A stretch of 61,367 bases of DNA from Candidatus Cloacimonadales bacterium (GTDB lineage: Bacteria; Cloacimonadota; Cloacimonadia; Cloacimonadales; TCS61), in contig JAUSOT010000145.1 of NCBI GenBank assembly GCA_030656075.1, positions 1 through 61,367 on the forward strand. The letters are read 5' to 3'. Numbering within the stretch: the first letter of the stretch is position 1; each line of letters begins with the position of its first letter. Positions 1 to 61,367 of this stretch are shown one piece after another. The translations under genes and the position numbers were made by a program. Under the pieces are notes generated by a model. The model saw only the letters and a list, made by a program, of their open reading frames with translations. It had not been told where the DNA came from and made no database searches.

Positions 1-1752
1 AACTATTCCTACCACACCGCCATGTAATTCAGTGACAATTTCCTGTCCGCTTCCTGCCCCGATATCCATTCCTCTGACCGGTTTCAAATTCGCTTTAGCA
101 GTTTCTCCCACACCGCAGGGAAGAAGCCTTAATTCTCCAAATTTGATGTCCTCTTCAAAAACTTCGCCATTAGGAAGCTCAATTTTAGCCGAAAGAACAA
201 CTTTATCAGCTTTGCTCTTGCCGACTGGAGCGACACAGGTTCCCAGATAGACCAGACAGTCTTTTTCAAAAACTTCCGTTGCAGCCTGTTCACTGATCTC
301 TGCCAGGACGCCGAGTTGCGGCATCATAAAGATACTATCCACAGCCAGCCTGGTTATACCTTCCGGCAGGAAGGAATCGATCAACATCATCACAGATTGA
401 TTTCGACGGGGAGCATGAGAAAGCACTCCACCGGAGCCGACCAGCAGGTCGAGGCTCATCATGTTCACGATAGATTCACCGGAGGTTGATTGAGAAAAAG
501 CTTCGGAAATTTCACGCTGTCTTTGTCCGCCCTTCAGGGAAACGGCAAATTCTTTATGTTGGATGAAAGCATATTTGAGGGCTTCTTTAGCAATTGCCTG
601 TTCCAGAACGAGTTCTTCCAATTGCTGGGGAATTGTCGTTGGACGGATCATTTTATTTTTGATCATGTTACGCAAACCTGATTCATCGATATCGAAAGGA
701 ACCCAGCGCAGAATTCCATCTATACCGGCTGTAGCCAGCACATTAGAAATACTGTAGCTCAAACCAAGATTGGCGCTAACGGTTCGGTTAAATACTTTTT
801 CCGGTGTGAAAACCGAAAAAACGTCTGTTGTCGCACCACCGATATCAACACCCAAAACTTCGATGTTGTTCACTTTGGCAATAGTCTGCATGATGTTTCC
901 CACGGCAGCCGGGGTCGGCATGATAGGAATATCAGTGAGTTTGCCGTCGATCGGGCCTTTTGTCCAGGTCATCAATTTACCGTAGCCGGGAGCTTGAGCC
1001 ATCACATGTTCCATGAAAAGGTCATGGATTTTATCACGAGCCGGCCCCAGGTTTTCTCTTTCCAGAGTGGGACGCAAATTATCAGTAATAATAAGATCAG
1101 TTTTGCTTTCCAGTGTTTTTTTAATAATATCCCGGGCTGAGGTATTTCCAGCATAAATAATCGGAAGTTTATAGCTGGAGCCAAGACGCGGCTTGGGGTC
1201 GGCTGCTCCGACCAACTCAGCCATTTCGGCTACGTGTTTGGTGGTTCCGCCGTCCACACCGCCGGCCATCAAGATCATATCCGGCCGCAGATGCCTGATC
1301 CGCTCGATCTTTTCATGATTGGCGCGTTTATCATTGCTGGCGATCAAATCCATCACGATAGCCCCGGCACCCAAAGCAGCCCGTTCCGCACTTTCTCCGG
1401 TCATTTTAGCGACAACACCGGTCACCATCATTTGCAATCCACCACCGGCGCTGCTGGTGGAAACATAAGCTTGCACGCCTTCACCATCTTTGTCCGATAG
1501 CCAGATAGTTTCATCTTTGATGAATTTAATGCTGTCATCGTTGTATTTGATACGGGCGAGTTCTTCCAATTCGGTGACTGCGTTGATAACGCCTCTGGTT
1601 ACATCATTCAAAGGTTTTTCTACAGTTGTGGGAGCTTCTCCACGTACTGTTTGACGGTATTCACCATCGATATACTCAATCAGAATCGATTTCGTGGTAG
1701 TACTTCCGCAGTCGGTAGCGATGATTCTTCTCAGCTTTTGAGTATCTCCCAT
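1..1752 (-). CDS. GlmL/MutL-family (glutamate mutase L, B12-mutase reactivase-like) ATPase; 3' end runs off the window
   Basis: Absent from the ORF track because it is truncated. Both ends hand-translated in the same frame: ATG 1752 after GGAGG gives MGDTQKLRRIIATDCGSTTTKSILIE (actin-like phosphate-1 motif typical of GlmL); the window edge reads ELHGGVVGIV. Confidence 0.8.
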   Translation of the reverse strand, partial: MGDTQKLRRIIATDCGSTTTKSILIEYIDGEYRQTVRGEAPTTVEKPLNDVTRGVINAVTELEELARIKYNDDSIKFIKDETIWLSDKDGEGVQAYVSTSSAGGGLQMMVTGVVAKMTGESAERAALGAGAIVMDLIASNDKRANHEKIERIRHLRPDMILMAGGVDGGTTKHVAEMAELVGAADPKPRLGSSYKLPIIYAGNTSARDIIKKTLESKTDLIITDNLRPTLERENLGPARDKIHDLFMEHVMAQAPGYGKLMTWTKGPIDGKLTDIPIMPTPAAVGNIMQTIAKVNNIEVLGVDIGGATTDVFSVFTPEKVFNRTVSANLGLSYSISNVLATAGIDGILRWVPFDIDESGLRNMIKNKMIRPTTIPQQLEELVLEQAIAKEALKYAFIQHKEFAVSLKGGQRQREISEAFSQSTSGESIVNMMSLDLLVGSGGVLSHAPRRNQSVMMLIDSFLPEGITRLAVDSIFMMPQLGVLAEISEQAATEVFEKDCLVYLGTCVAPVGKSKADKVVLSAKIELPNGEVFEEDIKFGELRLLPCGVGETAKANLKPVRGMDIGAGSGQEIVTELHGGVVGIV

Positions 1753-1767
1753 TCGTTCCTCCATGTT

Positions 1768-2178
1768 TTATTTCTTGAATATTTTATAAAAGAAATTCTT
1801 AATTTTATTCATTCTTCTTTTTCTTAGAAGTTTGCGTTTTTCACGTTCTTCACGATACATTTCCACATCCAGTTCATCGATACGATCTATTAACAATTTT
1901 ACATTTTCTTCTTTTTCCAGCAGAACAGCAAATTCCTGATGTTCTTTTGTATTGAATAATGTTTCGATAAAAGGTGAAAGAAAATAGATAACCTGGCTGC
2001 CGATCCGAGCCAGGGGGCGAAGCGATTCGATCGTCATGATTGCCGGCGCTGCCATTCTGTGTTTCACAATGAAGCGCGATGCTTTCTCGATCAATTCCAC
2101 CGAACGTTCCCTGCTGATTTCCAGTATCATAAATTTCCTTTTATTCATCAGGCTCGATTTACCTAACTTCTTTATCAC
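1768..2178 (-). CDS. Hypothetical protein, probably co-transcribed with the GlmL-like gene
   Basis: 136-aa ORF ending 15 bp before the GlmL-like start, with a TTGACA box upstream; start codon uncertain. Confidence 0.7.
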   Translation of the reverse strand: MIKKLGKSSLMNKRKFMILEISRERSVELIEKASRFIVKHRMAAPAIMTIESLRPLARIGSQVIYFLSPFIETLFNTKEHQEFAVLLEKEENVKLLIDRIDELDVEMYREEREKRKLLRKRRMNKIKNFFYKIFKK

Positions 2179-2324
2179 TAAATAATTACCTTTTACAATT
2201 CAGATTTGTCAAAAAATCTTGATACTATGTTCACTGTCAAGACAATGATTTTCTTATAACATTATTTATTAACTGGTTAGTAGAAATAAAAACATGCCAA
2301 TCAATTGATTCCCTTGGTGCCTAA

Positions 2325-3020
2325 TCAAGCGCGGGCAATGGTGAGCACAAAAACCTTCGCGGCGCCATTTTGTCTCAGCACACTTGAAATGCTGTTCACA
2401 GTTGCTCCAGTGGTGAAAACGTCATCAACAATGAGAATATTTTTGTTGTTAATATTCAGTTTTGCCTTCAAAGAAAAGGCATCCTGCACATTTTTCTTCC
2501 GATCTTTCCTGCCCAATTTTGTTTGAGTTTCTGTGAATCTTCGACGTTGAATCAGATTTGGTTCATGCGGCCAGTTCATTCTGCGGGAAATCTCTGCTGT
2601 CAGAAGTTGAGACTGATTAAAGCCGCGAGAGCGTTTCTTTACTTTATGCAGGGGAACGGGAGCGATAATATCTACGGATTGAAAAGGATTAAATTCACGC
2701 AGATAATCTTCGGTTAATTTTCCAAAAAGAATTGCAACTTTCCTCATTTCATCATATTTCAGATCATGGATCAGATTCAGGATCATTTTATTAAATTGAA
2801 AAACCGATCTTGCTTTATCAAATTGGAATTCATTTCCTTGGCAAATCAGACACGTTTTTCCCTGATCGTAAGCTCCGCAAACAGGGCAGACCTCGGTTAA
2901 AAATTCCAACGAGTTTAAACAGCTTTCGCAAATTATGTCATTCTGAATTCTGTCGTTACAACTGAAACAGGTTCTTGGAAAAAGAAGATCTATCAACGAA
3001 GATAAAATATTACTCTTCAT
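2325..3020 (-). CDS. comF: ComF family protein (double zinc ribbon plus PRTase domain)
   Basis: LLFPRTCFSC and CPVC motifs, PVPLH...RGFNQ, ILIVDDVFTTGAT PRTase motif. Confidence 0.9.
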   Translation of the reverse strand: MKSNILSSLIDLLFPRTCFSCNDRIQNDIICESCLNSLEFLTEVCPVCGAYDQGKTCLICQGNEFQFDKARSVFQFNKMILNLIHDLKYDEMRKVAILFGKLTEDYLREFNPFQSVDIIAPVPLHKVKKRSRGFNQSQLLTAEISRRMNWPHEPNLIQRRRFTETQTKLGRKDRKKNVQDAFSLKAKLNINNKNILIVDDVFTTGATVNSISSVLRQNGAAKVFVLTIARA

Positions 3021-3696
3021 GTTCCTCTTCAGTTTCGTGTTTTCGTTTTCGTGGTTTCACGGCAAAACCAAGTTGAACGAGGTATGGTTCGTCCTGTTCC
3101 CAAATCATCAAAGCCCAGGAATAAAGCGAACGTAATTTTCGCGAATCTTCTCTATAAAGTTCCATTTGGATCGAATTATTTAATTCGCTTTTTTCAGATT
3201 TTAGCTGCTTGATTTTCTGGAATATTTTTGCAGATTCAGCTAAAAGATTTTTCAATTTCTCGATAAATTCTCCGGGAATTATTTCTTCTCCCTGATCTAA
3301 AAATCTCTGAGAAGACTTCAATAATTTTTCCACAACTTTGATTTTGTCGGAACGGTTTCTGGGAAATTTTTCTCCAATTCCCAGAAAGAGATTTTTCTTT
3401 TTATCTTCCAAAAATGTGGAGAGCAATAAACGCTTACATCTCAAATAATATTTGAATGTTTTTTCATCAGCATCTCTCAATTCGCTGTAAAAATTTTCTG
3501 AATTCAGCTTCTTGTTTTTAGCATTTCCCAAGACATTTTTCCATTTCTCAGCAGCATGCAATCCCCAGTTCACCAGAGTACGCGGAATATTGAGAGAAGG
3601 AGCCCAATATTCGATGTAGTTTTTTAAAATTTCCAATCGTGCAGTCCGTACGGCATAGCTGTCATTAGTAAAATAATTATCGGTATATTCCGCCAT
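3010..3696 (-). CDS. Hypothetical helical protein
   Basis: 228-aa ORF with AGGAGG RBS; its stop overlaps the comF start. Confidence 0.75.
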   Translation of the reverse strand: MAEYTDNYFTNDSYAVRTARLEILKNYIEYWAPSLNIPRTLVNWGLHAAEKWKNVLGNAKNKKLNSENFYSELRDADEKTFKYYLRCKRLLLSTFLEDKKKNLFLGIGEKFPRNRSDKIKVVEKLLKSSQRFLDQGEEIIPGEFIEKLKNLLAESAKIFQKIKQLKSEKSELNNSIQMELYREDSRKLRSLYSWALMIWEQDEPYLVQLGFAVKPRKRKHETEEEHEE

Positions 3697-3905
3697 AAAA
3701 ACCTCCTTAATTCAATCTGAATATCTTTCCGATCATGTTTCATGATCTCAAGATACAAAACATTACTTTTTTTAAGAATGATGGATTGTATGTCAAGTAA
3801 AAGTATTTTAACCGTCAATGGCGTGATGTGGTATTGGTATGGATGTGAATTAATTAGTGGTAGCCATATAATCAACATTGTGATGATTTAGTAAATTGCT
3901 TTAAT

Positions 3906-4628
3906 TTAGTTTCTATTTTTATATGATAAGACAATATGCCGGATGAGGCCATATAAAACATAGACCACAATCCACAAAATAAAGACATAATATGGATACC
4001 GGATGGCGACAACAGCCGACAGCAAAGCAAGCACAATGAAGAGCTTTGCTTCGCGGGAAAATTTCTTACCTTTTTCCAACGGAAGGTATTCGATTTTACT
4101 GACCATAAGAAGCCCCGAAATGAAGGTCAAAGCCAGAAGGGAATTAGCAGATTTTATGGAATTCCAGGAGAAAAAATTCAGGATGATATAAGAAGAAATT
4201 ATCCCGGCTGCGGCAGGGATCGGCAGTCCGACAAAAGGTTGTTTTTTGGTGGAATTTGTTTCGGCCAGGGTGAAGCGGACGAGTCGATATCCACCGGCGA
4301 GAATGTAAAAAAAAGTAACGACAGCGCCGGTGATTCCCAATTCGAAAAGTGCCACTTTGTAAGCCAGAAAACCGGGAACAACTCCGAAGGCGACAAAATC
4401 GGACAAGGTATCGAAAAGAGCTCCAAATTTACTCTGGGCATGTAACAGCCTGGCCAGTTTTCCATCCAAGAAATCACAAACCATGGAAGCAGCAATAAAC
4501 CAGGCAGAGTTTACGAAATTTTTATCCATGGTGTATTGCAGGGAGATGAGGCCGAAAACCAGGCTGAGTGCGGTGAAAAAATTTGGAATGATAATTTTAA
4601 ATTTAGTAAATCCGTTTGCCAAGATCAA
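3906..4628 (-). CDS. pssA: CDP-diacylglycerol--serine O-phosphatidyltransferase
   Basis: IPNFFT, DFLDGKLAR...FGALFDTLSDFVAFGVVP CDP-alcohol phosphotransferase motif, RLVRF, FVGLPIP. Confidence 0.9.
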   Translation of the reverse strand: MILANGFTKFKIIIPNFFTALSLVFGLISLQYTMDKNFVNSAWFIAASMVCDFLDGKLARLLHAQSKFGALFDTLSDFVAFGVVPGFLAYKVALFELGITGAVVTFFYILAGGYRLVRFTLAETNSTKKQPFVGLPIPAAAGIISSYIILNFFSWNSIKSANSLLALTFISGLLMVSKIEYLPLEKGKKFSREAKLFIVLALLSAVVAIRYPYYVFILWIVVYVLYGLIRHIVLSYKNRN

Positions 4629-5152
4629 ACTTCCTTTGAAGCTAGAATTGTATGCCCGGAGATTACTTTTTGTAAGGCTGAAACGCTTATTGAAAATTCA
4701 TCAGGAAGTAAAATTTCACAAATTAATTTTCCTGTTTTAAAACCGATTAATTTTCCAACTTCTGAAGAGAAGTCTTCCCACAAAATTGGCTGCTTTCCAT
4801 GAAAAAGGATATCAATATTTTGTTCTACAGTTGCATTTCTGATATCCACAGATTGCCAGAAATATTTGGTGATGATTAACTTATTTCCTTCAATTTTTGT
4901 AACCCTTCCATTCACCGGAGATAACACACAGCCGGAAATATCTTCGGGAAGAACAGCTTTGTTGATCTTGAATATTACAAAGACGAACATGTACCAGAGA
5001 AGTCCGAAAAGAGCGATATATTTTACTTCATCCACCCGGTAAAAATGATTGATGATGAAAGTGATGAGGATGAGAATAATCGGCCATAAAGAAGCTAAAT
5101 ATTTCTGTTTATGGATCGAATTAATATAATTGAGAGGATTTAGTTTATCCAT
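4625..5152 (-). CDS. Phosphatidylserine decarboxylase-like membrane protein, degenerate
   Basis: Two N-terminal TM helices, LSPVNGRV (cf. SPADGRV), C-terminal QKVISGHTILA (cf. DKVxAGETILA); overlaps pssA; FGS cleavage motif absent. Confidence 0.65.
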   Translation of the reverse strand: MDKLNPLNYINSIHKQKYLASLWPIILILITFIINHFYRVDEVKYIALFGLLWYMFVFVIFKINKAVLPEDISGCVLSPVNGRVTKIEGNKLIITKYFWQSVDIRNATVEQNIDILFHGKQPILWEDFSSEVGKLIGFKTGKLICEILLPDEFSISVSALQKVISGHTILASKEV

Positions 5153-5154
5153 AC

Positions 5155-6447
5155 TTAGATGCCAACTCTGCAGAAAATATAATCAACATTTTCGGTGTAA
5201 CGATCATAAGAAAAAATATTTTCAATTTCTGCTTCGGTAAAATATTTACTTACTTCTTCATCTTGCAAGATCAGTTCTTTAAACGGCTGTTGGGTTTTCC
5301 AGCAGAGCATGGCATTGCGCTGCACGAGAGTGTAGGCATTTTCGCGCGAAATTCCTTTTTTAGCCAGTTCCAGCAGAAGCACCTGGGAGAAGATCAATCC
5401 ATTGGTCAATTCCAGGTTCTGTTTCATTTTTTCAGGATAGATCAGCAGATTTTCGATCAGCAGGATCATTTTATTCAGCATGTAGTTTGCCAGGATGGTT
5501 GAGTCCGGCAGGATGATGCGTTCCACAGAAGAATGACTGATATCTCGTTCATGCCAGAGTGCGTTATTTTCCAAAGCCGCCATGGCATTGCTTCTAAGAA
5601 GTCGAGCCAGTCCGCACATTTGCTCCGTCACGATTGGATTGCGTTTATGTGGCATAGCGGAAGAACCTTTCTGACCTTTGGAAAAATTTTCTTCTACTTC
5701 CAGAACTTCCGTTCTCTGCAGATGCCTGATTTCCAGAGATATCTTTTCGATCGTTGTTCCGATTACAGCGATTGTGTTCATAAATTCGGAAATCCGATCT
5801 CGCTGGATGACCTGAGTGGAAATGTTTACCGGTTTCAGATCAAGATACTGGCAGGCGATCTTTTCGATTTCCGGGGAAAGATGAGCGTAATTTCCCACAG
5901 CACCGGAAATCTGACCGACAGAGATCACTTCCACAGCTTTTTCCATGCGGCTCAAGTTGCGCTGCATTTCGTCGAACCAGAGAGCAAACTTCAATCCGAA
6001 AGTAATTGGCTCGGCGTGAATGCCGTGCGAACGCCCGATACATAGAGTGAATTTATATTCACGAGCTTTTATCTTCAGAACTTCGCTGAATTTTTCCAGA
6101 TCGCGGATAATGAGCTCTCCAGCCTGACGAAGCTGCAGGGAAGTTGCTGAGTCCAATACATCCGATGAAGTCATGCCGTAATGAATCCAACGGGAAGACG
6201 GACCGACAAATTCACCAACATTCGTCAAAAAAGCGATCACGTCATGTTTGGTGATTGCTTCGATCTCGGCAATGCGTTCCACATCAAAATCAGCACGTTC
6301 AACAATTATATCCAAATCTTCATCGGGAATTATTCCCAGCTCGTTCATAGCTTTACAAGCGGCGATTTCCACGTCCAGCATGCATTGAAAGCGGTTTTGC
6401 AGTTCCCAGATTTTCGACATCTCTTCCCGCGAATATCGTGCGATCAT
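5155..6447 (-). CDS. purB: Adenylosuccinate lyase
   Basis: MIARYSR, HDVIAF, TSSD, GRSHGIHAEP, GSSAMPHKRNP signature. Confidence 0.97.
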   Translation of the reverse strand: MIARYSREEMSKIWELQNRFQCMLDVEIAACKAMNELGIIPDEDLDIIVERADFDVERIAEIEAITKHDVIAFLTNVGEFVGPSSRWIHYGMTSSDVLDSATSLQLRQAGELIIRDLEKFSEVLKIKAREYKFTLCIGRSHGIHAEPITFGLKFALWFDEMQRNLSRMEKAVEVISVGQISGAVGNYAHLSPEIEKIACQYLDLKPVNISTQVIQRDRISEFMNTIAVIGTTIEKISLEIRHLQRTEVLEVEENFSKGQKGSSAMPHKRNPIVTEQMCGLARLLRSNAMAALENNALWHERDISHSSVERIILPDSTILANYMLNKMILLIENLLIYPEKMKQNLELTNGLIFSQVLLLELAKKGISRENAYTLVQRNAMLCWKTQQPFKELILQDEEVSKYFTEAEIENIFSYDRYTENVDYIFCRVGI

Positions 6448-6478
6448 CTTCTACCTCGTTTATTAAGTCTGATTAATT

Positions 6479-7084
6479 TTAATCTCTCTTTCGAGTTATT
6501 TTGTCAATTTCAATTTTGATCAGATCAATTTTATTTTGCCAAACTTCAATTCCGGTAAGATCGGTTTCGTAAAAAAAATCGATCGAGAATTCCTTAGAAA
6601 GTTGTTTGATACTTTTAATTTTCATCTCCTCCGAAAATCGAATAGTCGTATTTTCATCGAAGTTTAGAATATTATTCCTGATAATTTGATTTTTGAATTT
6701 CAATAACTGTAATGGTTTCAGAAAAAATTGTAAACCGGGGAATCGATCAAGAGCGAAAAATTCAGGTTCGGCAGATTGCGTTTTTATCTGGATCAGGGAA
6801 TCGATTTTCACCGTCAGGAACGGTTCGGGTTTCATGCCGAAAATCCCGGAATCATAAACTGTGATTTTGAATATATCGCTAGTTTTTTTGATATTTATAT
6901 TTTTTCGAAATACAAAATTATCATAATTAACGGTGACGATACCATCTGCCTGAAACTCATTCCAGCTTTCCAGGTGTTCAAGCAGAAGTTGTTCTTTATC
7001 GATTAAATTTAATTTTGAGTTGATAGCACAACCGGCCAGCAGAAGAATGAAAAAGATCGAAAGACTATTTCTCAGCAGGTTCAT
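6479..7084 (-). CDS. Hypothetical lipoprotein
   Basis: Lipobox LLAGC after a hydrophobic leader; overlaps the lgt stop. Confidence 0.75.
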   Translation of the reverse strand: MNLLRNSLSIFFILLLAGCAINSKLNLIDKEQLLLEHLESWNEFQADGIVTVNYDNFVFRKNINIKKTSDIFKITVYDSGIFGMKPEPFLTVKIDSLIQIKTQSAEPEFFALDRFPGLQFFLKPLQLLKFKNQIIRNNILNFDENTTIRFSEEMKIKSIKQLSKEFSIDFFYETDLTGIEVWQNKIDLIKIEIDKITRKRD

Positions 7085-7862
7085 TTTCCTTCACCCGGAT
7101 GAGAAGTGCGATAGCGATCAAACTGGTAGCGATCATCAATGAACATAAAATCTGTCCGGTGGTCAGGAATCCCCAAACATATCCAAGATGGGCATCCGGT
7201 TCCCGCACGAATTCGATAAAGAATCTGAAAAAACCGTACAAACCGATCCAACTCCAGAAAACAATGCCAGGTTTTTTAATTTTTCTAAACATCCAATTAG
7301 TGATTAGAAAGAGGATCAATCCTTCAAAAAGCGCTTCATAAAGCTGCGATGGATGGCGCGGTTTTCCATCCGAATTGGGAAAAACCATACCCCAGGGAAG
7401 AGAAGTTACTCGTCCAAAAAGTTCGGCATTGATGAAATTTCCCAGCCTTCCCAAGAGCAGCCCGATGGAAACCAGCGGCATCACCGGATCTGCCATTCTG
7501 TAAAAACTTAATTTATGTTTTTTGCAGAAGAAATAGCCAAAGATGATCACCCCCAAAGCGCCGCCGTGAAAGGACATTCCTCCCTGCCAAACGGTAAAAA
7601 TATGCAACGGATTGTACAAATAATAGCTGAGATTATAAAATAAAACATATCCCAGTCTGCCGCCAACTATCACGCCCAGCATCAGATTGAAAAGCAGAGA
7701 TTCATATTCGTCTTTTTTTAATTTTATGCCTTGCGAGGCATAATTTCTACGCACAAAAATGTAGGCAACAGCAAAGCCGATGATATAAAATAATCCGTAC
7801 CAGCGAATTTCAAACATACCCAGCTTTAGGATCGTGGGATTTATCTCAGGAAATCTTAACAT
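7065..7862 (-). CDS. lgt: Prolipoprotein diacylglyceryl transferase
   Basis: IRWYGL, GGRLGYV, WQGGMSFHGG, GRLGNFINAELFGR, RHPSQLYE, EFVREPD. Confidence 0.97.
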   Translation of the reverse strand: MLRFPEINPTILKLGMFEIRWYGLFYIIGFAVAYIFVRRNYASQGIKLKKDEYESLLFNLMLGVIVGGRLGYVLFYNLSYYLYNPLHIFTVWQGGMSFHGGALGVIIFGYFFCKKHKLSFYRMADPVMPLVSIGLLLGRLGNFINAELFGRVTSLPWGMVFPNSDGKPRHPSQLYEALFEGLILFLITNWMFRKIKKPGIVFWSWIGLYGFFRFFIEFVREPDAHLGYVWGFLTTGQILCSLMIATSLIAIALLIRVKENEPAEK

Positions 7863-7933
7863 TCTAATTCCTTCTATTAATTACGAAAGCACACCGGTAT
7901 TCAATTCTCCGATTGCTTTCGGTTTGATAAAAA

Positions 7934-8716
7934 TTATTTTCCAAATTCTTTCAATTTTTTGTAGAGAATTTCCGTCAGCTCTTCAGCAGGAAGTTCATGT
8001 TTCTCGACGTCTTTTTTAAATTCGGGCGAGAAGATTTTAACGACCTGAGTTGGCGATCCATTCAAGCCGATATCGTTTTCATTCAAATCCAGATCAGCAG
8101 CAGTCATGATCTTCATTTTGATTACTTTAGCATTACGCTTTCCACGCAAAGAAGGCAATCTTGGAATGTTAATGTCTTTCACCACCGTCAGCACGGCAGG
8201 AAGACTTATTTGAATTCTATCGTAACCATCTTCCATCAGGCGTTGAACTATCATCTTTCCGTCTTTGATTTCTTCGATCTTGCGGACGAAACCGGTTTGC
8301 GGAAGTTTGAGATGAGCAGCAACTCCTGGTCCCACTTGAGCAGTGTCACCGTCGATGGCTTGCTGCCCGAAAAAGATAAGATCATATTCACCGATTTTCT
8401 TGATCGCTTCGGCTAAAGTCAGGCTGGTTGCCCAGGTATCCGCTCCGGCAAATTTGCGGTCTGTGAGCAAAACGATCTCATCCACGCCCATGGAAACGGT
8501 TTCCCGCAGAGCCGATTCAACTTGAGGTGGGCCCATACTGAGAGCTGTAATTTTTCCACCATATTGCTCTTTCAGCCGGATCGCTGCTTCGATTGCATAC
8601 AGGTCAAAAGGATTGATAATGCTTTCCACACCTTCGCGGATCAGAGTATTAGTTACCGGATCAATTTTGATCTCATTTGTATCGGGCACCTGCTTGATGC
8701 AGACGATAATATTCAT
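7934..8716 (-). CDS. etfB: Electron transfer flavoprotein beta subunit
   Basis: Start reassigned to MNIIVCIKQVPDT (8716); INPFD, SMGPP, GADTWATS, QAIDGDTAQVGP. Confidence 0.95.
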   Translation of the reverse strand: MNIIVCIKQVPDTNEIKIDPVTNTLIREGVESIINPFDLYAIEAAIRLKEQYGGKITALSMGPPQVESALRETVSMGVDEIVLLTDRKFAGADTWATSLTLAEAIKKIGEYDLIFFGQQAIDGDTAQVGPGVAAHLKLPQTGFVRKIEEIKDGKMIVQRLMEDGYDRIQISLPAVLTVVKDINIPRLPSLRGKRNAKVIKMKIMTAADLDLNENDIGLNGSPTQVVKIFSPEFKKDVEKHELPAEELTEILYKKLKEFGK

Positions 8717-8729
8717 TAAAGCAAGACTC

Positions 8730-9833
8730 CTATTTGTAGAAATTTCGAATTTCTTCGATAACATAATCTTGCTGTTCTTTCGTGATTTCAGAAAAAACAG
8801 GAATGGAAATCACTGATTCTGCCAATTGTTCGGAAATCGGGAAATCACTTTTTTTATAATTCAGATAGGAAAAACATTCCTGCTGATGTAAAGGCAGAGG
8901 GTAATAAATGGCGCAGCCGATATCGTTAGATCGCAGATATTTGAGAAGCTCGTCTCTTTTTTCAGCGACCAAAGTGAACTGATTGAAGATACTCTCAGCT
9001 TTTTTGTGAACAACCGGAAGTTTAATTTGAGGGATATTTTGCATATTTTGGAAATAATATGCTGCGTTTTTTCTGCGAGCTTCCGACCAAGCCGGAAGAT
9101 ATCTCAATTTCACCAGCAGCACTGCTGCCTGAATCGTATCCAAGCGACTATTCAAACCTACCCATTTATGATAATATTGAGGGTTTTCACCATGTTCGCG
9201 CAACTGGAAAAGCCTGTCAGCCAATTCAGCATCATTGGTCAAGCACATGCCGCCGTCACCCATTGCTCCCAGGTTTTTGCTGGGAAAGAAAGACAGCGTG
9301 CCGATATCGCCGATCGTACCCGCAGTTTTGCCGTCAAATTTGGCTCCAATTCCCTGAGCATTATCTTCGATCACTTTCAGATTGTGTTTTTTAGCAATTG
9401 CCATGATCTTATCCATCTCAGCCGGTTGACCGAAAAGGTGAACCGCAATGATCGCTTTTGTTTTGGGCGTGATCGCAACTTCAATTTTATCGGGATCGAT
9501 ATTAAAAGTGTCGGATTTAACATCTACAAAAACCGGTCTGGCTCCCACACGATGGATCGTGCCGGCTGTGGCAAAAAAAGTGAAGGGAGTTGTGATAACT
9601 TCGTCGCCATCTCCGATACTCAGAGCCAGCAAAGCCAGCACAAGTGCATCTGTGCCGGACGCACAGCCTACAGCATGTTTCACTTCACAGAACTTCTGCA
9701 TTTCCTCTTCAAATTCTTTAACCTGCGGTCCCAATTTATAAGCATGAGAAGCAAAAACCTTCTCCATCTCTGAACGAATATCATCCATGACGGGAGCATA
9801 TTGAGCGTTTAAATCCAGCAGAGGAACTTTCAT
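8730..9833 (-). CDS. DegT/DnrJ/EryC1/StrS aminotransferase
   Basis: SGTDAL, TPFTFFAT, VHLFG, EDNAQ, SFFPSKNLGAMGDGG PLP-lysine motif, NSRLD. Confidence 0.95.
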   Translation of the reverse strand: MKVPLLDLNAQYAPVMDDIRSEMEKVFASHAYKLGPQVKEFEEEMQKFCEVKHAVGCASGTDALVLALLALSIGDGDEVITTPFTFFATAGTIHRVGARPVFVDVKSDTFNIDPDKIEVAITPKTKAIIAVHLFGQPAEMDKIMAIAKKHNLKVIEDNAQGIGAKFDGKTAGTIGDIGTLSFFPSKNLGAMGDGGMCLTNDAELADRLFQLREHGENPQYYHKWVGLNSRLDTIQAAVLLVKLRYLPAWSEARRKNAAYYFQNMQNIPQIKLPVVHKKAESIFNQFTLVAEKRDELLKYLRSNDIGCAIYYPLPLHQQECFSYLNYKKSDFPISEQLAESVISIPVFSEITKEQQDYVIEEIRNFYK

Positions 9834-9842
9834 GAACTTCTC

Positions 9843-10802
9843 CTATTCTTCGAAAAATGCGATTATTCTTTGTAATATCTGATCCAGATCAAATTTGGGT
9901 TTGAAATCGATGCATGTTTTAACCTTTGTCAGATCCGGTTTACGATGGCGCATATCTTCAAAACCTTCTTCGTAAGCTTCTTCATAATCGATATATTCAA
10001 TTTTGGAACGGCTGTTCGCCATCTTTTTAATTTTATTGGCAAGTGCTTCGATGGTAATTTCCGTATCATTTCCAACATTAAATATCTGTCCTTCCGCTTT
10101 TTTATGGTTCATGAGTTTGATCATGCCATCGGTTACGTCTTCCACGTCACAAAAGCAACGGGATTGTTTGCCGTCGCCAAAGATCGTGATAGGATGATTG
10201 AGCAGGGCATTGTGAACGAATTTGGGAATCACCATACCATACTGTCCGGTCTGGCGCGGACCGACCGTGTTGAAACACCTGACGATGACCACCGGCAGCT
10301 TTTTTTCGCGATAATAGGCCAGAGCCAGGAATTCATCGATAGCTTTGGCAGAGCTGTAGCTCCAGCGTGAAATATGCGTGGAACCCAAGAGTCTGTCATC
10401 TTCTTCTTTGAACGGTATGTTATCGCTCTTTCCATAAATTTCGGAAGTGGAGGCGATTAAAACTTTTGTCTTGTATTTATTGGCAAATTCCAAGACATTC
10501 TCCGTTCCCACAATATTCGTGCGCAGCGAAAGCAGCGGGTTATCGATGATATATTTCACGCCTACGGCAGCGGCGAGATGATAGATTTGATCGGAAACTT
10601 TAATCATATTTTCCAAAACATCACGATTCAAGATGGAATCGATCTTATAACTGAATTTAGGATTATTGATAAGATGGATAATATTGGAATATTTTCCTGT
10701 GGAAAGATTATCGATCACGCTGATCTCATGACCTTCTTTCAACAATTTTTCTGCCAGATGAGAACCGATAAAACCGGCGCCGCCGGTAATTAATATTTTC
10801 AT
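9843..10802 (-). CDS. NAD-dependent nucleotide-sugar epimerase/dehydratase
   Basis: TGGAGFIG, HLAAAVGV, STSEIYG, YxxxK (YSSAK), FNTVGPRQ. Confidence 0.93.
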   Translation of the reverse strand: MKILITGGAGFIGSHLAEKLLKEGHEISVIDNLSTGKYSNIIHLINNPKFSYKIDSILNRDVLENMIKVSDQIYHLAAAVGVKYIIDNPLLSLRTNIVGTENVLEFANKYKTKVLIASTSEIYGKSDNIPFKEEDDRLLGSTHISRWSYSSAKAIDEFLALAYYREKKLPVVIVRCFNTVGPRQTGQYGMVIPKFVHNALLNHPITIFGDGKQSRCFCDVEDVTDGMIKLMNHKKAEGQIFNVGNDTEITIEALANKIKKMANSRSKIEYIDYEEAYEEGFEDMRHRKPDLTKVKTCIDFKPKFDLDQILQRIIAFFEE

Positions 10803-10815
10803 TAAAACTCCTTTA

Positions 10816-12219
10816 TTAAAGCGTCAAGGTTCGGATAGTCAGGATGATTGTGGCGAATTGAGTTAAGATAGTGAGGATGTCTTTGGTGATCTGGAAGAAC
10901 TCATAGTCAGATTTTTCAGGAACGAAAATAACATCGCCATCCTCGATGATCAATTCGTCTGATGGTTTCAGCCAAACTCCGGAATCTGATCTTATGATGC
11001 GGATTTTATTTTTCCGGGCAGTTTTAACAAAACCACCGGCTTTCTCGATATAATATTTATAATTTTGACCCGCCTCTATCGCAAGATAACCCGGATTTTC
11101 TACCTGGCCGGAAACAAAAACGGTATTTGATTTTTGGGGAATATAAATGAAATCCTGATTCTTGAGAATAATATTGTATTTTTTATCTTTGGTTTCCCAT
11201 AGTTTTTCCATATCGATGGAAAATTTAGCCCGGAGTTCTCGAGATTTTTGCTTGAAATAAGAGAATTCCGTGTAAGTCATATTTTGTGTTGATATCAATT
11301 TTAATCTTTCAAATTCCGGGTCAAAATCGATATCAAGATCAACTCTTTGCACGAAAGCCTTGTCAAGATTGGCATTCTCCGCATTCAAACCGCATTGTTC
11401 CAAAATCTGAAGCAGTGTCGTTTTGCCTTCCACAATGGGGTATAAACCAGGAAAATCAACTTCTCCGGCCACGTTTACAAATTTATTTTCATGGAATTCA
11501 GGAATCGATCGAACATAGATCCGGTCACCGCTTTGCAGCAAGATATTATCCTGGCTTTCAAGATTGGAAAGAACATTTTCCAGATTAATAATTATTTTTT
11601 CAGTTGTATTGCTGTTTGCAAATCGCACCAATTCGACTTCCGGCAAATAGGCGTTTTCCTGGCAACCCAAAGCCAGTTCAATAATGTCGGAAATCCTGTC
11701 GTTGACCACGAGCTCGTAAATTCCTGCTTTATTCACAGCGCCGATCAGGTTTATTTCGCTTTTTTGGGAAGGCACAAAGATCACATCGCCATCCATGATG
11801 TATGGATTGTATTTATCCATTCCAAGTACAAAAAACTTCTGCAGATCGACCTGGATTTCCAGATTTTTTCGTTTTAAAATGATATTTCTTTTTGATCCAT
11901 TGAGATTGGTTATTGCCAGCGGATCGTAAATGAAATCCTTATATTTCCGGGTAAACAGATCAGTATCTTCTTCGAGTATTTTATCTGCTTTTTTCAATTC
12001 CAGTTGTGCCGTAAAATATTTGGTTTCAGAAAGTTTCAGCACTTCCGAGACCCTGGTAGAAGCCGGCACCAGGAATACACCGGGATTATCTACTGCCCCA
12101 GCCAGTGATACACTATAGAGCATAATATCGGTGCTGAAATCAGATATTTGTGCCGTAAGGTTCCAGGAGATTAATCCCAAACTTGCGATTATAATTATTC
12201 TAATATATTTTCTAAACAC
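10816..12219 (-). CDS. SLBB-repeat polysaccharide export protein (Wza-like)
   Basis: Signal peptide; repeated GxVxxPG...GDxIxVP SLBB units; C-terminal amphipathic helix. Confidence 0.85.
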   Translation of the reverse strand: MFRKYIRIIIIASLGLISWNLTAQISDFSTDIMLYSVSLAGAVDNPGVFLVPASTRVSEVLKLSETKYFTAQLELKKADKILEEDTDLFTRKYKDFIYDPLAITNLNGSKRNIILKRKNLEIQVDLQKFFVLGMDKYNPYIMDGDVIFVPSQKSEINLIGAVNKAGIYELVVNDRISDIIELALGCQENAYLPEVELVRFANSNTTEKIIINLENVLSNLESQDNILLQSGDRIYVRSIPEFHENKFVNVAGEVDFPGLYPIVEGKTTLLQILEQCGLNAENANLDKAFVQRVDLDIDFDPEFERLKLISTQNMTYTEFSYFKQKSRELRAKFSIDMEKLWETKDKKYNIILKNQDFIYIPQKSNTVFVSGQVENPGYLAIEAGQNYKYYIEKAGGFVKTARKNKIRIIRSDSGVWLKPSDELIIEDGDVIFVPEKSDYEFFQITKDILTILTQFATIILTIRTLTL

Positions 12220-12300
12220 ATAGCCTCCTCAAAAATTCAGGAAAAAATCTTTAATCTGCCTTTTTTGTCAATTTATAATTGGCACTCGTTCCAACGCTGC

Positions 12301-15300
12301 TTAATGGATTTCCTGCCAATAAGTTATCATTTCCAGTGCCTTACCCGGCAAAAACTCTTTGTCATTATTTTGTCCTGTTTCGGTTTGGAAAATAACTTTG
12401 AAATTCTTGGTTGCATCGATTTTTAACGGATAATTGAATTTTTCTACCAACAGCGTCAATTTCTGGCGGGAAGGTATTTTCTTGGCCGGGAATTCAAAGA
12501 TGATATTGCCATTTTTCATCTTCAATGACTCCAGTCCGGTTTGTTTGGTCAGCAGTCTTAACCGATAATATCTAAACGCATTCATCGCTGGCAACGGAAT
12601 GTTGCCAAATCTATCGATCAATTCTTTTTGCAATTCTTCAAATTGGGTAATTTCTTCAAACCCGATCATTTTGCGATAGATTTCCAATCTTTCTTTTTCG
12701 CTTTCGATGTAGCTTTCGGGAAAATAATGATCACTTTCGATGCGCAGTCTTTCGATGTTCTGCGGCTCTTCTTCCAGCCATTCATTTCTTGGTTTTTCGG
12801 CTTGGATGCCATCAATGGCTTTTTCTAAAAGCCGGTTGTAATAATTGAATCCGATGGAATTTATGATGCCGCTTTGCTTGGTTCCCAGCAGCGTTCCTGC
12901 TCCGCGCAGTTCCATATCGCGCATCGCTATCTGATAGCCGCTCCCCAGCGATTCATATCCGATGAGAGTTTCCAACCGTTTCCGCGCATCGTCGTGCATT
13001 TTGGGCGGAATTATCAGATAAGCATAAGCCCGGCGATTGCTTCTTCCCACTCTGCCGCGAATCTGATAAAGTTGAGCCAGACCGAACATATCGGCTCGAT
13101 TGACGATGATCGTGTTGGCATTGGGAATATCGATGCCGGATTCGATGATGGTGGTGGCGATCAGCACATCGAATTTATGATGAGCAAAATCCAGAGTTAC
13201 GGCTTCCAAATGCTTTTCAGGAAGTTGGCCGTGCCCGATTTCAAAAGAAACATGCGGCAGTAATTTTTTTAATTCCGTATAAATGCTTTCGATCGTTTGC
13301 ACCCTATTGTGTACGAAGAAAACCTGGCCGCCACGCTCCACTTCGCGGCTGATCGCATCTTTGATAACATCTTTATCCCAGGGTACGATCACGGTGCGGA
13401 TCGGCAATCGAGCTTTGGGAGATGTGCGGATGAGGGAAAGTTCCTTCAGTTTGGAAAGCGCCATATACATGGTGCGCGGAATCGGAGTGGCACTCATATA
13501 CAGCGTATCCACGTTCGATTTCATTTGCCGCAGTTTATCTTTGTGACGCACGCCAAACCGGTGTTCTTCATCGATGATGAGCAATCCCAGTTTTTTATAT
13601 TTAATATCTTTGGAAAGCAGGCGGTGCGTTCCAATGGCAATATCGACATCTCCGCTGGAAAGTTTAACAACGTCTTTCTTAAGATTCGTAGCGGAACGAA
13701 ACCGGCTGAACATGGCAATGCGCACCGGGTATTGAGCCAATCTTTCTTTGAAAACCAGGTAATGCTGTTCGGCCAGGAGCGTGGTGGGAACCAGCACTGC
13801 CACCTGCCAGCCGCTCATCACGGCTTTGAAAGCAGCACGAATGGCAACTTCTGTTTTGCCGAACCCCACATCACCGCAAAGCAGTCTTTCCATGGGCGCA
13901 TCATTTTCCATGTCTTTTTTGATCTCATTAGTTGCAGTGGTTTGATCCGGTGTGTCTTCGTAGATGAACGAATCTTCCATTTCAATCTGCCAATTGTTAT
14001 CTCGATCGAAAGCTATTCCGCGCCGCATGCGGCGTTCTGCATAGAGCTTGATCAAATCTTCGGCAACCAGCTCGATCTGTTTCTTGGCGCGGCTTTTGGT
14101 GTTTTCCCATTTTTTGCTGCCCAATTTGTGAATGGTTGGGGCGATGCCTTCTTCCGAAACGAATTTGGAAACCAGCGAAAGCTGAAAAGTGGGAACGTAA
14201 ACCACGTCGTTTTCGGCGTATCTCAAAGTCAGACATTCGATCGTATTCCCATCCACCTGCAATTTATTCAATCCGGCATAAATACCCACTCCGTGATCGA
14301 TGTGGACTACGTAATCACCCGGTTTGAGCGATTCATAATCGACCAGGGCTTCTTCCTTGGAAAACTGCGCCTGCCGTCTTTTGCGTTTGTAGCGACTGAA
14401 AATTTCATGGTCGGTGTAGATCGCCAGCCTGGCGTCGATCAGGTTGAATCCATTCTGCAGCACCCCGATGGTGAAATCCATCTGGTTTTCAAATTGCGGC
14501 AACAGATCCAGCATTCTCTTGCTCTGGCTTTTGTTGTCTGACTGCAAAAAAATGCGATAACCATCCCGCACTTTGGCAGCAATTTCCTGTTCCAGAATTT
14601 CCAGAGAACCATGCATATTGGTTTGCGCAGAAACCGGAGCTTCCAGCTTTTGAGTGATTTGTTTAAAATCTTGGAATGAACCGGAAAGGAAAAAATTAGT
14701 ATATTTTCGAAAAACCTGGATTACAAATTTTTCCGATTCAAAAATATCTTCCGGCTTGGGAACGAGCCGCTTTTTGAATTTGGAATGAACTTTTTGATAT
14801 AGCTCGGTCGTTTCTTCCAAAATTTCAGTAAAAGAAGATTGGAAAAACTGGAATTCATCCCAGAAAACCAGGCAATTTCCCGCATCGAAATATTGCAGGA
14901 AAGATTCAATTTTAGGCAGCAGCAGAGAAGCATCCAATTCGATGCCTTCATAAAATCCGTCTTTATGGATGCGCTGCCACAACTCTTCGGAAGTGTCGAT
15001 GTCGTGTAGTGAAAATTCGCGGGAAGGAATTAAAATGATCGTTTCCAATTCTTCACCCGTTGATCTTTGTGAACTGACGGAAAATACCCGGATCGATTCC
15101 AGTTCGTCGCCGAAAAATTCCAGACGGACAGGTTTGTGAGAGTTGGGACTGAACACATCGATAATGCCGCCTCGGCGCGCCAGTTCTCCCACTTTGCTCA
15201 CCTGGAACTGATTTTCATAACCCATTCCCACCAGGTCGGAAACCAGCACATCAGGATTTATATCTTCGCCTTTTTTAAGGGTGATAATATTCTTTCCGAA

Positions 15301-15714
15301 AATCTCGGAAGCAGCTATTTTGCGCAAAAAAGAACGGATGGAAACTGTGAAAACAGCTGAATGAACTGAAACTGCAGCGGTCAAAGTTTCGATGCGTTGA
15401 GCCCGAATAAGATAATGCGGTGAACGCTGCTCGTAGGGCAGCACTTCGTAATCCGGCAGAAAATAAGCCGAGTCGCGTCCGATCAGCAGATCAAGGTCTT
15501 CCAGGTAATCTTCGGCAACTTTATCGTCGGCAGTGATGAACACAATGTTCTTACCGGTTTGTTCATAAGCGTGTGCCAGCAATAATGATTTAGCAGAACG
15601 GTTCAGGTTATGCACCAAAGTACCGGAAGTTTGAGTCTGTACGGCAGCCTCAAATTCCCGAATGAAATTTGATCTCTCAATGATCGAACTTATCTTATTG
15701 TAGAATAAACTCAT
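12301..15714 (-). CDS. mfd: Transcription-repair coupling factor
   Basis: RGGIIDVF, VVHIDHGVG, CGDVGFGKTE, DEEH, SATPIPRT, QIRGRVGR; 1137 aa. Confidence 0.97.
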   Translation of the reverse strand: MSLFYNKISSIIERSNFIREFEAAVQTQTSGTLVHNLNRSAKSLLLAHAYEQTGKNIVFITADDKVAEDYLEDLDLLIGRDSAYFLPDYEVLPYEQRSPHYLIRAQRIETLTAAVSVHSAVFTVSIRSFLRKIAASEIFGKNIITLKKGEDINPDVLVSDLVGMGYENQFQVSKVGELARRGGIIDVFSPNSHKPVRLEFFGDELESIRVFSVSSQRSTGEELETIILIPSREFSLHDIDTSEELWQRIHKDGFYEGIELDASLLLPKIESFLQYFDAGNCLVFWDEFQFFQSSFTEILEETTELYQKVHSKFKKRLVPKPEDIFESEKFVIQVFRKYTNFFLSGSFQDFKQITQKLEAPVSAQTNMHGSLEILEQEIAAKVRDGYRIFLQSDNKSQSKRMLDLLPQFENQMDFTIGVLQNGFNLIDARLAIYTDHEIFSRYKRKRRQAQFSKEEALVDYESLKPGDYVVHIDHGVGIYAGLNKLQVDGNTIECLTLRYAENDVVYVPTFQLSLVSKFVSEEGIAPTIHKLGSKKWENTKSRAKKQIELVAEDLIKLYAERRMRRGIAFDRDNNWQIEMEDSFIYEDTPDQTTATNEIKKDMENDAPMERLLCGDVGFGKTEVAIRAAFKAVMSGWQVAVLVPTTLLAEQHYLVFKERLAQYPVRIAMFSRFRSATNLKKDVVKLSSGDVDIAIGTHRLLSKDIKYKKLGLLIIDEEHRFGVRHKDKLRQMKSNVDTLYMSATPIPRTMYMALSKLKELSLIRTSPKARLPIRTVIVPWDKDVIKDAISREVERGGQVFFVHNRVQTIESIYTELKKLLPHVSFEIGHGQLPEKHLEAVTLDFAHHKFDVLIATTIIESGIDIPNANTIIVNRADMFGLAQLYQIRGRVGRSNRRAYAYLIIPPKMHDDARKRLETLIGYESLGSGYQIAMRDMELRGAGTLLGTKQSGIINSIGFNYYNRLLEKAIDGIQAEKPRNEWLEEEPQNIERLRIESDHYFPESYIESEKERLEIYRKMIGFEEITQFEELQKELIDRFGNIPLPAMNAFRYYRLRLLTKQTGLESLKMKNGNIIFEFPAKKIPSRQKLTLLVEKFNYPLKIDATKNFKVIFQTETGQNNDKEFLPGKALEMITYWQEIH

Positions 15715-15762
15715 AGAAGGCGAATTTTATTTTGCGTCTTTCAGAGTCAAGAAGATTGAATT

Positions 15763-15785
15763 GTAGAACGGTCACCTTGACCGTT
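15763..15785 (+). repeat. GTAG-type REP hairpin
   Basis: GTAG followed by the perfect stem AACGGTCA-cct-TGACCGTT. Confidence 0.6.
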
Positions 15786-16336
15786 ATTTAAAAAATTAGC
15801 CACCGAAAAACACCGAAAAGAGCAGCCACGAAGAACGTGAAGAAACGCTAAGAAAAAAAAACTAATTCTTACTATTTACCACCTTCACACTGAGCTTGCC
15901 GAGGTAAGGTACAAAAGGGCACAAAAACTTAGCAGGACTCAACTTTCTAATTCGGATTTCTTTCAGATTTCATCACCGAAGAAGAGAGTTGAGAACGAAA
16001 GGAGAAATTCTGAAGTCCCTGCAAAAGAAAAGAAGCAAGAGAAGGTGATCGTTTCGAATTCGAAGCCGACACTTGCGATGAACTCCAGTCTTTCTCGAAT
16101 CAATTATTCATTTATTCAACCCTGAAAGAGCTAATGTTTACTTTACCTCATTTTCTTTCATAATATTCTTTTATGAAATGTGGGAAAGTTCAAATTGCAG
16201 GAAACTTATCCAAACCTCCCCACTGAATCTGTGAAAGAAGGTTTCGGAAAGCAGCAAGAAGGTTGATTTCAGATTTACGAGTGGAGATTTTTGAATTGTA
16301 ACGAAGAAGCGTAATTGCTATTATATTAAACAGTTA

Positions 16337-16350
16337 CCCCCCCCCCCCCC
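16337..16350. repeat. Poly-C homopolymer (C14)
   Basis: 14 consecutive C in AT-rich intergenic DNA. Confidence 0.9.
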
Positions 16351-16815
16351 TATAAATAAAATAATAAAAAATTTGACATTAATTGCTTCGTAATTCCTTT
16401 TTGTTCCATAGATTTCGTTGGAAATTCTGAATGAGACTTGAGAAAAGAATTGGCGAGTATGAAAAAAAGTGAATAAAATTGAAAAAAATTGAGTGGTGGC
16501 GTCACACTTTAATGATTTTTGGGATATATAGAAGATGTTATAAAAAAGGAAGAGAGTGTATCGAAATAAATAGGTGGTCACCCGTATTTCATCTCTCTAC
16601 AACACTCTTCCCGAGAAACACGAAGAATTTTCAGCATGTTGATGTCAAACGATTTGTGCATTCTCTTCCTTCATTAGCTATGAAGGAGGGCGGAAATGTT
16701 GTTCATTATCTGTAAGAATAAGTTTGAGTAGATTTCATTTTAAGTTGTGAAAGATGAGATTATGTAGTTTAGTCGTAATTTGAAAATGAAAACAAACCAA
16801 ACTTAGGAGGAAGAA

Positions 16816-19332
16816 ATGAAAAAGATTATAGTTATCCTGATGCTTTGTACAATCAGCTTATTAAGTGCTGTAAATCGTGAATCAGAATTTTGTAATATTG
16901 CTACAGGGCAGTTGGAAAAAGCAAGCGATTCAAATGGATCTTCACAAACAATGGGAGAACCGACTTACCCTCAAAGAGATGTCACAATTGAATTTTCTAG
17001 TTTTGATGATAAAGCTATTTTAAAGGAAACTGAAGTATCACCATTTTCAACCAATGCAATATCAGCCTGGCATTTAAATAATAAGCATATTGAATTTGAT
17101 GCTTTTGTTGAAAATCCTAGTTTTCCATGGATTAGTGCATATTGTGGAACTTACTTACCTTACGCTATTGATTATCATGTTAATATAACAGATGATGGAA
17201 CTATTATACCATCTGGTTGCGATGATACAATGAAACTCTTTGATAATGAATCCAACATGTCTAACTGGACATATACTCCTACACCTAAGGTTTTAAAGGT
17301 TGACTGTACAAATGATCGGAATTACTTCTTTGTAGCAGTTGAAATATCAGCATATGAGATAGAAATCAGGTGTTATGATATCCAAGCAAATTCATTGTTA
17401 TGGAGCGTTGATTATGCAACCCAAGCATTCAAAGTCAAAGACTTAAAATATAATGAAGAAAAAAACTTTGTATTGGTTACAATGGTTGATGAAGTGGCTG
17501 TGTTGAATGCTGATGATGGTAATGAGGAGTTTTTCTGTAGTACCAGTTTCACAAATACCGAAGCAGATATTTCTTTCGATGGCAATTTAATTGTTTTTGC
17601 CGAATCAAATCCCAATAGACTTAGAGTTTTTGAGTATAGTCAAATACTAGAAACATTTACTCTTAGATGGCAATATACAATTCCTTTTGTATCTCCGAAT
17701 CAATATGTATCGTGGGGATTTTCAGCTTCAATTTCTGGTGATGGATCTACTATCGTGTTAGGAACACTTCAGGTTTATAATGATAACTCAAAAGGTGGTG
17801 GAGTAATATGTTTTGATTCTTCATCACCTACACCCTTATGGAGCAAGGTTGATATTGGGCATCTTGTATATAGTTTAGATATGTCTTGGGATGGAAATAT
17901 AATTGCTGCTGGAAGCTGGGGACCTATCAATGGAAATGGACCTGATTTTTTTATGTTTGGTAGAACGTCCAATAATGTACTATTCGATTTTACTACAAAC
18001 GGATCAGTATTTCCTGTAAGCATATCTGAAGATGGTACATATTGTACGTTTGGAGGAAAAGCTGTACATGCTAACATACTTGGCAATGGGGGATTTTTAT
18101 ATGGTATAAAGTCTGATTTTGAAACCAAAACCTACACTTTCCCCAGCCAATGGACAATTCCGGATTGTGGCTGGAAATGGCTCTCCTTCGATATCCTCTA
18201 TCCCGAAGAAGATGATAATATAGCTGAATTTTTCCTCGCACCAATTTCTGAACCAACAAAATTAGATAGAGCATGGTTTAAACCTCATTCAAACAACTCA
18301 AATCCAGCTTATATATCATTCGATGAACAACTGAATTTAGATCATCTTTTTACCAGTCCCTATGGGTACAAATTCCACACATTTACTGAATGTCAATTCA
18401 CGGTAACCGGCCAGCGCTGCCCGGCAGAAACAACATTCCCTCTTTTTGGCAACAACCAGGAAAACTGGATCGGTTACTTCCTGGAAGAAACCCAACATAT
18501 TTATGATGCGTTTGCTGATCAATTAGCTAATATAACAGGTCTTAGAACACAACATTGGGCTATTAAAAAACCGCCTAATGGAATCTGGCCGGATGTACCT
18601 TATACAATCAGTCCGGGAGATATGGTGATTGCTTATTGTGATGACGATGTTCCTTTATTCACGTGGAATTATACTGAATCTCGAGAAAAGTATACTGTAC
18701 TGGAATCTCAAGATTTCAATTATGAAGAAGAATCTGACTATATTCCTGTTTTCATAGAGTTAGACCCGAATGATCTACCTTCGGAAATTGGTGCCTATGT
18801 GGATGGAGAATGCAAAGGAGCCACAGTTGTGCAGGACACAACCGCCCAGATCTGTGCCTATGTTTTGGAAAACCAGGGAGAGGATCTGGAATTTGAATTC
18901 TCTTATGGAAGTAGAGAACAAAACAAGCGGATCAAGGAATACGGAATAAACGAACCGGAAACATCTAAAACAGTGAAAGGTACCATTCAGATCGATAACA
19001 GCCGAGATTGCTATTATGTTTCATTTAAGGATGGGCAAAATAATACTCCTGTAACTGCCAAAATTGAGATCACGAATTTCCCCAATCCCTTCAATCCTGA
19101 AACTATGTTGTTCTTTTCTTTGCCCAATGAACAGGAAATCGAACTAACCGTTTACAACTTGAAAGGACAGAAAGTAAAACAACTCGCAAGCGGTCAATTC
19201 CCGGATGGAGAACATTCGATTGTTTGGAATGGAAAAGATGATAACGGAAAATCGGTCGGTTCCGGTTTGTATCTCTACAAGCTGAAGACCGGTGATAAAG
19301 TAATTTCGAAGAAAATGTTACTTTTGAAGTAA
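16816..19332 (+). CDS. Secreted beta-propeller-like protein with C-terminal FlgD-Ig/T9SS-like domain
   Basis: AGGAGG RBS, signal peptide, repeated ISxDG/SWDG blades, C-terminal NFPNPFNPET...YNLKGQKV...WNGKD...KKMLLLK. Confidence 0.85.
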   Translation: MKKIIVILMLCTISLLSAVNRESEFCNIATGQLEKASDSNGSSQTMGEPTYPQRDVTIEFSSFDDKAILKETEVSPFSTNAISAWHLNNKHIEFDAFVENPSFPWISAYCGTYLPYAIDYHVNITDDGTIIPSGCDDTMKLFDNESNMSNWTYTPTPKVLKVDCTNDRNYFFVAVEISAYEIEIRCYDIQANSLLWSVDYATQAFKVKDLKYNEEKNFVLVTMVDEVAVLNADDGNEEFFCSTSFTNTEADISFDGNLIVFAESNPNRLRVFEYSQILETFTLRWQYTIPFVSPNQYVSWGFSASISGDGSTIVLGTLQVYNDNSKGGGVICFDSSSPTPLWSKVDIGHLVYSLDMSWDGNIIAAGSWGPINGNGPDFFMFGRTSNNVLFDFTTNGSVFPVSISEDGTYCTFGGKAVHANILGNGGFLYGIKSDFETKTYTFPSQWTIPDCGWKWLSFDILYPEEDDNIAEFFLAPISEPTKLDRAWFKPHSNNSNPAYISFDEQLNLDHLFTSPYGYKFHTFTECQFTVTGQRCPAETTFPLFGNNQENWIGYFLEETQHIYDAFADQLANITGLRTQHWAIKKPPNGIWPDVPYTISPGDMVIAYCDDDVPLFTWNYTESREKYTVLESQDFNYEEESDYIPVFIELDPNDLPSEIGAYVDGECKGATVVQDTTAQICAYVLENQGEDLEFEFSYGSREQNKRIKEYGINEPETSKTVKGTIQIDNSRDCYYVSFKDGQNNTPVTAKIEITNFPNPFNPETMLFFSLPNEQEIELTVYNLKGQKVKQLASGQFPDGEHSIVWNGKDDNGKSVGSGLYLYKLKTGDKVISKKMLLLK

Positions 19333-19685
19333 AAGAAATACCCCCTCATTTCTCCCCCTAATTAGGGGGAGTCAGTGGGGGTTGATTCAATTGATCTTTA
19401 AATAAAATAGTGTGTCTTTCTGAGGTCACTGATAGCTTCACTTCCGAAGAATCTCTTGAGAATCTTATTAGCTTTACATCTTATCTTGCATTGAGATTAT
19501 TCCTGCCAGCACCGTCGAAGCTTGGCGAAGACATGAGAACGACGTGCAAGATTCGTCAGAAAGACAATGCAAAAAAAGAAAACATGAAACATGTGTATGT
19601 CCGGCAACTGCCGGACTTCCGATTGTTTTATTCTGATTAACATTCCGAAGTGCTCAGGCACATTCGGAAGTTAAATGAGGAAATC

Positions 19686-22049
19686 ATGAAACTAAAATTC
19701 TTTCTTTTGTTCGTATTTGTTAGCGTTTTTTCGTTGCTAACCTCTATAACCTGGCACATCAAACAGGACGGCACAGGTGACTTTACAACCATCCAGGAAG
19801 GCATCAATGCGTCTGTAGATACTGATACTGTTTTAGTCTATCCTGGAACCTACTATGAAAATATCATCTACAATGGCAAAAACATAACCGTTGCCAGTCT
19901 TGAACTTACAACAGGTGATCCATCTTATATTCCGTTAACAGTTATAAATGGTCAACAGCAAGGGAGTTGTGTAAGAGTCTGGGATCAGGAATCTACGGCA
20001 AAAATACAGGGTTTTACGCTTACAAATGGCTGGGGTAGTCAATGGTATCGCAGATCGGGTGGTGGTGTGATAATAACCGGTGAATATCAAAATCCTACTT
20101 CATTTTCTATTAAGAATTGCAGGATTACCAATAACTATTCCGAAACAGGTGGTGGAATTTATGCATTCAGAAGTAATCTTGAATTATCAGGAGTTTCAAT
20201 TCATAATAACTATTCCTATATGTGTGGTGGTGGTATTGATTTGAATGAAACAATAGTTGATTTTAATAACGTGAATAGATGCAATATTTATGATAATCTT
20301 GCTGGTACTGGATTAGATATATACTCCTTCAGATGTCAAACTAATGAAGTAATTGTAGATACGTTTACAGTTATAGAACCAACCCGATATTTTGCAAATC
20401 AATTTGAACTTAATTCATGTCCCAATCCTCCTTATTCGTTCGATATTCTCCATGCTTCAATGCAGCCGGTTAATGACGATCTTTTTGTATCCCCTTATGG
20501 AGATGATGCAAATTCCGGTTTATCATCAAATGAACCGATGAAAACGATTATTCAGGCTATCCGTAAAGTTGCTTCGGATAGTCTTAATCCCAAAACTGTT
20601 CACCTGGCAGCCGGTGTTTACAGCAAAAGTGCAAATGATCAATTCTTTGCATTTGGAGGAAAAGATAATATTAATATCATTGGAGATGGTAAAACAACTA
20701 CTATAATTGATGGAGAATACGGACAATATCCATTGTTTTATATGGGTGGAGCTGATAACGCTATTATAGAAAATATGACATTTAAAAACATTAATTATTA
20801 TTCTAGTATTATTAGGCTATTTGATTCAGATTTCTGTTTATTTAAAAATTTGATAATCCAGAATTTTGAAGGAACTGATATAATTGGTGCTTTCATTAGT
20901 AATCCAACTGAGCACTTATTTATAGATAATGTTGATTTTATTAATTGTTTTACTCCGCTAGGTGTTGCTGCTGCGGACATTGGTGAAATTGATTATTTAG
21001 AGATGGATGGATGTAAATTCATAAATAACACATGTTCTGGTTCAGCCTATACTCAACTTTGTGCTGGTTTACAAACTGGAACATATAATGAGGGAGAAGT
21101 AGTTATAAAAAATACAAGATTTTCAAATAATGTAATTGATGCAAGTGAATATGGAGTCAGTGCATTAGTTTTAAACACTTTAAACGGAGAAAGCGGGAAA
21201 TATACAATTTCTAATTGCCTATTTGATAATAACCAGTGTTTAGGTACAGCTTATAGAACCGTAAACATTGACGGTTCTGATGATGTATATATAAATAATT
21301 CAACATTTGTAAATAATACTAGTACATATACTTTAATCATACTTAGAAATCCAATCGAGTTTCATAATAACATAATGCGCAACAATTGTAACTATGAGAT
21401 TTTTTTACCCGACAACTCCTCTATTGGATATCAGGCAGAACTCAATATCTCCCATTGTAATATCCAAGGTGGTTACAGTGCAATTTATAACCAAAACAAT
21501 GCCAATATTGTAAACTGGGGAGAAGGTAACATCGACGCTGACCCGCAATTCCTTCTTTCCGGAGACGATCCTTATCAACTAACAGAACTTTCTCCCTGCA
21601 TCGACACCGGCACACCGGATACAACCGGTTTATTCATTCCGCCCTGGGATGTACTGTATAACCAAAGAGTCTGGGATGGAGATAATAATGGAACAGCAAT
21701 TATTGATATGGGATGTTATGAATATGGAGCAGAGCTGTATGTAGAAGCCACCCAAAACCAAATACCCAGCACCCCATACCAATTAACTAATTATCCTAAT
21801 CCCTTCAATCCTGAAACGAAGATAGTCTTCAATCTTCCTGAATCCGGTAAAGTGAAATTGGAAATCTACAACATTAAAGGGCAGAAAGTAAAGACTCTGA
21901 TGGATGCTTATACAGCTAAAGGAGAGTTCACGGCCATCTGGAATGGACGAGACAATTCTGGAAAACGAGTAGCGAGTGGTGAGTATCTGGCAACTTTGAA
22001 AGTGAATGATGAGATCGTGACGGAAAGGAAGTTAGTGCTTTTGAAATAA
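19686..22049 (+). CDS. Secreted right-handed beta-helix (DUF1565-like) protein with FlgD-Ig C-terminus
   Basis: Start MKLKF (19686); DGTGDFTTIQEGI...VYPGTYYEN, VSPYGDDANSG, Asn-rich repeats, GNIDADPQF...SPCIDTG, IDMGCYEY, NYPNPFNP. Confidence 0.85.
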   Translation: MKLKFFLLFVFVSVFSLLTSITWHIKQDGTGDFTTIQEGINASVDTDTVLVYPGTYYENIIYNGKNITVASLELTTGDPSYIPLTVINGQQQGSCVRVWDQESTAKIQGFTLTNGWGSQWYRRSGGGVIITGEYQNPTSFSIKNCRITNNYSETGGGIYAFRSNLELSGVSIHNNYSYMCGGGIDLNETIVDFNNVNRCNIYDNLAGTGLDIYSFRCQTNEVIVDTFTVIEPTRYFANQFELNSCPNPPYSFDILHASMQPVNDDLFVSPYGDDANSGLSSNEPMKTIIQAIRKVASDSLNPKTVHLAAGVYSKSANDQFFAFGGKDNINIIGDGKTTTIIDGEYGQYPLFYMGGADNAIIENMTFKNINYYSSIIRLFDSDFCLFKNLIIQNFEGTDIIGAFISNPTEHLFIDNVDFINCFTPLGVAAADIGEIDYLEMDGCKFINNTCSGSAYTQLCAGLQTGTYNEGEVVIKNTRFSNNVIDASEYGVSALVLNTLNGESGKYTISNCLFDNNQCLGTAYRTVNIDGSDDVYINNSTFVNNTSTYTLIILRNPIEFHNNIMRNNCNYEIFLPDNSSIGYQAELNISHCNIQGGYSAIYNQNNANIVNWGEGNIDADPQFLLSGDDPYQLTELSPCIDTGTPDTTGLFIPPWDVLYNQRVWDGDNNGTAIIDMGCYEYGAELYVEATQNQIPSTPYQLTNYPNPFNPETKIVFNLPESGKVKLEIYNIKGQKVKTLMDAYTAKGEFTAIWNGRDNSGKRVASGEYLATLKVNDEIVTERKLVLLK

Positions 22050-22260
22050 TTTTCACCTTCGGAACGGTCGAGTATTCGAGAACCTTCCAAAGCTTATATG
22101 CGACCTGCCATGTCGAAAATTGAATTTCAGCAAGCTGGCATCTTGCTTAGCAATTTCAAAAATTTTGTCGTCAGGATCAAAACCCAAGTCGAGTCTATAG
22201 AAGCCGTAGAAAGAAATTTTTTTTACGAAAATTTGTATGACCCGACTCGGGTTTTCGGAT

Positions 22261-23148
22261 TTATTCTAAATAATAACCGGCTCCCACGGCTAACATTTCA
22301 TCGCCAATGACGACTTTTTTCACATAAGACATTTTTTGTGAAGATACCTCATTGCCGGGTTTGGACCACATATAATCTATCCAACAGCTTTCCTGAGTTT
22401 TCAGAATTTCCAGCTGTTCTTTCATGAAATATTTTCCGTTAGTATCTTGAAGATTAATAACGTCTGTTCCCACCAACTGAGGAGAAAAGGGATTCACCAC
22501 ACAACCACCCTCCAGGGTTACGACAAAAATATAAGAATTCAAAAAAATAAATTTATCCGCTTTATCATTGAATCTGGCAAAAGCGGCTTCTTTGCCTTCC
22601 TGCTGCAAAACTTCCTCGGCTTCATTCACGGCAGTTTCGATGAAAACTTTTTCGATTGGCATATTGTATTTGCCGCTGCCCACCAGGTATTCCGTTCCAT
22701 CAGGAGCTACAGCTTTTTTGATGAAAGTAGATTTCCATTCTATCAAATTTGTGTCCGGCAATGTCCACTCATAAAAAACCCAGCCTTCACCGTTTTGAGC
22801 AGTCTCCACGAACATCTTGCCAATCGGTTTGCCGTTAATATCTTTCAAATCCAGCATGTTTTTACCTTCGCCGGCGGCATCCGGCGGATAAACATAGCGC
22901 ATGCCATCCATACCCCAGACGAAAACGTAATTCTCTCCATAAAACCATTCGCTGTTTTTCTGACGAAAATCCGGAAAAGCTTTTTCTCCTTTTCTTCCTA
23001 TCAAATCGACAGCATCATACACCAACTGCACGACTTCTTTTGTTTTTTCATGCCCATAGATCGACAGATCGGGAACAACAGCCTTTTTTGCCGGAGTGCA
23101 GGAAATAAGGATTCCCAAAATAACTAAAACAAATAAAAAGTACTTCAT
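22261..23148 (-). CDS. Lipoprotein with two tandem sCache-type domains
   Basis: Lipobox ILISC; two copies of YxFV...P...G.N/D..L.D.NGK...W..Y.W..P...K. Confidence 0.85.
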   Translation of the reverse strand: MKYFLFVLVILGILISCTPAKKAVVPDLSIYGHEKTKEVVQLVYDAVDLIGRKGEKAFPDFRQKNSEWFYGENYVFVWGMDGMRYVYPPDAAGEGKNMLDLKDINGKPIGKMFVETAQNGEGWVFYEWTLPDTNLIEWKSTFIKKAVAPDGTEYLVGSGKYNMPIEKVFIETAVNEAEEVLQQEGKEAAFARFNDKADKFIFLNSYIFVVTLEGGCVVNPFSPQLVGTDVINLQDTNGKYFMKEQLEILKTQESCWIDYMWSKPGNEVSSQKMSYVKKVVIGDEMLAVGAGYYLE

Positions 23149-23741
23149 GATCTCCTCCCAAGGATTTTTTTAAAACTAAGTTATTTATTAATTTTCAGTT
23201 ATTTACTGTCAAATAGAATTTCTGAACTCACCCGGGCTCTTCCCTCTCTTTCCCGCTATTGCTCAAATAGAGGGAACATTAGATGCCGCTGAAAGAAAAT
23301 ACTCAGTGAAAATTATTAAATATACTGGAACAAAACTAACCTTGAAAAGGGCTTCTTCTATTATTTCAGATTACTTAGCACTTTCAAGGTTCCTATCAGA
23401 TTTTTTCAATAATTTACTTAACACATGTTCTGCGACATGTACCAAGTAAATTTCACAAAGGTTATGATCTGGCGAATAGTTGGAAAAATCAAAACTTGTC
23501 CTAAGCTCGAAAGAGTCTTGGGATAAGCTGATAAGGAAATAAGCTCCCCTCTTGTAATGAAGAGGGGTTGGGGGAGTTTTTGAACAAATCTTTCAAAAAA
23601 TGAGATTCCCGCTTTCTCGGGAATGACAGAGCAACAAGAAACAAAGATTAAAAGTCCGCTTCTGTTCGTGTTTGTTCGTTGCTAAAACAAAACTGCTTCA
23701 TTTTAATTGACACCCCAAAACAGCCGAAAACATTGAACCGC

Positions 23742-24728
23742 ATGATTGAATTAAAGAAAAAGGATTTTGGGAAAATACCTGAAAAAACAGGATATTACTT
23801 TTTGGCTGAAGCAGAGAAAATTCTCTTCACCGGCAAGACATCCAACCTGCAGAAAAGCATTCAAAAAATTCTTACTTCAGGTCTGGAAAATAAAAACATT
23901 TTCCAGCTCGTTTCACTCACCCAAAAGATTTCCTACCAGGAAACCAACTCGCTTTTTGCCGCTCTTTTAGAAGAAAAAAAAATCCTGCAAAAACATAATC
24001 CTGAATTCAATCAAAGTATTCGTCTGTATGACAGTTACGTCTATCTGGCAGTGGATTTTTATCATGTTCCTTTTTTGAAGATCAGCGAAAATACCTTAGA
24101 AGATCTGTATTATCTGGGACCATTCCGCAGCAGATTCTTTCTTTATGATTTCATCGATGCCATGGCAGTGCTATTTCAGTTTCCTTCCTGTGAACAGCGT
24201 CCGGCTGCCGACGGAAATGAAAAATTTCCCTGCCGAAAGCTGAAAGAAGGAAAGTGCAGCGGCTGGTGTTTACAAGACAAACCGGAAATCGTTGAAATGC
24301 TGTTTGGAACATATTTTCAAGATAATCGCAAATTAATTAAAAAAACTAAAAGCCGACAGAAAAAATTAATGGATAGCCTGGAATTTCTAAAGCTGGAAAC
24401 TTTGAACGAGCAAATCGAGCTGATCGAAAAATATTATGATTTTCTGCAATTTTTTCACGTTACCAAAAAGCTGGAGACAACACTTTCCTACGAAAATAAA
24501 AAAGTGAAAATTGCTGGTGGCTTGCTATCTGAAATTGAGAAAAGCGGCAAAATTTGGGACTTTAATAATTTCCTGCCGGAATATCGGCGCAATGAATTCC
24601 TGGCTCACGATAAGAGCCAGTTTATGGAGCGCCTCATCATTTACCGCCAATTAAAGAAAAATAAACTTGATGCAATTGAGGATATTTATAAAAAGTCGAT
24701 TTTAGAGATGAAAGGAAATTTGGAATAA
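23742..24728 (+). CDS. UvrC N-terminal/Cho-like GIY-YIG protein, degenerate
   Basis: IPEKTGYY...ILFTGKTSNL, ALLEEKKILQKHNPEFN, YLGPF, Cys cluster; likely start MIELKK at 23742. Confidence 0.75.
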   Translation: MIELKKKDFGKIPEKTGYYFLAEAEKILFTGKTSNLQKSIQKILTSGLENKNIFQLVSLTQKISYQETNSLFAALLEEKKILQKHNPEFNQSIRLYDSYVYLAVDFYHVPFLKISENTLEDLYYLGPFRSRFFLYDFIDAMAVLFQFPSCEQRPAADGNEKFPCRKLKEGKCSGWCLQDKPEIVEMLFGTYFQDNRKLIKKTKSRQKKLMDSLEFLKLETLNEQIELIEKYYDFLQFFHVTKKLETTLSYENKKVKIAGGLLSEIEKSGKIWDFNNFLPEYRRNEFLAHDKSQFMERLIIYRQLKKNKLDAIEDIYKKSILEMKGNLE

Positions 24729-24730
24729 AG

Positions 24731-25102
24731 ATGAAGATCCTTATTGTTGATGACGAAATAACCGTTACACAATATTTGAAACTGGAATTGGAAGACTGCT
24801 GCCAGGATCTGGAAGTGATAACCGAAAACACCGGCTACGAAGCGCTCAACAGGCTGATGCAGGGCGATATAAATCTGCTGCTGACCGATATTGCCATGCC
24901 CGATATGGATGGCTATGAATTGTATTCCCGGGCAAAAGAATACGACGAAAATCTGCCGATCATCATGATGACAGGATTTGGCTACGATCCGGGACATGCC
25001 ATTGTAAAATCGCGCCGGGACGGATTACAGGATGTTCTTTTCAAACCTTTTGAAACTCAGAAACTATTTGATCTGATCAAGAAAAGAGTGATGGGAGAAT
25101 AG
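24731..25102 (+). CDS. Single-domain response regulator
   Basis: KILIVDDE, LTDIAMPDMDG (phospho-Asp), MMTG, FKPF. Confidence 0.93.
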   Translation: MKILIVDDEITVTQYLKLELEDCCQDLEVITENTGYEALNRLMQGDINLLLTDIAMPDMDGYELYSRAKEYDENLPIIMMTGFGYDPGHAIVKSRRDGLQDVLFKPFETQKLFDLIKKRVMGE

Positions 25103-26136
25103 CCACGAAACGTTTACTTTATGTCATTTTTGCTTTGTTTTATTTCTCGTTTTGTACTGCTTTGGAAGTCTCTGATCCGAACTATGAAAATCTGCATATC
25201 AGCGGCAATGAGAACGATGTAAATGTACTGAAGCACATAATCTCCCAATTTGACGCAGATATTTTTGCCTTCCAGAAAAGCGTAGGAGCCTACCTGGATG
25301 CACCGATCAATATCAGCATCGCTGCCGACAAAAAAGAGTACAAATCATGGACAGGTGGGAAATCTTCTATTCTTGAATTCAGCCAGGCTTTTTATAATCA
25401 ACAGACCGATACGATCTACCTGAGGAATCCGGCTGAACTGAATAATCTGGTCATGTTGCAGCGCATTTTGCTGCACGAATATATTCACCATTTTGTCGGT
25501 TACTATTGGAAGAATCCGCCGCTTTGGTTCAATGAAGGAATGGCAGTATATTTCAGTAATGATATGGGATTTGACCGCGAACTGAACTTCGCCAAAAATT
25601 TTATTCTGGGTAACTCACGCACCTTGAATATGATGAAATACAGCTATCCACGCAATCAAATCGAATGGGAAAGCTTTTATGCCAAATCAGGGCTGGCGGT
25701 GAAGTATATTTACCTGAAAAAGAAGATCGAATTCTACCGCTTCTGGGATTTGGCAAAACCGGAGCATGATTTCGATTCCGCTTTTCTAAAAGCTTTTCTG
25801 ATGAGCACGGCAGAGTTTTCCACTCAATTTGAAAATTATGCCAAAACTCATTTCCGGGTGGAAATTTTGCTTGCCTCCAGCGGTATGATCTGGAGTATTT
25901 TACCGTTGGTTTTGATCGCCGGGGTAATTCGCCGGAAGTTCATTAACAGGAAGAAATTGAAAGTGTGGGAAAAGGAAGCGGAAGAATTTGATAATATTTC
26001 TTCGTCTGCAGGAGCAGAAAATGCGCATTCCAACGCAGGAGCATTGGAACGAGAAAATTCTGTCATCCTGCCTGCCAAGCCGAAACATAGTGAAGGCTGG
26101 AGCGAAGTCGAAGGAACAGAATCAAAAAGAGAATAA
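25099..26136 (+). CDS. Peptidase MA-like zinc metalloprotease domain protein with C-terminal TM helix
   Basis: LLHEYIH and PLWFNEGMA motifs. Start is either ATA 25099 (restores a KR-led signal peptide) or TTG 25135. Confidence 0.75.
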   Translation: MATKRLLYVIFALFYFSFCTALEVSDPNYENLHISGNENDVNVLKHIISQFDADIFAFQKSVGAYLDAPINISIAADKKEYKSWTGGKSSILEFSQAFYNQQTDTIYLRNPAELNNLVMLQRILLHEYIHHFVGYYWKNPPLWFNEGMAVYFSNDMGFDRELNFAKNFILGNSRTLNMMKYSYPRNQIEWESFYAKSGLAVKYIYLKKKIEFYRFWDLAKPEHDFDSAFLKAFLMSTAEFSTQFENYAKTHFRVEILLASSGMIWSILPLVLIAGVIRRKFINRKKLKVWEKEAEEFDNISSSAGAENAHSNAGALERENSVILPAKPKHSEGWSEVEGTESKRE

Positions 26137-26406
26137 GTTAATGTCTTTCTGACGTATCTGACACGTTGTTCTCTGGAAGAATCTCGACTATAGATGGAAG
26201 ATAAGCTGGATGAAAATTCAAGAGATTCTTCAGGAGTTTCATCTGGTTCCAATGCTCTGCGTTGGAATCCAAGATTTACGCTCAGCGTATGTTATGCTCT
26301 GTTTTTCCCGCGGGAGCGGAAGTATTTCGTTCCGACGTGGAACATCGGAACGAGAAAAATTACTCCTTCTCCTCGATAGGAGAAGGCTGGGATGAGGTCG
26401 AATTTA

Positions 26407-27180
26407 ATGAAAGAATTTGATAAACTGGTAGAGATAATTGCCAATTTGCGCAATAAAAACGGCGGCTGTCCGTGGGATTTGAAACAGACTCACGAATCGC
26501 TGGTGCCAAATTTCATCGAGGAATTATACGAATCGATAGAAGCGATCGAAAATAAAGATTACAATCATCTTTCAGAGGAGTTGGGCGACTTGATGCTGCA
26601 CATCATCATGCAGGCACAAATAGCTCATGAAGCAGGAGAATTCCAGATCGAAGAAGTGTTGAACAAAATCAACGACAAACTCATCCGCCGTCATCCGCAT
26701 GTGTTTGCCGATGGTTATGCCAAAGATGCCAACGGCGTGAAAATGAATTGGGAACGCATCAAGTTCGATGAAAAGAAAAAATCCCGCCAATCGGCTATCG
26801 ATGGCATTCCCCGCTCCATGCCAGCTCTCATCGTAGCCCAGAGAATGCAGGAAAAAGCTGCTTCGGTCGGCTTTGATTGGCCGGATGTGGAACCAGCTGT
26901 GGATAAATTAGAAGAAGAAATTCATGAATTCATCGATGCCTTCCAACAAAAAAACGTAGAAGAAATGCAGGACGAACTGGGAGACATGCTGTTTTCCATC
27001 GTGAATATTGCGCGTAAATTGGGTTTCGATACCGAATCGGCATTACGACGAACGATCGATAAATTTGATTCTCGCTTCCGAAAAGTGGAAGAACATTACC
27101 GCAAAAATGATAAAAACATGCTGGATGCCAGCTTGGAGCAGTTAGATGAAATCTGGGAAATTGCAAAAAAAGACGAGTAA
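26407..27180 (+). CDS. mazG: Nucleoside triphosphate pyrophosphohydrolase MazG
   Basis: GCPWDLKQT, EELGDL, KLIRRHPHVF, GFDW, DELGD; start MKEF at 26407. Confidence 0.95.
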   Translation: MKEFDKLVEIIANLRNKNGGCPWDLKQTHESLVPNFIEELYESIEAIENKDYNHLSEELGDLMLHIIMQAQIAHEAGEFQIEEVLNKINDKLIRRHPHVFADGYAKDANGVKMNWERIKFDEKKKSRQSAIDGIPRSMPALIVAQRMQEKAASVGFDWPDVEPAVDKLEEEIHEFIDAFQQKNVEEMQDELGDMLFSIVNIARKLGFDTESALRRTIDKFDSRFRKVEEHYRKNDKNMLDASLEQLDEIWEIAKKDE

Positions 27181-28375
27181 AAGAAATCGATTTGTAACAG
27201 GTTACTTTGTTGTCGGCAGCATCATACTGCTGATTTTTTTCGTGCTGTACACAAATATGCTGCTGCGTGATATCCGCCAGGACGTTCAGGTTGTTCCCGA
27301 CTTGTATTCCAAATTTCTGGGGCTTCCCACCGACGTTAACCTGGAGCATTTTCTCTTTCAATATTTCATGGAAGAGATCATTCCCCGCATCGATTATCCC
27401 ATCATTCTGGCTGATAGTTTAAAGATTCCGTTCAGTTGGGAAAACATCGAGATCGAGCAGAAAGAATTTAAAGAATTGGATGAAAGGGAACAGAAAATTC
27501 TACTTTCCATGCTAAAAAAAATGGAAGCTCAAGGCGGTATGATTCCGCTGAAATTCAGTCATGATGATCCTAAAATTTATAGTTGGGTATATTTCGGCGA
27601 CTCTCACACTCTCACCCAATTGAAAATGATGCCCTACATCGATATGGGATTGATCGTGATTTTCCTGCTTCTGGGAATTTACGGGATTATCATCATCAAA
27701 AAAGGTGAAAGGAACATTATCTGGGTGGGACTGGCCAAAGAAACAGCGCATCAGTTTGGAACGCCGCTTTCTTCCTTACGGGGCTGGATCGATATTTTGG
27801 AAATGAAACTGCTGGAAAAAGGCGATGATGCAGAAATGATTTCTATGCTGAAGAATATGAAAGGCGATGTGAACCGGCTCAGCAAAATTGCCTCACGTTT
27901 TGGAAAAGTTGGTTCCGTAATCAAATGTCAGGATTGCAGTTTGCACGACATCATCACTGCCACGATCGAACATTTCAAGCATCGTTTGCCTACAGAATCG
28001 AAAAAAATCGAAATAAAATATATCAGTGAGATCAAAGATTTGAAGGTTGAAATAGATGCCGATCTGATCACCTGGACTTTGGAAAACCTGATCAAAAACG
28101 CCATCGATGCCATGCAGGACAAAGGCGGCATTATCACAGTGAAAGCTTTTTCGCAGAAAGGAAAAACATATATTCATGTTACTGATGAAGGTGTGGGAAT
28201 GCCGAAATCCTTGTTCAAGAAAATATTCATTCCCGGCACGACCAGCAAAGAACGCGGCTGGGGATTGGGTTTGAGTTTGGCTAAAAGAATTATCGAAGAA
28301 TATCATAAAGGCAAAATTCGCGTTTTGGAAAGCGAAGTGGGCAAAGGCACCACGTTTGAGATTGTGTTGGAATGA
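27146..28375 (+). CDS. Membrane sensor histidine kinase
   Basis: Two TM helices; AKETAHQFGTPLS H-box; ENLIKNAIDA, DEGVG, GWGLGL. Confidence 0.92.
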   Translation: MKSGKLQKKTSKRNRFVTGYFVVGSIILLIFFVLYTNMLLRDIRQDVQVVPDLYSKFLGLPTDVNLEHFLFQYFMEEIIPRIDYPIILADSLKIPFSWENIEIEQKEFKELDEREQKILLSMLKKMEAQGGMIPLKFSHDDPKIYSWVYFGDSHTLTQLKMMPYIDMGLIVIFLLLGIYGIIIIKKGERNIIWVGLAKETAHQFGTPLSSLRGWIDILEMKLLEKGDDAEMISMLKNMKGDVNRLSKIASRFGKVGSVIKCQDCSLHDIITATIEHFKHRLPTESKKIEIKYISEIKDLKVEIDADLITWTLENLIKNAIDAMQDKGGIITVKAFSQKGKTYIHVTDEGVGMPKSLFKKIFIPGTTSKERGWGLGLSLAKRIIEEYHKGKIRVLESEVGKGTTFEIVLE

Positions 28376-28509
28376 GATTCTCCCCTTCGGAAGGGGAGAT
28401 GCGGCTTTAGCCGTAGAGGGGTTTTGCAAGATAGAGGATTAATTCAGGAATAGTTTTAAGCTAAACTCTAAGATTGGCTATGGCAAACCCTCTTTAATTC
28501 CCCCTTGCG

Positions 28510-28796
28510 AAGGGGGACAAATGAGTTCTGCATAATAGAGTGTTTTTCACCTCACCTCAATCCTCTCCTGAGAGGAGAGGAAGTTCGCTTTTCTCCTTCT
28601 CCTCGATAGGAGAAGGCTGGGATGAGGTGGATATTGAGAGTGTAAAATACAAGATTAGCTCTTAATCTATTTCAATGATTTAGAAGAAGTTAACTTCTAA
28701 ATATCGGACAGGATGTAGTCAAAATGCCTTTAGTGTTTTTAACTTATTTTATTACAATAAGTTATGAATTGTGAAAAAGGCTTAAAGGGGGACAAA
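28510..28796. mobile_element. 263-bp insert with conserved end motif, flanked by a 12-bp direct repeat
   Basis: AAGGGGGACAAA at 28510-28521 and 28785-28796; insert begins TGAGTTCTGCATAATAGAGTG. Confidence 0.6.
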
Positions 28797-28810
28797 AGTT
28801 AGGAGGTCAC

Positions 28811-30376
28811 ATGTACGTTTTATCGCGTGAAGAAATGTATGCCTTCGATAAATTTACCATCGAGCAGATCGGCATTCCAGCTAAAGAGCTGATGGAAAAA
28901 GCCGGCCGGGGTTGTGCGGAATTTATCAGGAATGAACTGCTTGGAAATCCGGAAGAAATGAAAGAAACCTTAAAAGTGTCAAGCGGGGAGAATAATTTGA
29001 AAGAGACGCTTTCAAGGTTCAAAGTTGCGATTTTTTGCGGAGTTGGAAATAACGGTGGTGATGGCTTCGTGATCGCTCGTTATCTGCGGGAGTGGAATTA
29101 CGAACCGGTCATCTTTCTGTTGGGAATTCCTGACAAAATGAACCCCGAAACCCGGGAAAATTATCAATCCTGCCGGCAGCTGGGAATCGCGATCATTTCT
29201 ATCGATAATGCCGATTTTGAATATGATCTTGCCAAATTCGATTTGATCGTCGATGCGATTTTCGGAGTTGGTTTGCAGGGCATCATCAAAGGTTGGCGAG
29301 CCGATCTGATCGAACGGATAAACAATTCGAACCCGATGGTGGTAGCAGTGGATATTGCCAGCGGTGTGGATGCCGATACCGGACAGGCGGAAGCAGCTAT
29401 TGAAGCAGATTTCACCTTAACAATGGCAAACTATAAATACGGACATTTACTGGGAAAAGGCCGTGAAAAAAGCGGTGAAACTTTGGTGGTTGATATTGGA
29501 ATTCCGGAAAATGTTTACGGGAAATTTCCACCCAAAGGTAAATTGATCACCGCGGAAAACGTGCTTTATCCGAAGCGATCCCGATTTTCCCATAAAGGAG
29601 ATTATGGCAGAGTGGGCATCATTGCCGGTTCTTCCGGTTACAGCGGGTCAGCAATCATGGCATCCCGTTCTGCTTTGCGAGCCGGTGCCGGGCTCATCAC
29701 GCTTTTTCATCCAGCCGGAATGGAACAGATTTTCGAATCACAACTTGTGGAAGTGATGACATATCCACTCCCCTTGGGAAGAGGAGATAAAGAGGGGTTT
29801 GGTAGATTCCTTGAAAAATTAAACACCATGGATGCTCTACTGATCGGTCCGGGAATCGGCACAAAAACTGAAATAAAAGATCTACTGACAGAAATTCTGG
29901 AAATCTGGCAGAAGCCACTTGTTCTGGATGCTGATGCTTTAAATATCATTTCCGCAAATCGAGAATTACTTGAGAAAATCAAGAGTAAACCTGTGATCCT
30001 CACTCCCCATATCGGTGAATTTGCCAGGCTCGCAAATCAAACTATTTCTGAAATTCAGAATGATCCCTTGAAAGCGCTGGATGAATTTATTGAAAAATAT
30101 AAATGTAATATATTATTAAAAAGTTCTACAACAATTTTTGCTGATGGCGACAGTTATCTGTTTAATACAACCGGTAATGATGGTCTTTCCACCGGTGGCA
30201 GCGGCGATGTGCTGTCCGGAATAATCGTTTCCTTCCTGGGACAAAAACTGAAACCGAAGGACGCCGCAATTTCTGCATCTTATTTGATGGGAGAAACTGC
30301 CGAAAAACTGGCAGGAATCCGCAGACCGGCTTCCATCATTCCGTCGGATATAATTGAGAATTTGTTTAGGTATTGA
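28811..30376 (+). CDS. nnr: Bifunctional NAD(P)HX epimerase/dehydratase
   Basis: LMEKAG, GNNGGDG, DAIFGVG, DIASG, SHKGDYG, GPGIG, LDADAL, TPHIGEF, GGSGDVLSG. Confidence 0.95.
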   Translation: MYVLSREEMYAFDKFTIEQIGIPAKELMEKAGRGCAEFIRNELLGNPEEMKETLKVSSGENNLKETLSRFKVAIFCGVGNNGGDGFVIARYLREWNYEPVIFLLGIPDKMNPETRENYQSCRQLGIAIISIDNADFEYDLAKFDLIVDAIFGVGLQGIIKGWRADLIERINNSNPMVVAVDIASGVDADTGQAEAAIEADFTLTMANYKYGHLLGKGREKSGETLVVDIGIPENVYGKFPPKGKLITAENVLYPKRSRFSHKGDYGRVGIIAGSSGYSGSAIMASRSALRAGAGLITLFHPAGMEQIFESQLVEVMTYPLPLGRGDKEGFGRFLEKLNTMDALLIGPGIGTKTEIKDLLTEILEIWQKPLVLDADALNIISANRELLEKIKSKPVILTPHIGEFARLANQTISEIQNDPLKALDEFIEKYKCNILLKSSTTIFADGDSYLFNTTGNDGLSTGGSGDVLSGIIVSFLGQKLKPKDAAISASYLMGETAEKLAGIRRPASIIPSDIIENLFRY

Positions 30377-30379
30377 GAA

Positions 30380-30572
30380 TGTTCGTTCAACCTTCCAGAT
30401 TGAATGAAATTTTAATCAAGACCATCCCTGGTCTTGACAGAGCACACCAGGATGGTGTAAGTTAACTCATGGTTCAACCAAGATGGTTGAACCAACAGAA
30501 AAATGACCATCTCTGGTCTTGGCAGAGCACACCAGGATGGTGTGCGTTAACTCATGGTTCAACCAAGATGGT
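30380..30572 (+). repeat. Left 193-bp REP array flanking the RAYT gene
   Basis: Near-identical to 31111-31303; contains GTTCAACC..GGTTGAAC and ACCATC.CTGG...CCAGGATGGT hairpins in two tandem units. Confidence 0.9.
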
Positions 30573-30606
30573 CGATGATCGGATTAATATTTTGAAGGAG
30601 ACCATT

Positions 30607-31107
30607 ATGGCATCACTCAGAGTATCAAAAGATAATGCTGACAGCATTTTCTTTGTCACTTTCACGATTCGCAGATGGTACTACATTTTTGACCGACATT
30701 CAAGATGGGATATTTTGCTTTCGGCTTTGAAATTTTATCAGGAAAATCAAAATTTGAAAATATATTCATGGGTCTTTATGCTCAATCACATGCATTTGAT
30801 TTTTCAGAGTGAAAATGCAATTAAATTCATTAATAGTTACAAGAGTTATACTGCTCAAAAAATAAGAGAAAATATTCAAGATACGGAACCGAAATTATTG
30901 AAATTATTCAAAACCGAAAAAGATTATCAAATTTGGCAGGGAAAAAATTATCCTGAAATTATCGAATCAGAGAAATTCTTTTTGCAAAAAGCAGAATACA
31001 TCATTACTAATCCGGTCAGGAAAGAATATGTTTATGAGCCGGAAGAATGGAAATTTTCATCTTCAAGTAGAATTCAATTGCTGAAATTAGAAAGTTTATT
31101 TGAATAG
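30607..31107 (+). CDS. REP-associated tyrosine transposase (RAYT / Y1 HUH)
   Basis: AAGGAG RBS then MASLR; FFVTF, WVFMLNHMHLI (HUH), IWQ, YIITNPVR, W.FSS. Confidence 0.9.
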   Translation: MASLRVSKDNADSIFFVTFTIRRWYYIFDRHSRWDILLSALKFYQENQNLKIYSWVFMLNHMHLIFQSENAIKFINSYKSYTAQKIRENIQDTEPKLLKLFKTEKDYQIWQGKNYPEIIESEKFFLQKAEYIITNPVRKEYVYEPEEWKFSSSSRIQLLKLESLFE

Positions 31108-31110
31108 CGG

Positions 31111-31303
31111 TGTTCGTTCAACCTTCCAGGTTGAATGAAATTTTAATCAAGACCATCCCTGGTCTTGACAGGGCACACCAGGATGGTGTACGTTAACTCA
31201 TGGTTCAACCAAGATGGTTGAACCAACAGAAAAATGACCATCTCTGGTCTTGGCAGAGCACACCAGGATGGTGTGCGGTAACTCAAGGTTCAACCAAGAT
31301 GGT
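31111..31303 (+). repeat. Right 193-bp REP array flanking the RAYT gene
   Basis: Direct repeat of 30380-30572 with about 5 substitutions. Confidence 0.9.
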
Positions 31304-31337
31304 TGAACCAACAGAAACATAAAAACGGAGGAAGGAA

Positions 31338-32087
31338 ATGTATAAAAAAATTGGATTTTTATTCTTTGTATTGGTCGTTTTGATATTAGGTTGCAGCAAA
31401 TCAAAACCGGATGCAAAAGTTGATGAAATGCTCACAACTTCGATGAACACCGTCGATCAGATTGTTCAGGATGAGCTGGACAGGCTGCACACGATTGCCG
31501 AATTGAAAGATGTGCAGGAAGGAAACTGGGATTTCATCAAAGCAGCTCTCACCGAAAATGAAACAGACCGTAACGCTGCTCTCTACTGGTATTCTCTTCC
31601 CAGCGGCAGCTATTTCACATCCGAAAAAGACAAAGTGGAAGCTAATTTAAGCAGCCGCGGTTATTTTCCTGATTTATTGGCAGGCAAAGATGTGGTCGGC
31701 TATCCGATCGTGGGCAAAACCAGTGGCAGAAAATCTTTCGTAATCGCTGTTCCGGTGATAGTGGAGGAAGAAGTTTATGGCATTCTGGGCACATCGATCT
31801 ATCTGGATGAAATGTGGGATTTCCTGAACGACAAGCTGATCATTCCTGAAAAATACGATTTCTATGCCGTGAATACCATGGGCATCACTATGTTCGATCT
31901 GGAAACTAAAGACCATCTGCTTGCTAACACGTTAGAACAGACTTCTACCACCCTGGTGGAAGCGATCAAAGTTATCATCAGCACAGAGAACGGCACGGTG
32001 ACTTATAAGTGGAATGATAAAAAGAAAACAGCGGTTTACCGCACATCACCCGTCACCAACTGGCGTTATGTTATCTCCTATTATTGA
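31338..32087 (+). CDS. Lipoprotein with a dCache-type domain
   Basis: Lipobox ILGC; NLSSRGYF, PIVGKTSG, IAVPV, GILG, C-terminal TNWRYV. Confidence 0.8.
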   Translation: MYKKIGFLFFVLVVLILGCSKSKPDAKVDEMLTTSMNTVDQIVQDELDRLHTIAELKDVQEGNWDFIKAALTENETDRNAALYWYSLPSGSYFTSEKDKVEANLSSRGYFPDLLAGKDVVGYPIVGKTSGRKSFVIAVPVIVEEEVYGILGTSIYLDEMWDFLNDKLIIPEKYDFYAVNTMGITMFDLETKDHLLANTLEQTSTTLVEAIKVIISTENGTVTYKWNDKKKTAVYRTSPVTNWRYVISYY

Positions 32088-32220
32088 TTTGCTTTACAGG
32101 AGAAATTGAAGCAGAAAATATTAAAATATTGACACGACAGGAAGTTGAAATTTTTTTTAAAAGGATTTGAATAGATTTCATTATCAGAAAGAGTTGAGAT
32201 TATATAGATAGGTTGGGGAG

Positions 32221-32907
32221 ATGAATCAGAAACAGAAAAGTTTAATTCAAAATGTTATCATAGTTGTTTTTATAATGATCATCATTGTAAATGTGAATAA
32301 GTGCGTCCACAGATCGACGATCTGGATTTCCGACCTGCCGGAAAAAGAAGTTTTCTTCAATTCAACCGGAGATAAACTGAAGGTCAGCAATCCTGATGAA
32401 GGGATTTCCAAACTGAAACAGAAACTGGAACCGAACGAATATATTCTCTATTACGATGAAAATCCTGCCGAACGCTGGTATGCAACCATGCGGCTCAAAA
32501 AAGGCGAAAATGAGGTTGATCTGAAATTCCGAAAACACACACTTCCGCACATCAAAAAAGAGCTGATCCTGGAATACAAAACCGATGATATAGAATTGGG
32601 GAATCGCAGTTGGCGCTATTCGATCTACAATTCCAAAAACAGCGAAATTTTTTATGATATGGAAATCAATTTCTCTCTACGTGGAAAATTGGTCGGAGAG
32701 GATTATGCTTACACCGCCAAATGGTGGCTTGATAAAAGCGGCAGCAAAAAAAGCAAAGAACAGATTAATCTTACCTCTCACGATAATTTGACTTTTACTA
32801 TTTATGAAGATGGTTTGCACAGAATCGATGTGAACCTGGTCTCGAACGGCAACACTGCCAGCTTTGAAATGAACGCTGTTTTTACCAAATACGCAAATAA
32901 AAAATAA
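32221..32907 (+). CDS. Hypothetical protein with N-terminal membrane anchor
   Basis: 228-aa ORF, GGGGAG RBS, hydrophobic N-terminus. Confidence 0.7.
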   Translation: MNQKQKSLIQNVIIVVFIMIIIVNVNKCVHRSTIWISDLPEKEVFFNSTGDKLKVSNPDEGISKLKQKLEPNEYILYYDENPAERWYATMRLKKGENEVDLKFRKHTLPHIKKELILEYKTDDIELGNRSWRYSIYNSKNSEIFYDMEINFSLRGKLVGEDYAYTAKWWLDKSGSKKSKEQINLTSHDNLTFTIYEDGLHRIDVNLVSNGNTASFEMNAVFTKYANKK

Positions 32908-33009
32908 AAAATATAGATTCTGAAAATATAAACTGAATACGAAGTTAGCTATAACTTCGGAATGCTGGTATTTTGTTTGAAGCACAATTTGGAAAAATGG
33001 AGCTTTATT

Positions 33010-35418
33010 ATGAAAAAGTTAATAGTTATTCTCTTTCTTTTGTTTTCCTTTTTTCTTCCGGCTCAAAATGTGGTCATCAACGAAGTACTCTACGATCCGG
33101 TTGGCTCGGATGGGGGCTATGAATGGATTGAATTGTATAATAATTCCGATGAAGGCGTGAATTTAGCATTATGGAGATTAGTGAAGGCAGGGAGTGAATT
33201 CGAAACAGTCTTTTTTTTCGATCTCTTTGCTTTTAATTATATTTCTCCGCATTCCTATTTCTTAATTGGAGAAGAATTCGTTCCGAATTGTGATCTCACC
33301 GAAACTCTTGCTTTTCAAAATGGCGGCTCCGAAACTGATGGAATTCGGCTTATTTCTCCCGACACGCTATACACCGATACAGTTTTGTATGATTCTCCCA
33401 ATACTAATAATCTGCCGGACGATCTGTCCAATCCCGGTATTTATTTTGCCGTCGATGTGGTGGGAGGGAATACTCTGGCACGCAAACACGATGGGGAAGA
33501 TACAGATAATTCTGAAACAGATTTTTTTGAATGTGAAATTCCTACTCCCGGAAGTGCCAATATTTACCCGGTTGATCTGGCAATTTACGAGCTGGAAATA
33601 GCCTGGAATAATGATGAATACTGGCTTCAAACAGAGATTGTTAATTTATCCACAGAAAATGTGGATAACTATGAAGCAACGCTCGAAATTACCATCAATA
33701 GTGCAACTTACGGCATCTTCGAACTTCCTGCCATTCCAGCTTCCAGTTCAGTGCCGTTTGCTTGTAACCTGGGAACGTTCACTGAAAATTATGTGATAGT
33801 GGAATGTTTGCTTTATTATTTGTATGATAATCAGTTAGATAATAATTTTGTCATCACCTCCATCCTGATCGATTCTTCACCGATTGTCTTGAATGAAATA
33901 TTTTTCAAGCCGCAAAGCACCAATCAGGAATGGCTGGAATTGTTCAATCGCAGTTCGTGTGCATATCTTGTGGATAACTGGAGAATAATCGACGCATCCG
34001 GCGGAGAAATAAGCTTTTCCGGCTTTCTGGGAGCAGATGATTTTCTGGTCGTTTGCCAGGATACGATTTTGATGATGCAGATCTATCCCAATATCGATCC
34101 GAATAAGATAATTCAAAGTGACAGTTGGACTTCCCTGAATAATACCACTGAAACATTAGTTTTGCAAGATGGATTTGCGGCGGTTTTCGATTCCGTTTTC
34201 TATGATGGAAATAACTGCCCTGCCGATTATTCATTGGAACGGGTAAATCCCTTTGAAGATGAAAATATCGAATGGCTGGTTTGCTTAGATTCACTGGGAA
34301 CTCCCTCTTTTCACAACAGTGTGCTTCCCATCGCAAAAGATCTGGAACTGGAATTTGTGGAAATCCGGGAAGAAAATGGAGAAATCTATCATAAAATTAA
34401 GATCACAAATATCGGCTTGGAAAATATTATTTCTGTTGATTTTACCTGTTTTCAATGGCAGATGGATGAAAATCCGGCAGTAGAAATTTATGCAGATGAA
34501 ATTACGATAGATGATGATCTGGAGATCGTTTTCAGTACAAATCTGCCGGATGTTGGTTATTATGAATTTGAGTATTTTGTGGATTCCGAGGAAGATTTGA
34601 ATGAAGCCAATAATTCAGACTGTTCATTTTGGGATTGTAATGGTCTTCCGTTCGTGATCAACGAAATCATGTATGCTCCGCAGAATGAAATGCCGGAATG
34701 GCTGGAAATCAAATTCAATCTGGGAATATCCGACATGACAGAATTTTTTCTGGTCGTGGATGAAGATACTTTGCAGATAGATTATCCTGCGTCGGAAACC
34801 GAATTCATGCTCGTCACCAATTCCTGGAGTGATATCGATACTTTGCAGTCGGTTTATAGCCTGGAAAACATTCCGATCATTTGCGGATTGACGTCACTTT
34901 CCAATAATGGCGAACAGCTTGCTCTTTTGGATGAATGCGGTAATTTGATCGAGAGTTTCTGCTTTTCTCCGGATTGGAATGATGCGATGCCCGGTATTTC
35001 CATCGAACGCGTAAATTCCTGTCTTACTGCCACAGAAAACAATTGGGGGCCTTCAGTTTCGGAATGTACTCCCGGAGTAGAAAATAGCATCTTCGTACAA
35101 GTTTTGCCGCCAAAAATGAAACTTTCTGTCGATCCCAATCCCTTCTCACCTTATCGCGGAGAACATACAATTTTCAGCTTCAAACTACCGGAAGTGATCA
35201 GCCGAATGACTTTGCGGATCTTCGATCTGAAAGGCAGAATGCTGCGCAAACTGGTGAACCAGGAACTGCAGGCATCCACTGGAAATATTGTTTGGGACGG
35301 CAAAGGCGACAACGGCAAGAATCTGCCGATCGGTGTTTACGTGGTGCTGATGGAAGCAGCTTCCTATGAATCGGAAAAAGTTTATAAAAAGAAGATCACG
35401 GTTGTAATAGGGAAATGA
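33010..35418 (+). CDS. Secreted multi-lamin-tail-domain protein with FlgD-Ig-like C-terminus
   Basis: Start MKKLIV (33010); three V.NE..Y/F.P....EW.E repeats with TPG/TPS ends; PNPFSP...IFDLKGR...WDGK. Confidence 0.85.
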   Translation: MKKLIVILFLLFSFFLPAQNVVINEVLYDPVGSDGGYEWIELYNNSDEGVNLALWRLVKAGSEFETVFFFDLFAFNYISPHSYFLIGEEFVPNCDLTETLAFQNGGSETDGIRLISPDTLYTDTVLYDSPNTNNLPDDLSNPGIYFAVDVVGGNTLARKHDGEDTDNSETDFFECEIPTPGSANIYPVDLAIYELEIAWNNDEYWLQTEIVNLSTENVDNYEATLEITINSATYGIFELPAIPASSSVPFACNLGTFTENYVIVECLLYYLYDNQLDNNFVITSILIDSSPIVLNEIFFKPQSTNQEWLELFNRSSCAYLVDNWRIIDASGGEISFSGFLGADDFLVVCQDTILMMQIYPNIDPNKIIQSDSWTSLNNTTETLVLQDGFAAVFDSVFYDGNNCPADYSLERVNPFEDENIEWLVCLDSLGTPSFHNSVLPIAKDLELEFVEIREENGEIYHKIKITNIGLENIISVDFTCFQWQMDENPAVEIYADEITIDDDLEIVFSTNLPDVGYYEFEYFVDSEEDLNEANNSDCSFWDCNGLPFVINEIMYAPQNEMPEWLEIKFNLGISDMTEFFLVVDEDTLQIDYPASETEFMLVTNSWSDIDTLQSVYSLENIPIICGLTSLSNNGEQLALLDECGNLIESFCFSPDWNDAMPGISIERVNSCLTATENNWGPSVSECTPGVENSIFVQVLPPKMKLSVDPNPFSPYRGEHTIFSFKLPEVISRMTLRIFDLKGRMLRKLVNQELQASTGNIVWDGKGDNGKNLPIGVYVVLMEAASYESEKVYKKKITVVIGK

Positions 35419-35443
35419 ATTGTCATTGCAAGTATTCTTTTAT

Positions 35444-35636
35444 CTTGTTCCCAAATTTCATTTGGGAACACAATTGAAAGCGAAACTCCAGTTTCGCCAG
35501 AGGAGATTCTCATTCCCAAACAGGAGTTTAGGAACGAGAATATAATACTTGTTTCATTTGGGAACACAATTGAAAGCTTAACTTTAATTTTGCCAGAGGA
35601 GATTCTCCTTCCCAAACAGGAGTTTAGGAACGAGAA
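35444..35636. repeat. Tandem REPIN-like elements (GTTCCCAAA...TTTGGGAAC family)
   Basis: Two tandem units; the same element occurs twice in reverse orientation at 45372-45595. Confidence 0.85.
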
Positions 35637-35699
35637 TTTAATTGAATAATCTGTGTTCATCCGTGAAAATCCGTGAACTAAAAAATAAGGAGAAAATTC

Positions 35700-37238
35700 A
35701 TGTATGGTAAAACAATTTCCTATGCCATTCAGGGCATCGATGCCCAGCAGATAACGGTGGAAGCTGATGTGAAAGGCGGATTATACAAATTCTTCATCGT
35801 TGGACTTCCATCAGATTCCGTTAAAGAAAGCCGCAACCGCGTTTCAGCCGCCATTAAGAATTCCGGCTTCCGATTTGCCAATCATCTCTACACTGTAAAC
35901 CTGGCTCCGGCTGACATCAGGAAAGACGGTGTGGCGCTGGATGTGCCGACCGCTCTCGCTTTGATCGTTGCATTGAATCAAGTACAGACAACTAAACTGG
36001 AAAAATATGCCTTCATCGGTGAGCTTTCTCTGGATGGGAATCTGCGCCCGGTGCGGGGAGTTTTGCCGATTGCCGTTGCCTGCTGGAAAGACGGAATCGA
36101 AGGATTGATCCTGCCCTATGAAAATGCCAAAGAAGCAGCGATCATCGAAGAATTGAACGTTTATCCGGCAACTTCTCTGAATGAGATCGTCAACTTTTTG
36201 GAAGATAAAATCGTGATCGAACCGCTGAAAGTGAAGAAAGAAGATATCTTTAAACATCTCGATGATAGCCCGGTGGATATGTTCGATGTGAAAGGGCAAT
36301 ATCATGTGAAACGTGCTCTGGAAGTGGCTGCAGCCGGCGGACATAACGTGCTGATGCTGGGCCCACCCGGTTCCGGTAAAACCATGCTGGCGCGCCGCAT
36401 TCCAACCATTCTGCCCAGTCTTACTTTGGAAGAATCATTGGAAACAACGAAAATCCATTCCGTTGCCGGTCTCACCGGCAGCAAGATGGGCATCATCACC
36501 AGCCGTCCGTTCCGTTCTCCGCATCACACCATCAGTGATGTAGCGCTCATCGGCGGCGGCAGTTATCCCAAACCGGGAGAAGTTTCGCTTTCGCATAATG
36601 GAGTTCTTTTTTTAGATGAACTTCCCGAATTCAAGAAATCAGTTTTGGAAGTATTACGTCAACCGCTGGAAGATGAGGTCGTCACCATTTCCCGCGCTAC
36701 CCAAAGCCTGGAATTTCCAGCAAAATTCATGATGGTGGCTTCCATGAATCCCTGTCCCTGCGGTTATTTTGGCAGCAACGTGGAAAGCCATGCCTGTAAC
36801 TGTCCCATTGCCGCTATTCAACGCTATCGCTCCCGTATTTCCGGTCCGCTTTTGGATCGGATCGATATTCATGTGGAAGTGCCAGCCGTAAAATATGAAG
36901 AATTGAGCGGAATTCCCACCGGAGAAAAATCGGTGGATATTCGCAAAAGAGTGAACGATTCGCGGGATATTCAACTGCAGCGTTTTAAAGATGAAAAGAT
37001 CTTCAGTAATTCGCAGATGAATCCCAAACAGATCAGAAAATACTGCCAACTGGAAGCCGACAGCAAGGATATTTTGAAACGTGCGATGGATAAATTGGGG
37101 CTTTCCGCCCGGGCTTATGACCGCATCCTCAAGGTGAGCCGGACAATTGCCGACCTGGAAAACAGTGAAAACATCAAAGTGAATCACATCAGTGAAGCGG
37201 TGCAGTATCGAAGCCTGGATCGGAAGTTTTGGGAATAA
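35700..37238 (+). CDS. comM: YifB/ComM family Mg-chelatase-like AAA+ ATPase
   Basis: IVGLP...VKES, VNLAPAD, GELSLDG, GPPGSGKT, RPFRSPHH, LFLDELPEF, NPCPCG, ISGPLLDRID. Confidence 0.93.
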   Translation: MYGKTISYAIQGIDAQQITVEADVKGGLYKFFIVGLPSDSVKESRNRVSAAIKNSGFRFANHLYTVNLAPADIRKDGVALDVPTALALIVALNQVQTTKLEKYAFIGELSLDGNLRPVRGVLPIAVACWKDGIEGLILPYENAKEAAIIEELNVYPATSLNEIVNFLEDKIVIEPLKVKKEDIFKHLDDSPVDMFDVKGQYHVKRALEVAAAGGHNVLMLGPPGSGKTMLARRIPTILPSLTLEESLETTKIHSVAGLTGSKMGIITSRPFRSPHHTISDVALIGGGSYPKPGEVSLSHNGVLFLDELPEFKKSVLEVLRQPLEDEVVTISRATQSLEFPAKFMMVASMNPCPCGYFGSNVESHACNCPIAAIQRYRSRISGPLLDRIDIHVEVPAVKYEELSGIPTGEKSVDIRKRVNDSRDIQLQRFKDEKIFSNSQMNPKQIRKYCQLEADSKDILKRAMDKLGLSARAYDRILKVSRTIADLENSENIKVNHISEAVQYRSLDRKFWE

Positions 37239-37673
37239 GATAACAATGAGCCACCAGTCTTTGTTCCTTTAATTCGGAACTACGCCTTGGCAGGCAGAGG
37301 CACGGAGAGCACAGAGAATCTGAAACAATTATGCTTTTTTTAACAACTAACCCGTCTTCTCCGGCGGTTGCCGGATACGCCGCGGCAGGCAAAATCGAAC
37401 AAATACGAACAAAAGAAATTTGTCATTCCCGTGGAAACGGGAATCTTGGTAGCTCACGGATTTGCACGGAAAAGCACGGATAATTAATCGACAGGATCAC
37501 AGGATAAAACGGGAAAACTAGGTGAACGTGAGACTCAACCTGGAAGGATGAACCAACTTTAGACATGAACAAACAACAAAAAAGATAAAAAAATGGTCTT
37601 TCTGAGGATGAACTTACAAAGGCATTCGACGAAGAATCTAAATAGAGAAAAAACTCTTCATCATTCTACAAAC

Positions 37674-38354
37674 TCAAAATCGTGAAAAATACTTTTTTAT
37701 GACTTTGAAAATGTTCTTCCTGCCCAAAATAAAATACATGCCTACCAGCATGCTGATTACAAACGAAAAGATAAAGAAAATTTTACCAAGAGTTGTTGGA
37801 ACTGCATAGGCGAAGCCTATTCTCACAAAACCAATAACCAGAAAGAACATGTAAGCAGAAAAGCCGATTGCTTTACTTTTGGAGATTTTTACCGATTTAT
37901 CAAATGTTCCCCAGGAACTTTTGCTGTCCGTTATTTGGGAATCAAGTTCTTCTAACAATTTTTCAGTTTCGGGAGAATATTTTTTCTTGAGGTTTTGCGG
38001 TTTTGTCACCTCTTGTCGAAACAATGGAATATCCGGATATTTTATGGCAAATAGAAAACAAGTAGGACAGACGTAAAATTTAGTCTGATAATCGTTTGTT
38101 TCATAATTCTCTTCCCGATATGGTTGATCGCAACTGATACAGCTTCCCTTGAATTTCGTTTGGTTTTGTTTGGCAGAAATGAGAAAATTTGTAAAAAGCT
38201 GATGTTTAAAGTTCATTCTTTTCAATAAAGAAAAACTATATACTTTTGAATTACATCTCACACATTGATAATAGACGCCTTGGCCATCGTTCTTTTGTTC
38301 ATATTCTGAATTACAAAATGGACAAGATTTCAAGTTTCCTCCTTTTCCTATCAT
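37674..38354 (-). CDS. Hypothetical double zinc-ribbon protein with two C-terminal TM helices
   Basis: CPFC, CVRC, CISC and CPTC pairs; hydrophobic C-terminus. Confidence 0.7.
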   Translation of the reverse strand: MIGKGGNLKSCPFCNSEYEQKNDGQGVYYQCVRCNSKVYSFSLLKRMNFKHQLFTNFLISAKQNQTKFKGSCISCDQPYREENYETNDYQTKFYVCPTCFLFAIKYPDIPLFRQEVTKPQNLKKKYSPETEKLLEELDSQITDSKSSWGTFDKSVKISKSKAIGFSAYMFFLVIGFVRIGFAYAVPTTLGKIFFIFSFVISMLVGMYFILGRKNIFKVIKKYFSRF

Positions 38355-38435
38355 TCTGGCCCCTTCGTCGTAGCTCAGGACAAGCTTGTCGAAGGATTGA
38401 GTAAAATAAAGCCCATGAATTCATTCGCGGGAAAA

Positions 38436-39371
38436 CTAAAAAGGCGTATCCTGCCCGATGAAGCAGGTTAAGCCGAATTCTTCAAAAATTTCTTTGGCGG
38501 TTTGCAGTTCTTCAGGAGAAGGAATCGGAAATTTATCTGCTTTGAATTCTAATCCTAAGAGTTGGTATTTATTTCTGCCTAAATGATGTAATGGCAACAG
38601 GTTAATTTCTTTCCATTTTGTTTCTAATATCAAAGATGCAATCCCTGCCAGGTTTTCTCTGGAGCTATTGAAACCGGGAATAAAGGGTAAACGAAAAATC
38701 AGTTTGCCGTTGAAAGTTTCATTTAGTTTTCGCACATTATTGATGATATTTGTATTGGAAGTTCCGGTTCCTGTTTCATGCTGCTTAGGATCGATCTGCT
38801 TCAAATCAAAAAAAATCCAATCAAGATGATCGATAACCAGTTCAAAGTTTTTCCAAGGCACATTACCGCAAGTTTCGATGGCAGTGTGAATGTAGGATTC
38901 ATAGCATTTTTTCAGAATATTATGGGCAAAATCAATTTGCAGCAAAGGTTCTCCACCTGTTAAGGTGATTCCACCTTCGCTTCCCCAGAATTGCCGGTCT
39001 CTTTGGATAATCGAAAAAAGTTCATCAACAGAAATTGTCCGTCCGCTCATTCGCAAAGCATCCGTGTAGCAATTATCAAGGCAGGAATGGTCATGGCATT
39101 TTTCACAAATTGTCCTGTCGATCACTGGTTTTTCAGCTATGAATTGTATGGCATTGTTCGGGCAGAATGTTTCACAATTGCCGCAGCCAATACATCTGGA
39201 AGCATAGAATAACGGAATATTTTCTTTACTGATGCCTTCAGGATTGCAGCACCAGAAGCAGTTAAGAGAACAACCCTTTAAAAAGATTAAACTTCGCGCT
39301 CCGGGGCCATCATGAACAGAAAAACCCTGGATGTCGAAAATGGTACCGGAAATCTGCTGATTTACTTCCAT
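38436..39371 (-). CDS. hpdA: Glycyl-radical activating enzyme of 4-hydroxyphenylacetate decarboxylase
   Basis: SVHDGPG, CSLNCFWC radical-SAM motif, ferredoxin-like insert, GGITLTGGEP, HTAIETCG; overlaps hpdC. Confidence 0.88.
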   Translation of the reverse strand: MEVNQQISGTIFDIQGFSVHDGPGARSLIFLKGCSLNCFWCCNPEGISKENIPLFYASRCIGCGNCETFCPNNAIQFIAEKPVIDRTICEKCHDHSCLDNCYTDALRMSGRTISVDELFSIIQRDRQFWGSEGGITLTGGEPLLQIDFAHNILKKCYESYIHTAIETCGNVPWKNFELVIDHLDWIFFDLKQIDPKQHETGTGTSNTNIINNVRKLNETFNGKLIFRLPFIPGFNSSRENLAGIASLILETKWKEINLLPLHHLGRNKYQLLGLEFKADKFPIPSPEELQTAKEIFEEFGLTCFIGQDTPF

Positions 39372-39601
39372 GCAAAATCATTACAGGTTACAGCCTGCAT
39401 ATCGGGATAGGCAGTGGCTTTTTCCAGGCATAAACCCAGATTGTTCTCTTTCATTGAAAAATGCAGGCAATGCTTACATTTGGGAGCTTTCTCAAAGTCG
39501 GAACAGGCAGGTTCATCCGCCTTGATTTTAGCTTTGGTTCTTTTGCAGATGCCTTTAAAAACGTCGGTGGCTAAATAATATTTACAGTCTATATGATTCA
39601 T
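39362..39601 (-). CDS. hpdC: 4-hydroxyphenylacetate decarboxylase small Fe-S subunit
   Basis: 79 aa from MNHIDC (39601); duplicated (H/C)xxC-x12-C-x13/14-C pattern; lies between the GRE and its activase. Confidence 0.88.
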   Translation of the reverse strand: MNHIDCKYYLATDVFKGICKRTKAKIKADEPACSDFEKAPKCKHCLHFSMKENNLGLCLEKATAYPDMQAVTCNDFAWK

Positions 39602-39615
39602 ATCAAAGTCCTTTC

Positions 39616-42291
39616 TTATATTTCCGCATATTCCGTTCTGGCGATAACTTCGTCCTGGATCTGTTTGCCAAGTTCTACCCAATATTGAGTAAATCCGGCC
39701 ACGCGCACCATCAAACCGCGGTATTTGTCAGGATTTTGCTGGGCGTCTTTCAGCATGCGGGAATCAACGATATTGAATTGAACATGAAAACCGCCTTTTC
39801 GAAGATATGCTCTGATCATCTCCAAAAACTTACGTGCTCCTTCACGTCCTTTGATAACAGAAGGATGGATTTTCATATTCAGTTGTGAATTTTGCGATGA
39901 AGCATGATTGTAGCAAGTTGCAGAAGAGAACAAGGCATACGGTCCGTTTTGATCGGTTCCCGGATAGGCAGAAACAGAACCGTCGGCAAAAGTTGTACCG
40001 CCAAGTCTGCCATCGGGAGTGGCCAAAGTAACAGCGCCCATGGGACCATGAGTCGAAACCGATATCTGGCAGGAATACAAAGGTTCATCATAAAGCGATC
40101 TGTAATTTTCACACATTCCGCTAAACCACTCCTGCCATTCTTTAAAGATGTTATCTACATATTTGTTATCATTGCCGAATTTAGGAGCATCCAGGCATTG
40201 TTTGTGTGTCTTTAACCAGGTTTGGAAATTCTGAGTTTGTTTCTGTTCGGTTAAACTGTAGGAACCGGTTTCCAAGGCAGAAATATAGCCGAAGTTTTCT
40301 TCCAGAGCTTGCTTCAAGGTAGCCAGCGAGAAATTTTTCTCTTCAAAAACGTTCTTTTTGAGGGAAGCAAGAGAATTGACGAGGTTAACTCCTCCGCAAA
40401 TTTCCACGTTAAAGGTACGATTATAACGGCTGCCTTTATTACTGATATCTTTTCCAGTTTCCAGGCAGTCTGGTTTCAGCATGCTATTGATGATCGAAGG
40501 AGATATTTTTCCCCAGACATCGTGTTGGATGTTATTCGTTAAGGTTAACACTTCTACTGTCAGACTGAAATATTCCTGGAAAGCTTTCCAGACTTCCTCA
40601 TAAGATTCCAGATTATAACCATGAGCAGGATAAACTCTTCTTCCGGTTCGTTTATCAAGCCCATCGAACAAAACAGCTTCCAAAACTTTGGGCAAGGAAA
40701 TGAAGTGAACTCCCACGCTGGTAGCAGGGGCAGAACCGCCGGGAATGTAATGAGTAACACCATCCAGATCGAGCGGCATCCAACTACCGGCAGATGTTTC
40801 CAGGCAACCGCCAATCGACCAGGCTCGAACTTCTTCCAGCGTCATTCCTTCATTTTTAAAATTGTTAAGCAAAAATTCCATTGCCACTCGATTATTAATC
40901 CAGGCCGGATAGCCGGTGCCGATTTTTGTACATTCGATCCCTTTTAATAAAAATTCTTCGGGCAGTTTTTCATCGTATAATAAACTTAAAGTCGGTTGCG
41001 GAGTGTCGCAGGTCATGGCGGATTCAAGAATCAACATTTCCAGTTCATTTGCTGCACTTTCCCCATCTTTGGTCAGTCCGCCGAGGCAGAGATTATTGAA
41101 AGTATTTCCGCTTAAAACGCCGCCGACAACGCCCATGGAAGCAAAACAATCTAATTCGGTAAATTTCATGCGCATGCATTCAAGCAGTTCCAAAGATCGT
41201 TCGCGGGAAAGTATTCCTTTATCCATATCTCGTTTCCAGAAAGGATAAAGTACTTGGCCCAGCCTTCCGGGAGATAATCCGGAAATGGCATCTTCATTCA
41301 GCACTGCTACGTGGAAAATCCAAACCAGCTGCAAAGCATCATGGAAGGTTCGGGGAGGATTGATCGCCAGCCATTCCAGGCGTTCGGCAATTTCCAGGTA
41401 TTCGGATTTATCGTTTTCATCTTCTTCCAGGGATGCCATCAGTTTAGCTTCTTCAGCATGATTTTTGATCCAGCTCTGCAATCCTTCCAGCATGGTATAA
41501 ACAGATTTATAGAAATAAATTCTGTCCATTCCGGGATAACCGGCTGCTTGTTTCAGTTTTTCGTCACAGATATTTTTGATGCCTTCAATGCCGTATTGCA
41601 GGGGATAATAATAATTCATCACTTCCCGCCCCTGGGGCAGGGTGTAGCCGGAATCGAACATGCAGATCACGGCACGCATGATTTCTTCTTTTTCGTGGTA
41701 GCCGGGAACTAACTGCTCATATTTATGACCGACATCATCGACCGATTTATTATGCCATTTTTTGGCTACATCCAAAAGTATGGGCATTTCTTCTTTGCGA
41801 AGTCCAAACTTGCCGGCAATGGATAAAACATTTCCAATGCTTTTTGTAACGTTGCCTCCACCCTGTCCCATCGTAGTAACTTCATCAGCACTGACTTTAC
41901 CAGCTTCCAGAGCATCTTTGTACAATCGATCTTCGTGTGCCATGAAAAAAGCTTCCGAAAGCCAGGGCATTGGATAAGAACCGCGCAGATAATGAGATTT
42001 TCCCAGCACCAGCAATTCACCCGGAAAAATGGCCGGTGTAAGATGCTCGAAACCAGCTTTCAGTGCTTCCGCTCTTCGCACAATCGGGATTTCACCTTCT
42101 AATTCTTCCCATTTTCTTGTGTACCAGTAGGGAAATTCTACTGATGCAGATGATTTGGTTTCAAAATATAATTGTCGGGATTTTTCTACTCGTGCGGAAG
42201 GAGATTTATGGATCTCGCGTGTTTGGATTTCGCCCTCTGGTTTTGAACCGTAATAATTGTATGTATCACATTCTATTTTTTTCGATTCCAT
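39616..42291 (-). CDS. hpdB: 4-hydroxyphenylacetate decarboxylase glycyl-radical large subunit
   Basis: 891 aa; GGCLE Cys loop, RVAGFTQYW Gly loop, PQGRE, AISG, GNTFNN, GVHF, FNVE. Confidence 0.88.
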   Translation of the reverse strand: MESKKIECDTYNYYGSKPEGEIQTREIHKSPSARVEKSRQLYFETKSSASVEFPYWYTRKWEELEGEIPIVRRAEALKAGFEHLTPAIFPGELLVLGKSHYLRGSYPMPWLSEAFFMAHEDRLYKDALEAGKVSADEVTTMGQGGGNVTKSIGNVLSIAGKFGLRKEEMPILLDVAKKWHNKSVDDVGHKYEQLVPGYHEKEEIMRAVICMFDSGYTLPQGREVMNYYYPLQYGIEGIKNICDEKLKQAAGYPGMDRIYFYKSVYTMLEGLQSWIKNHAEEAKLMASLEEDENDKSEYLEIAERLEWLAINPPRTFHDALQLVWIFHVAVLNEDAISGLSPGRLGQVLYPFWKRDMDKGILSRERSLELLECMRMKFTELDCFASMGVVGGVLSGNTFNNLCLGGLTKDGESAANELEMLILESAMTCDTPQPTLSLLYDEKLPEEFLLKGIECTKIGTGYPAWINNRVAMEFLLNNFKNEGMTLEEVRAWSIGGCLETSAGSWMPLDLDGVTHYIPGGSAPATSVGVHFISLPKVLEAVLFDGLDKRTGRRVYPAHGYNLESYEEVWKAFQEYFSLTVEVLTLTNNIQHDVWGKISPSIINSMLKPDCLETGKDISNKGSRYNRTFNVEICGGVNLVNSLASLKKNVFEEKNFSLATLKQALEENFGYISALETGSYSLTEQKQTQNFQTWLKTHKQCLDAPKFGNDNKYVDNIFKEWQEWFSGMCENYRSLYDEPLYSCQISVSTHGPMGAVTLATPDGRLGGTTFADGSVSAYPGTDQNGPYALFSSATCYNHASSQNSQLNMKIHPSVIKGREGARKFLEMIRAYLRKGGFHVQFNIVDSRMLKDAQQNPDKYRGLMVRVAGFTQYWVELGKQIQDEVIARTEYAEI

Positions 42292-42310
42292 ATTTGATTC
42301 TCCAAATTTC

Positions 42311-42503
42311 GATATTCTTAAACTTAATCATATTTATTATTTTCGCCTTTTCCGCCTCCGAAAACTTTCGGAGTCACCTTTTTCAGGGGAGAAGGAATAT
42401 GCTCTTCGAAGGTTACGAATCGTCATCCCCTCCTCCGAAGAGGGTTGGGTTGGGCAGTTTTCAAAATCACTCTATTATGCAGAACTCATGATATTCTTAA
42501 ACT
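42311..42503. mobile_element. 165-bp insert with conserved end motif, flanked by a 14-bp direct repeat
   Basis: GATATTCTTAAACT at 42311-42324 and 42490-42503; insert ends CACTCTATTATGCAGAACTCAT. Confidence 0.65.
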
Positions 42504-43488
42504 ATATTGACATGGAATTCAACGTATTCATCAATTCCTTTCTTATATCTTTCACATCCTCAAAAATGATGCGCGTCACGCAGGAAATGAGCGGAATCGA
42601 CAAGTTGAATTTTGCCAGTTTATTGACCGTTTTTGCCATGGAAACTCCTTCGACTACCATCCCGACTTCTTGCAAAGCAGCTTCGGTGGAATATCCCTGA
42701 GCCAGCAGTTTACCGAATTGTCTGTTCCGGCTGTTTTCGGAAATGCAGGTCGTGATCAAGTCTCCAATGCCGGCGATGCTGTAGGCTGTTTTGTGATACA
42801 CGCCCAGAAATTTCATGATCGTCACAAATTCATCCACGCCGTAAGTCATGATGATCCCGAAAATATTTGTTTTGTAACCCAGTCCATCGGCAATTCCCAC
42901 TGCAATGGCGATCAAACCCTTCAATGATGAGGCAAGTTCGACACCTTTGATGTCCCGGCTGAATTCAAATTTGAGAAGATCATTTTCCAGTCTTTGTTGC
43001 AGCTGAAACAAAAGTCCAATATCGCGTGCTGCCAGGATAGCTTTGGCAGGAAGTCCTTCGGCAATTTCGCGGGCAATGGTCGGACCGGCCAGATTGGCAA
43101 ATTTCACTTTCGGCATTTTGTCCATCACGGTTTCCCAAACTGTTTTCAGGGTAGTGTGTTCAACTCCTTTCGAGGCGTTTACGATAATGAATTCTTCTAT
43201 TTGATGAGCGATGAATTCATCGGTCAACTCTTCAATGAAACGGGAAGGAATGGCAGTGATGACGATGTCATTTTTTTTGATCTGCCGGGAAAATTTCTTT
43301 TCGACGATGATATTATCGGGTAATTTTATATTCGGCAGAAACTGGGATTCACGTGTCTTATTGATCTCATTTGCTTCCTGCTCGTCAATCGTCCATAAAT
43401 ATACTTTATTTTTTTTAGAAAATACCATTGCCAGCGTGGTTCCCCAATTTCCGGAACCAATTACGATAATTTTACCAAGCTCTTCTAT
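42502..43488 (-). CDS. gpsA: NAD(P)H-dependent glycerol-3-phosphate dehydrogenase
   Basis: ASKGVE, GPTIARE, GVEL..SLK, GIGDLITTC.SENSRN, VEG. The Rossmann motif IGSGNWGT lies upstream of the track's ATG, so the start is probably ATA 43488. Confidence 0.9.
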   Translation of the reverse strand: MEELGKIIVIGSGNWGTTLAMVFSKKNKVYLWTIDEQEANEINKTRESQFLPNIKLPDNIIVEKKFSRQIKKNDIVITAIPSRFIEELTDEFIAHQIEEFIIVNASKGVEHTTLKTVWETVMDKMPKVKFANLAGPTIAREIAEGLPAKAILAARDIGLLFQLQQRLENDLLKFEFSRDIKGVELASSLKGLIAIAVGIADGLGYKTNIFGIIMTYGVDEFVTIMKFLGVYHKTAYSIAGIGDLITTCISENSRNRQFGKLLAQGYSTEAALQEVGMVVEGVSMAKTVNKLAKFNLSIPLISCVTRIIFEDVKDIRKELMNTLNSMSI

Positions 43489-43985
43489 AACTATTCTCCA
43501 ATTAATTTTTCATCTGAGCCCACTCTTTGCAATCTATCTTTATTGTAAAGATTTTTTTGATTAGATTGCATTTGTCGGAATTTGCTGAAATGATTATTTC
43601 TCGTTTCAATTACAGAAAAATTAAAATATAGTCTTATTTCTCCACCGCCATCCGCAAAATCAGCAACGCCAAAATTAGGCTCTCTTCCAAATTGAGTGGA
43701 AACTCTTCAGGTTACTAAACCAAATGGAAATGAAATAGGTCTGAATTGCCATGCCATTTATGGCGTGGCAATTGATATACATTCATAAATTGCATGTGAT
43801 CTTGTTCAAACTAGATGTCCTGCAAAAATATGGATACGTGATGAAAGGCATCATCCACTTGATTTGAAAAAGAGCCAAAAATAAACGAAAATAATCCATA
43901 ATCCAAGATTGATAAATTTGCTGTTTCGCCGCTAAAGCAACTACCTCGAAGTAGTTTTCGTATTCACGTTGTTCAACACGAAAAC

Positions 43986-44062
<77 letters not shown>

Positions 44063-44192
44063 ACTTGAATTGATCAAATTTTAGAAAGATTTTTCGTCAA
44101 GCAGTAATGTTCCCAAATCAGAAATTTAAGAAATATTCAATTTAGAAAAATTGATACCGGATATATTGTTTGAGTTTATTGCTCAATTCCTG

Positions 44193-44597
44193 CTACTTCG
44201 CCTGCTCCGAAGCAATGATGATCTTCTGCAGGCCAACACTGCGGGCAATATCCATAATTTGCACAACAGTGCCATGCTGCACGGTTTTATCCGCTTTCAG
44301 AATCAGACTTTTCTCGTCTATTCCCGGCAGAATATCTTTAATTTGAGTTTCCAGTTCTTCCATGCCGGTTATTTTACCGTTCAGAAAAATTGAACCATCC
44401 GCTTGCACCGTGATTTCCAAATCTCCGGTTCGCTCACCCTTGGAGCTTTTGGTTTCCGGCAAGTCTAATTTCATGCCGGGCTGCTCGACGAAACTGGTGG
44501 TGAGCATGAAAAATATGAGCAGCAGCAGCACCACATCTATGAGTGAGGTGATATTGATGGTAACTTTTCGTGTCTTCTTTTCCAGCAGATGCATCAT
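44193..44597 (-). CDS. exbD: Biopolymer transporter ExbD
   Basis: NITSLIDVVLLLLIFFM, DLP, KADK...HG.VVQIMD. Confidence 0.93.
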   Translation of the reverse strand: MMHLLEKKTRKVTINITSLIDVVLLLLIFFMLTTSFVEQPGMKLDLPETKSSKGERTGDLEITVQADGSIFLNGKITGMEELETQIKDILPGIDEKSLILKADKTVQHGTVVQIMDIARSVGLQKIIIASEQAK

Positions 44598-45223
44598 TTT
44601 TCCTTATTTCTGAATGAAATGATCTTCTTAAGCAGGTTATTGGAAATGTTCTCAATATCCAAAATCAGTTCTTCGGCTTTACTGGTGAAATAATTGTAAA
44701 AAATCAGCGCCGGAATTCCCACCGACAACCCGACAGCCGTGGTGATGAGCGCTTCCGAAATACCGCCTGAAAGAGCCGAAGCTTCGCCGACTCCCTGCAC
44801 TGAGATCACGCCGAAAACTTTGATCATGCCGAAAACCGTTCCCAAAAGACCCAGAACCGGAGCAACCGCAGCGATCGTTTCCAAGATTCCCAGTCCTTTC
44901 TGCAAGACGCGGATTTCCTGCCGGCCGCTGTCGGAAAGCTCTTCCCGCATCAACGTGTAAGAAGTTCCTTGATGATTCAGTACCAGGATGATCAGGTTGG
45001 AAAGCACACCCGGATATTTTTTGCAGACATTCAGCGCCAACGCTTTATCTTCTTCCGAAGCAATGTTTTCCACCACGCTTTTTACTTCGGGAACAATTAC
45101 TTTATCCTTCTTGAGAGTGAGGATTTTTTCGATGATAATTGCCAACGAAAGAACGCTGCAAATGATGAGCGGGATCATCAAAATGCCGCCCTTGACTAAA
45201 AATGACCAGATTCCTGTGAACAT
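44594..45223 (-). CDS. exbB: MotA/TolQ/ExbB proton channel protein
   Basis: GGILMIPL, APVLGLLGTVFGMI, GISEALITTAVGL. Confidence 0.93.
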   Translation of the reverse strand: MFTGIWSFLVKGGILMIPLIICSVLSLAIIIEKILTLKKDKVIVPEVKSVVENIASEEDKALALNVCKKYPGVLSNLIILVLNHQGTSYTLMREELSDSGRQEIRVLQKGLGILETIAAVAPVLGLLGTVFGMIKVFGVISVQGVGEASALSGGISEALITTAVGLSVGIPALIFYNYFTSKAEELILDIENISNNLLKKIISFRNKEK

Positions 45224-45371
45224 ATTTCTCCTTGTCTATTTAACCACGAATTTACACGAATATTTTAACAACGAACAAAACTAATAAGACTAACCTTGAA
45301 AAGGTTTATAAGCTTTTTCTCCTTGCTAAACCTTTTCAACGGTTTTCCAACAAAACCATTCGGAAGATTGT

Positions 45372-45595
45372 TTTTCCTTCTCGTTCCTAAACTCTGTTTG
45401 GGAATGAGAAGTTTCTTTCACGAAACCGGAGTTTCGCAATCAATTGTGTTCCCAAACAGAATTTGGGAACAAGACCAAAGACCAATAATAGTTTTTCCTT
45501 CTCGTTCCTAAACTCTGTTTGGGAATGAGAAATTTCTTTCACGAAACCGGAGTTTCGCAATCAATTGTGTTCCCAAACAGAATTTGGGGACAAGA
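45372..45595. repeat. Two tandem ~103-bp three-hairpin REPIN-like elements
   Basis: CTCGTTCCTAAACTCTGTTTGGGAATG / CGAAACCGGAGTTTCG / GTTCCCAAACAGAATTTGGG, present twice. Confidence 0.88.
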
Positions 45596-45614
45596 TTAAT
45601 ACCTCGCAAAGACA

Positions 45615-46448
45615 TCATTTTCCCAAGATATACGAAAACAAGGCTGTAATTTCCAAATATTCTTTGGGAAAATTAACAGGTAAAGGCTTGAAAGGAGCTG
45701 AAAACTGAATAGCCCTCGTGCTGGTGGCTTCCAGAGAATAATGAGCATTGCTGGCCAGAATTTCCAGGTCTTTGACCGAGCCGTCCTGCATTACTTTAAA
45801 ACGCAGCAGAATATCGCCGCCGATAGCGCCCAGATGAGTGAAAGCAAAAGGCGGATTGTTGTGCGACTGAACTTTCTGTTTCATTTCCAGCAGGTAAGGA
45901 GCAAATTCCCACTGGTAGGTATTCAGGCTCATGCCGCCGTGGTTTTTCACTTGCGAAACCAAATTGTCATAATCTAAATTATTAGTTTTGGTTTTCTGCA
46001 TTTCCTGGTTTGCCTGGAAGGTTTCAAGAAAGGATTTTTTATTCTGCCGGATGTCCTTCAAAATGTCGGTTGGGCTATTTTGCTGAGGTTTGGAATCTTT
46101 GGCAAGCTCATAATCCGACTCCTGGAATTCAGGGAATTTGAAATTTCCTTTTTGAAAGGGGGTGTGACTTTCTTCCAGATCATTTTCTACCAAATCTGCA
46201 GCCCGGGTGTTTTTATCGGAAACCAGAGCGCTGGGAGCATCCGGTAATTCCTGTTTGATATTTTCCGGAGTTTCTACCAGTTCAAAAACCAGTCTGTCTT
46301 CCGTTTTTTTCATCAACTCAGTTTTTTCGGGAAAGATTAAACCTCGATCGATTTGAATGAATAACAGGATTAAGAGATGAAGAAAGATGGATGCCAAAAT
46401 GGTGCAGGTACGAATTTTATCTTTCTTCATCATCTCTTTCCAAATCAT
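45615..46448 (-). CDS. TonB/TolA-family energy transducer
   Basis: TM anchor SIFLHLLILL, charged linker, C-terminal F.V..DG.V...APFKPLP domain; upstream of exbBD. Confidence 0.8.
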   Translation of the reverse strand: MIWKEMMKKDKIRTCTILASIFLHLLILLFIQIDRGLIFPEKTELMKKTEDRLVFELVETPENIKQELPDAPSALVSDKNTRAADLVENDLEESHTPFQKGNFKFPEFQESDYELAKDSKPQQNSPTDILKDIRQNKKSFLETFQANQEMQKTKTNNLDYDNLVSQVKNHGGMSLNTYQWEFAPYLLEMKQKVQSHNNPPFAFTHLGAIGGDILLRFKVMQDGSVKDLEILASNAHYSLEATSTRAIQFSAPFKPLPVNFPKEYLEITALFSYILGK

Positions 46449-46487
46449 ATCTACAAACTAATTTCAACCGATTTGATGTCTAATATT

Positions 46488-47303
46488 TTATTTGGAAACT
46501 AAGAAAACTTTCATCCAGGCATTTAACGATCTGGGTCTTTCCGTAAATTCAGGCTGCTCCATACCGCCTGGCATTTGTCCCATTTCGTCGTCGGGCCTTT
46601 CGCCGATTTCACCCCCGGAGATTCTATCTTCGGGTATTTTTGGTTTGGAATGTATTTTCGGCTGTTCGATTTTTGGAGTTTCAAAACCAATCAAAAATTC
46701 AGCATTTGGTTTCACATTGAGGGAAAAAGAATTTCCCGAATCAGCGTAAAGTGGTATTTTCAATTCATAAGCAAATAATCCCTTATGAGCACCCACAGCC
46801 ATTTCCAATCCGGTCAATTCACTAAGTTTCATTTTGACGACATCATTCCTGACAGGTCCGATGATCTCCAATTCTTTCGGCAGGGTCAGCAGCATTTTCT
46901 CGATATTGGGAAGTTCCATTTTTTTATCGTTTGGCATTTGCTGTTCGGATTTATCGAGTTTCTCAAACATCTGCGGATTTTGCATTCCCAGCGGAAAATG
47001 AATTCCGACTTCTTTTTTCTTTTTACCTTCCGTATTTATCCAAAGTGTGCAGCCCCGCGTGATAAGCTGCCTGGTGAGTTCCTGTGTGGTGGGATAAAAA
47101 CAGAGATAAAGAAAATTCTCATCGTTCATCACACCCAAAACCACGTTGTAATCTTTCAAATAATATTGAGCGTCGATCCAATCTTTGTCATTACCATCGA
47201 TGGTGATTTCCCGATCTCTCCAAAGACTTTCCAGTTGAATCATATTGCAACCCTGCAACAGGATAACGGCGATCATGACAATTCCGAAATAATACTTTTT
47301 CAT
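46488..47303 (-). CDS. Hypothetical lipoprotein
   Basis: Lipobox LLQGC; ITIDG..KDW, ND.NFLYL, YELKIPL. Confidence 0.75.
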   Translation of the reverse strand: MKKYYFGIVMIAVILLQGCNMIQLESLWRDREITIDGNDKDWIDAQYYLKDYNVVLGVMNDENFLYLCFYPTTQELTRQLITRGCTLWINTEGKKKKEVGIHFPLGMQNPQMFEKLDKSEQQMPNDKKMELPNIEKMLLTLPKELEIIGPVRNDVVKMKLSELTGLEMAVGAHKGLFAYELKIPLYADSGNSFSLNVKPNAEFLIGFETPKIEQPKIHSKPKIPEDRISGGEIGERPDDEMGQMPGGMEQPEFTERPRSLNAWMKVFLVSK

Positions 47304-47360
47304 CTTTTTTTACCATTATTTGGAAATTAAAAATAGCAATTTCCGAAAATTTCTCCTTAT

Positions 47361-47571
47361 ATATTCATTTCAAATGAGTTCTGCATAAAACAACTCCGTC
47401 TTTGCGAAGAATCTTGCAGAGGAATTCTGCTGAAGCAATCTATTTTGTTAAATAATTAATAATTAAAGAGATTGCTTCGTATGCGGCAGCAAGAAGCCAA
47501 CTCGCAAAGACAACAATTGCCGACTTTTTCTACTAAAAAACTCTATTATGGAGAATTCATATTCATTTCAA
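47361..47571. mobile_element. 185-bp MITE-like element with imperfect terminal inverted repeats and a 13-bp direct repeat
   Basis: ATATTCATTTCAA at 47361-47373 and 47559-47571; ends GAGTTCTGCATAA / TTATGGAGAATTC; internal inverted pair GTCTTTGCGA..GAAGCAATCT / AGATTGCTTC..TCGCAAAGAC. Confidence 0.7.
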
Positions 47572-48111
47572 TCACTTATTTCGGGAAGGTGGAAATTTCT
47601 CCACAAATTTCTGAGCGGTTTCATTGATAATTTCTGCGATGTTTTCCACATCTATCCTAATTCCGGAAGCCCAGCCCTGCCAGATCAATTCGTCAGTTTC
47701 TCCGTCATAAATTTTCAGGGTGATCATTCCTTCCATATACCTGTCTTTGGATACATTTGTTAAGCCAAAACCGAATCCATGATGACGCCAACCATGAGAA
47801 TAATGCGAAACATAAACATCCTCTTCCATGTGGGAAGCCTGCTCGTATGCCAAAATGAAATCAGCGTTCTGATCGGTTTTTTCATAACCTTTGTTTTCCA
47901 GTTCCAGGTTCAAAGCGTTTTTCAATCGTTTATCCATCAAAGGATTATCGAAGATAGAGTTGCTTTTATTATCAACGTCTTTTGCCCAGCGGAAAGTGTG
48001 ATATTTACTGAAATCGGCTTCTACATCGTAGTCGTATGCCACATAAATGGTAGAACATCCCAAAAACGAAAGAACGATTAGAACAAGCGCTGCAAGTTTT
48101 ATGGCTTTCAT
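47572..48111 (-). CDS. DUF4136-like lipoprotein
   Basis: GGAGG RBS, lipobox FLGC, DYD..ADFSKY.TF.W, YMEGMITLKIYD...LIWQG.A...FPP. Confidence 0.8.
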   Translation of the reverse strand: MKAIKLAALVLIVLSFLGCSTIYVAYDYDVEADFSKYHTFRWAKDVDNKSNSIFDNPLMDKRLKNALNLELENKGYEKTDQNADFILAYEQASHMEEDVYVSHYSHGWRHHGFGFGLTNVSKDRYMEGMITLKIYDGETDELIWQGWASGIRIDVENIAEIINETAQKFVEKFPPSRNK

Positions 48112-48333
48112 GTTCACCTCCTCCGAATGAATAATTTAATTCCCTTCCTGTTACAAGTAAAATCTTTAATTTCTCATAATTTCTTCCTGAACATTCAGAC
48201 AGAAGCGATAGAGCAATCCTGCGAAATATTTTTATTGGAAATCTCAAATTGATCAAATAAGATGAATTATTTATTTGACGGTGGGCTAAGCTAATGAAAT
48301 TTGAAAGGATGAAATGAGTAGAAGGAAATAATT

Positions 48334-48786
48334 ATGAGCTACATTCTAAATTTGCGTGAAAAAATGGGAGATGAACCGTTGATTATGGTGGGATCGACCG
48401 TGATGATAAAGGATAAAAAAAGAAAGATTCTGCTGCAAAAACGCAGTGATACCGGCTTGTGGAGCACGATCGGCGGTGCGATGGAAGTGGGTGAAAGCTT
48501 GGAAGAAACAGCAATTCGAGAAGTGCAGGAAGAGACTGGTTTGAAAATTGAATCGATGGAAATGAAAGGTATGCTTTCCGGGAAAGAGATGTTTCATAAA
48601 TATCCCAACGGAGATGTGATCAACCTTGTCACAGCGGTTTTCGAAGTAATTGAATGGTAGGGAATTCCCAGAGTTAATGATAATGAAAGCCTGGATTTTC
48701 AGTTTTTTGATTTGAAGAATGAATTACCTGAGATGCCGCTACTGGTGAAAGTAATCTTGGAAAAATCAGGATATCTTAATAGTTAA
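48334..48786 (+). pseudogene. NUDIX hydrolase interrupted by an in-frame TAG at 48658-48660
   Basis: Nudix box GGAMEVGESLEETAIREVQEETGL; the frame continues past TAG as GIPRVNDNESLDFQFFDLKNELP... to TAA 48786. Confidence 0.75.
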
Positions 48787-49008
48787 CAAAATGTTGTCTT
48801 TCTGAGGAATTTTCTCAATTGAGCTCACGAAGAATCTCTATTTTAACGAATGATGTCAGCCTCGCGAAAGCGGGGATCGGAGCTGTTTTTGGAGATTCCC
48901 GATTACTCGGGAATGACTGCTGATTATTTTATTTAGAATGTCTTACAGCTTCAAGTCCAGTTTCGCAATGCTCCTCTGAACTCGGATCTATTTTTGTGCT
49001 TTTTGTAG

Positions 49009-50364
49009 CTATTTCCCGATACAGAAATTCTCGAAGATCTGATTCAGAATATCGTCGGTAGTCACTTTGCCGATGATCTCTTCCAAAGCGGTACTGGCTT
49101 CTTTCAGATCAAAAGCGGTAAATTCATAACCCAGATCATTCTGCAGAGATTCGATTGCTTTTTGAGTTGATTCCACAGCTTTTTTCACGGCGGCGATTTG
49201 ACGGGTATTGGTCAAAATCCCCGATTGCAGTTCTTCCCGGGAAATAAGAATATCTTCGATCAGCTTTTCTTTGAGTTCTTGTAAACCTGATGTATCGGTT
49301 ACTGAACAAATCAGGTAGCCTTTTGTTCTGAAATCATCCAATTTACCTTTCGGGAATAAATCTGACTTGTTCAGAACTTTGATGATCCTGCTTTCTGAAG
49401 TAAATTCCAGAAGTTTTGCATATTCGTTTTCATTCTCTTTTCCATCGATGATAAAAAGGATTCTGTGAGAATCCCGAATAATCTCATAGGAACGTGCAAT
49501 ACCGATTTTTTCTATATCGTCGGATGTTTCGCGAATGCCGGCAGTATCAAAAAAACGGATGAGATATCCCTGCAGGTTGATCGCTTCTTCCAGGTAGTCC
49601 CGCGTGGTGCCGGGATGCGGCGTAACGATTGCCCGTTCTGTTTGCAGGAAAGCATTGAAGATGCTGGATTTGCCAACATTCGGCGCTCCCACCAAACTCA
49701 CTTTCAAACCTTCTTTCAAAATCAATCCTTCCGTTCCGGTTTCCACCAGTTTTTCCAATTCCTGCCGAAGTTCGGTTAATTGTCCGCCAAGTTGTTCTTT
49801 GTCCAGTTGCTCCAATCCCTGTTCTGTAAAATCGATTTCCAATTCCAGTAAAGTGCGGTATTCCGTCGTTTTTTGCAGCAGTTTTTCGATTCTTTTACGC
49901 AAACTTCCTTCAAATTGCTGCATCGCTGCCAGATGAGAAATTTTCGTTTTAGCAGTTAAAATATCGCCAACTGCTTCAGCTTGAGTCAGTCCGATTTTAT
50001 CATTCAAAAAAGCTCTTTGCGTGAATTCCCCGGGATCAGCCAGGCGGGTATGGCGCAGCAGCATTTCCAATATCTGGTTCGTGACGAAAGTGCTGCCGTG
50101 GCAGGAAATCTCCACCACATCTTCACCCGTGTAGCTGTGCGGCGCTAAAAAAACAGTTACCAGCACTTCATCGATCAGTTGATCATTATCGCAAATCCTG
50201 CCGAAAGCAGCTTGATGCGATTTGATTTTGGAAAGTTTTTTTGAAGAATGGAAAATCTCTTCCACAACCGGAATGGAATGTTCACCGCTGATGCGCAAAA
50301 CAGAAATGCCACCAATCCCGATCGGGGTGGAAATGGCAGAAATCGTATCGCCTTTATATTCCAT
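49009..50364 (-). CDS. mnmE: tRNA modification GTPase MnmE
   Basis: DTISAISTP, SYTGEDVVEISCHG, GAPNVGKSS, GTTRD, DTAG, NKSD, FCIGK. Confidence 0.97.
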   Translation of the reverse strand: MEYKGDTISAISTPIGIGGISVLRISGEHSIPVVEEIFHSSKKLSKIKSHQAAFGRICDNDQLIDEVLVTVFLAPHSYTGEDVVEISCHGSTFVTNQILEMLLRHTRLADPGEFTQRAFLNDKIGLTQAEAVGDILTAKTKISHLAAMQQFEGSLRKRIEKLLQKTTEYRTLLELEIDFTEQGLEQLDKEQLGGQLTELRQELEKLVETGTEGLILKEGLKVSLVGAPNVGKSSIFNAFLQTERAIVTPHPGTTRDYLEEAINLQGYLIRFFDTAGIRETSDDIEKIGIARSYEIIRDSHRILFIIDGKENENEYAKLLEFTSESRIIKVLNKSDLFPKGKLDDFRTKGYLICSVTDTSGLQELKEKLIEDILISREELQSGILTNTRQIAAVKKAVESTQKAIESLQNDLGYEFTAFDLKEASTALEEIIGKVTTDDILNQIFENFCIGK

Positions 50365-50369
50365 GGAAA

Positions 50370-52229
50370 TTATTTGAGGAGTTTTTTGATCTTTTCGTAA
50401 ATCTGATCTGTGGTTACTTCGATGATCTCTTTCAGTTCGTCGGTAGTTCCGTAGGTGACGAATTGGTCGGGAATTCCAAAAGAATGAACCCGAATATTAG
50501 AATTCACAAACCTGCTTTTGATCGACTCACCAAACCCGCCTTTCAAGCTATTTTCTTCGATAGTGAAGATCGTTGTCACACTCTTTTCCAGTTCTTTCAA
50601 AAGTTTTTCATCAGCTGGTTTCATCCAGCGTGCATTGATCAAGTATGGTTTAATTTTCGGAAAATCTTTTTTCATTTTTTCAAAGATCGCTTCTGCATCC
50701 TCAAATGATTTTCCAATGCCGATCAGAACTATATCATTCCCTTTGATGCGCACATCATATTTGCCGAGTTCGATCGGTTTGTGTTCAATTTTACAAGATT
50801 TGGCAGAACCGCGGGGATAACGGATGGCAATCGGTCCTTCATTATATTCGGCGGCAAATTCCAGCATCATTTGTAATTCTTCCGCATCGGAAGGCGCCAA
50901 GATGGCAAGATTCGGCACGATGCTGAGATAGGAAAGGTCGAATACTCCATGATGCGTAGCTCCGTCTTCTCCCACCAGTCCGGCTCGATCCAGACAAAAA
51001 ACAACCGGTAATTTCTGCAAAGCGATGTCATGGATAATCTGATCGAAAGCGCGCTGCAGGAAAGTGGAATAAATTGCTACAAACGGTTTCATTCCCTGAA
51101 TGGCTAATCCGCCGGCAAATGTGACGGCATGCTGTTCGGCAATTCCCACATCAAAAAAACGTTTCGGAAATTTTTCGGCAAAATCAACCAAGCCTGTGCC
51201 ATCTGCCATGGCAGCAGTAATAGCGATGATCTTATCATTTTTTTCTGCCAGATCGCAGAGTTTCTCACCGAAGACTTGTGAATAGGATTTGCCGTTTTTG
51301 CCGCGGCATTTACCTGATTCGATTTCGTAGGGTCCCAAACCGTGAAAACGCGGTGCATCATCTTCGGCGGGTTCATAACCTTTGCCTTTGGTGGTGACGA
51401 TATGAATTAAGATAGGGCCGTTCATATTGCGTACGACCTTCTTGAAAATCCGCACCATGCGGGGAATATTATGGCCGTCGATCGGTCCGACATATTTAAA
51501 ACCGAGATCTTCAAAAATAATATTCGGCGCCAGAGAGCTGATCAGATTTTCTTCAATCTTCCTGGCGCTCAGTATCGTGCGGCGGCGAATCCGGTGCGGC
51601 AAGTGCTGCACAAAATCCCAAACTACATTTTTGATGGTATTGTAGGAACGGCTGACCAGGATATTGGTGAGATAAGCCTGTAGGGCGCCCACGCTTTTAG
51701 AAATCGACATGTTGTTATCATTTAAAATAACGATCATATCTCTCTGCAGATGCCCTGCGTGATTTAGTGCTTCGAATGACATTCCGCCCGTGAGGGCGCC
51801 GTCACCGATCACGGCAATATTTTGGCCTTTTTCATTTTTCATTTCCCGGGCAATGGTGATTCCCAGAGTTGCCGAGATCGAGGTGCTGGCATGTCCAACG
51901 CCGAAGGCATCGTAAATGCTTTCAAAAGTGTTATTGAATCCGCTGATACCATTCAATTGGCGCAGTGTATCGAATCTCTCATTCCGTTCGGTTAAAATTT
52001 TGTAGGCATAAGATTGATGCCCCACATCCCAGACTATCTTATCAATTCTTGGATCGAAAACTTTTAAAAGCGCAATCGTCAGGTCGGTGGCACCCAGGCT
52101 GGGAGCTACATGTCCGCCATTTTTTGCCGTTACTTCGATTATTCTTTTCCGCACATCCCGGGCGAGTTCCAGAAGTTCTGAAAGCGACAGATTCTGCACA
52201 TCATCCGGTGTTTTTATTTTTTCAAGCAT
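50370..52229 (-). CDS. dxs: 1-deoxy-D-xylulose-5-phosphate synthase
   Basis: GGH..PSLG, WDVGHQSY, GHASTSIS, GDGALTGG, DVGIAEQH, DRAGLVGEDGATH, IRYPRG. Confidence 0.97.
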   Translation of the reverse strand: MLEKIKTPDDVQNLSLSELLELARDVRKRIIEVTAKNGGHVAPSLGATDLTIALLKVFDPRIDKIVWDVGHQSYAYKILTERNERFDTLRQLNGISGFNNTFESIYDAFGVGHASTSISATLGITIAREMKNEKGQNIAVIGDGALTGGMSFEALNHAGHLQRDMIVILNDNNMSISKSVGALQAYLTNILVSRSYNTIKNVVWDFVQHLPHRIRRRTILSARKIEENLISSLAPNIIFEDLGFKYVGPIDGHNIPRMVRIFKKVVRNMNGPILIHIVTTKGKGYEPAEDDAPRFHGLGPYEIESGKCRGKNGKSYSQVFGEKLCDLAEKNDKIIAITAAMADGTGLVDFAEKFPKRFFDVGIAEQHAVTFAGGLAIQGMKPFVAIYSTFLQRAFDQIIHDIALQKLPVVFCLDRAGLVGEDGATHHGVFDLSYLSIVPNLAILAPSDAEELQMMLEFAAEYNEGPIAIRYPRGSAKSCKIEHKPIELGKYDVRIKGNDIVLIGIGKSFEDAEAIFEKMKKDFPKIKPYLINARWMKPADEKLLKELEKSVTTIFTIEENSLKGGFGESIKSRFVNSNIRVHSFGIPDQFVTYGTTDELKEIIEVTTDQIYEKIKKLLK

Positions 52230-52246
52230 AAGCTTCCTTTATTTTT

Positions 52247-52593
52247 TATCGACAAGCACTTTCTATTCTCTGCCTCATCCCCAATGTAATATTCAGCAAG
52301 CTGAATTTCACGGGGTAAACCGACTTCGTCCCGAAAGCGTTCGGGACCACCTTCTCCTATCGTGGAGAAGGACAAAAAATTATAACTTTATTAGGCATTT
52401 CTCCCTCTCCCTTGGAGAGGGCAGGGGTGAGGCAAAAACACTCTATTATGCAGAACCCTTTTATATCGACAAGCACTTTCTATTCTCTGCCTCATCCGTC
52501 CGGCAGCTGCCGGACACCTTCTTCGATGGAGAAGGAAATCTATCCAAATCAAAACCACTTCTCCTTCTCCATTGGAGAGGATTGGGGTGAGGC
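52247..52593. repeat. REP cluster with a 34-bp direct repeat and the conserved end motif
   Basis: TATCGACAAGCACTTTCTATTCTCTGCCTCATCC at 52247-52280 and 52464-52497; CACTCTATTATGCAGAAC at 52439-52456. Confidence 0.8.
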
Positions 52594-52716
52594 TGGTCAG
52601 TTATAAATTCACACACTATAATCAATCGTTACCATTACACTAAATTGATAAATTAACCAAGCATTAAGGATGTCAAACAAAAATCACATAAGCTATCTGG
52701 TAACCACTGGCATGTA

Positions 52717-53322
52717 TCACAAAACTTGTCCGGCAATCCAATTTAAAATCTTTTCCACACCTGCTTTACTGAGAGAGGAAACCGGGAAGATGAGATCTCG
52801 ATTTATTTGTAGTTCGTCCGCCAATTTTTTAGCAGTTGCCAGCGTTTTGGATTTCGGGATTTTATCTGATTTAGTGGCAGCAACCACAAATTTAATGTTA
52901 TTTTCCTGCAGCATTTTCAGAACAGCCATATCTTTTGGATCAGCTTTATGACGGATATCGACCAAAACGATCACTCCAATCAAACTCAGACGATTCCGGA
53001 AGTAATCCAGGATCATCTTTTTCCAGGATTCACGCTCGGTTTTGCTGACTTTTGCGTAGCCATAGCCGGGCAGATCGACAAAATTCAAAAAGCCGTCTTC
53101 ATCATTATCGTTTTTGAATCTGATCTCAAAAAAATTAATTAATTTGGTCTTGCCGGGTGTTCCGCTGACTTTGGCAATTGCCTTCCTGTTCAAGATAGTG
53201 TTGATCAGCGAAGATTTTCCCACGTTGGATTTTCCCACAAAGGCAAACTCGGCATAAGGAGAGGATGGATAACCTGCCGGCTTCACAGCGCTTTTGATAA
53301 ATTTAGATTCTACGATTCGCAT
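52717..53322 (-). CDS. yihA: Ribosome biogenesis GTPase YihA/YsxC (EngB)
   Basis: GKSNVGKSS, TPGKT, DLPGYGYAK, TKSDK. Confidence 0.96.
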   Translation of the reverse strand: MRIVESKFIKSAVKPAGYPSSPYAEFAFVGKSNVGKSSLINTILNRKAIAKVSGTPGKTKLINFFEIRFKNDNDEDGFLNFVDLPGYGYAKVSKTERESWKKMILDYFRNRLSLIGVIVLVDIRHKADPKDMAVLKMLQENNIKFVVAATKSDKIPKSKTLATAKKLADELQINRDLIFPVSSLSKAGVEKILNWIAGQVL

Positions 53323-53349
53323 GAAGCCACAGAGCCACTGAGAAAATTT

Positions 53350-53472
53350 GTAGGTTCAATCGTCCCGACTGAACCTTTGGATTTGATTGATCGTCCCGAT
53401 CTACTTTTTGATTAATTGCTTTCGGGACGAAAGCGAAAAAACGATAGACTCCTCGAGACGAGAAGTCTAACT
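53350..53472. repeat. Multi-hairpin repeat element (TCGTCCCGA family)
   Basis: Homologous copies at 58381-58507 and 58680-58782. Confidence 0.8.
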
Positions 53473-53480
53473 TCAAGATT

Positions 53481-53849
53481 TTATTCAAAATACACCATCG
53501 ACGATTTATCCGATTCCCATACTTCGACTTCAACTACTCTGCATCCATTCACATTTATCTCATTCTTTATTTTATCATAAATGTACTTCGCGATATTTTC
53601 GGAAGTCGGATTCACATTTTCAAAACATGGCAATTCATTCAAATAACTGTGATCAAGTGTGTCTATCAAAGCATTCAGATGCTGCTTCACAATACCAAAA
53701 TCTATGGTCATGCCGATTTTATCTGTTTTCTCACATTCGATTCCCACCCGCACTTTCCAGTTGTGACCATGCAGATTTTTACAGGCGCCGTCGTAACCGT
53801 TCAGTTTATGAGCGGAAGCAAATTGAGACGTTACATTCAACTTAAACAT
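53481..53849 (-). CDS. queD: 6-carboxytetrahydropterin synthase QueD
   Basis: FASAHKL, CKNLHGHNW, DFG, LDHSYLN, PTSENIA, WES. Confidence 0.93.
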   Translation of the reverse strand: MFKLNVTSQFASAHKLNGYDGACKNLHGHNWKVRVGIECEKTDKIGMTIDFGIVKQHLNALIDTLDHSYLNELPCFENVNPTSENIAKYIYDKIKNEINVNGCRVVEVEVWESDKSSMVYFE

Positions 53850-53993
53850 CAATCCCCCAAACCCTTAAATATTACACGGTTTCAAATTTAAATGCCCCCT
53901 TTTCTTGTAAAGAATTTTAGGATTGACAAATTGCCTTCCAAAAGGAATTTCACTTCAGTTTTGGAATGAAAAAATGAATTTGTAGAGGTTTAA

Positions 53994-55391
53994 ATGGAAC
54001 ATCTCAGAATTGGAATTGTCGGAAATATCGGCGTGGGAAAATCCACCCTGGTGGAAGCAGCAGCAGTAGCTCCGTTGAACGAAGTTTTACTATCAACCAT
54101 CCCCAACCGTACCGGAGAAGAGCAGGTTTTTGCCTTTCAGGAAAAATTCAATTCCAAAGTTCTGGATGCTTTTTATGCCGATCCGGTCGGCAACGCTTTC
54201 ATGGCTCAGATAGAATTTTTTAATGGCAGGTTGGACAGGCAGCGTCTGATCGAAGGCTGCAAAGGTGTGATTCTGGAAGATAGAACTCTACCAGAAGATT
54301 ATCACATTTTCGGCATGGCGCAAAAGATTCTGGGAAACATGAGCGAAGAAGAATTTCTGGCTTATCAGCGCAACTACAATCTGATGACTTCCAAAATTCC
54401 CGAACCAGACCTGATCGTTTATCTGAAAGCTGATATTTCCACTCTTCTGGATCGGATAAAAGAACGTGGCCGAGCCAGCGAAATTTCCATTCCGTCATCC
54501 TATTTGGAACAGTTGAACGAACTCTATGAACTCTTCATTCACCGGCATGTGAAATGTCCGGTGCTGGTGATCGATGCCAACGTAGATACTCCCCTGGATG
54601 AATATTTGGAAAACACAATCAATAAAATAGCGGAAGAGATCCGCAATCTGAACTTGCGCGTAACCACACCGGGAATCAGCAAGTGGGTTACACTGCCGGA
54701 AACAGCAGCAACTTTGAAAGCGATCGATGCCGAAAGCAGACTGGAAAAATACCTGCAGGAAAATCCTAAACTTATCGCCATCGCCGGGAATGTGGGATTG
54801 GGAAAATCCACTCTGGCAGCCATTATGCAGCGCAGCTTGAAGATCAATGGCCTTTTTGAAAATCCCGAAGAAAATCCGCTCCTGGAAAAATTTTTGGCTG
54901 ACAAAAAAACTTATTGCTACGATCTGCAACTGCATTTTTTAAAAATGCGAAAAGAGCTGCAATTAAAAGGAAAATCCTTAGAAAGCAGCGCTGTGATCGA
55001 CCGTTCTCTACCGGAAGATTTACTAATCTTCTGCTACCAGTTTTATCAGGATGGCTATCTGACCGCCAACCAATTAGATGATCTGACCACCAGATTCAAA
55101 GCAGCTTGTCATGAAATTCCCTCTCCCGATTTGCTCATTATTTTAAAAGGCCGGGCAGATCTGGCCTGGAGCAGGATTCAGCAGCGTGGTCGGGAAATGG
55201 AGATAGAAGGTGGCTGGAGTCTCAGCGAAATCGAATCCTTGAATGAACTGTATCGAACCTACAGCAAAGATGTTGTTCAGTTCGGTTTTCATTCTGGAAA
55301 AGTATTAGAAATAAACGTGGATCAACTGGATTTCACAAACCGCATTCATGTCGGTTATATTTTTGATGGTATTATGGAAACTCTGAAGTGA
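53994..55391 (+). CDS. Tandem two-domain deoxynucleoside kinase
   Basis: Two P-loops (GNIGVGKST, GNVGLGKST), two DR(T/S)LPED motifs, two RIxxRGRxxE lids. Confidence 0.88.
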   Translation: MEHLRIGIVGNIGVGKSTLVEAAAVAPLNEVLLSTIPNRTGEEQVFAFQEKFNSKVLDAFYADPVGNAFMAQIEFFNGRLDRQRLIEGCKGVILEDRTLPEDYHIFGMAQKILGNMSEEEFLAYQRNYNLMTSKIPEPDLIVYLKADISTLLDRIKERGRASEISIPSSYLEQLNELYELFIHRHVKCPVLVIDANVDTPLDEYLENTINKIAEEIRNLNLRVTTPGISKWVTLPETAATLKAIDAESRLEKYLQENPKLIAIAGNVGLGKSTLAAIMQRSLKINGLFENPEENPLLEKFLADKKTYCYDLQLHFLKMRKELQLKGKSLESSAVIDRSLPEDLLIFCYQFYQDGYLTANQLDDLTTRFKAACHEIPSPDLLIILKGRADLAWSRIQQRGREMEIEGGWSLSEIESLNELYRTYSKDVVQFGFHSGKVLEINVDQLDFTNRIHVGYIFDGIMETLK

Positions 55392-55607
55392 AATCAGAGT
55401 AATTTTCCAACCGAATGAGCTGCGAAAATTGACGACTTTTTTTAAGAAACAGTTCTTTTTAATTATAAATTACCTGAAAATATAATCCTACATTTGAATC
55501 AAAAATAATAAATTTTAAACAATTATATTTTCGACTTGACATATCAGAGAAGAAAAACAATTTCAGTGAAGTCATTTAGTGGACGAAAAAATAAAAGGAG
55601 GATGTGT

Positions 55608-58304
55608 ATGAAAAACGTGCTTGTAGTTGCTGTTCTAACGATCTTGCTCATGGTACCGTTAACAATTTTTGCTCAAACAGGTACAATTGCCGGGCAGGTT
55701 ACTATCGCTAAAACCGGAAATCCATTGGCTAATGCCGCGGTGTATTTGGGGGATTCCAAGACAGGAACCTATGCCTTGAAAAACGGCCAGTTTACCTTGA
55801 AGAACGTTCCTGTGGGAAAACAAACTATCACTGTCAGCTTCATGGGTTATGCCAAGCAAACTCAGGAAGTGAATGTGAAAGCCGATGAAACAACGGTTGT
55901 TAAATTCGCTATGCAGATGGAAGCTATTAGTATCGAGGGTATCAATGTTGTTTCAGATCGAGCACAAACTGATACACCAATTGCTTATACCGATGTCGAA
56001 AAAGAAGAAATTACTTCTTCTCTTGGTTCACGTGATATTCCACTTGTTCTCACGAATACTCCCAGTGTTTATTCCACAGGTCAAGGCGGCGGTGCAGGTG
56101 ATGCACGTTTAAATATCCGTGGTTTTAATCAAACAAATGTCGGTGTAATGATCAATGGTGTTCCTATTAATGATATGGAAAATGGTTGGGTTTATTGGTC
56201 AAACTGGGATGGTCTTGGCGACGCTACATCATCTATCCAAGTTCAAAGAGGATTAAGTGCGGTTAATCTTGCTGTTCCTTCTATTGGCGGAACTATGAAT
56301 ATGATTACTGATGCAACCCAAATGAAAAAAGGCGTTTTATTCAAACAAGAATATGGTTCCGGTGGATTTCTGAAGAAAACTCTGGTAGCAAATTCTGGTT
56401 TAGTGAATGACAAATATGCCTTTAGTTTCAACGTAACCAGTAAAACCGGTGATGGCGTAATTGATGCAACATGGACAGAAGCTTGGTCATATTATCTGGC
56501 TGCAAGTTATAATGTAAATGACAACAATCGTCTTGAATTCTACGCTGCCGGCGCTCCGCAAAGACACGGGCAAAATCGATATATGCAAAATATGGCTGCA
56601 TATAGCCACGATTATGCCGAAGATAATTCAGATGTACCTAATAGTGATCTTGCTGCCTATTTTGCTGATTTCCAAGAATCTGAAGCTGGAGTATACTACA
56701 ATGAAAATTGGAACGCAGTAAGTCCTACCTACAAAGGTAAGCAATGGTGGGATGGTCAAATCCATTCCAGATACTCTTCAACTTTCCTCAACGAAAGTGA
56801 AAATTACTATCATAAACCGCAAATTAACTTAAACTGGTTTACAAAAATAAACGAACAGTTAGATATCTATTCCATTGTTTACTATTCTGGAGGAAAAGGC
56901 GGCGGATCTGGTACTTTTCGCAGTTTGAATTGGGATTATTCCGGACCTTCAAGAATTATTAACTGGGATTCTACGATTGCAGAAAATGATACATTAAGTA
57001 CAGGTTCATCCGGTATTCTGCGTAACAGCGTAAATCAGCAATGGACAATTGGAGCAATTTCCAAAGCATATTACGCCATTAATGAGGATTTGAAAGCTTC
57101 TGCAGGTATTGATTTGAGAACTGCAAAAATTGATCACTTTAGAGAAGTGCGAGACCTTTTAGGCGGTGATTATTTCTTCTTTAACGGTAATGATTTTGAT
57201 ACTGCAGACGAATATGAAAAAGGACTTGGCGACAAAATTGATTATGATAACACCAACGAAGTTGGCTGGATTGGTGGTTATGCCCAAACTGAATATACAA
57301 AAGACAAACTATCCACGACAATTATGGGTGGAATTTCTGCCGTTAAATATTCTTATACCGACCACTTTGTTGCTGATGCCGATGGAGATGAATTAGCCAC
57401 AGAAACAGATTGGATCATGGGTTTCCAGGCAAAAGGTGGTGCAAGCTATCGTATGAATAACAACATTGGATTCTATGGAAATGCCGGCTATGTAAGTAAA
57501 TGCCCCATCTTTGATGAAGTGATTAACGACTGGACCGGAGAATTGGTTGAAAATCCAGAGAATGAAAAATTTCTTTCTCTTGAAACTGGAGTAAATTTTG
57601 TAAGTTCGGACGGATCGCTCAATGTTAAGGGTGGTTTCTACTTCACGAATTGGACTGATCAATCACAAAGCTTTGCAGTAGATACTCCGACTGATGAAAT
57701 TAAAATCTTTGTAAGCGGAATTGATTCCAGACACATGGGGGTTGAATTTGAAGTCCATTCACAGCCGTTGGAAATAGTAAAATTTGGTCTTTCTGTATCG
57801 AAGGGTGACTGGAAATACTTAAACGACTTATTGGACGTTAGATATGAAGGCGCTCCCGGTGATGAAGATACTCTTGATATTTATGTGAAAGATTTAAAAG
57901 TTGGTGATGCTCCTCAAACACAACTTGCTTTTGATACAACACTATTTCTTGTTGAAGGTTTGAGCACTACCATATCCTATAAATATTTCACTGATTTCTA
58001 TGCAACATTTGATCCGTTCAGTCGCCAAGATCCAACCGACACAGAAGAAAGTTGGGAAATTCCCGCTTATGGTGTGATAGATCTTCATGTAGCTTATGAA
58101 CTTCCTACAATTGTCAATGGACTTGAAGTTCAAGCTTTTGCTCATATTTTCAATTTGCTGGATGAAACTTATGTTCAAGATGCAGTTGATAATAGCGCAT
58201 ACAATGCTTGGGATAAAGATGCATATCCTCATACAGGTAGTGCAGCTGAAGTTTATTTTGGACTTCCAAGAACATTTAATGCAGGAATTTCAGTAGGTTT
58301 CTAG
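55608..58304 (+). CDS. TonB-dependent receptor with N-terminal carboxypeptidase-regulatory-like domain
   Basis: AGGAGG RBS, signal peptide, SFMGY, plug IRGF...NGVP.ND, NLLDETY, C-terminal PRTFNAGISVGF. Confidence 0.93.
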   Translation: MKNVLVVAVLTILLMVPLTIFAQTGTIAGQVTIAKTGNPLANAAVYLGDSKTGTYALKNGQFTLKNVPVGKQTITVSFMGYAKQTQEVNVKADETTVVKFAMQMEAISIEGINVVSDRAQTDTPIAYTDVEKEEITSSLGSRDIPLVLTNTPSVYSTGQGGGAGDARLNIRGFNQTNVGVMINGVPINDMENGWVYWSNWDGLGDATSSIQVQRGLSAVNLAVPSIGGTMNMITDATQMKKGVLFKQEYGSGGFLKKTLVANSGLVNDKYAFSFNVTSKTGDGVIDATWTEAWSYYLAASYNVNDNNRLEFYAAGAPQRHGQNRYMQNMAAYSHDYAEDNSDVPNSDLAAYFADFQESEAGVYYNENWNAVSPTYKGKQWWDGQIHSRYSSTFLNESENYYHKPQINLNWFTKINEQLDIYSIVYYSGGKGGGSGTFRSLNWDYSGPSRIINWDSTIAENDTLSTGSSGILRNSVNQQWTIGAISKAYYAINEDLKASAGIDLRTAKIDHFREVRDLLGGDYFFFNGNDFDTADEYEKGLGDKIDYDNTNEVGWIGGYAQTEYTKDKLSTTIMGGISAVKYSYTDHFVADADGDELATETDWIMGFQAKGGASYRMNNNIGFYGNAGYVSKCPIFDEVINDWTGELVENPENEKFLSLETGVNFVSSDGSLNVKGGFYFTNWTDQSQSFAVDTPTDEIKIFVSGIDSRHMGVEFEVHSQPLEIVKFGLSVSKGDWKYLNDLLDVRYEGAPGDEDTLDIYVKDLKVGDAPQTQLAFDTTLFLVEGLSTTISYKYFTDFYATFDPFSRQDPTDTEESWEIPAYGVIDLHVAYELPTIVNGLEVQAFAHIFNLLDETYVQDAVDNSAYNAWDKDAYPHTGSAAEVYFGLPRTFNAGISVGF

Positions 58305-58349
58305 TAAAACACTGAAGTAAAATTCTAATCTGATTCACAGATAAATTTG

Positions 58350-58378
58350 GGGGAAGCTTTCGAGCTTCCCCTTTTTTT
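58350..58378 (+). terminator. Rho-independent terminator of the TonB-dependent receptor gene
   Basis: GGGGAAGCT-TTCG-AGCTTCCCC followed by T7. Confidence 0.9.
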
Positions 58379-58380
58379 GT

Positions 58381-58782
58381 GTTGGTTCAATCGTCTCGCT
58401 TGAACCTGATATTTTGCCGGATCGTCCCGATCTGAGATGAATCGAGTGATGGTTTTCGGGACGAAAACAAGAAACATTGCGGACTCCTCGGGACGAGAAG
58501 TCCAACTTTCAAAATAAGAGTGAATTTAAAGAAATAATTCCGCTCATCTCTTGATTTGAAAAAGGGGCTGGGGGAGTTTGAATATCCAATCCGGAATTTC
58601 CAGAATGAAGTAAAAAATAAGAATATGTGAAAGATGCACTTCCCCCTAAATAGGGGGATCGAGGGGGTTGATTCTGTTGCCTGATATTTTGCCGGATTGT
58701 CCCGATCTGAGATGAATCGAGTGATGGTTTTCGGGACGAAAACAAAAAACATTGCGGACTCCTCGGGACGAGAAGTCCAACT
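58381..58782. repeat. Two direct copies of the TCGTCCCGA-family element enclosing CCCC/GGGG hairpins
   Basis: About 100 bp near-identical between the first copy (ending 58507) and 58680-58782. Confidence 0.85.
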
Positions 58783-58927
58783 GATCAATCTCGTTCCCAA
58801 GTTTGTCTTGGGAATGTTAAACTCTTTTCCATTTTGACATTATCTTTAGTCCATTACAGATGATTCCAGTTTGAATACTGGAATAGATAATGCATAAAAT
58901 TCAGGTAATAAATATGAGGGGAATATT

Positions 58928-61096
58928 ATGAAAAAATTTATTTTAGTTCTTTTTCTGCTTTCTATATCAATTTATCTATTATCCGATCCACCTCCGCAGT
59001 ATGATCTGCGTGATGTGAACGGGGTGAATTATGTTTCCGGCGTCAGGAATCAAGGTCAATATGGAACCTGCTGGGCACATGGAGCCATGGCTTCCATGGA
59101 AGGAAACTTGTTGATGACCGGAGCCTGGGCAACAGCCGGTGAAACAGGTGAACCGGATCTTTCAGAAGCTCATCTGGATTGGTGGAACGGATTTAATCAA
59201 CATAATAACGACGACATAAATCCTCCCACCGGCAGTGGTCTGGAAGTTCACATGGGTGGAGATTATCGCGTAACGACAGCCTATCTGGCTCGCGGCGAGG
59301 GCGCTGTGAGAGAAATCGATGCGCCTTATTCCAATTTAGCAAATCCACCTGCCAGATGGATGCCTGATTATCATTATTATTACCCCAGAGATGTGGAATG
59401 GTTCAAACTTGAAGATGACCTTTCCAACATCGATGTCATCAAGCAGATCATCATCGATTACGGCGTTTTAGGAACCTGCATGTGCTATGATGGTTCGTTC
59501 ATCAACGGGCAATATAATCACTATCAGCCGCCAACCAGCCCGTTGGATCCCAATCATGCTGTGGCGATAGTGGGTTGGGATGATGCTCATGCAACCCAAG
59601 CTCCTTTGCCCGGTGCCTGGATCGTTAAAAACAGCTGGGGCAGTGGATGGGGTTACAGCGGATATTTCTGGATTTCGTACTACGATAAGCATTCCTGCCG
59701 CAATATTGAAATGGGAGCGATTTCCTTCCAAAACGTGGAACCGCTGGCTTACGACCATATTTATTACCACGATTATCATGGCTGGAGAGATACTCTCACA
59801 GTTGCCACGGAAGCTTTCAATGCTTTTGAATCTACCGGAACTCAGTTTATAGAATCTGTAAACTTTTTTACAGCCGTAGATAATGTAGATTACACCGTAA
59901 AAATCTATGATGATTTCGATGGGACAAACCTGAGCAACGAGCTTTCCACTGTGAGCGGCAGCTATGAACATGCCGGCTTGCATACGGTCGATCTTGATCC
60001 AATAGTAGTTGTAACCGATGGTGAAGATTTTTATGTTTATCTCTATCTTTCCACGGGCGGACATCCCTACGACAGGACTTCCGATGTTCCTGTTCTGCTG
60101 GGAGCAAATTACCGCACGATCGTGGAATCTTCCGCTAATCCCGGAGAAAGCTACTATAAAAGCGGTAATGACTGGTTGGATTTTTATGATTACAATGATC
60201 CGTCCGGTTTCCAGAATTCAGGCAATTTCTGCATCAAAGCGCTTTCGTTGGATGGAAGCGGTGGCATCATCGCTCCATCGAATCTGCAAGGTGAGATCAT
60301 CGATTTCAACAGCATTTATCTTACCTGGGATTGCGGTGAAAGAGATCTCTTGAGCTACAAAGTTTATCGCAATAACGAATTTATTGCCGAAGTGAGCAAC
60401 GTTCCCTTCCCCACCACAGCCTACCTGGATGAAGCTCTGGATGCCGGTTCCTACACTTATTATGTGGTGGCTGTTTATGATGCAGGCGAATCCGATCCGT
60501 CACCCAGCATAACTATTGAGTTGACACTTCCTGCTCCGCAGAACTTGGTTGCCAATCCGCAGAATCCCAACGTATCACTCATCTGGGATAACGTGGAAAG
60601 CAGCAGAGATTTTCTAGAATACGTTGTTTACAGAGATAACGTAGAAATTGGAACCACAGGATCACATTTTTATGTGGATCTGAATCTGCCGGCTGGAGTT
60701 TATGAATATTATGTAACTGCAAAATATTCCGGTGACTATCAATCCGAACCGTCTAATTCAGTTTCTGTGGAACTGACGGAAGCAGGCGGAATTTTACCCA
60801 ATGCAACTGAATTTACCGGAATTTATCCCAATCCATTCAATCCGACCACAACGCTTTCTTACAGTCTGAATGAATCGGGACATGTTCTGCTGGAAATATT
60901 CAATCTGAAAGGCCAGAAGATCACAACTCTGGTTGATAAAGTTCAGGATGCCGGTAATCACGCTGTTATTTGGAACGGAACGGATAAAAACGGCAACATT
61001 GCTGCCAGCGGCATCTATATTTCGCGCTTTTTGGTTGACGGCGTTGCACACTTCGGTAGATACACCAGCGTGAAAAAAGTAATTCTTTTGAAATAG
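58928..61096 (+). CDS. Secreted papain-like (C1) cysteine peptidase with lectin-like, FN3 and FlgD-Ig domains
   Basis: VRNQGQYGTCWA (Gln/Cys), NHAVAIVGWDD (His), KNSWG (Asn), two FN3 repeats, YPNPFNP tail. Confidence 0.9.
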   Translation: MKKFILVLFLLSISIYLLSDPPPQYDLRDVNGVNYVSGVRNQGQYGTCWAHGAMASMEGNLLMTGAWATAGETGEPDLSEAHLDWWNGFNQHNNDDINPPTGSGLEVHMGGDYRVTTAYLARGEGAVREIDAPYSNLANPPARWMPDYHYYYPRDVEWFKLEDDLSNIDVIKQIIIDYGVLGTCMCYDGSFINGQYNHYQPPTSPLDPNHAVAIVGWDDAHATQAPLPGAWIVKNSWGSGWGYSGYFWISYYDKHSCRNIEMGAISFQNVEPLAYDHIYYHDYHGWRDTLTVATEAFNAFESTGTQFIESVNFFTAVDNVDYTVKIYDDFDGTNLSNELSTVSGSYEHAGLHTVDLDPIVVVTDGEDFYVYLYLSTGGHPYDRTSDVPVLLGANYRTIVESSANPGESYYKSGNDWLDFYDYNDPSGFQNSGNFCIKALSLDGSGGIIAPSNLQGEIIDFNSIYLTWDCGERDLLSYKVYRNNEFIAEVSNVPFPTTAYLDEALDAGSYTYYVVAVYDAGESDPSPSITIELTLPAPQNLVANPQNPNVSLIWDNVESSRDFLEYVVYRDNVEIGTTGSHFYVDLNLPAGVYEYYVTAKYSGDYQSEPSNSVSVELTEAGGILPNATEFTGIYPNPFNPTTTLSYSLNESGHVLLEIFNLKGQKITTLVDKVQDAGNHAVIWNGTDKNGNIAASGIYISRFLVDGVAHFGRYTSVKKVILLK

Positions 61097-61130
61097 CGGA
61101 TCGCAAACATCTTGTTTGCGACGTAATCTC

Positions 61131-61168
61131 AAACCTTCCAGGTCTGCAAAAACCTGGAAGGTTTTTTT
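61131..61168 (+). terminator. Palindromic REP-like hairpin, probable terminator
   Basis: AAACCTTCCAGGT...ACCTGGAAGGTTT followed by a T-run, downstream of the peptidase. Confidence 0.6.
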
Positions 61169-61229
61169 AAACCTCATGGAATGTTATTTGCTTCTTAGAG
61201 GCAAGTAAATAAAGGAAAAGGAAGGATAG

Positions 61230-61367
61230 ATGAGACTGAATTTGATTTTAATATTGTTATTGATATCGATACTTCAACTGTCAGGTGAATGGATTGAAAT
61301 TAGTGAAAATCGAGGAGTAGAGCTATTTGAGCATACATCTTATGGCAGAGAATTGACGGAAGTGCAT
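61230..61367 (+). CDS. N-terminus of a secreted protein (truncated by the window)
   Basis: ATG 61230 after AAGGA; MRLNLILILLLISILQLSGEWIEISEN... open to the window end. Confidence 0.7.
   Translation, partial: MRLNLILILLLISILQLSGEWIEISENRGVELFEHTSYGRELTEVH

Follow-up and report, generated by a model that had tools for sequence, protein, structure and literature searches.

Short inserts upstream of gene starts in a Candidatus Cloacimonadales genome are probably MITEs of a 1.55-kb insertion sequence

Correia and MITEAba12 are bacterial MITEs: short, non-coding, multi-copy and intergenic, with terminal inverted repeats in common with a parent insertion sequence (IS), short, fixed target duplications, and likely co-transcription with neighbouring genes. 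Elements of the IS1182 family measure about 1.3-1.95 kb, whereas IS30 and the IS3-family IS911 are known for integrating beside sequences that resemble their own ends. REP elements are not known to have terminal inverted repeats of the IS kind or to make target duplications. An excerpt of PMC7335449 quotes ISfinder for an IS1182-family target duplication of 2-60 bp. For IS1272, a passage of PMC5678879 gives no duplication at new insertions, and its authors propose a model in which the target is either duplicated or lost. Over-representation of pneumococcal repeats between convergent genes is described in a section of PMC3049150.

We analysed a window, meaning the whole stretch of DNA under study, of 61,367 nucleotides on contig JAUSOT010000145.1 of a Candidatus Cloacimonadales genome (GCA_030656075.1; here G000), together with its relatives G001, G002, G003 and G019, the closest of which are 70-81% identical. 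An initial annotation of the window had described a short motif at the end of four inserts, each bracketed by a direct repeat, and direct reading confirmed the motif and all four flanking repeats in place. The features are as follows.

28376-28509, plus strand: older repeat debris upstream of the first MITE, from BLAST and sequence reading
28510-28521, plus strand: target duplication, left copy, AAGGGGGACAAA, read directly
28522-28784, plus strand: 263-bp MITE, class C, boundary uncertain by 1-2 nt
28785-28796, plus strand: target duplication, right copy, AAGGGGGACAAA, read directly
28811-30376: NAD(P)H-hydrate repair enzyme gene, downstream of this MITE
42311-42324, minus strand: 14-bp duplication GATATTCTTAAACT, gene-proximal copy, read directly
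42325-42489, minus strand: 165-bp insert with a perfect left terminal repeat at 42468-42489
42490-42503, minus strand: 14-bp duplication GATATTCTTAAACT, distal copy, overlapping the TAG that ends the upstream gene 42502-43428
47361-47373, minus strand: 13-bp duplication ATATTCATTTCAA, gene-proximal copy, read directly
47374-47558, minus strand: 185-bp class D MITE with an inverted repeat at each end; ATAGAG at 47541-47558 gives its orientation
47559-47571, minus strand: 13-bp duplication ATATTCATTTCAA, distal copy, abutting the end of gene 47572-48117
52247-52280, minus strand: 34-bp repeat, gene-proximal copy, 17 nt before dxs begins (start 52229)
52281-52463, minus strand: 183-bp truncated class A element ("A-short") with left terminal repeat AAGGGTTCTGCATAATAGAGTG
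52464-52497, minus strand: 34-bp repeat, distal copy, read directly, with more REP-like units at 52498-52600

With up to three mismatches, GAGTTCTGCATAATAGAG lies at 28523-28540 and 47376-47393 on the plus strand and at 42470-42487, 47541-47558 and 52441-52458 on the minus strand, five matches against 0.04 expected from shuffles. The 28522 MITE opens with the left terminal repeat (A)TGAGTTCTGCATAATAGAGTGTTTTT, continues with REP-like hairpins, and ends in about 100 bp homologous to the right end of a parent IS, inward-facing promoter-like site included (aligned with IS copies L076, L077, L081 and L083 and the decayed C186 copy); it is 98% identical to a copy on C229. The left copy of its duplication forms the 3' half of a hairpin, CCCCCTTgcgAAGGGGG, and the right copy is followed by the Shine-Dalgarno sequence (SD) AGGAGG 4 nt on and, 14 nt on, by the ATG of the NAD(P)H-hydrate repair enzyme gene. 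Within the debris before it is a right-end-like stretch in degenerate form, ctatggcaaaccctcttta; this debris is a member of another repeat family, for which BLAST gave 26 hits. At the second site, 19 nt separate the gene-proximal duplication from the glycyl-radical enzyme gene 39616-42291, which starts at 42291; the hairpin interior is essentially unique (2 BLAST hits), and a search of the insert for a recognisable right terminal repeat found none. The 47374-47558 MITE has near-perfect inverted repeats resembling a second IS lineage and matches many copies of about 183-194 bp in G000 and related genomes; an SD-like AAGGAG follows its gene-proximal duplication by 3 nt, yet the likely start codon comes only at 47303, a distance of 57 nt. 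In the dxs insert, REP-like hairpins follow the left repeat up to the terminus ...CATTGGGGATGAGGC, with the IS-derived right end absent and no recognisable right end within the insert, and the first ~10 nt of the gene-proximal 34-bp repeat, in gene sense GGATGAGGCA, consist of REP-like tail sequence and not of unique target. The A-short form recurs in a repeated array on C224, which could have a recombination origin.

Across G000, the motif has 47 matches at up to two mismatches, with none for a reversed-pattern control, and the 13-nt terminal repeat is present in 49/62 genomes of the same family. Scanning for direct repeats next to the motif, as the initial annotation had proposed, revealed an excess: a repeat of at least 12 bp adjoins 20 of 62 matches (up to three mismatches) compared with 46 of 2000 random positions. 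We read the junctions of 24 complete copies in G000 and another 17 in other species. The complete copies are 165-350 bp long and none can hold a long ORF. Their duplications are AT-rich, span 8-34 bp (mostly 10-16 bp, occasionally 22-34 bp) and differ in sequence from copy to copy. Both the non-autonomous, mobile character and the long, variable duplications claimed for the family are borne out.

The ends of these units lead to an IS of about 1.55 kb that encodes one 400-aa transposase with DUF772 and DDE_Tnp_1 domains (PF05598 and PF01609). In a same-genus genome (L059), an element of 1,551 bp has both ends, is flanked by a 13-bp duplication and encodes a DDE transposase in split form, and metagenome contigs supplied six copies of 1,539-1,548 bp and a seventh of 1,569 bp with the same ends (ends compared in L059, L076-L084 and L089). 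The parent IS is widespread in Cloacimonadota. No transposase for the MITEs was found in the window, in agreement with the initial annotation, and the sole copy of the gene found in G000 is decayed (C186); the further statement that no cognate transposase or named relative could be given is superseded by this IS. The best NCBIfam match of its transposase is IS1182 (NF033551, E 1.2e-23), at 78-84 bits and so far below the curated cut-off of 270, which weakly suggests a distant relative of the IS1182 family. Among full-length copies with both flanks a duplication was found in 0/6, compared with 13 bp in the L059 copy; this absence, which sets those copies apart from the MITEs, could stem from assembly chimeras, from recombination between IS copies or from a mode of insertion that makes no duplication.

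The left end of the IS, A(T/A)G(A/G)GTTCTGCATAAT..ATAGAGTG, is the motif of the initial annotation, and MITE left ends align with it. Its right end comes in two types: a degenerate inverted copy, ...AAGTTATGAAtTgTGAAAAAGGCTT, in the parent of MITE classes A, B and C, and a good inverted copy, ...ATTATGCAGAAGGCTT, in the parent of class D. In alignment, the last ~100 bp of classes A, B and C match the IS right ends; the right terminal repeat of these classes is a degenerate inverted copy, with agreement at 11-15 of 18-20 positions by our reading of the copies, and class D has clear 16-bp inverted repeats forming 13 inverted pairs 180-242 bp apart. The family therefore has two ends, not the single conserved end first proposed; the description of the inserts as mostly one-ended fails for 28522, whereas 42325 and 52281 show no recognisable right end.

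Taken together, we consider the four inserts to be MITEs, internally deleted and rearranged copies of the ~1.55-kb IS, which integrate non-randomly upstream of SD sequences (probability roughly 0.8). That the motif is an IS end whose deletion derivatives explain the inserts, a possibility that the initial annotation had set against its own proposal, holds for 28522 and 47374-47558 and only partly for 42325 and 52281, which have no recognisable right end.

Comparison with relatives supports insertion at two of the sites. Orthologous spacers of the 28522 site are without insert, with a length of 26 bp in G003 and close to 0 in G019, and at the dxs site G001, G002 and G003 have a TTGACA-to-SD region of ~60 nt and no insert. 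Since the relatives are 70-81% identical, no site displays the duplicated sequence intact and in one copy only. No transposition event was seen, and no empty-site variant appeared in the contigs of run X1, the one run that contains the region.

The position of the copies relative to gene starts is strongly biased. The SD core lies 14-18 nt from the right end in 49 of 76 copies, against 3.3% expected, and these copies always face the gene start; for 13 of the 76, no SD-like core occurs in the 40 nt beyond the right end. An SD and start codon follow 15/23 complete G000 MITEs versus 1.3% of random intergenic positions (p about 2e-23), and about 24 of 28 assessable copies are oriented toward a gene start. 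Beyond the right end, positions 9-16 are A-rich and positions 17-21 are G/A, and the gene-proximal edge of the duplication sits 3-5 nt from the SD core. Full-length IS right ends resemble the MITEs in this respect, with an SD core at 12-18 nt in 8/11 by our reading. With the right end placed upstream of the SD, the left end is turned towards the gene upstream, and the transposase gene is directed away from the one downstream. The same target has been used more than once (C39, G001:C10, C224), new copies have also landed beside resident ones, at a distance of 11-14 nt from the resident left end (C154, C227, G001:C10, C279), and four G000 copies adjoin gene ends (C55, C225, C237, C279). The downstream genes are functionally unrelated to one another.

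Selection could produce such a pattern from elements of the same MITE identity, if they landed broadly in AT-rich sequence and only harmless-orientation insertions between transcription start and SD persisted. Many sites are indeed in tight spacers, with the distal duplications at 42490-42503 and 47559-47571 overlapping or abutting an upstream stop codon, five upstream frames ending inside the terminal repeat, and a wide duplication preserving both stop codon and SD; there are also exceptions beside gene ends (C55, C225, C237, C279). We nevertheless regard this explanation as rather unlikely: the spacing remains narrow (49/76 at 14-18 nt) even in spacers of 200-700 bp (C209, C216, C238), and zones where insertions should be tolerated, upstream of promoters and between convergent genes, are almost empty; for other bacterial MITEs, the section of PMC3049150 cited above describes enrichment between convergent genes. 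Near-identical and hence young copies are already SD-adjacent, the same target is used repeatedly, and selection for promoter supply is at odds with an orientation that aims the inward promoter-like site away from the downstream gene. We infer target choice rather than selection as the cause of the SD-adjacent position, from a sample of surviving copies only, in which selection could shape the pattern.

The initial annotation had favoured a mobile system that moves variable palindromic cargo by one conserved end. Read as a new one-ended system, rolling-circle-like or otherwise non-canonical, it would need the conserved end alone and carry arbitrary cargo. The units at 42325-42489, 52281-52463 and on C224 suit it, having a left end and no recognisable right end and yet 14-34-bp flanking repeats, as do the interiors, which differ among copies. 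The motif, however, is the end of a DDE-transposase IS, a second end exists in most copies (13 inverted pairs, and the conserved right end common to the IS), rolling-circle elements are not known for flanking duplications, and no HUH or rolling-circle gene linked to the motif was seen, the window's copy being the one examined of 14 Y1_Tnp matches in G000. Nor is the idea of cargo moved by the system supported: the interiors returned 59 (28522), 31 (47558), 69 (52458) and 2 (42487) BLAST hits and are mostly REP-like, with 47/59 and 41/69 hits far from any terminal repeat. The hairpin interiors are independent GC-rich repeats rather than cargo selected by the element. The four interiors do not align with one another, as had been noted, although genome-wide three of the four copies belong to multi-copy subfamilies. 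We consider a one-ended system improbable.

Still less probable are REP/REPIN-type repeats mobilised by RAYT (Y1) transposases, with the motif as part of a REP unit. The 14 Y1_Tnp matches in G000 include one in the window (30469-31107), and REP-like GC-rich hairpins fill the interiors and are repeated genome-wide; but this gene is flanked by a different repeat, no RAYT gene consistently flanked by the motif was seen, the hairpin modules mostly occur without the motif, and each motif unit is flanked by a unique duplication and shares its inverted ends, without difference, with the DDE IS. At most, this reading accounts for the origin of the interiors. An ancestral cis-regulatory leader, a structured 5' UTR RNA or promoter cassette, would fit the constant position and orientation upstream of start codons and the hairpin content, but it is hardly credible, given orthologous sites in relatives without the insert, a different duplicated sequence bracketing each copy, functionally unrelated downstream genes, ends equal to IS ends, and Rfam covariance models that, run against the window, reached the gathering score only for a tRNA.

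If the inserts are MITEs of the IS, the transposase would act in trans on their ends and integrate with a wide, variable stagger that yields long, variable duplications. It may pick an A-rich stretch and then AAGGAG-like purines, which approximate the tip of its own terminal repeat, AAGG(G/A), and elements would consequently pile up in 5' leaders. A more specific proposal is offered tentatively, at slightly less than even odds: ribosome-binding sites would be the homing target of an IS1182-like transposase, which would cut with a stagger of 10-16 nt that stops 3-5 nt short of the SD and would integrate in one orientation only. If true, the colonisation of 5' leaders by the IS and its MITEs would be systematic throughout a whole phylum. 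A literature search found no report of a DDE insertion sequence with sequence-directed targeting of translation start regions. The MITE kind itself is ordinary; what is new is the position upstream of the SD.

Compared with known systems, the REP/REPIN likeness covers the interiors, where the GC-rich hairpin modules of classes A, B and C look like independently occurring REP units and RAYT-like genes are present in G000, and not the mobile unit. As with IS30 and IS911, the preferred target, here AAAGGAGG, is similar to the element's own end, in this case to the AAGG(G/A) tip; the similarity covers only ~5 nt, and the mechanism is tentatively drawn from it. Like the IS1182 family (e.g., IS1272 of staphylococci), the parent has one DDE transposase whose N-terminal domain is of the DUF772 type, a length of ~1.55 kb (1,539-1,569 bp), highly variable or absent target duplications and a preference for intergenic sites near genes, but it scores 84 bits against the family cut-off of 270. 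IS1272 targets and replaces inverted repeats downstream of genes, whereas here the target is A-rich, just upstream of the SD, usually non-palindromic, and duplicated. The short elements match bacterial MITEs (Correia, RUP/BOX of pneumococcus, MITEAba12) in being short, non-coding, multi-copy and intergenic, in having terminal inverted repeats in common with a parent IS and flanking target duplications, and in their likely co-transcription with neighbouring genes. They differ in having long duplications of variable size (8-17 bp, up to 34) where those MITEs have short, fixed ones, and in that copies are concentrated 14-18 nt upstream of the SD in one orientation.

A scan of the window located the motif GAGTTCTGCATAATAGAG, the left terminal repeat of the elements described here, or a near variant of it at 28523(+), 42487(-), 47558(-) and 52458(-); a further copy at 47376(+) is inverted and weaker, and the five matches together compare with 0.04 expected from shuffles. 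Both the motif and the four flanking-repeat pairs reported in the initial annotation were confirmed, the repeats lying exactly where it had placed them. Across the 282 contigs of the source assembly (G000; the window is contig C265) we counted 47 motif copies at up to two mismatches and none with the reversed control. Contig ends fall 130-230 bp away from many of the copies; the repeat thus breaks the assembly, and more copies exist than were counted. The genome-wide scan for flanking repeats that the annotation had proposed gave an excess: direct repeats of at least 12 bp adjoined 20 of 62 motif matches in G000 versus 46 of 2000 random positions. Junctions were read for 24 complete copies in G000, where motif-oriented copies sort into subfamilies, namely classes A, B and C (250-350 bp) and class D (~183-194 bp). 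The window contains the following features:

28522-28784, plus strand: MITE of classes A/B/C, with their common right end ...TTAACTTATTTTATTACAATAAGTTATGAA(T/A)TGTGAAAAAGGCTT
30469-31107, plus strand: Y1_Tnp (IS200/RAYT-like) ORF of 212 aa, with repeats at ~30381-30475 and 31112-31300
42325-42489, minus strand: insert without a recognisable right end, its interior almost unique
47374-47558, minus strand: class D MITE with clearly inverted ends, ATGA(A/G)TTCTGCATAAT ... ATTATGCAGAA(G/C)TCAT
52281-52463, minus strand: truncated class A form without a recognisable right end

Class D forms 13 inverted pairs in G000, spaced 180-242 bp apart, and in aligned copies the tip of the A/B/C right end repeats the left end in inverted, degenerate form. 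The description of the inserts as one-ended therefore falls for most copies, for which a one-ended cargo mover is unnecessary, and may hold at most for 42325-42489 and 52281-52463, which lack a recognisable right end. The idea of variable palindromic cargo was not supported. The interior of the 28522 insert has 59 BLAST matches in G000, 47 of them farther than 450 bp from any terminal repeat, and that of the 52458 insert has 69, with 41 equally distant; these interiors are independent REP-like hairpin repeats, and the variable interiors are most plausibly repeats that nested or recombined, not payload. A search of Rfam matched no family in the window apart from a tRNA. G000 also holds 14 Y1_Tnp (RAYT-like) matches, and the one inside the window is flanked on both sides, in tandem downstream, by near-identical ~90-nt hairpin-containing repeats (tgttcgttcaaccttccag...ggttcaacc) that differ from the MITE and interior repeats of the window. 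This locus resembles a system of the REP/RAYT type, distinct from the MITEs. Other short intergenic repeats (e.g., ggctttagccgtagaggggttttgcaag..., with 26 BLAST matches in G000) occupy 28376-28509; repeats of this type are common to several genera (G001, G002, G004, G012, G016) and show no association with the terminal repeat.

Evidence on the nature of the family came from a locus in a same-genus genome (L059). There a class D MITE precedes an element of 1,551 bp, which has a 13-bp flanking duplication, a left end AAGGATTCTGCAAAAT..ATAGAGTG and an A/B/C-type right end; its DDE transposase gene, on the opposite strand, is broken into two ORFs. Intact relatives of this transposase are 394-401 aa long and carry PF05598 (DUF772) and PF01609 (DDE_Tnp_1). 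Among NCBIfam profiles they score best with IS1182 (E 1.2e-23), but their 84 bits fall far below its cut-off of 270. Metagenome contigs, when scanned, yielded 18 loci, seven of them with both ends. Six of these seven elements are 1,539-1,548 bp long, with the left end ATG(A/G)(G/C)TTCTGCATAAT(T/A)(A/G)GCAGAAAATAG(A/T)GT and an A/B/C-type right end, and the remaining one (1,569 bp, transposase ~61% identical) has the right end ATTATGCAGAAGGCTT, a good inverted repeat resembling that of class D. G000 itself retains, on contig C186, a decayed IS copy with several stops and frame changes that keeps both ends. In alignment, the MITEs agree with the IS left end over their first ~18-25 nt, apart from a ~11-nt stretch found only in the IS, and classes A/B/C agree with the IS right end over their last ~100 nt. 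The motif is accordingly the terminal repeat of a transposase-bearing IS, found in L059 and in seven metagenome elements, and what had been taken for an unknown mobile system is an identifiable family of MITEs together with the IS they derive from. This is a known category, and the family belongs to a distant IS1182-like group.

Other transposase genes in G000 were rejected as the cognate enzyme, as the terminal repeat is missing from the flanks of an IS1634-family gene (546 aa, C245), an IS1380-like gene (482 aa, C214) and a partial IS5-like gene (C54); no rve-type integrase was matched in G000. The C245 gene (1568-3208; L058 1291-2931, minus strand) encodes an intact IS1634-family transposase (NF033559, E 2.7e-114); its candidate inverted repeats, 17 nt long and ~1.9 kb apart, are unrelated to the motif. 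Two inverted terminal-repeat pairs in G000 are more than 600 bp apart, at 1,043 bp (C106) and 2,685 bp (C68), and the C68 end at 4814 is part of a 345-bp MITE; a 3.3-kb end pair on G045:C192 proved to be two separate MITEs.

Within the taxonomic family, a plain 13-nt pattern search detected the terminal repeat in 49 of 62 genomes and a single transposase query detected the enzyme in four of 62, so MITEs far outnumber assembled parents. Among 45 named records with the exact 18-mer, 33 are Cloacimonadota bins by title and six more are Tenebribacter, which we take to be of the same phylum. The exact 18-mer also occurs in a Latescibacterota SAG (L004) and in an Armatimonadota bin (L007 and L037, both complete MITEs with duplications), which points to mis-binning or transfer.

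Comparison with relatives supplied sites without inserts. At the 28522 site, the orthologous spacer measures 26 bp in G003, almost nothing is left of it in G019, and other repeats are present there in G001. Upstream of dxs (52229), ~60 nt separate a conserved TTGACA box from the SD in three same-genus genomes (G001, G002, G003), compared with ~480 nt filled by REP units and a MITE in G000 (window 52600-52720 compared), which places the dxs insert in the 5' leader. The TTGACA box ~60 nt before the dxs start in the three relatives suggests sigma-70-type promoters in this lineage with a ~35-40-nt leader. Judged by these alignments, the inserts at the two sites were probably acquired and are not ancestral. 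As the relatives are only 70-81% identical, the spacers without insert represent orthologous positions that are empty; they are not exact pre-insertion alleles with a single-copy target. Synteny or DNA similarity to relatives is absent at 42311 and 47361. A single sequencing run, possibly the source run, and no RNA run were listed as containing the region. Its contigs showed no empty-site variant or insert-removing joint, and one contig spans the 42311-42503 insert, a result that bears neither way on mobility.

Two reading frames of the left end sequence ATGAGTTCTGCATAATAG contain stop codons (TGA; TAA-TAG), e.g., at window 28521-28542. At no fewer than five sites (e.g., C182, C191, C99, C189 and L059 1051-1053) the upstream gene frame now stops inside the terminal repeat, so insertion replaced the last codons or the stop of that gene.

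The long, variable duplications described initially were upheld: in G000 and other species exact flanking repeats are mostly 8-17 bp (median ~12-13), with outliers of 19, 22, 28 and 34 bp, and the junctions of several further copies show imperfect duplications. Full-length IS copies with both flanks lacked a duplication in six of six cases. The 34-bp repeat (52247/52464) opens with a REP-like tail. On C224 the truncated element seen at 52281-52463 recurs as an array of non-identical units with one 28-nt separator sequence, which could reflect reuse of one target or recombination. IS1182 duplications span 2-60 bp according to ISfinder, as quoted in PMC7335449. PMC5678879 describes IS1272 insertion at inverted repeats with no duplication, and a model by its authors in which the target is duplicated or lost depending on the strand-joining point; beyond that paper, our literature search found nothing on IS1182 palindrome targeting. 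The long variable MITE duplications fit these reports.

The placement of the elements relative to genes was unexpectedly non-random. Directly past the gene-proximal duplication, 15 of 23 complete MITEs in G000 have an SD-like core and start codon (ORF of at least 50 aa), an arrangement found at 1.3% of random intergenic positions (p ~2e-23), and 18 of 23 have an SD-like core at most 12 nt away versus 7.3% at random. Right ends of G000, other species and full-length IS copies were combined into a set of 76, in which one locus is represented twice and two class D ends are read in reverse. In 49 of them the first SD-like core begins 14-18 nt past the element (3.3% at random), and 13 have none within 40 nt. 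The position profile is A-rich at 9-16 and G/A at 17-21, and junctions put the SD ~3-5 nt from the duplication edge. The right end faces the gene start in ~24 of 28 assessable copies, and four lie beside gene ends. The same target was used at least twice on C39 and G001:C10, and perhaps on C224, and new copies are also found beside resident ones, at 11-14 nt from a resident left end, which starts AAGG/ATGAG, close to AAGGAG. At C279:13383-13660 two elements stand back to back, left ends 11 nt apart, and the 15-bp duplication of one takes in the tip of its neighbour's terminal repeat, indicating insertion into or beside a resident end. From SD spacing, orientation, target reuse and resident-end insertions we infer that the elements choose an A-rich stretch followed by AAGGAG-like purines, with AAAGGAGG as candidate motif.

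A serious rival is that selection on surviving copies, and not target choice, produced the SD-proximal position. Young, near-identical copies show the same placement, and it is also seen in long spacers (C209, C216, C238). A consensus scan of the right end found no outward promoter and only inward-facing promoter-like sites, so promoter supply offers no obvious reason for the orientation. These sites (TTCACA-18-TAAAAT at window 28746-28775, minus strand, 10/12 matches; TTGACT-17-TAAATG overlapping the conserved AGGAGGTAGTCAAGA in the IS right ends of L076-L084) are presumably the transposase promoter, and in MITEs would fire antisense, towards the upstream gene.

If target choice is the true explanation, the family would be a natural and compact means of inserting DNA at a constant distance before translation starts, bearing on transposase target reading, 5' leader evolution and start-site annotation in Cloacimonadota genomes. 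This phylum, known almost only from metagenome bins, now has a parent element for repeats that break its assemblies, and the MITEs provide further data on the variable duplications made by IS1182-like transposases, a behaviour that is poorly understood. In the literature searched we found no report of Cloacimonadota MITEs and none of SD-directed IS or MITE insertion. The variable or absent duplication of IS1182-like elements is shared by these MITEs (8-34 bp) and the full-length IS copies (none in six of six with both flanks, 13 bp in L059). The family differs from described bacterial MITEs in combining a long variable duplication with oriented placement just before ribosome-binding sites; pneumococcal repeats, by comparison, favour convergent gene ends (PMC3049150).
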